Assembly: GCF_020745735.1 (NCBI RefSeq)
Contig: NW_026867509.1
Coordinates: forward strand, 682,001-746,000
Length of the DNA stretch: 64,000 bases
Direction of reading: 5' to 3'
Origin: Hemiscyllium ocellatum
Taxonomy: Eukaryota
Numbering within the stretch: position 1 is the first letter of the stretch; each line of letters begins with the position of its first letter. Of the stretch, positions 1 to 64,000 are shown one piece after another. The notes under the pieces are model-generated. The model worked only from the letters and a program-made list of their open reading frames with translations, had not been told where the DNA came from and made no database searches. The position numbers and the translations under genes were made by a program.

Positions 1-759
1 CACCAGGAGCAATTACAAAGAGACAATTAATCCAATCGCTATGAATTCAAGAATTCAGCTTTTTAAATTTGCAGTTCCAAATCAGAGATCTGCAATCAGC
101 CAAGAGGAATTTCAGAGGCGGAGCAAGGAATTGAAACACAATGAAAGGCATTGATAACTGAGTGGCATGCAGCCGGATGTGACCTCATATCTGGTATTGA
201 TAACCTCAATATAGGTGACAATGGGTCGGAGTTTATTTCCCATTGTTTACACTTGCTGAGAAATCACTCCTGATCAAATAACCACATTGACCCACTTCTG
301 TTTTCAATTTTCACTCTTGGTGTATCAACGCGGTAAATGGGCCCCGAGAGGATGAAGACAACCATTTCATCTTGTTAGTTTAGCAGATTACAACATCACT
401 TTTAAACAAATGTAAATGGGGATTGTATCTTTCACTGGAGACTGTTTAATTGTGAACTGCCTATATTTTTTTTCAAATGGCGAAGACAATTGAAATTCCC
501 AGTCAACAACATTAAAGCAGGAAAAGAAAATCAATCTCCTATCCGGCCATGGCTTAGGTAATGGGTATGTTAAGGTGTTGAAAAACCCCACCCGTCGGCG
601 CCGTGGCTCGGTTTGCACCTGAATATTAAGTCAGCAACCCTGGATGTACATCCCAGCCGTACCTGTCACTGAGTTAAAAAAATTCATACCTCAAACTTCC
701 TTCTAATACAATGTTTTTGATCCAAACAAGGATCTGATGATGTGACACGAGGCAGAGTC

Positions 760-2750
760 TGACAAATGTTACAGAAGTATTGGTTGTAATATTTTCCAAA
801 AATCGTTGAAGTTTGGAAAAGTAAATGCAAATTGCATAATGTCCAATGGGATACGTTTACTCAAACAGGCAGGGAGGCAAAAATAAATTAGTACAGGAGA
901 ATTATGCTGACAGCCACTGTTCAAAATGTGTTACATTTAATTCTTAGGAAGTAAAGCAAGAAGCCTGGAACTTTATTTTTTAATAGATCAGGGTCACTTG
1001 ATTTCATGAAAGGGAAATCATACCTGACTAATTTGAGGACGTCTCAACCAGAATGGACAGAGGGGAAACAGCAGATGTGTCATAGAACATAGAACATAGA
1101 ACATAGAAGGATACAGCGCAGTACAGGCCCTTCGGCCCTCGATGTTGCGCCGACCGAATCCTACCTAACCTATACTAGCCCAATAACTTCCAAATGCCTA
1201 TCCAATGCCCGCTTAAATGACCATAAAGAAGGAGAGTTCACCACTGATACGGGCAGGGCATTCCATGAACTCACAACCCGCTGTGTGAAGAATCTACCCC
1301 TAACATCTGTCCTATACCTACCACCCCTTAATTTAAAGCTATGTCCCCTAGTAACACCTGACTCCATTAGCGGTAAAAGGTTCTTAGTATCTACCCTATC
1401 TAAACCCCTAATCATCTTATACACTTCTATCAGATCTCCCCTAAACCTTCTCTTCTCCAATGAGAATAGCCCCAAGTGCCTCAGCCTTTCCTCATAAGAT
1501 TTTCCTACCATTCCAGGCAACATCCTGGTAAACCTCCTCTGCACTCGTTCTAAAGCTTCCACATCCTTCCTATAGTATGGCGACCAAAACTGCACACAAT
1601 ACTCCAGATGAGGCCTCACCAGAGTCTTATACAACTGCAACATGACCTCAGGACTCCGGAACTCAATTCCTCTGCCAATAAAGCCCAGTACACCATATGC
1701 CTTCCTCACAGCACTATTTACCTGGGTGGCAACTTTCAGAGATCTGTGTACATAGACACCAAGATCCCTCTGCTCATCCACACTACCAAGTAGCCTACCA
1801 TTAGCCCAGTAATCCATCATCTTGTTATTCCTACCAAAGTGAACGACTTCGCACTTAGCTACATTGAATTCCATTTGCCACATTTCCGCCCAGCTCTGCA
1901 ACTTATCTATATAAGTTGCATCTACATCTTGGATGTGCAAACTATGTTCAAAAAGGTAACCTCACAAAAGATTTAGTCATAAGGTTAGAACACCTGCGTC
2001 ATTGAATTTAGAGCATTAGCGTAAATAGAGGATTTACTGCTGGGCATGAAACAGCAACACAGGAAAAGAATTTTGTTTGCGATCTGGTGACCTGCAATCA
2101 ATGGAGTTCCACAGATAGCAGTGTTTGGAGCACTAATGTTTACATTGTATAAAATGCAAAATAACGTGAGAAAATTGGATATGGTTTAATTGGAAAGAAG
2201 AAAAACATATTATTTGATTGGATAAACACTGAAGAAAGGTACAACACAAATAGACTCAGGGACATTATTGCGCGGAATACATCAAGCTAGATCAAAACTG
2301 CAGCAAGTAATCAGGCAGTCTAATTGAATGCTGGCCCTTATTTCAAGGGGTTAAGGGTTCAGTGTTAGGAATACGTACTTAAAATTTGCAAGATTCTAAC
2401 AGTGATCACTTAACTGGAGTATTGTGAGATGTTTTTGATTCTTCCTTAAAGAAAGAAATAATTTTGTTTGAGTCAGTTCACAGAAGTTGAACTGGCGTGA
2501 TTCCCAGTTTGAAGAGATTGCCTTATGAACACATATTAAACAGGTTTTGACTCTACTTAGTGGAATTCGTAAAATTGAGAGATAATCATGTTGAAACATG
2601 TAGGAATCTCAAAAGCTTGAAATGATAAATGCTGAGAGGAACTTTTCACTCATGGGAGTCTATAGGACATGAAGAGATTCTCTCAAAATAAAGGGGTGCT
2701 AGTTTAAGACAGAATGGTGATGATTTTCTCGTCTCACAGAGCTGCGAGTC
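760..2750 (+). mobile_element. Old, highly decayed CR1 LINE fragment (plus strand), interrupted by a younger CR1 at 1079-1910
   Basis: CR1 RT-like DNA on both sides of the insert, e.g. atgaaagggaaatcatacctgactaatttgagg...gcagatgtg before it and ctggagtattgtgag...gagataatcatgttgaaacatgtaggaatc after it; no long ORF. Confidence 0.6.
1079..1910 (-). mobile_element. Young 5'-truncated CR1 LINE (C-terminal part of ORF2 reverse transcriptase) with (CATAGAA)n tail
   Basis: ORF 1170..1940(-) contains WAEMWQMEFNVAKCEVVHFG, RPHLEYCVQFWSP, RRFRGDLIEVYKMIRG and FFTQRVVSSWNALP, all typical of CR1 ORF2; tandem catagaa repeat at 1081-1107. Confidence 0.95.
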
Positions 2751-3748
2751 TTTGAAACTGTGTGGGCAAAATTCCAATCATGGTAAGTATACAAATATTT
2801 TGAAATACGCCTGTAGTTCAAAGACACGCTGAAATGATGTAGTTACGTTGAAATTGCTAACTTGAAAGGTGATCATCATTAGAATACGTATTGTATCAAC
2901 GCATGACGGGTTTTGATTGACTTGATTCCTTCATGAGATGTAGGGTATCGCTGGGAAATACATTTTCTTACACTTCATTACTTGCCCTTGAAAAGAGTGC
3001 CTTGTAAATTTGCTCAACTCACTTCCCTTCCACCTGCCTACCTGACAGCAGCATATTACTCCGAACCCCTGGATTACTTCTGCAGTAACATTAACATCCA
3101 ATCTTGCATTCAACATTGCATCAAGTTGTTTTGTTGACATTCCTTTCATTTTTTATGTTTGCGACGTGAAAATTTTCAAAGACATTTTACCATATCTAAA
3201 GAATCGAAGTCATCAATTTTGTCTATTGTTCCATGAAATTGAAAAGGTAATGTGCTGATTTCCGTGTGTGTAGCAAAAATAGTGGATTGATGGACATTAC
3301 ATTGCCTGCTGTACAATCCCATCTCCACCACTAACAATTCATGAAACCAGGACCGTAGAAATGGCGCGAATATTCAGAAATGTTATTTCAACTCTTTAAT
3401 CAAGTGCAGGCATCAAACACCATGTGGTTATAAAAAATATCGATAATTGAACCATGGTCAGTGATATCATCGACATTTAGAGAGCAGGTCAAAGATTGTA
3501 GGCAATGCCATTAATATTTTTACTCTAACAGCTCCGAAACAGCTAAGAATCACCAGACACATCGTCAGATTCAATCTAGGGTATCTCCACCTTCAGCGTT
3601 CATTGCATGCTCTTTGTCTCTTTTCCCCTACTTCACTCTGAATCAATTGTGTTCTTGGATTGAATGCTGACAATCGATCCGTCTTGTTCTTGGTTGGACA
3701 AGCAATGATAGAATTTTCTGCATTGCAGAAGTGCAGTCAGAAAGCAAC

Positions 3749-4056
3749 ATGGAAAAATGTCTCATACTGTTCCTCATTATTGATCCTCTCTCAGTAAGTA
3801 TCTCTTTCGCAGAAAAGACATTTTTGCTGCAATTCAAATGTTTTTGTTGGTCAATGTACGAGTGACGATTATGTTGATCAACATAAGGCTAATGCTCATT
3901 GTCGTGTTTTACTTTTTCATATTTTCGAATGGAGCCAGCAGGGTACAGTGTGACAGCTGTTTCCTGGAATGAAGTCTTGAAGAGGAAAAATGTCAGACTA
4001 ACCTGCAACTTGAAGACCAGCAGCTCGAACCTTTTTACGTACTGATAGATTAATCA
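3749..4056 (+). pseudogene. TCR V-segment relic (leader plus 5' half of V exon) truncated by a SINE insertion
   Basis: Leader-like MEKCLILFLIIDPLS followed by gtaagt (3749-3793, phase off by one). Exon reads YSVTAVSWNEVLKRKNVRLTCNLKTSSSNLFTY**I, where TAC TGA TAG matches the Y-W-Y motif with single substitutions. Confidence 0.55.
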
Positions 4057-4290
4057 ATAGGCCAGACTAGGTAAGGATGGCAGTCACCCCGCTACAGGAC
4101 GTGAGTGAACAGAATGCTTTAAAAAAATGTTCCTGTAAATTGATTAACAGTCATCATTAGACTCTGAATTAAAGACATTTATTTCATTAAATTTCCACAG
4201 TCTGCCATGGCTGAATTTGAACACCGCTCAGCCAAGTGTACCTGGATTATTCCAGTGGAATCAGTATTAATGTCACTCCGCCATTACCTC
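4057..4290 (-). mobile_element. Shark tRNA-type SINE fragment (family also at ~4680-4900 plus and ~20380-20690 minus)
   Basis: Shared blocks ggccagactaggtaaggatggcag / aaaggatggcagtttccttccctaaaagacatcagtgaacc and gggatcctggttcaaatcccaccatggcag recur in the window. Confidence 0.55.
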
Positions 4291-5250
4291 CCCTGTGTGC
4301 TTCAGCCCTCCTTCTGACTGATTACTGAATGATATTTATTCCTCGGTTTGTGCAGTGATGTCTCTCCTCTAGCAGAGAGTAATTTGATCAAGCACAAAAT
4401 TGTTAAACCACAGGCTGATATCGTCCATGTGCAGTAGCAAAGAGCTAGGATATGGGTACGTCGTGGGGGCTGTGGACACTTCTGTCAAATCTTCCAGAGA
4501 CACCGGACATCCAACCATGGAAGATAGAGGAGCCAATTCAATGAATGCAGAGAGAACTCCAAAATGGTATGGTACATTCGAGTTGGGCAAAAAATGCAGG
4601 ATATACAAACATGCATCACATGAACAATGCTGGAGGAGATTTCCCAGCATTATTACTATTAATCTGTTAACTCCGATCCTCAGAAACCACATTGGGATCC
4701 TGGTTCAAATCCCACCATGGCAGTTTGTCAAGTTGTAGTTCAATCAAAAGAAATCTGGATTTAAGGGGCTTATTAAAGACTATGAATTAATTGTTCAGAA
4801 AAAAAGATCTGTTTCACCAGCTTCTATTCTTACCCAGGCCAGAGCATATTTTCGTGCAGATCCACAACAACGTGGATGTCTTTGAACTTCCCTCTGCAAT
4901 GGACCAAAAATAACATAATTTTTAAAAGTACTTGTGTCTTCAAGAATCATTTCTAATTTCTGCAAATCAGCTTTGCATTCACAAAGCTGTGTGAAATGCA
5001 TGGACCCGTTCTATACGAGCAAGGAAATGACAATCGAAGTCAGGACACTTTCCAATCAGTTTTGTGAGGTGAATCAAAGTGCAAAAATGAACTTTGGATC
5101 AACAGAATCAAAAATGTCTTTGGAATTCCCAAATTCACCTTTTGGGTTAACATCTGACAGTGCTTACGACATTGAAAGGAATATCAGTGCATTATGATTA
5201 ATAAGACGATAGTTGCAAACTAACATTGTTTTTGTTAGGTTTTATTATTT

Positions 5251-8200
5251 TCAAAACTTACAAAACTTCATTAGGAGACTCAGTGGATATTTCAATCCAT
5301 TCTTTAACTCAGCTCTGAATTTACTCTGTGTCCCTGTATAAATAAATGGGTTGATACAGGAACTCAAAAACTGAAGCAGGTACCCAGTTTCCTGTTGAAT
5401 GAATGCCGACTGACTTAAATTGAAACCTGAGAAATAAGGTACATTCGCAATTCGGACATAGATTGTAGTTATAAAAAATAAAGAATATAACAGGATGAAG
5501 CTGCCCGAGATGGCGAAGAGTAAAACCATGGACTTTTTGCGTTTTTCCATCTCTGGATCCCTCTGATGTTCTCCACTACTCTGAATTCGGAGTCTCCTGC
5601 GGGATCTATTGGCCGCAATAATATGTCTTACAGTTAGAGCGTTCAGAAGTAAAATCAGAATGAATGGAAGACAAGGGGTTAAAATGGTACGAATCCAATC
5701 ATAAGCTGCCCATGCAGGGGACGTATAAAATATTAATTTTATGTTGCAGAACCAGGGTACATTATTAATAATGTAGATAGGTTCATTAATAAAAAACATA
5801 AAGGCACTTTTTATGCAACTGAGTGCAGTCACTATTCCAATAACCAGTGCAGCTGTCCGTTCCGTGCAGTACTTCATTTTCAGTTTCTGACAGGAAATGG
5901 CCACAAATCGATCAAAGGTAAAAGCAACTGTCAACCATGCTGAGCAATCAATTGCTGTGTATATGATGGCATCACGTAGACTGCACACTGGAGTGATGAA
6001 CAAGAAGCTTGATGGGAAGTAAATTCCAGCAACACGGTTTAATATTACAGCAGTTACCACGACCAAGAGATCTGCCCCTGCCATGGACACCAGGTAATAA
6101 ATGATGCAACTAGAAAGGCCACATTTTCTTTGAGAAAGGATCACAATCACTGTCAGGTTAGCTGTCATAGAAACATATATACATGTTTGTAGAAGTAGAG
6201 GAGAAATAGAATCTGATAACAACGGATAACGAGAACTAATCTATGAGATTTTGAATGAAATTGATATTTTTGAGACATGAACTTGAATCAAAAATCACAA
6301 ATTAACATCCTGACAGCTAGTTCTACTTGCAAAGTGATCGGCTTAGAGTGCCCCCATGGCACAATGGCGAGCCCTGATGTTTCACATCACCAGGGACCCA
6401 CGTTTGTTTCCAGCCTCGGTTGATTGCTTCGTGAGATTGTGCGTGTTTCCTCCAAGTGCTCCCTTTTCCACCCAAAGTTCCAAGTTGTACAGGCTAGCTT
6501 TATTGGCTACGCTGGATTATCACATAGTGCTAAGGAAAATTTGGGTTAACTGTGATTATTGTGGGAATACAGAGAGTGGCCAGTGGGTCTTCTGAGAATT
6601 CGAGCACAGTTAATGTTTTGAATGGCCACTCTCTGAACTTTAAGGAGAACATGATTCAAGATTTGAATACAAATAGGTCAATAGAAAAAGATTACAAATT
6701 AATATAATAACACAGATCAGAGAGTAAACTACCTCACAATCATTTTCACTAACCAGAAGTAAAAGACATTAAGATACTATAATGGTCAAATTGGCAAATA
6801 ATGTGGAAAATGTATTCTCGCTGAAAATTTGATAAATAATCCAAGAGAAATCTGAAAACTGAAGAGAAAAAGGATCATATTTTTCTGAACATTAACATTT
6901 GTCGCATCAGACAAAGTACTGTAAAATCATTCGCCATTGGAAAGATCGACAGACAAAAATCAGGAAATGTTCAGAGATTCATAATAAAAATATTGAATTC
7001 TGGGAAACAACGAAAAGTTTTGAAAATTGTTCATCTTGTACTGCTTACTTATCCAAGAAAACTCAACGCATTATTTTATTACTTTATTAAACAATGTTCA
7101 TTTTAAATTGGGAAATACGTGCTTTTTAGTTTTTAACGTCGTTCATCAAAACATGCCATCATTACATTTCTACGTATTTCCATGGAAGGCCTGGAAATCA
7201 ATAAAATATAAAAAAAATTGTATGTTGACTCAGCCAAACTGTTAATAGTTGGAAAACTTCAGTTAAAATGGAAATTGTTTGCATCTACTTGATAGAACAC
7301 TGAATGGCAGACCAGCTATGGTATCCAATCAAACATTGCAGTCAAAACCATGACTAAGATGCCGCCACAACAAAGGAAACCAGCTGATACTGATAACACT
7401 AGAAACATGGAGTGCACTCACCGAAATAATTAATTGATACAGAAAGAAAAAGGATGAGAGAAAGAAAGAGAATTTCAGAGAACGAGAAAGAGAAAGAGAG
7501 GGAGAAGGCCGTTTCATATGTGATTAAGGGGGAAGCATCCGTTACTATTTCAACCCCGAACAAAATCACCCGACCATTTTGGAGCACTCGGTGTTGGAGG
7601 CAATTGTTTAATGCTGGTCCTAAATTAGAACTTACTTCTTACTCCATCAACAATCATTCTGCCAAGAAATTTTCTAATATGTTCATCAGGCCCATGGAAT
7701 GTTAATGCATTCTGGTAGAATTTACCGTAATAAGAAATAAGGAATTTAAAATAAAAAGAAATCAACACAGCAGCATTGAGTAGATGACGAAATGAATGCA
7801 GTGTGATGTTGTGACAACCATTCATTTGGCATATTAAAAATCAAAGTCATACATTTGGAAACGAACAAGGACACAGTTTCTCGCCGACTGATAATCAAAA
7901 GTGATTACTTGCAAAAACTTATTGTAACATGTTTCGGTGTTAAAAAAGATATGGTGGTCAACTTGGTCAATTTATCCTCAAGTTGTGAAAGCGAGTATCA
8001 AAAAACGTGACTCCGAATTTTGAGTGTGACTGTTGAGTCGCAGCAATTCTCATTCTGAGCTTCTTAGTTAATATTCAATTAGCATCTTCTGTATCAGTCT
8101 GAATGAATGGAAATAACTGTTCGGGAGGACTCGATTGCAAAACGAGCCTCCTACAAACGGAACAATCCACATCCCTATCTTGGCGCCCAATAACGTAGCT

Positions 8201-9187
8201 TCAATAAATTAATTCATTATACCGTTAGAATTTAGTCATTTAGTTTGAATCTTCTCTATCAATGAGACACTTTCGTTTATTATTCCACCACTTCAGAAGG
8301 AATGACACAAATGTGTTCATATTTACATGGTGATTGCTTTTTGCCCACAGATATGTTGTCAAATTGGCAACGAGTAACAGCTGCATATGGATAGCAACCT
8401 ACAGGATATTCCTTCAAACTGAACAACATTCAAAACAACATAATGGTTCTACCCTTTTACATAAATAACAGGAAGGTCCTTCACCTTTAATCATAGCATT
8501 AGGAACACAAGGAATCTTCGTATAAACTGTAATAACACTGCGCCAGTGCATCAAAAGACAGTTGCAATGCCATTTGAAAATATATACTTATGCAATAATA
8601 ATAATGCAGTAATTCACCCACAATAGCATTATCAGTGACATCCTGTAATTGTATTTAAATTACGATAAAAGTGTGATAGTTCACACGTAGTGACTCGGCC
8701 CGTTAAAATAACAGAAGTGCATTTATTTTGTCTCATGCTCAAAGAATGTGCGATTTATGACATCGTTCAAACAATCGAATGATAACCGTCACAAGAACAC
8801 AGCATCAAGTTAAAGCAGAGAAAGCACCTTGACAACGTGCATTCCTCACTGTCAGAAAAAAATGCCGCGTTTAACGGAGTGAATTTCTAACATGCATACT
8901 AAAAATAAGCCATACAATTAAATAAGGTAAATGCTCAAATGGCGAACTAACATCGTTATGTTTGCCAATGATGCTGTGAAAACGAAGTTTTGCAATGGAA
9001 TGGAAAGAAAATCATAGAAAATTAAATTGGAACCTATAGAATGCTTCAGGCAAACTTGCAGCATTGATAGAACCAAAGAATGATACTCTCACCTCCAAAC
9101 TAACTCGAATACTTTACCTGGAACACCGAGTGCTCCGAGGATAGGATAATAAATGGCAAACCCCACACCTGCTGGTATTCCGTGCAT
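5251..9187 (-). CDS. Intact two-exon class A orphan GPCR, GPR139-like shark family (326 aa); exon 1 9187-9118, exon 2 6161-5251
   Basis: Exon 1 MHGIPAGVGFAIYYPILGALGVP-g|gtaaag splices in phase 1 to acag|CTAACCTG, giving GVPANLTVIVILSQRKCGLS. Exon 2 has 7TM hallmarks (ADLLVV, AFTFDRFVAI, PCLPF, SSCINPFIY). 70+911 nt = 327 codons ending TGA. Confidence 0.9.
6355..6600 (+). mobile_element. Degenerate HE1-type SINE
   Basis: ggcacaatggc...cagggaccc...gtgctccc..tttccacccaaagttccaag resembles the well-preserved copies at 45077 and 52645. Confidence 0.55.
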
Positions 9188-12100
9188 TGTTACCAGAAGC
9201 TCTGAATGCACTGTGCAATCCCCTGAAATACTCATTGTTATGCATAATAGCAGGCTCTAGGGAGGTCGTTAGTGGGTTTCATGCTTTGAGCTAATTAAAT
9301 TTATTTCAGGAAATAACGTAGTGCAGCTGTTGTTCGAATGAAATTTGTTTTAAAGGATTACAATGTTTTTCCTCCATGGGATTTCACAAGGCTGGAGGTT
9401 TTATTGTCAGAAGTAAAGAAAATAAATATTAATAAAGCTATTTGTGTAACAAAACAGCGTATTATTTATAAGTATGTCCTAAAATCCTATATTTTGGTGA
9501 GTAACATTGTGGTGCTGTCTATTTAAAATATCATTACTCTAGTAACAATTTAACATTTGCTTTCAAATTACGTATTTTACTTATTACAACAAATACAAAC
9601 ATGCTTGAGGCAAGAAACCACGAACAAAGTTCACATTTTATTACAAATATAAAATATTCTCTGCAAAAGAATGGAAAGGAAGGGATTGTTGCTGAGACAG
9701 AGCCGTTTGGTTTTGAGCTATTACCTCCTCAGTTTCATAGCTGCATTTTTAACAATGGCCTTAAAAGTCGAGATCAGATCAAAATTTAAACTTTTCCTAT
9801 ACTCATGTGACATGCATTCACAATGGTCCACGAGAGAGAATTAAAATAGAAATTTCATGCAACATTAAATCTTAATAATAGCATTTTGTGAAACCCACAG
9901 CCAAACTGGATTAGAGCAAAATTGATATGATTCTTTCCGATTGAGTGTGGAATCTTCAAACAAAGGCTGTAAGTGACTGATAGAGAGGCAGAAATAAATT
10001 ATTGAAACATGATCCCACTACTTTATTCCACCATATGATCGTTTCAGTATTCTCTTAACCTTTACATGAGGCATACTGATCTCTCCTCTATGTATTATTT
10101 TTGAATAAAGTTAATTCTTGAAAATTAAATGTTATGTCAGCATTTTGCCATTAGAAACACTGACTATTTTTGCAAAAGAGAACTTAGTTGTACGAGTCAA
10201 ACAAGATCAACAAATGTTCGAATCACAAAGTAAAGTAACGATATTAGCACAAACAACACATTGCTGTAAGTGCTCAGCATAACCTGTGACAGAGATGAAT
10301 GATCCATAAGTACTGCTCCTCCATTGCCCAAACATATTTCAAGAAGAACGGTGAGTTTTCATTCCCCCGTAATTAACTGACTGCCAAAAATGTTGTGCCA
10401 ATACAAAACCAACTTTGCCCAGTTTTGGCAATGTTCTGATGCTATTAGGTGAATGACTGAGGAAGCATAACGTGAAGATTGTCAGAAGGTTCTAAAATAG
10501 CCTTTTGAAGTAGTATCAATATGCTCCATCACTGTTTACACAAGAGTGTGCTTACTTCCCATTTTCAAAGAGTCCACCTATCAATAAAGATTCAGTATGC
10601 ACATCTCTTTAGATCTGTCAGATCCAAATCTTCTGTCTCTGATTGGCAGAATTGGACGTATTGTCCCAAGTTGTCACACGTGACGCAATGTTTTGATTGT
10701 CTGTGAGTATGTGTGAATTTTGCACATCTTGGATCAGATTAATCACCTTCAGAAGAAAGCACACCGGGATACTGAAGTTCAGGCCAGTTTGGTAAATGTC
10801 ACTAGCAGGCGAATGTAAAGAAAATGTGGCATAATTGACACAGAAGAGGAGGAAGCTGAATTGAATTAATCAAAACAATAGACAAGAGGAATGTAGGTAT
10901 GTTAAACAAACGCAGAGCGATCTGGAAGATAGAGCATTGTGCCTAAATATTTGAAATTGTCAGATACGGCAGGAAGAGTAAAAAAGAAGTATGTTATCTA
11001 ATTGCCAAGAGTAACAGAGTACTGAGATACAGGAGGGTGTCACAGACCATGAAGTATGGTAAGTTAGTACTGGCATGCGGTAAATAATTAGCAAGTTTCG
11101 TAGAACATGTTCATTTTTGATCCATGCAATTCATGGAACCACAGTTTCACGAATGTTAATCTGCCAGATGAGGAAAATCAGCAACTTAGTGTCAAATTCA
11201 TGAAACTTCCACACATAACCTGTGCATTTGTGCAATCAAGAAGAGTCCATTGTCCTTCTGTATGTCTCAAGTAAGACTGTCTCCTGCACCTTCTAGGTTG
11301 TTCACCCATAACTGATTGTGTGGAAAATAATTTATTTCATTGTCATGTTGCCCTTTTTTATAACATGTTTCCTTGAATACGAGAATATCATTCTACTGTC
11401 ATGTGAATATTGCACGAGTGCAGTGAAAAAGTTTTGCAATGTCCACCTTCTTATGACGACATGTTAGGAAACAAATATTTCAGTACAATTCTTGACTACA
11501 GCAAAGAAAAAGAAACATTTGCATTATTATAACGAGCTGAAGAATAAGTTTATAAATACAGATAGCCATTACATCAACGCAGCTCAGCATAGCGTTCCAG
11601 TACGTGGGTCTGAACGAACGTTCCAGCTCAGTCCACGAAACAGCAGCAATCCTCGTTCCACATTAATCTTCAGTCCGTTCCATACAGGCATTCAATTGCT
11701 CCAGAGTAAGTCGTGGACTGCTTTCCCCGCACTGGTGTCAATCTATGACTCACTGCCTATGCGATGGCCCATGGTTGCTTTCTGGGATGCTGATGTGGGA
11801 CTGATTCTCTGTGCTGCTCTTTTCACCTGCTCCAGTGCTGACAGCCCACACGCAGCTCCGGGACTCGTGGCCCACTAACTACGTCGGGGCTGGTGCCTCA
11901 CATGCTGCTTCAAGGCTTGTGGCCCACGCACCTTCAAACCTATGGCTTCTGGCTCTCTAACATTTTCGGTGCGGGAACAGTTTCTCCCATTCTATTACAA
12001 ACAGAAACTTCTGCAACCATAGGAAGATTCTGTTTCAGGTATTACATTTGTTATGTTTTTCTGTGTGTCAACATAATTTTCGTTGCATGCACAGTACTGC

Positions 12101-13225
12101 ACTCTTTATTTATGATGTGTGTGAATATGTTGAAAGCAGATCGCCGAAATTATGCTGAACCAATGTCTCGAATTGACAGCTGAAAATGTGTTGCTAGTTA
12201 AAGCACAGCAGGTCAGGCAGCATCTCAGGAATAGGGAATTCGACGTTTCGAGCATTGACAGGTTGACTTGTGAGGTCAGCACGGATACTGGAGATTGTCT
12301 GTTTGAGGTGAGAAGAGAAAGAGCCCATTTGACTGACGCACATAAGACCTTGAGAGTCTTGGCAGCACAAACACGGAAAGAATGTCCTCTCCTTTCGGAG
12401 ACTATTGAACTCGAATCCACGGGTTGATGATTATGGTTTGAGCATTCAATTTAGAGATAAAGGTGACGTCTTTTGTCACAGGGACTATAAGGTTTTTTTT
12501 TAAATTCTGTTTTCTAAAAGGCACTGTAAGCAGGTCTATGATTTTTTTTCGGTAATGTTAGATAAAATCCTTGCTTTCAGAATACACATGCATTTTAATC
12601 GGGGTAGATGAGAATATGAAAAATTCAGATAAGTCTTGATCTTTTTGAACAACAGAATAAACAGTTTTCAAACCAGGAAGTTTGTACGAAACCCAGGTTA
12701 AAATGAGGATGTTTCCATATTTTGTTCCAGGATATTGACAATCGACTGTGTTATCAGCTGTGAGAGATTGGACTGAAACTCATTGACTATCTCTGAGAAG
12801 CGCTCGTTCTGAGTAAATATTAAACCATAATCCTGTTAAGCAGTTCAGGAAAATGCTGATGGCCCCCTGTCAGTAAAGGGATGTAGTGAGTGGGGGTTTC
12901 CTGAATGAGAAAAAAAAACCAACGTCCTGGCCCAACTTTTTAAACGCAAAGAATAGCATCAATGAAACCACATGACCAACTTCTCAGCTCATCTCTCTGG
13001 GTGCACGTAGGAAGGCAGACTCTACTCACAGAACAGTCTCCAACCCCACTTCCTGCAGGTCAGAATCATATAGGAGAGGATGTCACATCCAGTTCAAAGG
13101 ACTTGCCTTAGCAAGTTAATTTGATCATTCTACAGTCTTTCAGTCCAGCTCTCAGTTCCTGCACTTTGAAAGATTTTTCAGCTTCCAGGCTGTATGAAGC
13201 ATCTGCTGAACCTGGCAGCAACACG

Positions 13226-13678
13226 ATGTGAGTCCTTGTCCTTACACTGTTTGCCTGTTTAGCCGGAAAGTACAGATCCAACAATCTTACACTGTGCCCA
13301 TTTGGTACAGAGCTTCATGAATCCATGAAAAAAAAACAGACATCGTCTCTGGCTCAGTTCCATTTTGCGGACTAATATCTCCTTTTTTTAATTTCCAGGA
13401 TGTGTCTGTCATTCAGTGGTACAGACTCCACCAGCATGCATCAAGGAAGAGTGTCAGTCTCCCACTATCGACTACATTTTCTATGGTGGTTTCTTTGCAT
13501 ATCCTTTGCAGCAGGGCGAATTCGTCAGATAAACAGACTGGAACAGATCGGGGCCAAATCTTATCTGGAGGATGGTTTGTTTTGATTTCAAATAGAATAG
13601 AAAATGCATTTTCGCCAGACGCTCAGAATGTGAAAAATACTGCCACCTCTTATTTTAAATCCTTGTACAGTTATAGCA
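13226..13678 (+). pseudogene. NAR-TCR V (IgNAR-like) pseudogene, cassette 1; leader 13226-13265, V exon from 13399
   Basis: Leader M*VLVLTLFACLA-G with decayed donor (gaaagt); acceptor tttccag. Exon reads GCVCHSVVQTPPACIKEECQSPTIDY...SSGEF.R..QTGTD..QILSGGWFVLISNRIENAFSPDAQNVKNTATSYF, with stops, frameshifts and both canonical Cys lost. It is homologous to the V at 40.9-41.4 kb (ECQS.TI motif, very short FR2-CDR2). Confidence 0.75.
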
Positions 13679-13717
13679 GTAAGTGATGTGGCTTGGCCTG
13701 GCGCGATTTCAAAACTG
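13679..13717 (+). other. Decayed 23-bp-spacer RSS of NAR V1
   Basis: gtaagtg - 23 nt (atgtggcttggcctggcgcgatt) - tcaaaactg; aligns positionally with the RSS after NAR V2. Confidence 0.45.
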
Positions 13718-14031
13718 CCTCTGCAAATTATCACAGAAGAATGTGAAAATTCGAAACCCATCACCCCTGAGCAGCCCTTATCACCCCCTCTTTCCACCAA
13801 ATCCGCTGTCCTGGTTCTCATAAAACTGGTTTGTCGTTGTTATGGTTTTTAACAATTCTAAATGCTGAGGGGATCTAGTAGTGATGTGTTTTATGGGATA
13901 ATCGTCAGTGAAACGCTGTTGGGAATGACTGATGCCTTTCAGGATTCACGAATACCTGATGGCACCCAATTCTGAAGCTCGCACCTGAAGTCGCTTTTTA
14001 CTCAAAAAGTCCACATCTGACCAATACCGGG

Positions 14032-14103
14032 AGATTTGATGCTGTGCAGAAATATTGTGTTACTGGGTGGAGCCACACAGTGGATGAGACCTAAACAAAC
14101 ATC
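14032..14103 (+). other. D segment (16 nt, 14060-14075, ttactgggtggagcca) flanked by 12-bp-spacer RSSs
   Basis: 5' heptamer tattgtg (14053-14059) with a weak nonamer; 3' CACAGTG (14076-14082) - 12 nt - acaaacatc (14095-14103). Confidence 0.8.
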
Positions 14104-14401
14104 ATACACAATTGCAATAGATATTCTGTTGACCTGTACCCACAAATGCATGCGGAGAAGTTCGCATCCTGGTTTGATTTTACTGTAATTTCATACTTCT
14201 GTTCTCTTTCTTTGACATTATTCTCAATTTCTGCGAAGAGTTCATCTCCAGTTCACGTTCTCTGAGATTTTAGAATTTCCTCAAGAACAACTTGAATTGA
14301 TGCATTGTATCAGACTTGGAATCGAGTGCACTGATTCAACTCTCCTCAATACTGACGCAGAGCCAACTGGTGATTTTCGCCCAGGACATTAAGGTGTCAT
14401 T

Positions 14402-14498
14402 AGTTCTTGCATTTGTGTGACCGAGAACATTGTCATTGTAGTGTACAATGGAACAGTAGATGGATCCAGAACGGAGGTGACTGTCACAGCTGGCAAGT
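14402..14498 (+). other. NAR-TCR J segment (14441-14492) with 23-RSS, cassette 1
   Basis: agttcttgc - 23 nt - cattgta, then VYNGTVDGSRTEVTVTA-g|gcaagt (non-GT donor); the 3' part is near-identical to the J at 42165-42214. Confidence 0.8.
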
Positions 14499-15699
14499 AA
14501 CTCCAAACCCGACCGTGTTCAGAACTGTCTAGGAAAAAGCGTACTATTATTGCATTCTTGTGATCTATACTTCTTCAATGCAATTTCAGCTAAATTCAAC
14601 AGATTTCTGAGAGACACGTTTGTTACAAATTTAGATTTGAGAGCAGAATTATCTGCATGTGTGAAGTCTGGGAGTGACACCCAAGACATGGGCGAATAGG
14701 TGTTGTTGACCTCATTTGACACATCCTTGTTCAAAAGGGTCATCAGATGATGCAACCATAATCCCAGTCTCTCACTCTCACTCAAGTTGATTTGTGTAAA
14801 ATGGATTCAGGTTACCAAAGCTGTAACACTCACTCACACGTGTTGAGTTGAACTTTGCTGTGAAGACAGGAATGTGTTAAAGGAGCTGTCTTCTGTGCAA
14901 ACGATTTCTTCCCAGTGCTGTCAATGGGAATGTGGAACTAAAAAAGAGCATTTCCCTTTGCAATTATTGGTATAAAGTCTGGAGGGGTACAAAGCCGAGA
15001 AAATGACAGAGGGGGCTTCAGACATCATGACTTTAGCACTATCAGAATTTTATTACCGGGCAGGCAGTGACTGAATACAGCTTCATTCTTTGTGACATTT
15101 CTTTCAGTTGCGACTATATGTGCAATTATTTTCTTCCTTATTTTAATGTTTGAGATACTGGTTTTGACTTTCTTTTTACCTCGGATCTCGAATTCCACAG
15201 TGAAGTGCCAACAGCGAAATTAGAAAAGACTCCAACTTCCTCTCTATGTTTCACTTTTTCATTCATTTGAAAGCAGAAAATCGACGCAGCATCTAATGAT
15301 TTGACTACAATCTAGATCCTGCCCGTGGATGACAACTTGCCAGTCTCGGGCTGACAATACATAGTCTTCACTGAGTTTCGAACTCAGCGTCTCCTCTTGG
15401 CTGTGGCTGGTTTCAAAATATTATCGAATTGTCACTGCAAATGTCTCTGATGTGCCTTCATTTATAACTTGTTTTCAGTCTTCTAGACTGTCTGTTGCCA
15501 TGCCAATCTTGAACGAGTTTCTCATACAACTGAGGTCATTGATCTAACAGTGGTGTAAACAGTAGAGATATATACCCATCATTTGTATGATCAGTGCAAT
15601 TTTATCTATTTTTAGTAATTACAGAGACGAAATAATTTTGAAGGTTATTCCTTTGCTGATATTGTTTGTTTGGCTTTTCTTTCTGACGTTATTGTAATG

Positions 15700-16597
15700 T
15701 TATCTGGTGTTTGGTCAGAGTGTGGTGTCGAGGGTTGCTTTTCGAATGGAAGGACTGCGACCATCGTTGTGCCACAAGGCTCGGTGCCGGTCTCCCAACT
15801 TTTTGTCATTATGTATATATGATTTGAATGTGAATAAAAGAGATGTAATTAGTAAGATTGGAGGTGAAATCAATATTTGTGGTGTAGTAGACAACAATGT
15901 AGGCTAATTCAAAATACAATGGAACGTGGATCAGATGGGCTGATGGCTGAAGGAATGGCAGATGGAGTTCACATTAGATAAAAGTGAAGTGCAAAAATTG
16001 AAAAGTGAAAATCAGGGCAGGTTTGCACATTTACTGGTAAGGTTCAGGGGACTTTTTCTGAATAAGTGATTGTAGATTGCAGGTTCCTTGTTCTTTGAAA
16101 TTAGATTCAGATGTAGACAATATCGTGAAGAAGGCGTTTGGTACCCTTGCCTTTTTTTGTCAGTGCATTACATATCCGATGTATGAGACCACATCGCAGC
16201 TGTTAAGGACATTGTTTAGGCAAACTTTTGGAATACTACGTTCAAGTCTGGTCTCCCTGCTATAGGAATGATATTGTGAAACTTAAAACGATTCAGAAAA
16301 GATTTATACGGGTTTGGCCAGGCTTGGCGTTTTTCAGATGTTAAGGTACGCTGAATAGGCTGAGGCTTTTTCCCCGGAACGTCAGAGGGGGAGGTGTTAA
16401 CTTACAGAAGTTTAAAAAATCATGAGGAAGATGGATCAAGTGATTAGTCAACGTCTATTTCCCATGGTAAGGGAGTACAAAACGAGAGCGCATATGTTTC
16501 AGTTAAGATGGGGTGCGGCAGGTTGTAAAATGATGTTGGGACACCGTTCTCATGCAGAGTGTAGGGCATTCATGGAATGAACTGCCAGAGGGAGATG
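15700..16597 (+). mobile_element. Old decayed CR1 LINE fragment
   Basis: RT-like relics (gccacaaggctcggtgccggtctcccaactttttgtcattatg; aggaatggcagatggagttc; gtctggtctccctgctatagg). Confidence 0.7.
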
Positions 16598-17870
16598 TAT
16601 AGAACATAGAACAATACAGCACAGAACAGGCCCTTCGGCCCACGATAGTGTGCCGAAAAGTTGTCCTATGTACCTATCCAATTGCCGCTTAAAGGTCACC
16701 AATGATTCTGACTCTGCCACTCCCACAGGCAGCGCATTCCATGCTCCCACCACTCTCTGTGTAAAGAACCTACTCCTGACATCCCCCTATACCTTCCACC
16801 ATTCGCCTTAAATTTATGTCCCCTTGTAACACTCTGTTGTATACGGGGAAAATGTCTCTGACTGTCTACTTCATCTATTCCCCTGATCATCTTATAAATC
16901 TCTATCAAATCACCCCTCATCCTTCACCGTTCCAATGAGAAAAGGCCTATCACTCTCAACCTATCCTCGTACGACCTATCCTCCATTCCAGCCAAGATCC
17001 TGGTAAATCTCCTCTGCACCCTCGTCAAAGCTTCCACATCTTTCCTAAAATGAGGCGACCAGAACTGCACACAGTACTCCAAATGTGGCCTTCCCAGGAT
17101 CCTATACAGCTTCAACATCACCTCAATATTCTTGAATTCAACCCCTCTGCTAATGAACGCTAATACACCATAGGCCTTCTTACAAGCTCTATCCACCTGA
17201 GTGGTAATTTTAAAAGATCTGTGAACATAGATCCCAAGATCCCTCTGCTCCTCCACCTTACTAAGAACCCTAGCGTTAACCCTGTATTCCGCATTCCTAT
17301 TTGTCCTTCCAAAATGAACAACCTCACAGGGCTGAACTCCATCTGCCACTCCTCAGCACAGCTCTGCATCATTTCTAACTCCATTTGCAGCCGACAAGAG
17401 CCCTCCTCATTATCCACAACTCCACCAATCTTCGTATCGTCTTCAAATTTACTGACACACACTTCGACTCCCTCTTTCAAGTCATTAATAGAAATTACAA
17501 ACAGCAGAGGACCCACAACTGATCCCTTCGGAACTCCACTTGTAACTGGGCTCCAGGCTGAATATTTACCATCTACAACCACTCTCTAACTTCAACCGAT
17601 TAGCCAGTTCTCTATCCAACTGGCCAAACTTCCCACTATCCCATGCCTCCTGACTTTCCGCATAAGCCTACCATGGGGAACCTTGTCAAATGCCTTACTA
17701 AAATCCATGTACACTACATCCACTGCTCTACCCTCATCCACATGCTTGGTCACCTCCACAAAGAATTCAATAAGACTTGTAAGGCAAGACCTACCCCTCA
17801 CAAGTCCGTTCTGGCTGTTACGGGTCTTGCAGTTACAACACGAAAAGTCATCTGAATGCATATCTAAATT
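16598..17870 (-). mobile_element. 5'-truncated CR1 LINE with frameshifts and (CATAGAA) tail, nested in the older CR1
   Basis: ORF pieces SCLTSLIEFF, VDVVYMDFSKAFDKVPH, VTSGVPKGSVVGPLLF, RPHLEYCVQFWSP, MRGDLIEIYKMIRG; tail atagaacatagaacaatacagcac. Confidence 0.95.
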
Positions 17871-20379
17871 GGAAGGATTGGGAGGTATATGGTCCAAATG
17901 GTGGCAAATGAAGCTACATTAATTTAGAATATCTGATTGTCATGGACGGGTTGGACTGAAGATTCCGAATTTTACATCCCTGATTCGATTATATTGAAAT
18001 TCAACTGCTCAGTGAAGGGTCACACTTACAAATTGAATTACTCTGGATTGCATTATGTTAACTGTATCTTATTACAACTCGGATTGACCTAATTAAACGT
18101 ATCTATCCCTTAATGGAGCCCATAAGTAATCCGTTTGTTAGACGTTTGAATACGAAAGGCTCAATGCATTTGGAAATAATGCAAATGATGATGTGAAGAC
18201 AGGTGAACCACCTTGATATACATGAAATTTACCGCCCTACTCAGGGCGGAATCTCCAGTTCAGATTAATATACGTTTACATGATCAACTTTGATTTTTTT
18301 TTAACACCGCTGAGTATAGGGTTGAGCAGCTATACACATTATTTTCAGCGTTAGAACAGCCTGGGCCTTATCTCTAAAGTCAGTGAGGATGAGAAGATTC
18401 CATAGAAATCTTTGATCTGGAGTGAATGAATTGCCTGTGGAGACATTTGTTCCACTGTCTGTCGCTCCAGAACAAAACGCTGCACAGTACAGCTGTATGA
18501 AGTTCCAAAACAGCAGATGGATACATTGGGAGGAATGCATGCATACAGAGACAGATTTTGAGCATCCGCAATTCCTTGCTTTATTGTTTTGGTGCAAGTT
18601 ATAATAGAAAACACAGCAAATAATTCTTCTGATGATATCAAAGTAACATTCTGAAAATAAAAAATTGGGAAAATCCATGTTTACTTTTGTTTGCACATTT
18701 CAACGAATCGAAACACTGCACAACTTAAACCATTTATGTTTGCAAATGAAGCCACAGCACACTTTATTCCGATACCTGAGACACACAGCTGAAAATGGTT
18801 CCACTATACAGGATACATTCCAAGCATTTTGTTGATCAAGTCTTTTCCCGCTGTAGTCAGTTGCAACAGTATGAAGAACATTGGGAAAATGAGCTTGAAC
18901 AATCATAGGATCACTCTATTTGGCCTATTGAGGCTACACCAAACCTCCAAAGAGCATCCCAACCGTACCCACTGCCTTCCCATCGAATGCTGTATTTCCA
19001 ATGGCTAATTGTAATCACCTAGCCGAAGCATAGCCATAGAGCAAAGTGTATGCTTAAACAGTTCATGTTAGTCTGAGATTCCTACATTATCAGAGACTTA
19101 ACTGGATATTATTTGTCTCTATTTTGATTGGGAACATTGATTGCAGCCAACCAGGAGACTGGCATAAGAATATGAGCTTGTATGCAGCGGGCTGTTAAGA
19201 TCAGTAATGCACAATCAAGTTGCTGGTAGATAGGAATTGTGTTTTTTTTTAATCTCGAATGTAATCGGATAAATCTGTACAGATAAAGAAGATAGTAATT
19301 TGAGCAAGTAGAAACATAGGGTAATAAAAAAAGCAACACGAATACGTCATTCAGCACCTCGAGCCAGTTCTTCTTTTCAATGTAATTCTGGTTGATCAGG
19401 GAGGTCAATACAATAATCCTACCCTCTTCCCATATCCCTTGATCCCTTTGGATATAAAAGCGAAATTCGATCGAGCATTCGTGAGGGAGAGAGGTAATGA
19501 AAATGTCTATGTGAGAGAAAGATAGGGAGCTTGTGTATAAGAGACGTAGATAATAAGATTGAGCATGCAAGAGAGAGAAGGCAAGATATGAAGAACCGAA
19601 TTGTCCCCGAACACTTCATTCCCAATATCTTGTTGCTTATGCAGCTGTCAATAGTGGGAAATGTTCCAATTCCTCTGGTCAGTTTTTGTCTTTAAATCTC
19701 AACACATTTCAATCTGAGCCATAGAAATTGAAGAATATTAATAACTGACTTCGCTGATTATGAGGCTTGTGAATTTTATCATGCCAGCTGATGTCCCTGT
19801 TAAAGACGGGCACAACTGGCAAATTAAGAACTAATATGCGGCGTGATCGCTAGTGCAATCGATAATGCGCTTCCTGCTGCATCTGGCGATTGCATGCTTG
19901 ATCCTCACGTGCCTCCAGTGCATTTCTTAGACTCAGTGTTCATCACTTGTCAAAGTAGACGATTTTTGTTGTACTACTTAAAAAATTCACTGGAAAATAG
20001 CTGATGAGAAAAGTTGCTGGTAGGATTCGAACATGTGCAAGGATAACATTGTTGTTGCATTTATATTGTGGTGACAATCACCAGATGAATGCTGATAATG
20101 TTGGTCCAAAGATCGTAATGTGATTTCACCATCGAAAAAAGCGAATTGACCTGGACTGGCTCCGCTATGATCCCAGAGTTTCCCTGTAATTCTGCTCCTT
20201 CTCGTTAATCAGACCTTCGAGGAAATAATAGACTGAGATTGATAGATGAAGAGAAGGATCGGGTTTTGTGGATCCCTATGTAAACCATCCTCGGGATCAA
20301 CACGTTTTAGATCGTTAATATATGAATAAGAAACAACGTTTTGTCGTATTTTCTTATGCAGTGCATGAGGACGTCGCTG

Positions 20380-20690
20380 GTAAGGCAGCGTTTACTTACC
20401 ACTCCTAAAAGTGGGCAGTTAAGGCTCAACCATATTGCTGTGAGTCTGGAGGCAAAAATAGGACAGACAAAGAAAGGATGGCAGTTTCCTTCCCTAAAAG
20501 ACATCAGTGAACCTGATGGGTTTTTCCGACAATCGACAATAGGTTCATAATCATTATGAGATAGACTTTTTAAAATTAAATTCAGATTCTACCATCTATC
20601 AGAGCAGGATTCGTAGCTGTGCGCCCAGAAATTAACCTGGCTCTCTGGATTAACAGGCCATCAGTAATACCAGGAGGTCATCTCCTCCTC
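20380..20690 (-). mobile_element. Shark tRNA-type SINE copy
   Basis: Same family as 4057-4290 (gggcagttaaggctcaaccatattgctgtgagtctggag...aggatggcagtttccttccctaaaagacatcagtgaacc). Confidence 0.6.
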
Positions 20691-20854
20691 GACTCCACCT
20701 ACATTCTCTGATGAGGGTCAACCTTGTGAGGCAAGAGAGGGATCACCGAATAACAGCAGGTATAGTTCAGATACAAGCGAGGGGTGAGTATGATGAATCT
20801 GAAATAAGCCCTTACTTTGGAATGAAGAAACTTGGTCAATAAGTAACTGTGAGA

Positions 20855-21025
20855 AGGTGAGGACTGCAGATGCTGGAGATCAAAGAAAGTAGTGTGTTGT
20901 TGGAAAGCACAGCCTATCAGACAACATCCGAGGAGCAAGAAAATGCTGAAGGGCTTCTGCTTGAAATGTCGGTTCTCCTACTGCTCCAGTACTGCCTGAC
21001 CGTCTGTGCTTTCCAAGCACCACTC
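20855..21025. repeat. Penelope terminal-repeat-derived fold-back element
   Basis: Starts with gaggactgcagatgctggagatc as in the Penelope repeats at 57187 and 60548; inverted arms ttggaaagcacag (20900-20912) and ctgtgctttccaa (21004-21016). Confidence 0.6.
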
Positions 21026-22539
21026 TCTTCGACACATTCGTAACTGTTCCAAGTTGTCCATGCAAAAGAATAAGAATAGATGGAATAATGTAATTAAAAG
21101 CAACAGAAGACAACAGTTCATGACTGACAACAAAGATATATCAGTGACGAAGAATGATACTACTAAGAATATAAACCAATCATTGTTAACTCAGAAAGTT
21201 AAATGAAAAAATTGAAAAGTACATGTAGACAGATTAAGGCGCAAAAAAGATTTTTTTTTCTCAAAGAAGTGTTGAAGAAGGAGGTACACTACAAGAAACA
21301 ATCAAAACCGCATCTACTTGTTTAATAAGTTAGTGACCGTTCAGTATGAATTTAATGGGTTGAATATAGAAGGTGGAAACAGAGACAAACCAAACCAGTG
21401 ATATCGTCTCGTCTCAGGTGCAGAACCCATTTAAAACAGCAACTTACTGATTAGGACAACTCCATGCAGCCAATACACACAGCAAACAGTTCCTGGTAGA
21501 CTTGAGCACGATAATGCAAACTTTCCGTGTCACTTTTCAATTAATACAAAAAGAGAGAACAGACTTTTTTGTTTGATGTATTCGACCAGAAGACGAAAGT
21601 GGGCTCTGTGGTAAAATACAAATAAGAAATGTTCTTCTCATACTTACTTTGCAAGTACATAGTACTTCGTTACTTATCAGAACTTCAAGCTTCCATGTTA
21701 ATCTGATGCTTTCTTTTATACTCTGTCAATAAATTTGCTCAATGTCTCCTTCAGCATTACCCTCTAAACCCACAAACTCTCCACTCAGCATAAAGACAGC
21801 AAAACTACTGGAGACCAAGACACTGCAACTTTCACGCCAAAGCAAGCACACTATTCGAGTTTGAATCTCAGCACGACTCTTGCACAGCAAACAAGTCAAA
21901 CTTCTGACTCTCCCTTCCTAATCACATTGAGATGTACCTTCACGAGATTAACTGTCAATGGCATCTTGGCAAGATCACTGGCGTCGCAATCCAATTACTC
22001 TGATTCGAGTTTAGACTTCTTGGACCTATCATTCCATTTGGAGGTGTTTGATTGCTAATTTTCATAATATAGAGTTAAAGCCCAGTGTATGGAAATGACC
22101 GTGAACTTCTCATTGATGTGCTTTTAACACTTTCTTGAGCAATAGCAATAATTCCTTGTTTGTTACTCAAACCTTCTTGGAATGAAGAGAAATTTGGAAA
22201 TATTATGATAGGTTCCCTTACTCAAATAAATATAAATTCTGAATCCATAGGGTTGCTGAACTGCGAAACAAATGATTCCTCCATTGCTTTATATGTAAAC
22301 GTTATCTTTCATGCTACTCCTGCCCTCTGATGGTAGCCAGTTATATTTTCCTTCGCCACGTTCAGAGAAAGTCGACAACCTCGAGTCAGAGAGTCAGAGA
22401 GATACAAAGCAAGGAAAGAGTGACTTGGACGACTAGAAAACCGAAACAAAATCTAGTAACACTTGAAAGCATATTGACTATATCATTCATAGCGCTTCAT
22501 ATTCATATTCAAATTATCTTTAAAATGTTTTAATTATAC

Positions 22540-22850
22540 CAGCCTCCAACACTTCATCGCACTCCAACGGACTCTATGAAAATTCAGCCCATGCATAAAA
22601 ATGTTGCACTCTAGGTCCCTTCTAAATCTTTTCACTCTCACCTTAAACTTATATCCAACAGTTTTGTAGTCCCTCACTTCACGGAAATGAATTGTCCATT
22701 CAGCCTATCAATGCCCCGATGATTTCATATACCTCTATAAGATCAACCCTCATCCTCCGACCCTCCAGGGAAAACAGCTCCAGCCTGTTCAGCATCTCAC
22801 AACAGCTCAAACCTTCCAACACTAGCACATCCTTGTAAATCTTTTGATCG
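22540..22850 (-). mobile_element. Decayed CR1 3' fragment
   Basis: atacctctataagatcaaccctcatcctccgaccctccagggaaaacagctccagcc is the reverse complement of the CR1 ...LFSLE.RRLRGDLIEVY region. Confidence 0.75.
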
Positions 22851-24204
22851 TGTGTTCAGCTTGCGTGAAGACATCCATACAGTAGTCATTAACAACATGG
22901 CATGCATTTCCAAACTAATTATTTTCTGATAGCCATCATAACTGTTGGGCATTCCAAATGACTTCTATGAACAAAGTTAATGCGCGAAGTGAACAGACTG
23001 CCTGTAGGGGAGTTCAGCAGGGTTCAATTCCAAAAAATATTTCCATAATCCTGTAGTATGGATATGTTGGGCCATTGGGGTGTTTCTACACTGTTCTCTG
23101 ACTGACTCTAACTGTTGGTTCAACGTCTTGACTGAATCAACAGGAAGTTAAGACATTATTAGTGTTGGTGGTCCTGAGTTGTCAGACCTTGTTTTGCAAC
23201 ACTGGACAATGACGTACTGAGACAAAGACTGAACACTCTTATAAACTTTCCGTGCAGCTGCCTCTCATAAACTCTCATGACAATTCGTGGTTTCCATCAA
23301 TAGGTTTCAACACTCCTATAACGAAAGAGTTATTCAGAATTGTGCAGAATGTGTTATCTCCTGAGGGGTGCCAAGTCCCAAGTGCGACCCGTAATCTGCA
23401 GAAGCGGATTTAACTTGATTCGAGCATCCACATTCAAGAATGTCTCTTTCGTGACTCAGTTTCAACATAGGTTTGTTTTATATCAATTGTCATCTGAAGA
23501 GGAACCCCGTTGTTCTTTACGGAAGTTAAATTTGCAGTAGAAAACTGCTGGCAAAGAATGAAACGTTTACATGTAGGATGAAAAATGTTAATTTCCATCC
23601 AGACGAACAGCAGAGTGACGAAAACTTTCACTGGCGGCTCGGACTTACTACTCAGTCATCAAAATATGTTTTTGATTAGGTAATAGTTTACCGATGTGTA
23701 TTAGATCCCGCTTTCTTATTGACATATTAATCAAGTCTGCATGATTCTGGATCACTGAATCGATCCTTCATCATTCTAGAACTGGAAGAAACGCCGTACA
23801 GCGGCAGTACTCAGTAACACGCAGTGCTTTTGATGTCATTATACTTTCACGAGTGAGTGATTATTACAATTACATGGCAGGCTATTACCTCTCAACCGAA
23901 TCCTACAATTCCCCATGTCGTTGGAGGATTCGGTTTAAACTCGACTGGTTGCTGCATTTTCTACACCACATCATCATTGAAACATTGAAACACCTTTGGG
24001 CATCTCAAAACGCACAAAAGAAGTTATTTGTACGTAATTCATTGAACTAACAGTATTACTCCATTTTAATCAGATTACTAACTGTTAAATTTTGGTGTTC
24101 ATACGCGAGGTATATGCTATCACCCTGAACTCGGATACCACTTCAGATCCGCCCCTATTCTCACTGTTTCGTTGACGTGCTATCATGTGCAGTTGCTGTC
24201 TGAC

Positions 24205-24243
24205 AGTTTTTGTACGGGGTCAGCCATGTTCCGAGTCTCTGTG
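24205..24243 (-). other. 23-bp RSS of the inverted TCR V
   Basis: On the minus strand: CACAGAG - actcggaacatggctgaccccgt (23 nt) - ACAAAAACT. Confidence 0.92.
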
Positions 24244-24550
24244 GGGCTCAGTGCGCAGTAATACACTGTGGAGTCTGTAAGTTCTGTTTTCAACACATTC
24301 AGCTGGATAGTGCGGTTCACATGATCAAACTTCGAGGAAATCCGGTCTTCTGGAAGTCTGTCTGCGGTGCTGATATATTGGCTTCTCTTTACGAGAAATT
24401 CCATGAAGCCGTTGGAATGCTGCCTGTACCAGAACAGGGTAGGATCGCTACTTGTTGTAGCTGTGTAATTACAAAATAACAGGACATCATCCCCCTCATT
24501 CACTGCGATTGCATCCGGTCGTTGCGTGACGGAATCTGCACAACAAAGTC
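24244..24550 (-). CDS. TCR alpha/delta V exon, open frame, inverted relative to the other V segments
   Basis: Acceptor ctacag, then GLCCADSVTQRPDAIAVNEGDDVLLFCNYTATTSSDPTLFWYRQHSNGFMEFLVKRSQYISTADRLPEDRISSKFDHVNRTIQLNVLKTELTDSTVYYCALSP; C, WYRQ and D-x-x-x-Y-Y-C are all intact. Confidence 0.93.
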
Positions 24551-24591
24551 CTGTAGGAGCCAGGAGTGAGAGTAAATTTTAAAGATTACTT

Positions 24592-24980
24592 CACAGAGTC
24601 ATGGAGATGTACAGCATGGGAACAGACTGTTCGGTCCTACCAATCCATGCCGAACAGATATCCCAACCCAATCTGATCCCACCTGCCAGTAACCAGCCCA
24701 TATCCCTCTAAACTCTTCCTATTCATATACCCATCCAAATGCCTCTTAACAGTTGCAAATGTACCAGCCTCCACCACTTCTACGTAAAAAAAAGTTGCCC
24801 CTTCGGTGTTTTTTATATCTTAACCTCAAACTATACCTTCTAGTTGTGGACTCCCCCACCCCAGGGAAAATATTTTGTCTATTTACCCTATCCATTTCCC
24901 TCATAATTTTATAAACCTCTATAAGGTCACCCCTCAGCCCGCGACGCTCCAGAGAAAACAGCCACAGCCTGTTCAGCCTT
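24592..24980 (-). mobile_element. CR1 3' fragment inserted in the leader-V intron
   Basis: RLWLFSLERRGLRGDLIEVYKIMREMDRVNRQNIFPGVGES followed by a CR1-like 3' UTR. Confidence 0.85.
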
Positions 24981-24996
24981 GAATCAGCCCGTTCAC

Positions 24997-25053
24997 CTTG
25001 AAAAGTAAACAGAGAAAGAAGAGGCAGGGAAACTAGAAAAGGATCAATTTCAT
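24997..25053 (-). pseudogene. Proximal leader exon of the inverted V, frameshifted by one base
   Basis: ATGAAATTGATCCTTTTCTAG...TTTCAAG|gtgaac is 57 nt. Adding one base gives MKLIPFLVSLPLLSLFTFQ-G in phase 1. A CRE-like tgacgtgaca lies ~155 nt upstream (25206-25215). Confidence 0.6.
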
Positions 25054-25446
25054 GCAACTCAGCGACTGGAACTGTTATGGACTTTTACAGATAAAATAAA
25101 ATGTTTTTTTTTTAAAACACAGGCCACACTATTAACGACATGATTTCCCATTCCCTTTCCGAGAGGATAATTGAAAACAGTCGTTGAGTTTAAAAGTCCT
25201 TCCTTTGTCACGTCATTTCAATCGCTTCAGTCCTGTCTGGATTCCCAGCCAAGCTGTTCCCCTGTCATTGTCCAAGCGTAGTCGTTAATTTCTCCCAGGC
25301 TTTGTATAGTTTTCGGAAATCTTAGACGCAGGTGATTTTCATCTGTGGAGAATGTGTTTCTGCCTTGCTGTTGCCCGAAGTGCTCAAATCAATGTATATC
25401 CCGGCAAAGACCTGAAGCATAAAAGTTCCACAAGTTTTGAACATAC

Positions 25447-25501
25447 CATTTAGAAGAAAAGTTGCAGCTGTGAGTAGTAAACAAACAGTTCCAGACGACA
25501 T
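25447..25501 (-). CDS. Intact distal leader-like exon MSSGTVCLLLTAATFLLN-G
   Basis: 55 nt with ATG, a hydrophobic core and a phase-1 donor gtatgt; its partner V exon is uncertain. Confidence 0.5.
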
Positions 25502-28500
25502 GTTTGTACGACTATCACGTTGAATATGAGCCGAACTGGCCGAAGCTAAAATTGTTTTCGTCAAGAGTTGTGAAATGATTGACTAACTTCCGGATCTCTG
25601 CTTATTGGTTCATTATTGGCAAAGACATCTCGTGACAGACATGAAACTTGGAGCTGCTTCATTCTTTAATTGGACCACTTCAACTCTCGTGTGAGGACCG
25701 TTTCATGCCGTAACAGTTGTGAAAAAGGGAGCAAAGTTCTGAAAAACGGCTTCTGGTACTCAAACGTTGATTGTTTTTTTCTTCACAGAATTGCCAGACT
25801 GTCTGAATTTCTCCAGTTATTTTCGCTATTGTTTCAGATATGCAGTAAGTTCTTTATTATTTGTTTTTAGTAAAAGTCAATTTGTTCACCTAGCAACACG
25901 GTGATGTACAGAGTTTAAACCACATGTTGTCCTAAAACAGTTATTATTTCTTTAGGCAACGCTAAAAGAAGTAAAGTTGTTCATGTTGTTCGACTATCAG
26001 GACTGGAATTCCCCAGTGCGCAGAGCTGCTCGCTGACGATGAGAGTTCCCTGAAACCGATGTGGAAGCTCTCTGGGTCTGAGACATTTGGATTAAAATAA
26101 CTAGAGACAAAAAAATTTCAAAAAAAATCAATTTATGCAAAGGTAGAATCGAATGCAGCTTTCTCTGCATTTGCTGGCAAACGTCATTGGCTGGCATGGA
26201 AAGTTCGTGGTTAGTAAGTCTGTCACACGGCACTAGGGTCGCAGATGAAATTCTAACTTTGGGTGAGGGTGGTCATGAAGATTACACGCTCGTGATGTGC
26301 TCCAGGTATGCGCAAACAGTTCAATGATGTGCAAGATATATGGACTAGCGTGGGAAATGCTTGGTTAATGGAATGGGATAGGACAGAGTGCATGTTTTCA
26401 GTCGGTCAGTTTGGTTTCAATAGGCTTCATGGTCTGCTTCCGTACTGTAGTGATTCTACGTTGTCAAAAGTCTTGTATAACTTTATCTTTAATTATCGCA
26501 AATGTAACTTATGTTTCTATGACAGATACAGTGTGTCCAAATGTTTGCTCACCATCATATTGCCGCGCATTGTCAGCGATAAACATGATTATTGCCACTA
26601 GCACCCTTAGAAAGGCAACTGATCCGTTAAGAAATTGAACATTGCAATCAAATGTTCCTCATATGAATGAGAATGGTAAAAGACGAGAGACACACGTCAA
26701 CACACCATCTAAATACTGACTAAAGTGAACGTACTACTGACAAGTTTATAGATGACACAAAAGCATATGGGACGGCACATGGTGAGTTCTTTGAGTCACC
26801 TTCAACGCGTGCCATCCCACATGCTTTTGTGTCATCTGTAAACAAGTAAGCAAACACATAGACTACAGATTAGCGCCCTCTGGTGGGATCTCTGTGAAAT
26901 TTATGGATGGGCAAAAACAGATGTTGAATTTTCAGGATATGTTCTTGAGATGACTGGATTGCATAAGCATTGACGTCAAAGGACAGGCAATCATAATTCC
27001 TTCATGTTTCGTTGAGTTATGATTTAATCTGTTGTTTAAAGTCTGCACCACATGCTCGCTGCTTTTTTTTCTTTCTTGCTATTCTCCTTCAATGGTTTCT
27101 AACCATTCTGTCCATGGCAATTATTATTAATGTATTTCCCAGAATTCGATTTTCTACTTGGATGTTTATGACATGGAAATACATTGCTCCTTCTCCTCCA
27201 TCCACATATCCAATTGTTTTCACTTCTGTTGATCTTTCGATATTTTCTGCTGTATTCTGGTCTCATTTCCCTTAATTTAGATATCTGGATCACAGAATTA
27301 GCAACACGGATGTTTCAAAATAAACACGAAGTACTCTCAAGATCTGTTTATCATACTGGATGCCATTTGTCACTGTCTACCATACCAGCATTTTTGTTCC
27401 ATCCACAAATTAAAATGAGTATTTTCTGTATTCGCAACGAACTCAGTTATATAGATGACAAACCCAAAGAGGACCCAATACCTGAGGATGGCGAATCATG
27501 TGAAGGCGAACCTAAATGTAGGGAGTGTTCCAATGCATCTTCTACATTTGTCCAGTATGATGCCAGATGTCGTGCATTTTGAAAATATTGCTGGCGGACT
27601 GGTTCCTAACCACAGCGTGCCTCGAGGAGGGTGCATATTGCTCTCTATAGGATGACGCTGTTGAAAGTTGCAGGAGGAAGATGAAATGCCTGCAAATCAG
27701 GTTGCTTTGCCACGGATGTTGTCGAGCATCTTGGAGTGTTTTGGAACTTCTCTATTCCAGATAAGTGCGGAGTATTGCATCATATTCCAGTCTCCAGTTC
27801 ACAGACGGTCATTATCTTCTGTCACATGGCGTTCCCAAACTGTTTCCAATTTTGAAATAAGACTGCAATTAGAACGCGAACGACCCTCCCGGGATTCAAG
27901 ATGAGAATCAATGATCTGCGCAAACGCAGCCTTATGGCACTATCAATAAACTCATACAACACTTTGCTGTTGATAGACAGTGGACTGTTGGGACATTAAT
28001 TGGCTGAGTTTGTCTTGTTTTTATTTCAGCGCAAAACAACATATTTGGCCAGTATTCCAGGTTTTCAGATAAATATCAGTGTTGAGGATAAAATCGAATA
28101 GCCTGGCTGAGGGCACTACTATGTGAAAACACTAATGTTGGGAACACCACCAAGAATACGTTCTGTGCCATTGCACCTCAAATTTCGCCTCGAAAGTCTT
28201 GTTCAGCATGGATTCATCAACATGAACATTCAGAGAAATGAGAGGAAAGTGTGTCGTCAAAAAAATTTCTTGGCTACGTTGCCCTTGTGCCGTGGAAGTT
28301 CATGGGTTTTTGAGCATTTCAATTTTGGTCACTCAAATGGAACGTACCCAGAGACGATGATAATGTTGGTATGTGGGGCATTCTTTAGTAAATATGATGC
28401 AATATGTTTCACTATGAGAGGCCGTTCTTTGATTTGCCTTTGGGACAACTTTCATGATATTGGCACCAGCTTCCAAAAGGTAGCGTCAAAGAGTTTCTCG

Positions 28501-29938
28501 TCGACTGGGTTAACATTCGTTATCAGTAGTCTTCCAATTGCAATTCCTTTGTTAGGTTGATTTGATTTAATAAAAAAGATTTATGAAGCCATTTCAAGAA
28601 TGGTTAACAGCTAATGTACTGCTCGTGTTTCTGGAGTCACTCATTGATTAAACGAACCTCGAATGGCCGATTTCCTTATCTAAACAATAGTAGTGAATAT
28701 GTTTGAGTTTTAACGGTGATTGCATTAATTCTGCTGTTTGCTGATTTCAAATTCATGATTTGCCATTGTGGCATTTGATTATTACGAGGTGATTGGCATT
28801 ATCACTGCTCTAGTCGTTGTACTCCATGTAATAGTGTTTGTTTAGGCCCTTGTTTTCTACGTTAGTGCCTACATCCTTGACATGTGTCAGTTTCTGTCGC
28901 TTTTGTTTCAATAATTTCTTATCATTTTCGGACAGGTCTGAAGCTTCTTCATAAATATGAAGGTCCCATTGGAGCACTAACTGAGCTGTCTACTATTGTA
29001 AAACAATTCATGAAGCAAAAGCTATTATGACATGAGCTCCCATGGACGTTCATGCAATGGTATGGCCTTTTAGACCTCAGTGCACAAATCCATGTCTTAC
29101 TTTCCTCTTGTAGACCCTTGGTCGCCACGTACTAATATGGTCATGTAATTGATTTTCCCTGTAAAACGAATTACTATTCTGTGATACGATGCAGTAGATC
29201 AGACGCTGTATATTTTAAAAGAGGTCAGTTTAGTGTACATTAAGCTTGAGTATGTGTGCGAGTATATTTCATAATTTTGTCAATTCTCATTTCTTTCTGC
29301 ACTGGACGACGTATCACAATGCTTTCGAGTGATATTGTCGAATTGAACTAAAATACACGTGTCCCTACTTTGTGGCTCTAAGTCTAAGCTTCTAGACCGT
29401 TTCTCTGTTCCCACTGTGCAGCTCTATTGCATGCCAAATAAATATTTGACGTGACTATGTTATCATCTGTATTGCACCAGGCCTTGTTTCACTTTCAATT
29501 TCACGAGGTTATAGCTATGCTCCTCTTAGACTACATACCACATACTGCAATAGACCATGTCTGAATAGTTTTTATTTAAGAAAAGGGGGAAGTGTTGCTG
29601 CTCATATTTGGTATCAATGCTGATCACTAAAAATAATGTTGTCGGATGGATCAAGCCCTAACATGATGGTTACTGCAAGAGACCATACTTTATTTTTCTA
29701 TCACATTATTCCTATTACTGTTCCCTTATATTGAAAGTGCCTCTAATTACCAGTGGTTTGATACAATATTCCTCATCAAGATAAAGTTTTCTATTTCACA
29801 TGTTGTCTCACTTATTTATCATATAGCAAACTCCTCCCCAAATTTCGAGTTTTTCAGATTATGAACCCGAAGTCGAAAAACTGAAGACTTGTCTGTAATT
29901 TGCTGTGGAAGAATCACTCAATGTTCTATGAAAAAAAA

Positions 29939-30338
29939 TGCCAGTAGAAACAGAAAATCCTTCACGAAATTAAACTTTAATCTTGCAAAAACAAAGCTGT
30001 GGGACCCAACAAATTGTCTTCCCTGACTCCCCACAAGCTCTTTGTTTTCTGCAATTTATATAGCTGTTCTTCCCGTGCTTATCAGCTTGCATTAGCATAA
30101 CAAATCATTCTGTCTCACTTTGTCTTTCTAAACTATTCATTGTCTGTCACACTGTTCCCTACATTGCACTTAACCTATCACATCACCCCACCATCATCTT
30201 CAACATGAGCTCTTCTGCCAGTATTTTAACTAGCCTATCAAAATGCACTGCCATTATCTGTTACTGGAGCCCTGTAACATGATCTCGGGCATACATTGCA
30301 ACACTAAGCTAGTTACATAACTGGCAGAGTAACATTCA
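29939..30338 (-). mobile_element. Probable 3' LTR of the endogenous retrovirus
   Basis: On the minus strand it follows a polypurine tract (caaaggggggaa, plus-strand 30343-30354), begins TG, contains TATATAA (~30056-30062) and ATTAAA (~29977-29982), and can end in CA at 29939. The distal boundary is inferred. Confidence 0.6.
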
Positions 30339-33300
30339 TTTATTCCCCCCTTTGAGACTGATAGGCCTCACACAGAGAAATAATACAAGGAGGCAGGACG
30401 CACAAAGGTCAAATAGATCGGCAGAGCCGAAAAATGGGAAATAACAATTTTCAGGTCCAAGTTTCAAAGGAATCTCCTTCCACATCTGGAGTCACAGGCC
30501 AAAAATGCGTCCCAGAATAAATGGAACAGGAAACAAAATGGCCCAAAGACCCTACACAAACAATATGCTCACACAACGCATGCAAGTCAGACCGGTCCAT
30601 CCGAACAAGGCTTCAACACCTCAGCAGGTGGCAGATCATGGTACTAGAGTGGCGAAGCTGCAGTGGAAGAGGGGGCCTAACGAGAGTACACTGGAACAAC
30701 AGGGAATTGTTGCGCAGCAAGACACACTAACAAAGACTTAATAAGAGGTCGAGCACAGCAAAACACAAAGTCAACAACATGCACCACAAAACCTGCAACA
30801 ATCCCAGTCTTAACAAAACAAGCCCCACTCCCATCCGCCCAAAATTCCATCCAACCAGTCGAAGGACCGATGGCCATACCTAGCAGTCTTCTTAAGCGCC
30901 TTCCATAAATTCCATAGCTTACCCATCACTTGTTAAAAGATCTGTCCAGGCTAGTGTTAATGGGAATCAAGGTACAGCAATGTTCCCTAGTCAGTGCACA
31001 GAACCCATCTTTCTCAGCCAACCACCAGTTCAAGTCCTGCCTCATCCGTCACGCAATTCGACTGGTCACATTCAATTGATCACACAATGCAGAGAGGGCA
31101 TCATCAGGATAACTAATATATCTCTTCTGACTGTAACAGATAGAATTAACCTACTCAATATTCTTGCTAATACCAATGGCAGGGATAAGCAACTCCCAGG
31201 CCATGGCAATCTCATTTCTGGCCTTGAACATTGGGGATATCCCTTCGCTAACATACCCACAACATGCATTGCCGGATCAGGGAAGTACTCCCGTTTAGAG
31301 TGGTGCAGAGTAGACTGGAATGGGACACTGGCACTATCAAGTGAGGTCTGTCAGTCCGCCAAATCGTTCGACCCCAAGTCAGCACAGGAACAGAAACGTT
31401 CAGGACGGAGATGGGGTATTAATTGACCTTTCCCAACCCGTCCTCAGTCACACAATTAGGAGAAATTACACCTTCCAGAAACCGACAACCCCAGAGGCAA
31501 CAGTATCTCCGAACGCTGCAGTCGCCGAGTGTTGTGGGACAAATAAAGGTGTATCACTCAGCACGCCCTTTCAACCATCGCAGTCCATTCTCACCCCTCA
31601 CATACCTCAACCCCTGAGTCCATCTGTGCAGTTGGGAGCATCCTGTTCCAGTGATCAAGATGATATCAGGCAGATCTGCCCTCAAATGAACGGCAGTAGG
31701 TGACGCCCTGATTGCCATAAAAGAACCCTCCCTTCACGGCTCATTACACTATCTCAGGAAAATCCGTACATACATCAGATATCGTGGGGCAAACGGCCCC
31801 TGCCTGTTACCAAACATTGGATCCAACAGTATTTCCTGCGTGTGGATAAGCCCATGTATCATAGTTCGCCGTTGCACGCACTACTTTTGATTATGTTCCA
31901 ATTCTTCCATGCTGGGCACGTCAAACAAACCCCTCCACTCGAGCACTGGCATCAGTCCACCAGTAAGCATATCATGCAGCACTAAGTTAGTCATGCGGTT
32001 AGTCCGCATATGCTAATGCATTTGTGCCAACGGCAGGGAATCGACCCAGTTAAGATTGCTGGCCACACAAGTTTTATTCAACTTATCCTTCAAATTAACA
32101 GTAACCCGTTCCACCATAACCTGCGACTGGGAATGATATACACAGCCAAACCTCTATTTAATATGTAAAACCTGTCGCACCAACTCAGCCACTTTCTAGA
32201 TAAAGGCAGACCCATCATCCGGACTGATCTCAGACAGTCTTCCAAACCTCAGAATAACTTATGTTGTTAAAAAGTTGTCATTGTGCCTTCCACAGAATCC
32301 TTCGACGGGATCGCTTCTACCCAGCTACTAAACCTGTTAATGACCACCAACATACATCTCTTCTTTCTCACCGTCTTTATCGTGTCCACATAGTCAATCA
32401 CCAAATGCTTAAATGGCTCTTCAGGTGCAGGTGTCTATCCTGTAAGGGTCGCTTTTCCCTTTTTGACATTATTTTGAGCAAAGACATCACATTGCAATAA
32501 TACGTAATCCATTGAAGCCTACAAGGTGGCCAAATGCCATCGCTCTTTACCTTGCTCAGCAATCTGCCTCTGGCACAATGATCAAACCCATGTGCCTTTG
32601 TGATAAGAATGGTCAACAAAGGGCTGGGCGCCACCCACAAACTTTCCTCTGTGCACCACAGGCTTTCATTGTTACGCCTGCCTCCTCCTTTGCCCCCACA
32701 CCAGCGCTCAGCTATGGTCGGCTTACGTTGCATTACAATGATGTCGGCTATCGTTGGCTCTGGATCAAAACACAACTGGTTTGCAATGACATCTGAAGCA
32801 CACACAAAAACCAGTCTAGCCGCTTCATCTGCTGCCTGATCTTCCTTGACCACCCTATCACTACCTATCTTGTGTGCCTGTTACTTTATAAAAGCTGACG
32901 CTGAAGGCATCGTCAATAAGTTCATCAACACGACAATCCACGCACAATGTTGCATGGAATCCTCATTGATCTTTTGGAAACCAGTTTGTTTCCCTGTCGC
33001 TATAGCTACACTCTGTAAATGCTGCGGCGTGACCACCTCGCAGTGCCACCGCTCCCCTACGACTTTACTTTGAATCTCGTTAAAAATCACTGTACAATGC
33101 ACATCAGACTAGGGTGGCAACGCCAAAGGCAGTAAACCTAAAGCCTCTTTCCTCCATTATTTCCAAGTTTCCCAAATATAACCATCTCTGTCGTCGATAC
33201 AACAGCCTTTCTGGTTTCCTGCAACATCAACTGAGAATTCGCTATACCTACAGCAAATCCCTTTTGCGTACACTTCAATTTTAGTTCTCACTTCAAAAAG

Positions 33301-34900
33301 GCGTCCCAACCCAGCAAATCAATTGGTGTCACCTCAGGGACTAATACAGACATGACGACTGATTTGTAAACTTACTGGAGCTGTAAACCTTGTCAACTGC
33401 AGTTTTTGCAATGACCCTATAGTCCCACCAAACTTTCCTGATATGGAAAGGCGGGGGGCAGATTGCGGTTGAACACAAGTATAAATTGCTCCAGTACCAA
33501 TCATCATAGGAATAAACTGTCCTTTCAACCTAACCTGCACGATAAAGTTCTAGTTCAGCCTCCCGTATAATAATAGAGTATTGCCCCTTATCACTTGGGT
33601 TCTCTGTGCACCCCTAGCACATCCTGTACAGATTAACATGCCTATTGGGCCTGTAGCGATTTTGTGGGGAGACAGTCGGTCATTCCTGAACCATAGGTCT
33701 ACCCTGGGGCCGGGAGGTCCAATAAAGGCAAGTCCTTCCAAAATGACCAGGTTGAGAATACTCCAAACACACTATTTCTGATCCTCCCTAAGTCTGACCT
33801 CTCACCATACCTTTTGGCCACTCACCTCTTTGCCTCTGTCCTGGGGGACCTCAGTTCCGTCGAGACTGTTAGTTAATTTTATATTGCCCTTACTATGATA
33901 TCCGTGTAAAAGTTCCTCCAAAAACATGTATTATCGGCTTTGGGTTGTCTGGCTCTTGCCAGGCGACGATAACGGGTTTCCCTCGACAAGCATGTTGTTC
34001 ATTTCATCGGCGCTGAACATCCCAGTTGTCACTGGCAACAGAATCTAACTTTTTTCTCAGTGTCTTTTCAAGTTCCTCGAGCTGTGTTTGCATCAAATTT
34101 CTTATCATATCCTCCTGCTTTCAGAGAGCTTCTTTTTGTCTTTGTGGTACCTTTCGACGGCACGGAAGATGTGATCTCTGAATTCCTGACGGGCCTTGGA
34201 CATCAGAGACACTACGTCCTCTAGCTTAGAATTGAATTGAGGGGGAATTGCCTCAAAAATACCAGTCTGAAACATAATAATCAACAGCTGACTAACTTCC
34301 ACATCGTGTTCTGTATCAAACTTCTAACTTTTCAACTGGTTTTCCAAATAGGCGCCTATTATCCAGTGTCTCCCAATGGATCCTTTCTCAAAGCATTGGG
34401 ATCGATCTTAGGCGAGTCCAAGGGCCTTCCATTCCCTTTGTCTTACTCGATCAAACCCAGCACCATCAATCATCGGATTGTCCACAACATTTTTCAAGTA
34501 GGCTCAGTCAATTATCTTTCTTAAGTTGGGGGTCCCACCACCCGTATTGGCAGGACCTTCAAATCCCCCATAGCCAACAACTGTCATGCGATGTATTCTT
34601 CAAAGGCTCTAATCAACTTTCCTACTCCATCATGCAAATTTGGCAGCACATTTATCAGCCTTTCCAGATCCTGGGTTCCCCAAGGAATGTTTTGCAGCTG
34701 TCTCCCTCCTTTTATAAGCAACGGCAGCAGCTTCCCCTCTTGGAACTTCTTGCCCACACTAAACTTGCTACTTTGTGATTCCGCATCAGACTCCAAATCT
34801 CACCTTATTTGTATTTCCTCACTCTACCACTCGCAATCGTCCCTTACTCATCCATCGGTTCTTAAGATTCTTCAGTTTCAACTAATTAATAAAAACAATT
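30339..34900 (-). mobile_element. Defective class I (gamma/epsilon-like) endogenous retrovirus: gag-pro-(RT deleted)-RNase H end-integrase-env
   Basis: Minus-strand translation shows gag-like text (IPWGTQDLERLINVLPNLHDG), a degenerate zinc knuckle (C..YSQPGHF.R.C), protease (IPMMIGTGAIYTCV; PIDLLGWD), RNase H C-terminus (SAFIK*QAHK...QAADEAAR), integrase (PFKHLVIDYVD..VVINRFSSWVEAIP; DDGSAFI; YHSQSQVMVER; WVDSLPLA) and env TM (QLNVTSRIA*RMRQDLNWWLAEKDGF CALTREHCC, CX6CC at 30974-31000). Confidence 0.88.
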
Positions 34901-36129
34901 TATTCTAATTCGTTTTGCCTAAATTATTCCAGGACTGCATCTGCAGAATGCACTCATCATTGATGGTTTCTTGAAAGAACATGATAAACACCCAGTGCTG
35001 ATCTCAAACGTCGAACATGACATTCATGGTCCTGCACTGATAGTGAACAGCCTGAAGTTGTGACACCGCATGTCTCAATGACAAGCCCTAACGAACGGTT
35101 GACGTCTTTGCTGCTGGAGTGCAATGGTCAACAGAGTGCATGCGCACTAATCCTGAATGCGGAAAAGAAAGCTGTGAGTAGCTCTTCAAAATTCACAGGG
35201 ATGGAGTTGGTAAAATCGTTTAGCAGGGGATTTATCCACGGGCAATTTAAACCAAGAGGAAAAGTGAAGTAAGGCTGGAATTGCGAAGTAACGCATGTCT
35301 GGCAGCATCTTTGGAGGCAAATCAGCGTTTCGTTTCCAATAATGCATAAGAGTGGTTGAACTTGAAATGTTAATTGTAATTTACTCTACTAAGGTACTGC
35401 TGGACCTGTTAAGCTACTCGTTCGTTTCAGATCTCCAGTCTTTGCATTGTTGTACATTTATTCGAGAGAATATTCACTCCTGCACGTCCATTCTGATCTG
35501 GTGTTGAAGGCTTTAATTACGTTTTATTTCTGCAGTGCATTTGAAACAGATACTTGGTAGCTGTGAAACTGAGCTCATCTGTCTCATCAAAATCTGACGT
35601 AGTCATTAAAGTCATCAAGATCTGAACATCATGTATTTTGAAGTTGGAACACCAACGTTTGTTCCTTCCGCCTACAGGCAAAGAATGCAGCAAAGAATCA
35701 GAGTCATTAGGAGATAAACAAACTTCAATGGGTACAAATGTATCGGAGCCAGATAAATTGCAATCAAAATCACGGGTGAACATTGAACTGCTTTCAAGCA
35801 GAAGTATTTCCGACACGATTAAGGTTTATTCCCATCAACGGTGCAGACAGTGGTCGCAAAACCAATGCCATTTTGAAGACAACATGCAAAAGCAAAATTA
35901 AGATTCTCAGGGGAAAAGCACTTGTGACAAATATGAGGTTGATAGTTCAATGACAACCGGGAATAAGTGAATAAATAAATGTCAGACCAGACATTGAAAA
36001 GATGACCGAGGCTCAGATAGATTTGAAGCAAATCTCTTCAATAATCATTTCACCAATAAATGTGCAATTAAAAGAACACGTATTGAGTGTAAAGAAGACT
36101 TCAAAAGATCATCCAGACTCGAGAGATTC

Positions 36130-36670
36130 AATTTCACCTACGCAATGGATTGTGGGAAAGAGTTCAGATACCCATATGAGTTAAAAATTCATCGACACAG
36201 TTACACTAATTAGAAGCCATTGATTTGTTCGAAGTATGGAAAGGAATTCATCGGGCCATCACGTATGCTCTTACATCACTGCATTCACACTAATAGAAAA
36301 GAGACCTTTTAAATGTCCAAACTGCCAGAAATTCGAAAGTCACTCTGGTAAACGTATTCTTCATCAACGTGTTCATAACGATGATAGATTGTTCTTCTCA
36401 TCTCACGATAGTAGTAGGTTCAAGAGATCGCCGCAACTCACTGTACATCCGCGAATTCAGGTCCCGCGACGCCATTCTCCCGCCATGAGTGGGAAAATAT
36501 TTACCACATCATCCTTACATCTAACTCAACAACGATTCGTCTTCTAAGTACAACGCACTCCTCTTTTGAGTGGGGGAAGTGATTTACTAATTTATCTGAG
36601 CTGCTGATACACACCGGCGTCTTCACACAGAACGACGCTGTTCATCAGCGCTGAATATGGGGAAACAAAG
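36130..36670 (+). pseudogene. C2H2 zinc-finger array relic
   Basis: DCGKEFRYPYELKIHRHSYTN*KPLICSKYGKEF; KRPFKCPNCQKF..ILHQRVH; GK*FTNLSELLIH, with stops and frameshifts. Confidence 0.75.
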
Positions 36671-37714
36671 TCATTGTAATCCAATCAGGTCATACAGCAA
36701 CAAAATCACAAATGCGATCTCATTCATATTTTACAACACATTCTTGCAGGTCTTGGGGTAGATAATGAATCAAAACATTTTGCAAAATACCTTAACAAGT
36801 CTATTTTCGATTAGTCACTGAGAAAGTGACCATACAGACATCCAAACTGTCAGAAAAATCACGCAGTTTCTAGTCGTGGAGACCACGATTCCCAAGGGCG
36901 TCATGAGAAAGAGCTTTCCACTGATCTGATTTGATTTGGTTTGATTTGTTTTTGTACTGGAGGCATCGATGACCTGCTGGTATATTTTAATGGTAGTTGG
37001 TTCTGGTGGAATTGAGGGGCAAATCATTAACCAGCGACCTATGCAGTGCCTCAAAGGTTGGCAGAGTAGAAAATAAAAAAAAATTAAGAAAAGTTGAGAA
37101 GTTCACTTACAATGTCCACAAATGTCGACAATGTCAGTGATTCTGAAAATAATTGCATTTGTTTTAACTTACTTTACATAATGTATTAATGTCTTCCCGA
37201 AACTATAAAGGTTTTGGAGTTGGATGCCACACAACAGTTTAAGATTCACATCGTCATTTTGGTCTAGGGTTAGAACTCCTCCTGTCAGTGTAATCTCCTG
37301 CAGAAGCAAACCCTTTCAAAACGTCTTCACTCATCTCATTCATGTCTGTTGTGCATTCTTGATTTCACTTGCTTCATGACTGGAGACCATCTTTTTCAGT
37401 TGCACATGACAGAAGCTCTAAAATTTCCACCATCAATTATTCCGATTCTATAAATCCCTTTGCTCCTTAAATACACGACTGAACCAATTCCTTCATGATC
37501 AATCTATCTGTCATATGTTCTAGTACTACCTAGTCAAAACAAACAAAACATTGTGGAACTGCAGATCTGATACAAAAACAGAAAGTGCTGTAGAAGCTCA
37601 GCTTGTCTGGCAGTATCTGTGAAAGAGAAACATTTCTTATTCAAAATTACTGTTCTCCAGTACGGACAAGACGTGGAAAATTGCTGGAGTTTAGAATTAG
37701 AGAAGGGTGTGCAA

Positions 37715-37850
37715 TCAGTTTTTCCACAGTGTGAACTTGATGATGCTTCAACAGGGTGGATGACTGAGAAAATCACTTCCACAGTTCCAACAAGTGAAAT
37801 GCGTATTCTCTGTTTGCTACCAGCAATGTGTTTTCTGAACAGAATGGCAA
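37715..37850 (-). pseudogene. C2H2 zinc-finger relic
   Basis: Minus strand, with a frameshift: FTCWNCG..FSQSSTLLKHHQVHTVEK. Confidence 0.55.
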
Positions 37851-40670
37851 TTGAGCCGGTCGCTACATACTGCAGTATATCCTCCACGTTAGGAATGCCG
37901 TTCAGAATAGAACATTCATTCCTGTCTGTTCCGCTGGATCAGATGTTTGGCGTCAGCTTTGTCCATCCAAGCAACACAGTTACAGTTTCTCTGCACTGTA
38001 AATAAGGCTTTTTCATTCAATCTTCCAAAACAGATAATATTCAATTAATGATCAATTCAACGACTTCACCCGGTTCTGATAAAATGGATTGTTCAATTTT
38101 CCATCCATCCGTCAATTTTCCTCTCCTTTCCATTGCCTGTGAAATTGATACTTAATGGAAAAGAGTCAGAGAGAGAACATTCAAAAGCACAAAGGGAGGT
38201 TGTGAAATTGATTTGAACGGACCTGATAAATTCTTGGGAAATTTCCCAGAAAATTTGAGTAAGAACAGCCGTTGGATTGTCATTGATTCATGACTTCTTA
38301 TCTCATAATCTTCACAATAATCTGGCCTCTATTGAAGGAGATACGGGCAGGGAAGGTAGAAGGACAAGAAGTGGGCTCCTATGTTCCTACTGGAATGTTG
38401 ATATAATCTCTCGAACCATCCACCTCCGTCAACCGGAAGAAACAGGGCAGAAGATCTCACACTTTCCGCTTCAAATCACCCAATGTCCTGTCTTGTGTAG
38501 CATCCTGTACTGGAGGTATCGATTACCAGTCATATCAAGTAGTTCTTTCCAGCACGGAAAGAATGTCTTCGGCCCAGAATCAATGCATCAGCTTGAGTGC
38601 CTCTACTCAAGAACTGGATCCAAAGCCTCTCTGTGAGACGGAACACCTTCATTACTTGGTCATGTTTGTAAGATTCAAACAAAGTGCAGTGGTATTCGGA
38701 TAAAACTACAGCCTGGTTCCAGCAAAGAAAGGATGCCTTCAACCACTCCTCTGTCCGTGTTACATTCCCATTCTTTACACTTCACTCTTCAATTTATACT
38801 GCCTCACGTCGTTCTTCAACAAACATATTGTTACAGAATTTTGACACCAGGGATAATAAAATGAAACCAGAACCTCTTAGCTCTGTAATAAAAGCTCTGA
38901 CAAAGTACAGTGACCTGATCCAGTAAACGGATAATACAGCCACTTAGTTCCAGCTCTATTGTAACAATCTGTGTCTTTGGACTTACATTGGTACAGCTTA
39001 TTGCATTCAATCAGTGATCTGGTCTCAATCAATAACAACTTGAAGACTGAGCTTTCACGTAACAAAATGGCTCGGAGTTTCACAGGTACTTCAGGCCATA
39101 CTAAATGACATGACGAAAATCTTGGCCAAAGTGATCAGTTGGAATGAGTGTTTGCAAGTAGGACAATGAAAGAAAACGTTTTCAAATATTTCAGGAGAGA
39201 ATTCCAGATTTAATGATCCAAACAGTTCAAGGCATGGTCAGCAACAGTAGGATATTCAAAATCACTGACGGAGTTTCCGGAAACGGTGTTTCTATGCACG
39301 TGGGCACATAGCCCAAAATATGCGGATACTGGCGATCTGAACTAATGACATTCAAGTTTTAGAGAAATTCATCAGGTCTGGCAGCAACTATAGATCACGT
39401 TGCAAAAGTCAATCCTTTGAATCGGAACATAAAATATTACTGTCTCTGTGAATGCTGCCAACCCTAATGAGTTTCTCAAACACTTCCTCTTTTAATAAAA
39501 GTCTTATACTATTCTTGTTCATTGACGTGTTATAAACTGAGTGCCACCCTGTGTAGTGAGTAGGTATTCACTTTAACAGACTTAAACTCCTCTGAATCTC
39601 AATGTTACACTCAGAACAGGTTTTAGTAGAGGTTTGAGGGGAAAACAAACAAAAAGCATCAACACTTAAACCTGGAAAGAACAGAAATGATGGCAGTCAC
39701 AACAGATCACACATCATCAGTTTTTGGAGAAGTCTGAGATGAAATTCCTTTAGAATGGTCACCTCCCACCACGAGCACTAAACCCTGGTCCAGAGAGGGA
39801 GAGTAATGAGGCTTCGTCAGATTAATTATTGGAACAGTCGGATTGTACCGACGTGAAGCTCAGACAGCATTCTCCACAGTTCAGAAGAATGCGTGGTAAT
39901 CTTGTTAAAACTTGGGACATCTTTCTGAGTTAAATTTGAACAGCAGTCACAAAGGACTGTTGCAGAAACTGCCTGTTTAAGTTTCTGAGAATGTTTGTTC
40001 GTCTTGTAAATTATCTATGTTCAACATAACTTTCTCACTGGATGATATCATTTTGTATTCCGAGCCTTAATTGCAAGACCGAGTGAAGCCATAAGGTTTC
40101 AGGTTTAGTTTTCCTGATCAGATGTTTCACCTGGGTCCCACTGAGGTGTTCAGTATTAAATCATCTCCAGAAATGTTGAATTAACATGAGATCGGGGCGA
40201 GGCAGGGAGTTATAAGAAAGTGATGCTGGGAACGATCGAGTAGTGAATATTGTTCTTGGTTTCTCCCAGCATCATCGCTCGATATTCTTTGCTCAACACA
40301 CAAGACTAAATAAAAACACAGACTGAGTACCCAGCTAATTGACGCGTGGCCAGGAAGGGCTGCAGTGATCACTGGCAGAAAATGTCCCTACCATCATCCC
40401 CACACCACCCCTTGGGCTTTGAGCGAACATGGGAGGTGATTACTACGTCGCTTACAGAGCTGGTGAAGTGACGTAAAACTATAGGCTACCTCTTCAAACC
40501 TGTCTCAAGTACAGAGATCTTGAAGTAGCTCGGCCGATCAAATACATCATGGACACTGCAGCTAGCAAATCGACTCCATCAATCTGAATAACTTCCGTCC
40601 AGGTCCCCATACAGGCTTCTGGAGTAATCTTCCCTTTCCCATCATCAAACTACCAGATCCAAACACAGGA

Positions 40671-41417
40671 ACGCGGGTACACTTCTTCGTTTGATCCTCT
40701 GTGTCTGTTTACCTTGTGAGTATCGATCGCAGAAACCAACTTTGCGTGAAATCAAAACTTCACTGCTGTCGATTTCGCCCGCATTCCAGCAGAGTCTGCA
40801 ATTTTAACCATGTTGTGTGTATCAGTTCTAAAGTCCACTCACTTCCCTCTGTTTAAATTCCAGGTTATTTCAGTCAGTCCGTGACACAGAGCCTAGTAGT
40901 GGTGAATAGGAAGGAGTGCCAGTCTCTCACCATCAACTGTGTTTTTAAAAATCATAATTCTTGTCATTACTTTGAGAGTGAACAATTCTTTCGTCAAACG
41001 CAGGCAGCGCAGGGAATGCGAGCGGACAACAAGCGATGGAAGATGTGTTGTGTTCAGTCATTCCAGCAGAATCTGCAATTTTAACCATGTTGTGTTAATG
41101 TCCTAATGTCCGCTCACTTCTCTCTGTTTAAATTTCAGTCAGTCCGTGACACAGAGCCTAGTAGTGGTCAACAGGAAGGAGTGCCAGTCTCTCACCATCA
41201 ACTGTGTTTTGAAAGTCATAATTCTTATCACTATTTTGAGAGTGAATAATTCTTTAGTCAAACGCAGGCAGCGACGGAATGGAAGCGGATCACAAGCGGT
41301 GGGAGATGTGTTGTGCCCCTGAATAAAGCAAAAAATACATTTTCGTTGTAAATTTGGGATATCAGAGCTGAAGACACCTCCACCGATTACTGTAATGCTC
41401 GATACTGGTCCGGTATA
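40671..41417 (+). pseudogene. NAR-TCR V (IgNAR-like) pseudogene, cassette 2, with an internal 277-bp tandem duplication
   Basis: Decayed leader ending ..LILCVCLP-t|gtgagt (40715); acceptor at ~40863. Composite reading: CYFSQSVTQSLVVVNRKECQSLTINCVFKNHNSCHYFESEQFFRQTQAATEWKRITSGGRCVVPLNKAKNTFSL*IWDIRAEDTSTDYCNARYWSGI. The short C-to-C distance and ISxGGRxVxxxNK motif are IgNAR-like; F replaces the FR2 Trp. Confidence 0.88.
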
Positions 41418-41456
41418 TACATTGATGGGCCTCGGCTTCCCGTCGCTCCAAGACTC
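41418..41456 (+). other. Decayed 23-bp RSS of NAR V2
   Basis: tacattg - 23 nt - ccaagactc. Confidence 0.5.
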
Positions 41457-41746
41457 TGACGGGAGACTATTATAGAAAGAAATTGAAAACGGAGGCAATC
41501 TATCCAGAAATTCCCACATTGCTGCCTCGCAGCTTCTGTCCCAACGTCTGAGTCATTTTAAAAAAACATTCTGTGTTTCACAGATGCCAAGTGTGTTCGA
41601 ATGGTGATCCCGCTGTCAAGACTTGTGTGGATGAATGGAACTGATCACAGTTAAAGGATACTGACGTGGGTGGATATCCTGTTCTAACAACTGGAATTGG
41701 GAATTTCAGTTCAGCTGTAATGTCCCAAATCTCAACTAGTCTTGGG

Positions 41747-41818
41747 AAGTTTTACACAGATTTATGGCACTGTGCCAATTTGGAAGAAAGCACAGTGAAA
41801 GGAGCCCGAACAAATAAC
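41747..41818 (+). other. D segment (16 nt, 41775-41790, ccaatttggaagaaag) flanked by 12-bp RSSs
   Basis: Perfect CACTGTG (41768-41774) and CACAGTG (41791-41797); 3' spacer 12 nt then acaaataac; 5' nonamer weak. Confidence 0.85.
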
Positions 41819-42125
41819 TCTGCACAATTAAAATATAAATTCGCCAGCACCAATATCGATTGTTAGCTTGAAGTTCACTTCGCTGTAATGTCGGCTGATA
41901 CCTTAACACTCCCTTGCAAGCACATATTTCTTTTTTCGATTCTTCTCATCTGATATGATGTGAACATCCACCTTCTGTATTCCAGTGCCATTTGACAGAA
42001 GATCAGGTGACCTGAGACAAAGGAAACTTGACCACAGAGAATATTGCCTATCTATCCAAATCTCATGAAACAATAGTTTGGTCAAGCATCGTGTTAATGA
42101 TTTTTCGATCGTTTGAGGTACAACT

Positions 42126-42220
42126 GGTCCTTGTATATTGGAGGCTGAGAGGAGCATGATTGTGTCATTATGATTAAGTAGATGGATCAGGAATGGCCGT
42201 GACTGTCACAGCTGGTAAGT
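42126..42220 (+). pseudogene. NAR-TCR J segment (42165-42214) with 23-RSS, cassette 2
   Basis: ggtccttgt - 23 nt - gattgtg, then HYD*VDGSGMAVTVTA-g|gtaagt; contains an in-frame TAA. Confidence 0.85.
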
Positions 42221-42929
42221 GACTCTGCATTCCATCTTGCTCTGATTTATGTTGCTGAACGATCGATTTATTGTTATTATCAAAGTAACTAAAGCAAATA
42301 CTTTAGAAGGAACGGATTCTGTTACAGTGTCCAAGTTGAGAGCAGAATATTCGAGTCAGGTCCTGATTTCCACAAGCAAAAGAATGAATGACACCTGGCC
42401 CTAGGTCGGTGGTTTCACTGCACCTCGGGCATCTCTGGTCTAACAGGTCAATAGAGGGTGACCATCAATATGGCGAGCAGGTGCTTAAATGAATGATGAG
42501 TACCGACCGTCTGGACTCCATTCCCGGAGTTATCTGTGATCGATGTTGCTCCTTCTGTTGCTTAGATCACAAGAGAAGGCTCACTGAGCTTTGTACCAGG
42601 CAGAACGTCAATCCCAAATTCGAAAAGTTCAACAAAAAACATTGTCCCACCAGAAAATCAGAAGATTATTCAACGAATTTCAGATACAAGAGACCTGGGT
42701 GTAAGTCAAGATGAAGACGTATATTTGAAGAATCGTTGTCAGGAATGATCGACTTGCTATTTATTTTCAGTTCATTTCATATGTGCATTCATCTAACCAA
42801 TCAAGTTCCCATTTTTCCAGCCTCAGGAATGCATGTGAAACTAGAAAGAATGTTTGCTTATTTAATTTGGTCTTTTGAGACATCGGTTTGCTGTAAACCA
42901 AATCTTAAACAAGGAATAAAGCGGGATAA

Positions 42930-44765
42930 AAGGGTTATGAAATAGCTTTAGCAAGCAGAATTAATGAGAATGCCAAAGTGCTTTGTTCTTATATAAGAAG
43001 CAAGCGAGTAACTAGGGAAAGGATTGGTCCACTAAAGGATAATGAAGTAAGGCTGTGTGCCGAACCTGAGAGAATGGCTGAGATTCTGAATGGTTACTTT
43101 GCATCAGTGTTCACTGAGGAGAGGAACATGATGCGTCTTGAGATTAGAGATAATTTTTTTATTAGTCTGGATCACGTTGACATAAGCAGGGAAGATGTGT
43201 TGGGTCAGCGAGAGGTTATCAAAGTAGACAAATCCCTAGCACTGGATGGGATCTATCGCAGGTTGCTGAGGGAGGCGAGAGAGGAAATAGCTGGGGACCT
43301 GACATATATCTTTGTGGCATCCTGAAATACAAGTGAGGTACTGGAGGACTGGAAGGTTGATCATGCTGTCCCCTTGTACAAGAAGGGTAGTTGGGATATT
43401 CTGGTTAACTACAGACCAATGAGCCTGACGTTGGTGGTGGGAAAGTTGCTGCAGAGGATAGTGAAGGATAGGATCTATTTATATTTAGAAAAGAATGGGC
43501 TAATCAGTGACAGGCAACGGGGTTTTGTGCGGGGAGATCGTGCATTACCAAATTAATAGAGTTCTTCGAGGAAGTGAACAAGTTGATGGATGAACGAACG
43601 GCTGTTCATGTCATATACATGGACTTTATTAAGGCGTTTGATAGGGTACGCCATGGTAAACTAATAGAGAAAGTGAAGTCACATGGTGTGCATGTGCTCT
43701 CGCTAGTTGGATAAAGAACTGGTTGAGCAAAAGGAGACAGAGAGTAGTCGTTGAAGGGAGTTTCTCGAAATGTAGAAAGCTGACCAATGGAGTTCCACAG
43801 GGGTCAGTGTTGAGGTCACTGTTGTTTGTGATGTACATAAATGATCTGGAAGAGGGCACTGTTGGCATGATCAACAAACTTGCAGATGACACGACGATTT
43901 CAGAAGTAGCAGAAAGCATAATGGACTGTCAGAGAATACAGGGGGATACAGATAGGCTGGAGAGTTGGGCGGAAAGGTGGCAGATGGTGTTCAATGCAAA
44001 TAAATGTGAGGCGATGAATTTAGGCAAGACTAATTCTCGAGCGAATTCTACAATGAATGGAAGAGCCTTGGGAAAAGTTGATGAGCAGAGAGATCTGGGA
44101 GTGCAGGTCCATTGTACCCTGAAGGTTGCTGCACATGTGGGTAGGGTGGTCAAGAAGGCATATAGTATTTTTGCCTTCATTGGACGGGATATTGAGTATA
44201 AGAGCTGGCAAGTCATGTTAAAATTGTATAAGATATTGGTTCGGCCGCATTTACAATACTGTGTACAATTCTGGTCTACACATTAGAAAAGAATGTGGAC
44301 GCTTTGGCGAGGTTGCAGAGATGGTTTACGAGGATGTTGCCTGGTATGCAAAGTGCTAGCAATGAAGAGAGGTTAGGTTTATTTTCATTAGAAAAAAAAA
44401 AGATTGAGGGGGGACCTGATAGAGGATTACAAAATCATGAAGGGTATAGACAGGGTGGATAGAGACAAGCGTTTTCCCAGGCTGAAGGATTCAATAACGA
44501 GAGGTCACGCGTTCAAGGTGAGAGGTGGAAAGTTTAAGGGGGTTACACGCGGCAAGTACTTCACATAAAGGGTGGTGGGTTTCTGGTACGCGTTGCCAGC
44601 AGAAGTAGTAGAGGCAGGCACGGCATATTCATTTAAGATGCGACTGGACAGATGCGTGAGTAGGTGGGGAGCAAAGGGATACAGATTTTCAGGAATTGAC
44701 CTTCAGGTTTGGGCAGTACATTTTGAGAGGCTGAGGCTTGAAGGGCGGAAAGACCTGTTTCTAAG
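42930..44765 (+). mobile_element. Decayed CR1 LINE (~1.8 kb of ORF2) inserted between NAR J2 and its supporting V
   Basis: GPLKDNEVRLC..MAEILNGYFASVFT; NYRPMSLT; NGVPQGSVL..LFVMYINDL; ADDT; RPHLQYCVQFWS. Confidence 0.93.
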
Positions 44766-45076
44766 CTGTAAATTTTCTTTGTTCTTGGATTATTTGTCTT
44801 CATAGACTGTCTCCTCAACTGACAGCGCAGCAGTTGTCTCACGAGCTCTGCCTGCCAGTTTGGTCTGAAAAAGCATTACCCATAAAAGCTGGGACCACTC
44901 CATCTGCCTAGCCAATTATTCCAATGGAATAAAGAACGCGTCAACATCATTCTCATCAAAGGGTTTTGATATGCTGATAACACATTAAAACATCACTGTT
45001 GAATCAGTTTCCAAGACATGTTTTGGCACATCATAAGAAGAAAATATGTAAAACAAAACGTCACCTCATCACCTCG

Positions 45077-45378
45077 TTAGATTAGATTTAGATTAGACTT
45101 ACAGTGTGGAAACAGGCCCTTCGGCCCAACAAGTCCACACCGACCCGCCGAAGCGCAACCCACCCATACCCCTACATTTACCCCTTACCTAACTCTACGG
45201 GCAATTTAGCATGGCCAATTCAACTGACCCGCACATCTTTGGACTGTGGGAGGAAACCGGAGCACCTGGAGGAAACCCACGCTGACACGGGGAGAACGTG
45301 CAAACTCCACACAGTCAGTGGCCTGAGTCGGGAATTGAACCCAGGTCTCTGGCGCTGTGAGGCAGCAGTGCTAACCAC
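45077..45378 (-). mobile_element. HE1-type shark SINE, young copy
   Basis: Minus strand gtggttagcactgctgcctcacagcgccagagacctgggttcaattcccg...; CR1-like tail gggccgaagggcctgtttccacactgtaagtctaatctaa; high identity to the 52645 copy. Confidence 0.9.
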
Positions 45379-45457
45379 AAGAGAGAACATATCAAAGTAT
45401 AGCATCAAGAAAATAAACAGAAACATTCCTGTGTTTTGCATTTTCTCCTTTCAACAG

Positions 45458-45805
45458 AGGATGAATAAGTGATGATGCTGAATGTCATCCTAAATATTCC
45501 TGTTCCCTGGTTTCTCGGGGTCGATCCCTACAAATATCTCCTGCCGGTGACACGGTTACTTTAAGCTGTGATTATTCAGGGATCTGCCCGTATGCAGTTT
45601 ACTGGTACTGTCAGTCCCTAGGACACTCTCCCAAATACACGATTCAAAGACAGACGTCAGGAGAGCAGAATAAAGAAAATGGTGAAGGCATACGAATTTC
45701 TGCATCCATTGATCCTGCAGTGAAAATCGGTTGGTCAATGATCTCACAAAAACAAGCAAATGACTCCTCTATGTATTATTATATACAGAGTCAGCACTCA
45801 GCACA
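45458..45805 (+). pseudogene. Leaderless 'supporting' TCR-delta V of NAR-TCR, pseudogene
   Basis: Acceptor tttcaacag in phase with J2 and no leader exon. Reads ED E*VMMLNVILNIPVPW.. then (frameshift) AGDTVTLSCDYSGICPYAVYWYCQSLGHSPKYTIQRQTSGEQNKENGEGIRISASIDPAVKI...NDSSMYYY. It has an extra CDR1 Cys; the second canonical Cys is lost. Confidence 0.88.
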
Positions 45806-45844
45806 GACAGTTGTATGCAGTACGGAGAGAGCTGCACAAAAACC
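45806..45844 (+). other. 23-bp RSS of the supporting V
   Basis: gacagtt - 23 nt - ACAAAAACC (perfect nonamer). Confidence 0.8.
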
Positions 45845-47642
45845 TGAACACGCTGGGAATTACACATGGAGTTCACAGATCACTGAGAGAGCTCTCAGAT
45901 AACCGATAAATTCGATGTCATTCAGTAAAATGGAGCCAAGTGGATGAGCACTGCCTCCACAAAACATCTCTCCCTGTGTCATACATGCTCAGTAACGGAA
46001 TCTACACAATGCACTGCAGAAACATAGAACTTTGGAACATGAGTGAGCTTCGTGGACACTGTGAATAGATTTTGAATATGACCGAATAATCTTAAATTAT
46101 TTGAATTATAGATGCGACTCCATCTTTATTCGTGAGTTACCAGACCTCATTATTATCTTGCTGATGCCTGTCAACTTAAATGCCATTCTGGCTATGACTC
46201 CATTATTACTTCCCCAGGTACTAAATATTACCTTACTCGCTCTATCTCATTCATCATTGTTTTTTTTTAATTGAAACTAATGTTTATGCCAGTGTCACAC
46301 GCTTATCGGATTCACACATTCAAAATGTTCTCTCTGGCATATTTTGGTTCTAAGTACGCTCTGATATGCTCACTGTTTCAACAGACTCTGGTTGTAATGT
46401 ATCTAGAACGTGCCTCCTTGATGAACATACTGAGAACACAATTATTAAATGCACGAGATCCTACCATTGGTTGTGCAATTGCAATGTTTAAGGAATCAGT
46501 TTCTGTCTCTAATTATTTTATAATTTCTGTCATTCCACAGTTATTTTACAAACAGTTCATTTATTTATTTCCATGAGACTAGATGGTGAATGAACTAATA
46601 GTATGTGTTAATGTTTATGCTTAGTTTCACTGCTTAATTTCTATCATTTTTGCTCACATTATGTCGCAACTGGTCTCTGTTTGTAATAAGCTACACCACA
46701 TCTCTGTTTCTATTAAACCAGGCCCTATTTTAGTTGTTCTTTCTCTGCAGCGTGTTGATGGCACCATATATTCACATACTATTTATTGGTTTCGATCGTG
46801 TGTGAAATCGTTTGGAACCTGGATAAAATGATACGCCATTCTTTTAATATTACAAGACCTCTGTCCCTCTGAAAACTGTAAATGGTTTAATCTCATTTGC
46901 TCATGCACAACGATACGACGCTTCCTGCAATAAATTAACCATGCCTGTGTAGTCGATGAACTTGGCACTATACTTTGAAGCAAACTTCCAATCACTCCTT
47001 AACCTGATGTTTCTCTCGTTACATTAAGTATTGAAAATGGTCAACTGTTTTTGCAGCAGAAACGCTCGACAGAACCTTCAGCATTTGAACGCCTTCTTGC
47101 ATTTGTGATTCATCGGACCAAATGAAGAATTTTTCAGATTCAACGTTACTTAAATTTGCATTTGATGGTCGGCACAATGTTGAGGTGGTTTGTTTGTTGA
47201 ATGTGATTTTCCAAACCTTCAACTGTAAATTTATGGAAACGTTGAAAAAATGTTAAAATATTAGGCACTAAAACACATATAAGTGAAGCCAACGATGAAG
47301 TAAATTGACGCTTAAAATGAAGAAAAATCTGGGAAATGGCAGAAATGGGAAGAAGAAAGAGGCTCAACTAAGTATTTACCAGCAGCGGAATCAGTACTGA
47401 AAGACTCAACAACATATTTTGTGCATTGTGAGCCTGTCCCCGAAGGGAAATACAGTTATTCGCCTTGTTGGAAGGCATGAGCAGTGACGTAATCTCTTTG
47501 TTCAAAGAAATGTAAGTAAGCTGTGTGCTGTACCTTAATTGTCCCTCTTGCGACTATCACTCTGAATAAATGAGGGGCCATTTGAATATGTCGCAGAGCA
47601 ACCCTCCACAGCGACAACAACTCCTGCAGTTTCTGAACGAAG

Positions 47643-49813
47643 ATGCATGAGGCAGTCATTGCCCCCTTCTTTGTAATTTGCTATTCAATTCTCGCTGCTG
47701 TTGGTGGCCCTGGTAAGTCACTGATTCTCGAAAAAATCGATTACCTTATCATGTATTTCCAGTTTATTTCCTTTCCTTCCAGGATTTGGTAGAATCTTTC
47801 CAATATGCAACTGTTAATTTTAAGGACCTTCAGTGGGTCTCTAATCTATATAATAAATTAGGAAATAACATCTGTGCTCTGAAAAATAATCGTAAATTAC
47901 TTCCAATTTCATTATAACGAAGGGAATTGTGCTCTTCAATTTTGCATGCTGTGCAGTTATAGAAAAAAGTAACTATGAGACGCTGAACTGAAATTTGTGG
48001 TGAATGACAATGCATGAACGTTAATGTGTAATATTGTCACAGACTAAGGTCCAGCCCAATTCGGTGAAATGCAATTTAGTTGATTGTAGGATGAATTGTT
48101 TATCACCGTGTCAGAATTTATACTATGTGCTCTGGAATGATGTAATCGGGTATTGAGTTCCCAATGGACGATAACATTGTTTTGTTCAAATGAACGTCAT
48201 AAGAAAAGAGCAGAAACCGAGCTGCTCAGGAGAATGTTCCATCAATTTGGGGACGGTGGGGTGGGGTTTACTCAATACACCTATAATCAACACAATTCGC
48301 GATATTAATTTGAGGAAGGAACAGAAGATAAAATAAGTTAACATGAGATTTCAGACAGATGTATGATGTTACGGGAATGACCAGATGCTGGTGCTTCAGA
48401 AAAATTGAAGCATGTGATTGTGAAGGGTGAGACACCACTGGTGAGCAGCCGAAGTCGGTCAATATTTATGGATTAAAGGTTGGCTATGCTTGCTATGAAT
48501 AATTTCATGACAACCACATTATGCTGTTTATCCCGAATTGAACAATAGCTCCTGGCCTTAACTCAGTGACAGGAGAGCGATGTTTATTCCTGAGCTGATC
48601 ACACTGACAGTTGATGTGGAGATGCGGTGTTGGGTTGGAGTGGAGAAAGACAAAACTGACATGACCCCAGGTTATAGCCCAATGGGTTTACTTGAAATAA
48701 CAAGAATTTGAAGTGCTATTCCTTCGTCAGGTGCATTGACAGATATTTGATGCTGCATGTGTTGAACAACACTTGACAGTTATTTCAAAACAGGCAGAGA
48801 CTCGGGTTGGCAGGTTTATGTTCAAAGACTGTTTCATAAAAAAAAATGCATATGTCAACAGCCGGTGCTTTGACTAATTCATTACTGTCACTCTCTTTTG
48901 ATTTATCACAGCCAACTTGCTGGCGATCATAATTCTATCTCATGGAAGATGCGGTCTCTCCCGATGCATCACCTACTACCTGGTGGCAATTGCGGTGAGT
49001 GACTTCCTTGTCATCACCAACGCAGTTATCCTCAATCGAATCAGCCGCTTCTATTTTCGGCAAAGTGTCTTGTCCACCACTCCTGTGTGCACTCTCAGTG
49101 TCATATTGGTCTATGCTACACTCGACTGTTCGGTCTGGCTGACAGTCGCCTTTACCATCGACCGTTTTGTGGCCATCTGCTATCAGAGACTGAAGACAAG
49201 ATACTGCACCAAGAAAACTGCATCGCTCGTTATTGGAATGATCTGTGTCCTGAGTTGCATCAAGAACGCTCCTTTCTACCTTGCATTCCAGCCCTTGTTC
49301 ATTTTGGACGGGATACCCTGGTTTTGTAACGTCAAAGCAAACTTCTATACCTGGCCAGTCTGGCAGTTTCATGATTGGTTGTTTCGGGTCTTGAACCCTT
49401 TTCTCCCGTTCTCCCTCATTCTGTTGCTCAACGTCCTGACCATAAGACACATCCTAGCGGCCAACAGGGCCCGCAGGAGGCTCTGTGGTGCTGCTAAGGG
49501 ACAAGATCCAGAGATGGCTAATCGCCAGAGGTCCATTGCCTTACTTTTTGCCATCTCTTTAAGCTTCCTACTCATGTGGTCTCCTCTTCTCGTACATTTT
49601 ATATATGTGCGGATTAAAGATGAGAGTTACTTTAGTGGGCTGGATTTCAGTGATCCGTTGTATACCTTTGAAGAGACGACCAACACACTCCAGATACTTA
49701 GTTCTTGCAACAACGTCTTCATCTATATGGTCTCTCAGAACTTGTTTCGAAAGCAGATGAAGAAAATTCTAATATACCCCTTTGTCACCCTCGCCAGGTC
49801 CTTTAAACGATGA
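47643..49813 (+). CDS. Intact two-exon class A orphan GPCR, GPR139-like shark family (323 aa); exon 1 47643-47712, exon 2 48912-49813
   Basis: Exon 1 MHEAVIAPFFVICYSILAAVGGP-g|gtaagt (70 nt, same size and phase as the paralog) joins cacag|CCAACTTG, giving GPANLLAIIILSHGRCGLS. Motifs SDFLV, AFTIDRFVAI, PFLPF, SSCNNVFIY; 972 nt ending TGA. Confidence 0.9.
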
Positions 49814-51239
49814 GGGATTTGGAAATCACTTCATTTTATTCTTTCTCATTAAAGTTGCCCAGCGTGCACAGCTCCCTCATGCATCCTGAAACAGCAATTT
49901 AATGGACAGAAACAAGATTCGTAACGTTATATAAAGCCCATTCCCCTGCTTAACAGACATCGAAGGCAAAGCCTGAGGGAATGCACAGCTATTGGAAATG
50001 ATTTACTACTGGGCAAGAAGCGAACTTTTGATTTAGAACCACTCTCACTTCTCCCAATCTTCATTCGTCTACTCCAAGGCAGTATTTGTTTATTCATTAT
50101 TTTCCCATACTGTTTTCTTATTTCTTTCATTTCCCCATCTCATCATTCCTTGTTCACAAACTTGCTTCCAGCCTTCCTTCATCATTGTCTGCCTGCTTGC
50201 TGTTCTTTCCTTTCATGGGGATATCTTATCTGCCCATCCCATTTTTCACATTTCGACAACCTGCGGAGTAATGTGATCGTCAAGAAGACACATAACCCAG
50301 TACATCTGTTTGAACTGTGTCCTTAGGAATGGTGTGTGCTGTTTATTGTTTAGTCTGCATCTTTTACGTTTACTCTCCTGTTGATAAACCTCGGATTCTT
50401 GAACACAGTAACAACATAATCAGGTTCTTCTGCAGTGTCTGCATCAGAATTCTTTCTGCATGCTTATTCAAATAATCAGGAATAAATTCTCAAAACTGCA
50501 AATTTCTGGAGAAACTCAACACATTTGTGGGCATTTTGGAGAAAAAGATATTTTGACATAGACAGTCCAGTGACTGGGATTCAGAATATCACATTAAACA
50601 TTCATTTATTTCTATTATCTGTTAGTGTTATATGCTTGTTTTTTTTTAATTTTCTTTTTGAGGAAGGCAGAAACTATGCATTTGGCCAAAGTTTTGCTGT
50701 TCAATTCATTTGTGCATTCATGGTCTCTGATTGTCATTTCGCTCTTTTTAATGAGTGAATGACCTAATGGTGCAGGTACGCCACCCATTGGCGTATTGGG
50801 GTATATTATTATTATTCGTATTGACAAACACGGTTTTCAGTACGAGAAATATTGTAGTACTTCAACTTAATTCAGCTGCGTGAGGAAATAACTCAAGGGA
50901 GGAATTCACCGTTTCTGACAGGGGCTAGTTTATAGTACAACTTGAAAAGAAATGTGAAATATATTTCCTCCATTGTTGCCTGTTCAAAGTACTCCCCAAA
51001 CAAACCAGACCCCAATTTGTGACATGGTTGAAGTCCTCTGTGTAGCAGAGGATTCCAGACATTTGAAGACACATATTGCAAAATCGTACCTTCCCTAAGC
51101 TTACATCTTATCTCTGGTGCTTCCATCTCACTGTAAGGTACCATCAGTAATTTCCTGCGAGTGCAAGAAGAAGATTTGGCTCTCATAGACTTAGCGAGTT
51201 ACTCTCCCCTACATCAAAGACATCTCTGAAGTGAGTGAC

Positions 51240-51830
51240 AGACTATTCAGACGTGTTGGCGTCATGGTAGCCCACAGACACACAACATACTAAAACGACA
51301 GCTAATGAACTTGGAAGACACATTACGGACAACAAGCAAAACTGATGTCATTTACAAAATACCTGACACGAACTGTAACAAACACTGCAATGGACAAACA
51401 GGCAGAAAATTAGCCATCAGGGCACATGAGCATCAACTAGCCACAAAAATCATGACCAACTCTCACGAGTATCCTTTCATACAGATTGGGAAGAACACCG
51501 CTTCGGGGGGATCAATACATCCATCCTAGGACAAGCCAAAAGAGATGTGAAAGAGAATGTCAAGAAGCATAACATTCCAACTGGAAAGCTGTCAACAAAC
51601 ACATTGACTTGGACACCATTTACCACATTCTGAGAAGAAAGAACAGGAAATGACATCAACACAGCAAATGGCATCACTGCCTGAAATTACATCATCAACC
51701 CACAGAAAACTAAACACACAAATAGAAAGCAGGTCCCAAACATCCGTGCCCCAGGTAAGGCTCACTGATTATGTTATCGAGCATGGTGACGAAACGTCTG
51801 AAAACGAATCTTCCAGCTCAGCGTGCAAAT
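51240..51830 (+). mobile_element. Penelope-like element 3' fragment (GIY-YIG endonuclease end plus terminal repeat)
   Basis: TDVIYKIPDTNCNKHCNGQTGRKLAIRAHEHQLATK; hammerhead-like ctgatta...gacgaaacgtc at 51765-51798. Confidence 0.8.
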
Positions 51831-52644
51831 TTACATGCAGAATCTCAAAGACTTGATAGACACTGAGGTAGTTACTGTCACTAAACTCCCATCCATGATA
51901 AGCATTTTCACAAATTCCCAATTTTCTTACTCTCAAGACTCTTCATTCAATGCTTCACTCTTTCATTTTGTGATAGTTTATCGTATTCCATGTCAACGTG
52001 TGCCACCATAATATCCACGTACACCAACCCCGATTATTGGCCCCGAATAGCAAAGTCTTGTGTACCAACAAACTGTTCAATTCAAAATACAGACCCTCAA
52101 ACCACATTCCCCACATGAGGGTCAGGTACCATGTTGGAAATTACACTTTCCAAACTACGATCTCTCAAATCAAAGTGATGCTGATTACACGGACAAAGAG
52201 AGAATGTGCTGGAAAAATGGAATGAAAGTGAAGCACCGATAAATATATATCAGAGTTTAATAAGAACTGAGTAGTATAGAGAGAATATAACAGAAGACTG
52301 ATAGATATGAAATGGTAGTCACTATTCCAGCTAAATTCCAGGAGAGGAAGTCACACACGGCTAGAGATGCACATGGACAACAGGGCACCACGTTATGGCC
52401 GAAGTAGGACATGGATAAAGAAGGCATTGATTCGGAAAGTGCAGACCAGCTAAACTCACTGATGGATAAAATCTATAATGCAATTCTGAGAGATTCGAGT
52501 AATGCGCACTTGCACAGGTAGGGATTATTTAAGAACAGACAGCATTGTGCTCTGAAGGGAAACACGTGACTGACCAACATGATTGAGGTTTTCGAATAGG
52601 TGACCGGGAGTGCTGATGAGGAGAATGCATTTGACAGACACTAC

Positions 52645-52946
52645 TTAGATTACTTACAGTGTGGAAACAGGCCCTTCGGCCCAACAAGTCCACACCGACC
52701 CGCCGAAGCGCAACCCACCCATACATTTACCCCTTACCTAACATTACGGGCAATTTAGCATGGCCAATTCACCTGACCCGCACATCTTTGGACTGTGAGG
52801 AGGAAACCGGAGCACCCGGAGGAAATCCACGCAGACACGGGGAGAATGTGCAAACTCCACACAGTCAGTCGCCTGAGGCGGGAATTGAACCCGGGTCTCT
52901 GACGCTGTGAGGCAGCAGTGCTAACCACTGTGCCACCGTGCTGCCC
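52645..52946 (-). mobile_element. HE1-type shark SINE, young full-length copy
   Basis: Minus strand gggcagcacggtggcacagtggttagcactgctgcctcacagcgtcagagacccgggttcaattcccgcc...; same tail as the 45077 copy. Confidence 0.92.
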
Positions 52947-53139
52947 AAATGGAATGAAACTTACACCGAAGCATGGCTTTCAACAAGTTCCCTCGTGAGA
53001 GATTGATAGAAAGAAAAAAATCCCAGGGGAGGCAAAGATAAAAGCCAATGGAATATAGGGAAATTGAAGTATTTGTTTTCCGAGTCCGGAGAAAAATAAG
53101 AAGAATACACTAATGGTTTGGAGCTGGTTTTTTCTTTTC

Positions 53140-54010
53140 TGACCAGAAACCTGTGTTCAGTTGAATTCCACAGTGTTGTAGACCTTTCTCTTGTGGTTTA
53201 TATTTTAAAACTTCAAACAGAAACTTTGGCCGTGTTGTTTAGTAAGTTCGTGGATGATATGAAGATCTAAATTTTGATGAATAGTGAAGAAGCTCGTCTT
53301 CGATTCCAGGAGGAGATCGACGGGTACATCAGGTTAGCTGATCATAGGCAAATTGAATTATGTCCAACAACTATGAAATTATCGATGTAACAGGACAAAC
53401 AAGCAAAGGAACACATGACGAACTATAGAACATTAAGAAGCTCTGCCTACCACAAGGGTTTAAGAGTGTATATCCAATGGTCCCTCAAGGTAGTAGGACA
53501 AGGTACAATGGCAACTGAGAATCTTGACTTCAGTAGATGAATCATCGCGTTTACAGTGGGGAAGTAATGGTGGAACTGTGTAAGATTGTGTTCGAATGCA
53601 ACTATATTATTGTGTCCAGGTCTTTAATCCAAGTTTTAAGAGAGATTGTCTTGCACTCCAGAGGATTGAGAGGAGACCTGCATATGTGAATTGAGTTCAA
53701 GTATTTTAGTCATGAAAAGAGCATGGAAAGACTAAGCTTGTTTTCCGTGCAGCAAAGGAGACTGGTGGGAAGGAGTAATTGAAAATTTAAAAATTTTGAA
53801 AGGCATAGATTTAGATAAGGAGCAGGATGTTCAGAGGAGATAAGAGTATTTTTAGGTCAGCCAGAGGGTTTGCGAATCTGCAAGTCACTGTCTTAAGTTT
53901 GGTAGAGATACAAAACAAAATGACAATATTTGAGATTTTCTCAGATGTGGAATTGCGATGCCAAGCCATAGAAGGCAATTGGTAAAGAGTTCAAAGATGA
54001 GATTAGATTA
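53140..54010 (+). mobile_element. Very old CR1 fragment
   Basis: agtaagttcgtggatgatatgaag (FADD-like), tattgtgtccaggtc and ttgttttccgtgcagcaaaggagactg resemble CR1 ORF2. Confidence 0.55.
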
Positions 54011-54148
54011 ATTAAATTCTACTTATTGATGCTCCAAATGACATTTTCCTCTGCCATAAAAAACTTTCATTCTCCAACACGATGGATAAATGTTCATTTG
54101 TCGATGTCTAAATGCCTGTTTATGCACGCTTCTGTGTTTCAGTCCGTT

Positions 54149-54165
54149 TGTGTGTGTGTGTTTGT

Positions 54166-54196
<31 letters not shown>

Positions 54197-54245
54197 AGTG
54201 AGTGTGTCCACACGTGCATACAAACATGTTCACGTGTATGTATGT
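54149..54245. repeat. (TG)n microsatellite and TG-rich flank
   Basis: Direct reading: tgtgtgtgtgtgtttgtgtgtg... Confidence 0.95.
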
Positions 54246-55264
54246 GGGGTTGTAACTGTGGTTTTGCGTCCATATTCGTTTTGGTGTCTCTTTGAATATG
54301 CGTTCATATGTGTGTATTTCGCTGTGCATTGTTGGCCGGTCTGTCTCTGTGTCCGCATTGGTAGAATTTCAAAACATTGCAAATGTTCATCTGGAGCGTC
54401 TATGGATTTGTCTGAAATCTTTCTCAGAAGGTGTTGGCAGCAGTGGTGGGAGAGAAACTGTGCGGAGGAATAATTATTCATTCACAATGTTACGGTTTCA
54501 TTCCTGGTTTCTTTGTCTTTTTATTTTTCATGGCACAGTGCCACCATCGGCTGGAGTATAATCGCTTCAACATTAAAACACGTTGAAGCTCACTCGGAGG
54601 ACAGTGACACATAGCACCATTTAAACTGACAACAGCATCAATTCATCTCCAGGGTCATTTTGTAGGAGGTGCCATTGATGTGGTTCATATTGTATCAAAC
54701 TCAAATAGGTACAGTGCGTGCAGATGATCACAGTGAGTAACAGGGACATTGAGTAGAACTTTGGCCTATATCAAAAAGGGAATGAAGTCTGGAGTTAAAT
54801 TTCTGAGTTGTCTCAGAAGCATTTCGCTAACAGAATGAACCAAGCTCAATGTAATGTCCTCGCTGTCGGTGCTTGAGGGCTTTGCAGCACACTGTTCTTC
54901 GTGTTTGCTTAGGTTATTTCTTGGTCCCCGATTTTATGCGAGACAAATTGTGTTAAACGATAAGAAAATAAAATCAATTGGGACAGTTCTGAGAAACATT
55001 ATTATCTGCAGTTCACTGGAATGAGAACAATTTCAGGTCGTTCCCGTTCCTTGTCCAGTCGTCACGAATTGTGGTACAAGGCGCTGAAATCTGATTGGAC
55101 GACATCAACTGACGCTGGCAGCCACGAAACAAAATCGGGTCCCATCTAACGTCTCAGGTGCAACATTTTATCGTCAGCGCCCTCTATTCAAATGCGCCAT
55201 TATCGCTGCAATAAAACAATCCACCTTCAGTTCTCTCTGTTCTAAACCACCATTCGCTCTGAAA

Positions 55265-55788
55265 ACATTTCGACTATTATTAATTCCTCATTCTGCTGCA
55301 TCTCTCTTAACAGGTACATTATCCACTCTGTAATAATTCTCACTTGTCTGCGACACTGACGACTTGCTATTTAATCGTGCTCTCCCTTCACTTCCATTGT
55401 GTTCCGTTACATTGATTCTAAAATGTAACGCTACAAAATGTTTTTCAAATCTAAATTTATGCAGTTTTGGTCGTGTGTGCACGAGTAAAGTACAGAGACT
55501 CAGATTAAAGAAAACTTAGTAAGAGTTAACATTAGTTATTAGTTTTCTGCTACCTCCTACTTTTTTTGTAACTGTGCTGTCAGGGCCCTGCAGAGTTACC
55601 TCCATCCCACCACATGGTAACCGTTTCAAAGCAGACGGCGTTGGCGATCGATTTTCTGCATTTCTGCATGTTTTGAACCGTGAGGGGGATGTCACCATCA
55701 GCGAACTGTGGCTGTCCGACTGGTCGGTGTATTTCTGCAGGCTGTGAGACACAATGACAGGAGCCAGAATGATCCTTGTGCCAAACAT
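55265..55788 (+). pseudogene. TCR alpha/delta V pseudogene: leader 55265-55313, V exon 55465-55749, RSS 55750-55788
   Basis: Leader relic (T)FRLLLIPHSAASLLT-g|gtacat without ATG; the 5' exon is frameshifted (VNISY*FSATSYFF); the 3' exon reads ADGVGDRFSAFLHVLNREGDVTISELWLSDWSVYFCRL*; cacaatg - 23 nt - gccaaacat. Confidence 0.8.
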
Positions 55789-57186
55789 TTGTTGTGATGG
55801 AGAATGTTGAATGTACTGGGGGCAGATTGAAAAGAAGCCTGCATTTACTAAACCTGGCACCAATTCGTGCTGCTTTAGAATAGAAAACTGGTTTATGTGT
55901 AGGCCACTTGGCCCCTCGGAACTAAAGTAAATTCAGTATGGTCATGACTGGTCATGCAATTTTAGTGCACTACTCTCATTTCTCTCCATGCCCCTTGAAC
56001 CATATATCAGCAAGGGCCATGTCCAGCTCCACAATGAAAATTGATAATTAACAGACCCAACAGCTGTCTGTGATACAGAATTCCCCACAGGTTCAGAACA
56101 GTGGCGTCAGTCAGCTGTGGTTCAAAAAGTTGTAGCCGCACAGTCCAATCAGATTTATTGCTTGTCACTGAGAAACGATTCGGTGGAGATTTTCTGCATT
56201 GCCACTAAAGCTATTCTCATGTACCAAATACTCAATGGATCCACTTGAATATTGAAGATCCCAGAACACGTAAGGCAATTGTTGCTTGTCACTGTGTAAT
56301 TACGGAATAATTGAACATCATGTCCTTCATTTACTGAGGTTTCCGCCGGTGTCTGTTAAACTGAGTCAGCTTGACAATGCCCTGTTAAAGAAAAGACACA
56401 TAAGAAGTCAAAGAATTATATATCACTGTGATTTCTCCCCAGAAACAATTGAACAAATGCGACACTTACTTGTCAAATAATGTACAAGCACATATAGAAA
56501 CATATGAAGGACGACATGTTCTCCAACGAATAATTTCATCTGCTTTAGTGCACTTTTGGTGCCATCTTTGATGTCCTTTACTCCACCTGCGTTGTAAAGC
56601 AAAATTAATATACACCTGGTGTTTATCATATGTAACATATAGTTCCCTGTGATGAGCCTGATCCATGAACGATTCAGCAAAAACTTGCAGCTGGCGTATG
56701 CAATTTACTTTAGAGACGAATTGAGGAAGGTTCCAACTCTTTTCTTTTTAGATCAATACGTGGAGATTTCTGTGCTCTGATTAATTGTCATAACTGCGAC
56801 ATTTGTGAAATGAAGTCATGAACAAATTCTCAACTTACCATCTAAGACAGCTGTAGCAGAAACATTAAAATAAAAATAAACTCCTAATATGTTTCGAGAG
56901 AAATGATGGAAGATTTGAACACAAATGAGTTATTTCTGAATTGATTATTCGTCATGAGATAAGATGGCATATCGATATTGTGCTCTCTACTGATTGGTTT
57001 CTTATGCCAGAGACAGAAGGTAACGTCCAATCAGGTTGGAAATCCATTGTTTTGCAAAAAAAAACCAATGAGCTCTTCGGTTTTACTGCTGCATTTCTCT
57101 TTGTGCGAAATTGTATCACGTGGTGCGGCAGAAGGACATTGCCTCCTATCCAGAGAAAACCCGAGATATGCATTTTCTCTCTGAAA

Positions 57187-60100
57187 TGAGGACTGCAGAT
57201 GCTGTAGATCAAAGTCAAGTTTAGAGTGGTGCTGAAAAGCACAGCAGGTCAGGCAGCAAAATCAACATTTTGGGCATAAGCCCTTCATCAGGTAAAAGGC
57301 TAGGAGCCTCCAGAGTGGAGAGATAAATGGGAGGGGGCGGGGGTGAGGAGAATGCACCTAAGAGTACAATAGTTGGACGGAGGTGGGGATGAAGATGATA
57401 TGTCGGAGAAGAGGGTGGAGCAGATAAGTGTGAAGGAAGATTCGCAGGTAGGAAAGGTCATGAGGATGGTGAAGAGATGTGAAGTTGGAATTGGGTACGG
57501 TGGGGGAAGGGAAATGAGGAAACTGGTGAAGTCCACAATGATGCCCTGAGGTCGAAGTGTTCTGTGGTGGAAAATGAGGCGTTCTTCCTCCAGGCGCCAA
57601 GCAGTGAGGGAGTGGCGGTGGAAGAGGCCCAGGATCTGCATGTCCACGGCAGAGTCGTGGAGGGGCGTAGAAATTTTCGGCCACGGGGCCGTCGGGCTGA
57701 TTGGTGCCAGTGTTCCGGAGATGTTCCCTTCAGTGCACTGCAACAAGGCGTCCAGTCTCTCCAATGTAAAGGAGCCCACACCTTTGGAGCCTTGGATGGA
57801 GGTGAGGGGACCGTGTGGGCGCAGGTTTTGCAATTCCTGCGGTGGCAGCGGAAGATACCAGGAGGGGAGGGTGCCTTACGTGGGGCACGAACCTGACCAG
57901 GTTGTCACAGAGGCAATGGTCCTTGCGAAAGGTGGATAGAAATGGCGAGGGAAATGTATCCCTGGCGGTGAGGTCTATTTGTAGGTGGCAGAAATGTCGG
58001 CGAATGATGCGGGTAATGCGGAGATTGGTGGAGTGGACGTTGAGGACCTGGGGGTTCAGTCCTTGTTGCGGTTTGAGGGATGGGCTTTGAAGGCGGAGGT
58101 GCAAAACGTTGATGAGATGCGTTAGAGGGTATCTTAGACCATGTCGGAGGAGAACTTACAGTCTTTAAAGAAGGAGGCCATCTGGTGTTCTCTGTGGTGG
58201 AACGGATACAGAGAAGGCAGAGGAATTGGGAACACGAGTTAGCATGGGAAGAGGTGAAATCCAGTTAGCTGTGGGAGTCGATGGGTTTGTAAAAATATGT
58301 CACTTTTGAATTGATCGTCATTAATGGAGTGGTCGAGGTCTAGGAAGGGGAGGGAGGTGTACAGATTGTGCACGTTAATTTAAAGTCGAGGTGGAATGTG
58401 TTGGTGAAGTTGATGAAATGCTGAACCCTCTCACGGGAGCACGAAGTGGCACTGATGCAGCCATCAATGTAGTAGAGGAAGAGGTGGGGAGTGGTGCCAG
58501 TGTAACTACGGCTGATGGACTGTTCTACATAACCAACAAAGAGACAAGCATAGTTGGGGTCCAGGCGGGTGTCCACTGATACCTCTTTCATCTAGAGGAA
58601 GTGGGAGCATTCGATTGAGAAAATGTTAAGTGGGAGGGCCAATTCAGCCAAACGAATGAGAGTGTCAGCGGAAGGGAACTGGTGGGTACCTCTGGAGAGG
58701 AAGAAACGGAGGGCTTGGATGCCTACTCATGGCGGGTGGATGTCCATAGTGACGATGAGGCGTTGGGAGCTGGGAAAATGGAAGTCTTGGTGGAAGTGGT
58801 GGGCTTGGGTGTTGTATCGAACGTACGTGGGGAGTTCCTGGACTAGGGAGATAGGACAGTATTGAGGTAGGTGGAGAAGAGTTCGGTGGGGCAGGAGTAG
58901 GCTGAGACGATTGGTCGGCTGGGGTGGTCAGGCTGGTGGATATTCGGAAGGAGGTAGAATTGCTCACTGCGAGGTTTCCAAAATCTGAGTTTGGAAGCTG
59001 TGGGTGGGAGACCTCCTGATGTGATGAGGTTATGTATGGTCTGGGAGATGATGGTTTGAAGTTGGGGGGTGAGGTCTTGATCGAGGGAGCAGCAGGAGGA
59101 GGTGCCTTTGAGTTGGGGCCTGGCTTCATTGGTGTAGTTGTCAGTGCACCCCCTTTATCAGCTGGTTTGATGATGAGATTGGGATTGCAGCAGAGGGAGT
59201 CGAGACTTTGCGTTGGGAGGGCGTGAGTTTCGAGTGAGGGAGGAGGCAGATAGGTTGAGACGGTAAATGTCTCGGTGGCAGATGGAAAGGAAAAGATCGA
59301 GTGTAGGTAATAGGCCAGTATGGCGCGTCCAGTGGATGGTCTGTGTTGGACGTGAATGAAGGGGTCCTCGGAAGGTGGGCAGGCATCCTGATTGAAAACA
59401 TAAGCACGGAGGCGGAGGCAGTGGAAGAAGTGTTTGACGTTCCAACGAGGATTGAATTCGTTGATGGAAGGACAGAAGGGGATGAAGGTAAGGCCTTTGC
59501 TCTGGACTTATCGCTCATCCTCAGTGAGCGGGAGATCTGAATGGATAGTAAAAAGTCGGCAGGGCTCGGAGCTAGGACCTGGTATAGGTATGGCACAGGG
59601 AGTGGGGTCAGAGACTGTAAATGGAGTGGGAGAGGTGGTGGGGAGATGGGGGTATCATTACCAAAGATGATCTTTCCCTCATGCTTCTTGGATGCGGAGA
59701 TTGTGACAGTGGGATATGTAGGGGGCGTGTCGGCAGTATGCAAGTGAATGGCGTTGGTGAGGGCACAAGTGTTAGCAACGACTGAAGTTGGGGGCAGAAG
59801 TAGCGGAACGTGTGACGTCAGCGTAGAATGGAGGGACGGAAGTGATGTCACGCATGTTGTATTTGGAATGTTTGGGGGCAGAAGTGACTCCAGAAGCGGC
59901 CGCGTTTGGGGCGGAAGTGACGTCATCGATCACCGTGGGTTGGGTGCCTCGTGGGTAATGGAGGGCAACCATGTCAGGAGGTCGAGTGAAGCTGCTGGAA
60001 AGTTTGAGGAATGCTGGTTATGGAGGTGGGTATATAAAGGTTGGCTGTGCTTACAGTTTTATTGATATTTGAGATGTTGTAGAAAATCTGATTGTTGAGA

Positions 60101-60930
60101 GTATGCCTTATTCTTAGGATATGTTCCAGAAGGGGCCCTTTGCAGTTCTGACAGTGTGGCCCTCAGTGGAGGCACAGCTCACTGTACAGAGGTTAGGTGG
60201 TGGCACATGGTTGCGAGTGTTGAGTGGAGAATCCTGAAGGAAAACCATTGTTGATATTTTCAGTCTGTACTGGTTGTCCTGTTGGGATCTAAACTGTGCT
60301 GGTTTGAATGTAGTTCGGTTTTCATGTGGGATCCGTTGGTTCTGGAGGCAAACACTGAGGAGACCGATGTAGCTGTGGTCTCGAGTCTGTTTCAGGACAT
60401 GGTTGAAGAGCTTCAGGGCAGAGGAAATGATCTGGGGGTTGAAGTAAGAGAGAGACTCACTGAGATCTTTGTAGAGAGAGGGGAACTTCTTCAAGGACGG
60501 CATCCTTGCAAGAGGATTCGCACTAAGATTAAAATCAACTTGGCGAAAGTGAGGACTGCAGATGCTGGAGATCAGAGTCAAGATTAGATTGGTGCTGGAA
60601 AAGCACAGCAGGTCAGGCAGCATCCGTGGAGCAGGAAAACCGGCGTTTTGGGCAAAAGCTCTTCAGCAGGAATGAGGCTGGAAGCGTTTGGTGTGGAGAA
60701 ATAGATGTGAGGGGGTTGGGGTTGAGGAGAAGGTAACTAACAGTCCAATACGTGGATGGAGGTGAGGATGAAGGTGATAGGTCGGAGAGGAGGGTGGAAC
60801 AGATCAATTGGAAGGAAGATTAGCAGGTAGGGCAGGTCATGAGGATAATGCTGAGTTGGAAGGTTGGAACTCAGGTAAGGTGGGGGAGGGGAAATAAGGA
60901 ATCTGGTAAAGTCCACATTGATGGTCTGGG
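57187..60930 (-). mobile_element. Near-full-length decayed Penelope-like retroelement (RT plus GIY-YIG) with ~350-bp terminal direct repeats (57187-57545, 60548-60925)
   Basis: PNYACLFVGYVEQSISRSYTGTTPHLFLYYIDGCI (Penelope RT), CGLLYIGETGR (GIY-YIG); both ends start gaggactgcagatgctg.agatca.agtcaag.ttaga.tggtgctg.aaaagcacagcaggtcaggcagc. Confidence 0.92.
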
Positions 60931-62352
60931 TTTGAGGCCTTCAAAACTGGAAGATGAGCCGTCTTCTGTCAACTACAAAGCCTTTCATTTTTAATCAGTG
61001 TTGTTACTGTATAGTAAGAGATTAATTATTGACAGTTACATGGTCAACGTAAACACTCCCATCATGCAAAAGAATAATTTGCATTATCTTTCGAAATGTG
61101 GAGATTTCTGGAAGTGTCAAACAACATTGAACAGACGTGTTCTGTTTCCGTTACAGCTCTTCATTGCTGCATATATAAAATGGCGACTTTAGAGAGGAAA
61201 TCACAGTTAAACCTGTACCTGATGGGTTGAAGTCCACAATAAGTTCGAGAGAACGACAGATTTTGCTTCCAGCACGATTTTTTTTGAAATAAATGGATTT
61301 TAATCCAAACCAGTACTCCCTTCAAATACTAGCACGAATTCCAGATGTTTGTTTGATTAACTAAATTCAAGTTACCACGTTGCATGAGCAGAATTCAGAT
61401 CATGAAATGACATTGTTATTCCAGAACGAGAGAATTTGTGATCCGGTGCACAACATTGATGTTAACAAAGCTGGACTTCGGCAATGACGAGTTTGGAGCT
61501 TCCTTTTCTCAAAATATTAGTGCAATAGTCTTGCCTACAAAACCTCTAAATGCACAAGTTGCCACAACATTTTGCTCCATAATTGTGCCTCATTATTATT
61601 GTTATTATTCCTGTCATGAAATACTTCACTCCACACTTGTAAAAAAGCGGAATTTATATCGAGTTCAAATTGAAGCCTTTCTTCCCTTCTTTGAATTTAA
61701 ACTTTCAGACACACTTGTCAATTTATGTCGGTTTTAAGCAAGTTAAATCACCGAAGAAGCGATGATAATCCGACCTTCATTGACTGTGAAATTAAAATAC
61801 AGATAAGAACCTGATTCACACTCTTTGTGCATACTAATAATTTTGGTGCAAAGGTTTTCATTTCCATTTTGCATCATAGTGAGAATTGCGTTTTGTCCAT
61901 TGTAACTTACGCAGTTCATAGAGCAGTTACTCGTGTTACTGCTGAAATGGGACCATTCAATGAATTGGATTTCCTACACATTGTATTTAGAGAGACACGA
62001 GAAAAGGGCATTTGTGTTCAGACACAGTATATAATTGTGATGTAGAGAGCTCTGACGATTGGGAGAGTCAGACAGGTTCTCGGGGGACTGCAAATACATA
62101 GATGCAGACAAAGACAGTATATGGAAACAGGAAAACAACCGGAAAACGTAATATTCTCTGAACAACAGTGATTGGTGTTCTACTTTCGTCAGCTCTGAGC
62201 GGTCAAGCAATCCTGTTTCATCCGAAACGCATCCTCTCTTTTTCCCCAGGACAAAGTGTGCACCTGATCTGACTTCACTGTTCCACATCGGATTGGAGTT
62301 CTTATCTTATTTCATAGACTCCGTTATTACTGTGCAAATGTGGAGAAAGAAA

Positions 62353-62784
62353 ATGTTCCTCCCGTACTCCTTACTAATAATAGTGGTGGTGCTGCGTGGT
62401 AAGTCTATGTTTAAGCATGCAATATCTCCTACACGAGTGATGTTCCCTCCGAGACATTCGATATATTTGTCTTTTTGCAGGAACTAATGGCGAAGATGCA
62501 GTTTTCCAAGATCCACACGAAGTAATGGTCCTGGAGCGAGAGAATATAACATTGAATTGCAGCTACTCGACATCTTCTTTTAAAGCTCTGTTCTGGTACA
62601 TTCAGCATCCTGGGGATGAACCGAGATATTTCGTGAAAATATACAGCACGGGGAAGGTAGAAAGGTCTAAAGAATTTCAAGACAGATTCTCTGCTGTTTT
62701 GAACAGGCAAAGCCAGACGTTTTCTTTAAAAGTCTCTCCAGTTCTTCTCACCGATAGCGTCATGTATTTCTGTGCCATGGAGCC
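62353..62784 (+). CDS. Intact TCR alpha/delta V gene segment: leader 62353-62398, V exon 62481-62784
   Basis: MFLPYSLLIIVVVLR-g|gtaagt, 82-nt intron, tttgcag| then GTNGEDAVFQDPHEVMVLERENITLNCSYSTSSFKALFWYIQHPGDEPRYFVKIYSTGKVERSKEFQDRFSAVLNRQSQTFSLKVSPVLLTDSVMYFCAMEP. Confidence 0.95.
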
Positions 62785-62822
62785 CACACTGCTGCAGATA
62801 TCGTCGTCCCTGCACAAAAACC
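62785..62822 (+). other. RSS of the intact V (22-nt spacer, 23-class)
   Basis: CACACTG - ctgcagatatcgtcgtccctgc (22 nt) - ACAAAAACC. Confidence 0.92.
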
Positions 62823-64000
62823 CACACTGAGAGTTCCAATTTATGTCCAGTTGAGGGTGCTGTCACAACGATAAACCAAAACTATAATCCAGCCTCAAGA
62901 ACATTAGACACAGAATCATTCATGAAATATGAAAACAAAGCACAACACTTCTTCTCAAATTTCGCTTGCAATCGCCGGAACATGAAGTTTATAAATTGTG
63001 ATGTTGTACACTGAAGATGTTGCTCGTTGATGAGGTTATGTTGGCCTTTTTTTATATATATTTCTTTTTAGACGTGTCGTAAAGGAAGAGATTCGAACTG
63101 TTCTGAAGGCATCTCATTGAAAAGGCATTTCAACTTTGTTTCAAGAAAAATCTATCTTGCGCAATAAAAGTCAGTAGGCCATTATCCCACTTCAGGTTTT
63201 GGTTTGGTTGGAGCAAGCAATCAATTTGAGGCTGCTGGTCAAATAAACAGCTTCATGATGATCCTTTCTCTTTCTCTTGACATCTCTTCTGTACGAACTT
63301 CCGTTTTATTTTACCTTTTTTTTCAAGGGGAAATTTATGGGGATGCTCCACGTATTTGGAATAGCATCACTAAGTTGCAATAGTGTCCATTGGGTTTTCA
63401 GATAGTTTAAGATACTCTCAATTCTGTTCTCTTTTGTTTGCGTTTCGTTCTTTAGTCTGCAAATAAATTCTATTTTGTTTAAAAATGAGTGATTGGACCA
63501 GTTGCATCACACCTAAAATATTCACTTACAGCTGTTGAAAGCAACCAGAAAAGTTAGGATCTGGGCTGCATTCCTGTAATGATTTGTTGGGTTATGGTCT
63601 GGTCCAGAAAAAGATTCATGTATATTTAGACATCTTTCAAATGTATTTTCCTGTATACTTTACTTGCATCTCTTTCTTCCTGTCTACTGTCTGTTTGTTA
63701 ATCCCGTTGAAAGCTGTTGCTATTCAAGATTATCTGATCAGAACGACACTGCTTCATGAATATTTACATAAAATGAGCACATTTTACAAGTTAAGTTTGA
63801 AATTTTCACTCTCGAGAGCAGACTCCCCACAATTCTGATTGTTTTCTCCGATATCCGTTCATTGCTTTCTGACGATAATCATGAAATAATACTCACCTCT
63901 AAATTGACCGCACAATTGCTACAAGCCCATCTCGACAATATAAGCATTATGCAGGCATTAATGGCGATTGGGATTGGTCTAGTTCATTGAGAGCTAGTCT

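Follow-up and report, generated by a model that had tools for sequence, protein, structure and literature searches.

Two intact class A GPCR genes as probable passengers in a shark TCR alpha/delta V-segment array

Introduction

How do intact GPCR genes come to sit in an antigen-receptor locus in which most of the neighbouring segments are broken, and what keeps their frames open? The question is raised by a 64-kb window (the whole stretch of DNA that was analysed, 64,000 nucleotides) in which two such genes, here termed gene A and gene B, lie among TCR V segments and NAR-TCR cassettes. Non-rearranging neighbours of this kind have been documented elsewhere: olfactory receptor (OR) genes occur among the TRAV genes of human, mouse and sheep (PMC4574546), and trypsinogens are found in the TRB locus (PMC12529555), both of which bear out the passenger-gene analogy drawn in the initial annotation. 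That annotation knew of no characterisation of the GPCR–V pairing, and a literature search likewise found no published description of the GPCR family or of its pairing with TCR V segments. Gene A and gene B are probably functional, non-rearranging passengers that selection has kept within a TCR alpha/delta V array, which would itself belong to a hemiscylliid (epaulette-type) shark.

Structure of the two genes

Both genes have two coding exons, located as follows.

5251–6161, minus strand: gene A exon 2, the rest of the 7TM receptor, stop codon included
9118–9187, minus strand: gene A exon 1, 70 nt, phase 1, from the ATG to CCAG, followed by gtaaag
47643–47712, plus strand: gene B exon 1, 70 nt, phase 1, followed by the donor gtaagt
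48912–49813, plus strand: gene B exon 2, stop codon included

The initial annotation had described two intact two-exon GPCR genes at 5251–9187 (minus strand) and 47643–49813 (plus strand), and both the coordinates and the complete 7TM frames are confirmed. The spliced frames are open and comprise 326 codons in gene A and 323 in gene B. Exon 1 of gene A encodes the N-terminus and the start of TM1, as read from the spliced translation, and the AG acceptor of its exon 2 (6163–6162) was placed by reading the ORF together with the acceptor. The 70-nt phase-1 first exon, another element of the initial annotation, recurs in NCBI models of epaulette, whale and zebra sharks; homologues of gene A exon 1 with the same length are present in the whale shark and zebra shark models. 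The two-exon structure with this first exon is shared by five external gene models and is matched by the orthologous protein of Chiloscyllium punctatum, the start of whose model (P0121) differs from gene B exon 1 at 2 of 24 residues. No annotated protein identical to gene A or gene B was found in protein searches, and tblastn detected no additional GPCR copies within the 64-kb window. For annotation, the two genes show that a short first exon causes intact genes to be overlooked inside antigen-receptor arrays.

Class and family of the receptors

The class A assignment of both genes is based on end-to-end matches to Pfam 7tm_1, sequence motifs and cysteines. Gene A matches the profile at 1.2e-24 (positions 2–260 of 260) and gene B at 1.8e-21 (positions 5–260). 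In the family alignment, both carry DRF after TM3 and the PVC and WFCN cysteines of the TM3–ECL2 pair, while the TM7 motif is NPFIY in gene A and NVFIY in gene B, the latter a variant common to the whole B clade. Membership of the odorant receptors (OR, Pfam 7tm_4) was considered and rejected, as neither gene matches the 7tm_4 profile at E up to 0.01.

A family protein search returned 1828 matches, and the named ones are almost all from sharks and rays. Both genes share 65–93% identity with at least 120 proteins listed per search. Their identity to chondrichthyan paralogs, together with the shared exon structure, places them in a shark- and ray-expanded family annotated as “probable GPR139”. 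The best shark homolog of gene A is 76% identical, with top matches from Mustelus and C. plagiosum, and gene B is 93% identical to C. punctatum P0121. The two genes are only 52% identical to each other and are separated by the midpoint root of a tree of 211 sequences, which places them in different ancient subfamilies that would have split before the shark orders diverged.

True orthology to GPR139/GPR142 was rejected. The match to human GPR139 reaches only 32 bits (E = 8e-7) and is equalled or exceeded by those to GPR15 and to adrenergic, neuromedin-U and galanin receptors. Among solved structures, the top match of gene A is an adrenergic receptor and that of gene B is GPR15, a weak match at 36 bits. 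The shark proteins share with GPR139/GPR142 the class A fold, a TIDR(Y/F) motif and N(I/L)L..IILS where the aligned region begins. They differ in that adrenergic and neuromedin receptors outscore GPR139 for gene A, as GPR15 does for gene B, and in copy number: true GPR139 exists as one conserved gene, the shark family in hundreds of genes or more, confined to cartilaginous fish. “GPR139” is a loose automatic label, and gene A and gene B would be ordinary members of a very large orphan class A family found only in cartilaginous fish. Sharks carry a huge, apparently undescribed class A GPCR family, some of whose members are interspersed with the V segments of TCR alpha/delta.

The surrounding V segments and NAR-TCR cassettes

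The rearranging segments of the window, and what remains of them, are listed below.

13226–14498, plus strand: decayed NAR-TCR cassette 1, from three-frame reading and RSS scan
24186–24578, minus strand: TCR alpha/delta-type V exon with an open frame and a good 23-spacer RSS at 24205–24243
40671–45844, plus strand: NAR-TCR cassette 2, its V domains broken
40881–41084: partial NAR V copy of cassette 2
41146–41396: NAR V of cassette 2, with two stops and a frameshift
41791: 12-RSS of cassette 2
42978–44800: LINE reverse-transcriptase insert in cassette 2
45537–45791: supporting V of cassette 2, without the second cysteine (Cys104) and with a 27-nt RSS spacer
56158–56409, minus strand: broken V relic, from tblastn
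62338–62822, plus strand: intact TCR alpha/delta-type V, with a leader at 62338–62398 and a V exon from 62481
62785–62822, plus strand: RSS of the 62-kb V, with a 22-nt spacer

Most of these segments are broken, as had been noted before: both NAR cassettes are decayed, and the 62-kb V is the only one in the window that looks fully functional. In cassette 1, neither cysteine of the NAR V relic near 13400–13650 survives, its frame is interrupted by stops and a frameshift, and a 12-spacer RSS begins at 14076. An RSS scan found canonical CAC[A/T]GTG-nonamer RSSs at 14076 and 41791 only. The 24-kb V has an ortholog at the corresponding position in C. punctatum. Its leader is doubtful, the sole candidate (24997–25053) being out of phase and interrupted by an in-frame TAG. 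The V relic at 56158–56409 gave no Pfam match. Since the homology search with the V segments matched only unnamed C. punctatum proteins, their TCR-alpha identity is taken from solved structures, among which TCR alpha chains are the best matches. A tandem-repeat search of the G-rich stretch at 58–60 kb found no tandem repeats.

Passenger status within the locus

Cassette 2 and the 24-kb V lie to one side of gene B, and the V segments at 56 and 62 kb to its other side; for gene A, the window shows V and NAR segments on one side. Both are non-rearranging genes of the V array with no RSS of their own. They resemble the ORs of mammalian TRA/TRD (human OR10G2 and OR4E2; mouse Olfr1507-1509), which are likewise non-rearranging class A GPCRs with their own promoters between TRAV segments, keep their position from species to species and are subject to loss when an upstream V rearranges (PMC4574546). 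Unlike those ORs, the shark genes belong to another GPCR family with no 7tm_4 match and two coding exons, and they are scattered through the array, adjoining NAR-TCR cassettes, whereas the mammalian ORs occur only at the 5′ edge of TRA/TRD. The trypsinogen (PRSS) genes of TRB are also an unrelated family of long-conserved passengers, there between V and J segments (PMC12529555), but they encode enzymes rather than receptors, occupy another locus and have undergone no large lineage-specific expansion.

From the mechanism of V(D)J recombination it is a sound inference that gene A and gene B would be lost or inverted in T cells that rearrange a more distal V segment. Clone-specific GPCR dosage would follow from the same mechanism, the J–C end of the locus lying outside the window. 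If the receptors are expressed outside T cells, in neuronal or chemosensory cells, such excision or inversion during V-to-(D)J joining would be a harmless by-product.

Age of the V–GPCR linkage

The initial annotation had further suggested that GPCR and NAR-TCR cassette spread together, duplicated as one unit, hence one GPCR beside each cassette. The 5′ ends of gene A and gene B do lie 1.8–4.0 kb from a cassette, although simple arithmetic gives a probability of roughly 0.06–0.13 that, in a stretch of 64 kb, two genes end up by chance no more than 4.1 kb from two cassettes. Self-BLAST detects similarity between the gene A and gene B regions in the coding exon only, with no homology in the flanks, and the two NAR cassettes likewise share no flank homology. 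The orientations also differ, gene A being head-to-head with the NAR relic and gene B lying in tandem after its cassette. B-clade paralogs have about 0.8 kb of upstream sequence in common, which does not include the V. Given also that the two genes are of different subfamilies older than the divergence of shark orders, a shared origin by co-duplication is very improbable and is largely refuted for this window; the NAR-cassette pairing would here be coincidental, with no duplication module. For this window, the correction of that idea is the main outcome.

The linkage of V segments and GPCRs, on the other hand, is old. Whale-shark locus L003 and epaulette locus L006 are collinear over about 8.5 kb spanning a V segment and a B-type GPCR, which places the linkage before the divergence of whale and epaulette sharks. 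A V was found within 10 kb at all four B-clade loci examined and at none of three A-clade loci. The array may be best described as two birth-and-death multigene families that have long been co-resident in one chromosomal region, the GPCRs being retained by selection for their own function while the adjacent V and NAR segments turn over and mostly decay.

Selection on the two genes

Purifying selection, as put forward in the initial annotation, is supported by long-term dN/dS values of 0.15–0.29 for gene A and gene B against their relatives; between the two genes themselves, dS is saturated. Gene B differs from its C. punctatum ortholog at 24 of 323 residues, without an indel, while 18 kb of orthologous intergenic DNA compared with C. 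punctatum shows K = 0.10 and 4.7 gap openings per kb. The amino-acid differences taken relative to this intergenic divergence, instead of a codon model, give an omega of about 0.33 for gene B against this ortholog. Under simulated neutrality, the chance that the frame stays open and free of indels is about 3e-4 (0.03%) for gene B at the full divergence and about 0.01 for gene A at half the divergence. As a protein homology search found no close ortholog of gene A in C. punctatum, recent constraint on this gene is judged only from its intactness. Each gene retains 89 of 92 conserved columns (columns at least 90% conserved among 209 family members), which is the family median.

Promoters and possible function

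Each GPCR gene would have its own compact promoter, with homeodomain and O/E (EBF)-like sites about 85–110 nt before the ATG. The two regions in the window are as follows.

9253–9298, minus strand: gene A promoter region, with TTAATTAG at -111 and the O/E-like TCCCTAGAGCC at -76
47536–47553, plus strand: promoter composite of gene B, TAATTG with TCCCTC.. immediately after it, at -107

A homeodomain site beside an O/E-like site occurs 84–108 nt before the ATG in six of eight promoters. The gene B composite is the longest invariant block in a three-species promoter alignment, and the same motif is found at -107/-108 in L001, L003 and L006. Across 226 kb, 6 of the 16 matches to the composite fall inside the eight 200-nt promoter windows (0.057 expected). 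In gene A, alignment with whale and zebra shark promoters places TAACGA where its relatives have a TAATTA core. The composite motif is short, and its B-clade copies are homologous, hence not independent.

Juxtaposed Lhx2 and Ebf sites are an enhancer signature of olfactory receptors (PMC5608512). The shark promoters share with odorant-receptor promoters and enhancers a TAATT(A/G) homeodomain site directly beside an O/E-like pyrimidine-then-purine site, near the start of singly promoted GPCR genes that belong to a large clustered family. They differ in that the second O/E half-site is degenerate, in that the sites are predicted from sequence, and in that the motif is promoter-proximal, while it is in distant enhancers that the strict composite is enriched (PMC5608512). 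The resemblance to olfactory-receptor regulation is a lead only, and, judging from motif resemblance, it may point to neuronal or chemosensory rather than T-cell expression.

EBF and E-box sites function in lymphocytes too. All the promoters contain O/E (EBF)-like sites, those of the A clade also a CAGCTG E-box, and these sites, or open antigen-receptor chromatin, could drive expression in thymocytes or in T or B cells, where V(D)J deletion would alter dosage between clones. Such a lymphocyte function is quite improbable. It would accord with the conserved position inside the V array in whale and epaulette sharks and with GPR15 as the top structural match of gene B, but that similarity is at the level of any class A receptor, and gene A has an adrenergic receptor in the same place. 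Moreover, the family also clusters away from V segments, as at the three A-clade loci above, and a homeodomain site abutting an O/E site is an olfactory, not a lymphoid, signature (PMC5608512). It is most improbable that gene A and gene B were recently silenced or never expressed, their open frames being accidental. Although the homeodomain core of the gene A promoter is mutated at a conserved position, and the searches returned no identical annotated protein for either gene, the conserved residues are retained at the family median, dN/dS is well under 1, and few neutral simulations preserve the frames.

Functional passengers, retained for a role of their own, remain the preferred reading of both genes. 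Sharks have a very small canonical olfactory-receptor repertoire (PMC11979771). If the odorant-receptor resemblance of the promoters holds, the shark GPCR family would be a candidate new chemosensory repertoire, and the locus a natural case of somatic V(D)J deletion that removes functional non-immune genes. A bolder proposal, unlikely as a whole, is that the shark-expanded “GPR139-like” family is a missing large chemoreceptor repertoire with an Lhx2/Ebf-type promoter code and ancient or recurrent co-residence with TCR. Were it true, the OR–TRA/TRD neighbourhood of mammals would reflect that ancient or recurrent co-residence with TCR V segments, the co-residents being two stochastically chosen receptor families that share one chromatin domain.

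The whale-shark locus L002, of A type, showed neither the canonical exon 1 nor the canonical promoter in the 10.9 kb upstream; the NCBI model of this locus has a different first exon, of 58 nt.

GPCR genes within the V array

Exactly two GPCR genes were detected by tblastn in the 64-kb window, gene A on the minus strand and gene B on the plus strand:

9187–9118 (−), exon 1 of gene A, 70 nt, 3′ end CCAG|gtaaag
6161–5251 (−), exon 2 of gene A, preceded by AG at 6163–6162
47643–47712 (+), exon 1 of gene B, 70 nt, followed by |gtaagt
48912–49813 (+), exon 2 of gene B

The spliced frames are open over 326 (gene A) and 323 codons (gene B). Both products match the Pfam 7tm_1 profile end to end and carry a DRF motif, the TM3–ECL2 cysteines and NPFIY (A) or NVFIY (B), and each keeps 89 of the 92 columns that are ≥90% conserved among 209 relatives, as many as the median family member. 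NCBI protein models fitted onto locus DNA also gave a 70-nt phase-1 exon 1 in zebra shark (L005), whale shark (L003, L004) and epaulette shark (L001, L006). P0121, the Chiloscyllium punctatum ortholog of gene B, departs from the predicted gene B exon 1 at two of its first 24 residues. By these comparisons the 70-nt phase-1 first exon is judged genuine, though unusual; the open frames, complete profile matches and external models agree with the initial annotation of two intact genes with this exon. For one whale-shark A-type gene (L002), NCBI models a non-homologous 58-nt first exon (10001–10058), and the canonical 70-nt exon was not found in the 10.9 kb upstream; either the annotation is wrong or the original exon has been replaced.

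Homology searches returned 1828 and 660 significant proteins, of which the named ones are nearly all from sharks and rays and auto-named “probable GPR139”. Against solved structures, gene B scored 36 bits with GPR15 and 32 bits with GPR139, and the best score of gene A was with an adrenergic receptor. The GPR139 label is loose, and the two genes are treated here as members of a separate chondrichthyan class-A family. They are 52% identical and are separated by the midpoint root in a tree of 211 sequences, gene A grouping with whale- and zebra-shark genes and gene B being sister to P0121 (93% identity) within a hemiscylliid-specific clade; the subfamilies of the two genes are called A clade and B clade below.

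Selection on the GPCR genes

The dN/dS ratio was 0.21–0.29 for gene B against an epaulette paralog, 0.17–0.22 for gene B against a whale-shark relative and 0.15–0.17 for gene A against a whale-shark relative; dS was saturated between genes A and B. For recent constraint, an orthologous intergenic 18-kb block served as the neutral yardstick (p = 0.094, K = 0.100, 4.7 gap openings per kb). This block, window 18554–36336, aligns with a C. punctatum contig (L007; BEZZ01003299.1, 1–18489) at 88–89% identity. Between gene B and P0121 there are 24 differences over 323 residues and no indels, giving dN ~0.033 and omega ~0.33 relative to the intergenic yardstick. In a neutral simulation over the same divergence, the probability that the frame stays open was ~0.026 and that of no indel ~0.010. 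A close C. punctatum ortholog of gene A was not found among the homology-search matches listed; the neutral probability of gene A being intact over half that divergence is ~0.01. Together, these ratios, the yardstick result and the simulated odds bear out the purifying selection proposed in the initial annotation, which on sequence comparison is well supported for gene B and reasonably supported for gene A.

The orthologous block stops abruptly at window 18554; past that point on the C. punctatum contig, at contig positions 20827–21358, lies a decayed GPCR fragment that is absent from the window. A rearrangement or indel between the two species on the gene A side is indicated.

V segments, NAR-TCR cassettes and repeats

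The following V segments and decayed NAR-TCR cassettes surround the GPCR genes:

about 13226–14498 (+), NAR-TCR cassette 1, a NAR V relic with both cysteines gone, stops and a frameshift
24186–24578 (−), open V exon with a good 23-RSS
40671–45844 (+), NAR-TCR cassette 2, structure recognisable, dead
56158–56409 (−), broken V relic
62338–62822 (+), complete V segment with 61-nt leader, V exon, heptamer CACACTG, 22-nt spacer and nonamer ACAAAAACC

This segment-by-segment state confirms that the GPCR genes are alive while most V and NAR segments are broken. The two good V domains (62 kb and 24 kb) have TCR alpha chains as their best matches among solved structures. Upstream of the 24-kb V exon, beyond an intervening repeat, the sole leader-like exon is in the wrong phase and contains an in-frame TAG. 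Cassette 1 still has its 12-RSS (14076), whose offset equals that of the 12-RSS of cassette 2 (41791). The NAR V of cassette 2 has a frameshift and two in-frame stops and is preceded by a partial tandem copy. The duplicated units, ~270 nt and 86% identical (40782–41052 and 41059–41315), run from the last part of the leader intron through the first half of the NAR V exon. Of the two NAR V copies in the cassette, one is therefore truncated and the other frameshifted. In the supporting V of cassette 2 the second cysteine is missing and the RSS spacer is 27 nt.

A LINE-type reverse-transcriptase fragment (Pfam RVT_1; 42978–44800, +) separates the NAR V-D-J part of cassette 2 from the supporting V; further fragments lie at 1096–1912 and 16599–17377, and related copies are present in every shark locus compared. 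A SINE-like repeat of ~290 nt occurs at 45088–45378 and 52645–52928 (93% identical to each other), with copies 94–95% identical in epaulette L006 and 72–84% identical in L001 and the whale- and zebra-shark loci. The 95%-identical SINE copies at epaulette loci and the 88–89% identity of the C. punctatum block are together consistent with a hemiscylliid source outside Chiloscyllium. The stretch 58001–60000 is G-rich (GC 0.52, GC skew +0.46), with long ORFs rich in glycine and arginine at 59541–60062; no tandem repeat was found in it.

Linkage of GPCR genes to V segments and NAR cassettes

The initial annotation also proposed that the GPCR genes may have spread by co-duplication with NAR cassettes. 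The proposal is not supported. Relative orientation differs, gene A lying head-to-head with the cassette 1 relic, 4.0 kb apart, and gene B in tandem behind cassette 2, at 1.8 kb. By simple geometry, if a 64-kb stretch holds two cassettes, the chance that each of two genes lies ≤4.1 kb from either of them is roughly 0.06–0.13. The only match between these regions in a self-BLAST of the window is 505 nt at 65% identity, coding exon to coding exon, with no similarity between the flanks of A and B or between the cassettes. Among the matches listed, relatives in other shark orders are 66–76% identical to each gene, closer than A and B are to each other (only 52%), so the A/B split is older than the divergence of shark orders. 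Similarity between B-clade paralogs covers both exons, part of the intron and ~0.8 kb upstream, but no V.

Linkage to V segments is nonetheless old and is found across species. Whale-shark L003 (NC_063373.1, about 2.49 Mb) and epaulette L006 are collinear for ~8.5 kb upstream of the B-type GPCR, a V included, and across the GPCR itself. A V lies within 10 kb at all four B-clade loci examined and at none of three external A-clade loci, and around three quarters of the whale-shark matches listed in the two homology searches map to one 11.7-Mb chromosome, that of L003. V–GPCR interleaving is thus conserved, not recent, and family members lie within V arrays as well as away from them. At L003 18026–22541, 5.5 kb downstream of the B-type GPCR, the whale-shark annotation has a product of 313 residues containing two V-set domains; this is possibly a double V like that of NAR-TCR, or else a gene model fusing adjacent V segments.

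As initially noted, non-rearranging passengers are known in antigen-receptor loci: human OR10G2 and OR4E2 and mouse Olfr1507–1509 lie among TRAV genes, with synteny conserved to sheep (PMC4574546), and trypsinogen clusters lie within TRB from frog to human (PMC12529555). The shark arrangement is of the same kind, but differs in its GPCR family, its much deeper interleaving and its NAR-TCR neighbours. Our literature search found no publication on this GPCR family or its pairing with TCR V segments; a catshark sensory-genome paper is confined to the four canonical olfactory families and emphasises their small size (PMC11979771). The window supplies two clean intact GPCR examples, a negative outcome for the NAR-cassette module idea, an estimate of recent constraint against a neutral yardstick and a cross-species promoter-motif test, and the comparison yields an orthologous V–GPCR block common to whale and epaulette shark. 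Given the V(D)J mechanism and V segments pointing both ways (62 kb, +; 24 kb, −), some V rearrangements would delete DNA with genes A or B and others would invert it, whichever side J-C lies, which matters only if the GPCR genes act in T cells.

Promoter motifs

In an upstream alignment, the longest invariant block over three species in the B clade is TTAATTG immediately before (T/G)CCC(T/C)C, at −107/−108 from the ATG. Whale- and zebra-shark A-clade promoters have TAATTA abutting TCC(T/C)..GAG at about −85. Gene A retains an O/E-like TCCCTAGAGCC at −76, with TAACGA where its relatives have the homeodomain core and another TTAATTAG at −111. The pattern TAATT(A/G), 0–3 nt, YCCY, searched on both strands of 226 kb, gave 16 matches, six of them inside eight 200-nt promoter windows (0.057 expected); because motif copies are homologous within each clade, this enrichment amounts to two lineages plus conservation. 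Side-by-side Lhx2 and Ebf sites are a signature of olfactory-receptor control regions (PMC5608512). In motif content, the GPCR promoters show a resemblance to such regions. EBF and E-box sites function in lymphocytes too, and a CAGCTG box is retained in A-clade promoters. The CAGCTGCA E-box at 9320–9327 (−) is kept in all three A-clade promoters (gene A, L004 and L005; about −140 from the ATG), upstream of the homeodomain and O/E-like sites.

Follow-up and report, generated by a model that had tools for sequence, protein, structure and literature searches.

A stretch of the Hemiscyllium ocellatum genome with two TCR-like V segments in a row raises the question of whether it is a receptor cassette of the NAR-TCR type and, if so, whether it can still work. 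The stretch lies at 40673-45844 (+) of the window, that is, of the 64,000 nucleotides analysed here (contig NW_026867509.1, positions 682,001 to 746,000), and consists of a leader, a NAR-type V, one D, one J with its splice donor, a repeat-filled intron and a leaderless supporting V-delta with its own RSS. The earlier note had given the parts in this order, which is borne out with all of them on the + strand, and its start and end agree with the leader and the supporting V RSS nonamer. NAR-TCR, a TCR delta chain that rearranges twice and is found in cartilaginous fishes, was reportedly described by Criscitiello, Saltis and Flajnik in 2006. It is a TCR delta chain with an extra antibody-like tip domain and has been reported from all cartilaginous fishes (PMC3149040, PMC1845163). 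According to the literature on this receptor (PMC1845163, PMC3149040, PMC12227049), in a working cassette RAG joins the NAR-type V (23-RSS) to a private D (12/12) and J (23-RSS), the supporting V-delta (23-RSS) is joined separately by RAG to distant D-delta/J-delta, and splicing assembles a single three-domain chain from leader, NAR VDJ, supporting VDJ and C-delta. Judged on its sequence, the stretch very probably belongs to the shark TCR alpha/delta V region and is a germline NAR-TCR cassette decayed to a pseudogene. The layout is complete and real; the copy counts as an ordinary pseudogene, the system having been known since 2006.

An intact paralogous cassette of the same species, here called L001, served for comparison; its gene model is XP_060678048.1, 'uncharacterized protein LOC132808244'. 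Automatic annotation names are misleading here and include 'uncharacterized', 'immunoglobulin superfamily member 2-like' and 'T cell receptor alpha chain MC.7.G5-like'. Window 38944-49808 is collinear with L001 4144-16047 over about 11 kb, including the flanks and a GPR139-like gene, at 66-71% identity, and the supporting Vs are sisters in the tree. The two are about 30% diverged. L001's cassette has open frames from end to end and good signals, whereas that of the window is dead. Presenting the stretch as the clearest evidence in the window of the system, in a further genome, overstates its weight in view of the reports cited above and of intact L001 in the same genome. The parts of the window cassette are as follows.

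40673-40715 (+): leader exon remnant of the NAR-TCR V, reading AGTLLRLILCVCLP, with a phase-1 donor GTGAGT at 40716 and the start codon lost
40782-41321 (+): tandem duplication that takes in the last part of the leader intron and the V exon's first two thirds, as copy A (40782-41058) and copy B (41059-41321)
40864-41058 (+): NAR V exon copy A, acceptor ccag intact and in phase with the leader, covering FR1-CDR1-FR2 (..KECQSLTINCVFKNHNSCHYFESEQFFRQTQ..)
41136-41417 (+): NAR V exon copy B, with the sole FR3/CDR3 part, ending ..EDTSTDYCNARYWSGI
41418-41456 (+): NAR V RSS with 23-bp spacer, TACATTG-23-CCAAGACTC, first C of the heptamer lost
41747-41818 (+): D segment with its RSSs, from an RSS scan (D itself 41775-41790), no lesion seen
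42126-42214 (+): J segment with RSS (J itself 42165-42214), reading HYD-stop-VDGSGMAVTVTA, with a 23-spacer RSS GGTCCTTGT-23-GATTGTG
42215-45495 (+): J-to-supporting-V intron of 3.28 kb (2.45 kb in L001), ending in AT where L001 has the acceptor AG (45494-95)
42930-44800 (+): non-LTR retrotransposon, CR1/jockey-like, 5'-truncated and decayed
45088-45378 (+): SINE insertion
45496-45805 (+): leaderless supporting V-delta exon, an open frame of 103 codons (Pfam V-set, E 6.7e-8)
45806-45844 (+): supporting V RSS, GACAGTT-23-ACAAAAACC, first C of the heptamer lost, nonamer perfect

The identity of the V at 45.5 kb was addressed by an exhaustive HMMER search over 1.84 billion representatives, of which the best 15 matches were examined; a word-index protein search with the same V gave no match. 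In 13 of these 15, the matched V domain comes immediately after a NAR J (or NAR V-J). These 13 are two-V proteins matched in their second domain, with domain E-values of 1e-26 to 1e-36 vs 1e-14 or weaker for all others. Among them, P0008 is a rearranged transcript-type sequence and P0005 a complete delta chain that extends through C domain and TM; both carry a C domain. In an ML tree, the V lies within a clade formed by V domains placed immediately after a NAR V-J (support 98/93; 14 rows, namely the 13 NAR-linked domains and the supporting V of the window). It is sister to the supporting V of L001, and one clade further out lies the elephant-shark NAR-TCR-associated V family. The window's two conventional Vs fall elsewhere, so that the V groups with supporting Vs and not with ordinary V-delta, as had been claimed; the opposite grouping had been named in the earlier note as one refuting outcome. 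Supporting V-deltas of NAR-TCR are marked by the lack of a leader and by a conserved CDR1 Cys (PMC1845163). The CDR1 Cys is present in the motif YSGICPY, and 12 of the 13 NAR-linked relatives read YSG(F/S/L/I)C(Q/H/P)Y, with P0014 having W for C. A leader exon of its own had been set beforehand as the other refuting test for this V; no hydrophobic ATG exon with a donor was found within 700 bp upstream, in the window or in L001, and the conventional V at 62.4 kb does have such a leader exon (MFLPYSLLIIVVVLR/GTAAGT; here and below the slash marks the exon boundary).

Alternatively, the V at 45.5 kb might be an ordinary V-delta/alpha gene, its leader encoded in the same exon, that merely lies downstream of a dead NAR V-D-J; a hydrophobic stretch opening with ATG (MMLNVILNIPVPWFLG) does begin shortly before the exon start and runs into it. 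We consider this very unlikely: the stretch is out of the V-domain frame, both here and in L001, and would leave just some 15 residues before Cys23; the NAR J of the relatives joins exactly at the homologous 'D-S-S' exon start, including in the rearranged transcript-type sequence; and the V sits in the NAR-linked clade and has the supporting V CDR1 Cys. The exon start itself is fixed by comparison. The supporting V exon of intact L001 begins 'cag/AT TCC', equivalent to window 45496, where the frame continues from the J donor (G+AT = Asp, as in the relatives' ..VTVTA/DSS..). The acceptor reads '..cattctgcag/attcc' in L001 vs '..catcctaaat/attcc' in the window; with the dinucleotide AT and not AG, splicing at 45495/45496 is not expected. 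A compatible splice phase had been claimed for this intron, which stands in that the J donor is phase 1 and in frame only at 45495/45496. The junction named for it, 'ag/AG GAT', is wrong, as the acceptor at 45456-57 is 38 nt upstream of the homologous one, out of the V-domain frame and followed by TAA at the fourth codon.

Turning to the outer V domain, the leader exon is 74% identical to that of L001 (MGALLGLVLCLCLP), the leader-to-V intron is phase 1, and the leader is in phase with V copy A. The tandem duplication has copies of 277/263 bp that are 89% identical (A/B alignment; repeat families D1-D5), indicating that it is old and not an assembly artefact, and L001 6125-6388 is matched twice in the window at this site. 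This duplication was absent from the earlier account. Copy A matches the NAR V domains of P0001/P0005/P0012 (tblastn E 1e-11 to 1e-12). Copy B is 78% identical to the L001 V exon (alignment) and matches the N-terminal domains of NAR-linked two-V proteins (tblastn E 1e-18 to 1e-23). A Pfam search did not recognise the broken NAR V pieces. The hallmarks of the NAR-TCR V are a leader peptide, a Cys in its a-b loop and an FR2 that lacks the canonical Trp of the WYRK motif (PMC1845163). Both copies have the a-b loop Cys in KECQSLTINC (NECESLTITC / KECQSLTITC in relatives), and their FR2 is without Trp, reading FFRQTQ in copy A and FFSQTQ in copy B (FFKQTQ / FFRQTQ in relatives). The RSS behind the NAR V aligns base for base with CACAGTG-23-CAAAAACTC of L001, with 20 spacer nt identical. 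Damaged but recognisable 23-spacer RSSs stand behind both V segments, which the earlier account did not mention. The reading '..YIDGPRLPVAPR' after the NAR V was considered as a germline-joined J and rejected, as the alignment with L001 shows it to be the 23-bp RSS spacer read as protein.

A related single-domain V fold with the SLTINC motif is also found in IgNAR V clusters, where the V keeps its FR2 Trp, there are three D segments and constant exons follow. Among solved structures, the V fragment is matched best by IgNAR V domains, via the motif SLTINCV. An origin of the V-D-J part from an IgNAR (antibody) cluster and not from NAR-TCR is nevertheless highly improbable. With NAR-TCR N-terminal domains the V matches at 1e-18 to 1e-23, against E about 1 for these structures. 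Its FR2 is without the Trp, and its a-b loop carries the Cys of NAR-TCR. A single D is present here, not three; after the J come a splice donor and the supporting V, not C exons; and the locus contains TCR V segments. The double-V NAR-TCR assignment is supported by the collinearity with L001, the tree, the lack of a leader before the second V and the NAR V tblastn matches.

The private D (12/12 RSSs) and J (23-RSS) are present, as expected of an outer V domain with its own V(D)J rearrangement. The 5' RSS of the D has a 12-spacer and the heptamer CACTGTG at 41768-74, and its 3' RSS is CACAGTG-12-ACAAATAAC at 41791-41818. The window holds a second cassette; the D architecture is the same at the homologous site of that cassette and of L001, and D and J with their RSSs are conserved among all three. 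Each part had been said to carry an inactivating lesion, which fails for the D, as the segment looks intact and so do both of its RSSs. As a possible second D, a conserved block at 41560-41660 was considered and rejected, being without usable signals in the window or L001. The J has an in-frame TAA and a Thr to Met change in its DGSGT motif, where relatives read xDGSGTVVTVTA; its donor, GTAAGT at 42215, is intact and phase 1. No C-delta lies within the window, and the link to TCR delta therefore rests on the relatives and on the intact conventional TCR V segments that flank the cassette at 24186-24578 (-) and 62441-62827 (+).

Can the cassette work? The window copy is blocked at nearly every step. 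In the alignment to L001, a 2-nt remnant CG at 40674-75 stands in place of the ATG, and there is no in-frame ATG for the leader back to the stop at 40625. The NAR V is split by the duplication: copy A has a +1 frameshift near 41005 and then reads into the duplication junction, and copy B has lost its acceptor to a 10-bp deletion, lacks a further nucleotide near 41214 and is interrupted in frame by two TAA stops. Both V heptamers are without the first C, which is needed for RAG cleavage; that of the supporting V was anchored on its nonamer against CACACTG-23-ACAAAATCT of L001. To these are added the J stop and the acceptor AT, and in the supporting V, where Cys23 (45567-69) and the Trp are kept, the second Cys (Cys104) is Tyr (TAT, 45780-82). 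Open frame, start codon, splice sites, both canonical Cys and a CAC-heptamer RSS, the marks of functional segments, are thus each violated at least once, and in this the copy differs from NAR-TCR cassettes that work. That the cassette is functional and its lesions are sequencing or assembly errors is scarcely credible, for although the supporting V stays open for 103 codons and nothing looks wrong with the D, the J donor or three of the RSS nonamers or spacers, there are at least 10 independent lesions over 5 kb (point changes, 1-nt and 10-bp deletions, a duplication), and errors would not yield two duplicate copies diverged by 11%. The Ka/Ks of the supporting V vs intact L001 is 0.52, not 1, suggesting that much of its branch predates the death of the cassette, or that the test is uninformative; for the 3' part of the NAR V it is 0.95, on few sites.

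The intron between J and supporting V had been described as containing a CR1 and a SINE, and both were found. The retrotransposon shows reverse transcriptase in several frames (Pfam RVT_1, E 1e-8), those of its relatives that carry a name are bird and turtle RTs labelled 'mobile element jockey-like', at about 40-44% identity, and it has no homologue in the L001 intron. The SINE is missing between the flanking homologous blocks of L001 (45093 matching 9638, 45435 matching 9708); further copies lie at window 52645-52928 (93%) and L001 63-324, and a search of 40000-46500 against Rfam gave no match, the SINE having no curated RNA family there. The intron repeats of the two cassettes thus differ, and LINE and SINE may have entered after the cassette had died. 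The description as a fossil cassette adjoining a GPCR also holds, with a 7TM receptor ORF 3 kb downstream; this neighbouring receptor has a 92% identical counterpart in Chiloscyllium punctatum.

The cassette is probably the product of a duplication whose unit measured about 11 kb or more and also carried the GPR139-like receptor gene. In the window, the cassette is dead and the receptor ORF largely open, whereas L001 combines an intact cassette with a broken receptor gene. Tentatively, and with some doubt on our part, NAR-TCR cassettes and GPR139-like genes may have been amplified as one unit (about 11 kb or more) in the shark TCR alpha/delta V array, followed by reciprocal decay, and the good D/J signals of the dead cassette could still let RAG make D-J joins and excision circles in thymocytes. 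Because the D and J signals remain good, D-to-J joining would be the sole rearrangement left possible at this copy.

Compared with known systems, the window cassette resembles NAR-TCR in its leader and NAR-type V (a-b loop Cys, no FR2 Trp) with own D and J, in the J placed before a leaderless V-delta with CDR1 Cys and own 23-RSS, and in its site among TCR alpha/delta V segments. In TCR mu, which marsupials and monotremes have, a TCR chain likewise bears two V domains with an antibody-like outer one, and in marsupials the supporting V is germline-joined (PMC3457774). TCR mu works like NAR-TCR but is convergent, not homologous, its V domains being VH-related.

As a single copy the cassette is of little weight, the receptor type being known and reported from all cartilaginous fishes and the copy a pseudogene. 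It is useful as a dated-looking fossil for counts of live vs dead cassettes in the Hemiscyllium ocellatum genome. Together, the dead copy and intact L001 give the exact germline junction (cag/AT TCC) and the RSS layout of the cassette: V-23, 12-D-12, 23-J, supporting V-23.

NAR-TCR chains carry two V domains, formed by separate V(D)J rearrangements, on a TCR delta C (PMC1845163, PMC5931798, PMC12227049). A cassette for such a chain lies on the plus strand of the window at 40673-45844, and the span assigned to it in the earlier note agrees exactly with the leader exon and the final recombination signal. The window is vertebrate DNA (0 N), and its positions 38944-49808 are collinear, at 66-71% identity, with 4144-16047 of L001, the H. 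ocellatum locus of protein model P0001 (JAJGRY010000101.1), which holds an intact paralogous cassette. Anatomy, signals with their spacers, splice phases and lesions are observed directly, the lesions being called by alignment to L001.

Features of the cassette and its surroundings
13226-14498: second NAR-TCR V-D-J, more decayed than the cassette at 40673-45844
24186-24578, minus strand: conventional TCR alpha/delta-type V segment, intact-looking (Pfam V-set; CACAGAG-23-ACAAAAACT)
From 40673, plus strand: short, hydrophobic leader exon with GTGAGT donor, first part of the cassette
40674-75, plus strand: start codon, ATG reduced to CG
40782-41058 and 41059-41321, plus strand: tandem duplication, copies A and B, 89% identical
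Within 40673-45844, plus strand: V exon of the shark 'NAR' type, second part
Within 40673-45844, plus strand: D of 16 nt with heptamer/nonamer signals on both flanks, third part
Within 40673-45844, plus strand: J with GTAAGT donor at its end, fourth part
Between J and second V exon, plus strand: intron of 3.28 kb
About 42930-44800, plus strand: decayed, 5'-truncated non-LTR element (RVT_1 score)
45088-45378, plus strand: SINE of 291 bp; same site in L001 without SINE
To 45844, plus strand: second (supporting) V exon, then recombination signal, last part
62338-62827, plus strand: conventional TCR alpha/delta-type V segment, intact-looking, with normal leader exon, V at 62441-62827 (Pfam V-set; CACACTG-23-ACAAAAACC)

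In L001 the leader has its ATG, and the V is open and followed by the signal CACAGTG-23-CAAAAACTC. The D carries 12/12 signals, and the J a 23 signal together with a donor. Its J-to-supporting-V intron of 2.45 kb ends in the acceptor cag|AT TCC, and the open supporting V has both Cys, its signal being CACACTG-23-ACAAAATCT. In the NAR part, RSS spacers are arranged V-23, 12-D-12, 23-J both in the dead cassette (41418-42164) and in L001 (6494-7263), an arrangement resembling that of mammalian IgH. Public records carry NAR-TCR gene models (L001 6001-10197 and protein records) under unrelated names, namely uncharacterized protein, immunoglobulin superfamily member 2-like and T cell receptor alpha chain MC.7.G5-like, with the germline V-to-J gap drawn as an intron.

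The supporting V gave no match in a word-index protein search, and 211 matches when HMMER was run exhaustively against 1.84 billion representatives. In 13 of the 15 best matches a NAR J, or NAR V and J, directly precedes the matched V domain, and the query aligns to the domain after the NAR J; these 13 have domain E-values of 1e-26 to 1e-36, and all others 1e-14 or weaker. Among the 13 are P0005 (Mustelus asterias), a complete delta chain that includes the C domain and a membrane anchor, and P0008, a rearranged, transcript-type sequence reading NAR CDR3-J, supporting V, D-J and C. The matches also include Hemiscyllium ocellatum and Chiloscyllium plagiosum gene models with uninformative names. 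In an ML tree of 94 V domains, the 13 NAR-linked domains and the window's supporting V form a clade (98/93), outside the ordinary V-delta families, with P0001 as sister of the latter. The next clade out consists of elephant-shark sequences, including another two-V protein, P0109 (99/98 for both clades joined), and the conventional V segments of the window branch elsewhere. The supporting V has a CDR1 Cys (YSGICPY) and, as the earlier note proposed, no leader exon was found for it; both are marks of the NAR-TCR-associated V-delta (PMC1845163).

The NAR V pieces translate as ..SQSVTQSLVVVNRKECQSLTINCV.. and ..FFSQTQAATEWKRITSGGRCVVPLNKAKNTFSL*IWDIRAEDTSTDYCNA... Their tblastn matches to these two-V proteins fall in the N-terminal domains, at E 1e-18 to 1e-23, vs an E of only about 1 to solved IgNAR V domains. 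They have the a-b loop Cys and lack the FR2 Trp (FFRQTQ), as described for NAR-TCR V (PMC1845163).

The phase-1 J joins the supporting V in frame only at 45495|45496 (G+AT = Asp), in agreement with ..VTVTA|DSS.. of relatives, transcript-type P0008 included. The junction named in the earlier note, 'ag|AG GAT' (45456-57), precedes the homologous exon start by 38 nt and reads E-D-E-stop, which is not the V-domain frame. The same note placed an inactivating lesion in every part, which holds for leader, V, J and supporting V but not for the D and its signals, where alignment to L001 revealed none. No in-frame ATG replaces the lost start codon back to the stop at 40625. The duplication covers the end of the leader intron and the first two thirds of the NAR V exon; copy A keeps acceptor and frame up to a +1 shift near 41005, and copy B has lost its acceptor by a 10-bp deletion, lacks 1 nt near 41214 and contains two TAA stops. 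The NAR V heptamer is TACATTG, with a spacer nearly identical to that of L001, and the J reads HYD*VDGSGMAVTVTA vs xDGSGTVVTVTA in relatives. The stops probably counted earlier against the supporting V are intronic; its real lesions are the acceptor (AT, 45494-95), Cys104 changed to Tyr (45780-82) and the heptamer (GACAGTT, with a 23-nt spacer and a perfect nonamer, ACAAAAACC). Behind this signal lies a second, decayed RSS-like unit (45863-45901, CACATGG-23-TCTCAGATA). The intact V is followed by several heptamer-23-nonamer units of ~60 bp in tandem (L001 10140-10260), and the window's unit aligns with number two of these.

The reverse transcriptase of the intronic non-LTR element is broken across frames and its named relatives are 'jockey-like' enzymes of birds and turtles, which fits CR1 without amounting to a formal classification. 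A second copy of the SINE, 93% identical, lies at 52645-52928. Apart from two short islands of similarity, the introns of the window and L001 are unrelated, so each lineage acquired its own repeats.

The conventional V segments and the second NAR V-D-J place the window in a TCR alpha/delta V array; as the conventional segments lie on opposite strands, inversional joining is implied for one of them. In the V-D-J at 13226-14498 the leader ATG is followed by TGA and the V Cys is changed; its D has the signal CACAGTG-12-ACAAACATC, and its J reads VDGSRTEVTVTA and has a GC donor. Between it and the next cassette downstream, the plus strand showed no supporting V. A short FR3-like fragment at 55616-55744 (plus strand; tblastn E 4e-4 to a supporting V) is probably a V relic. 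The window also holds two receptor ORFs. One, at 48911-49810 (plus strand), is that of a GPR139-like 7TM receptor, with 92% identity to a protein of Chiloscyllium punctatum and 74% to paralogues in H. ocellatum; the first ~23 codons of its relatives were not found in frame. Sharks and rays have a hugely expanded family of such receptors, and the homologous gene beside the intact cassette in L001 contains stops. The other is a 7tm_1 receptor of 323 aa at 5251-6222 (minus strand).

With the first C of the heptamer lost, V-to-D joining and supporting-V joining would be disabled in the window's cassette; D-to-J joining could continue. We infer that the cassette makes no protein. Its Ka/Ks values against L001, 0.95 for the 3' part of the NAR V and 0.52 for the supporting V, might be compatible with a death long after the duplication. 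In summary, 40673-45844 is a real NAR-TCR cassette, complete in layout and dead, a further copy of a known kind.
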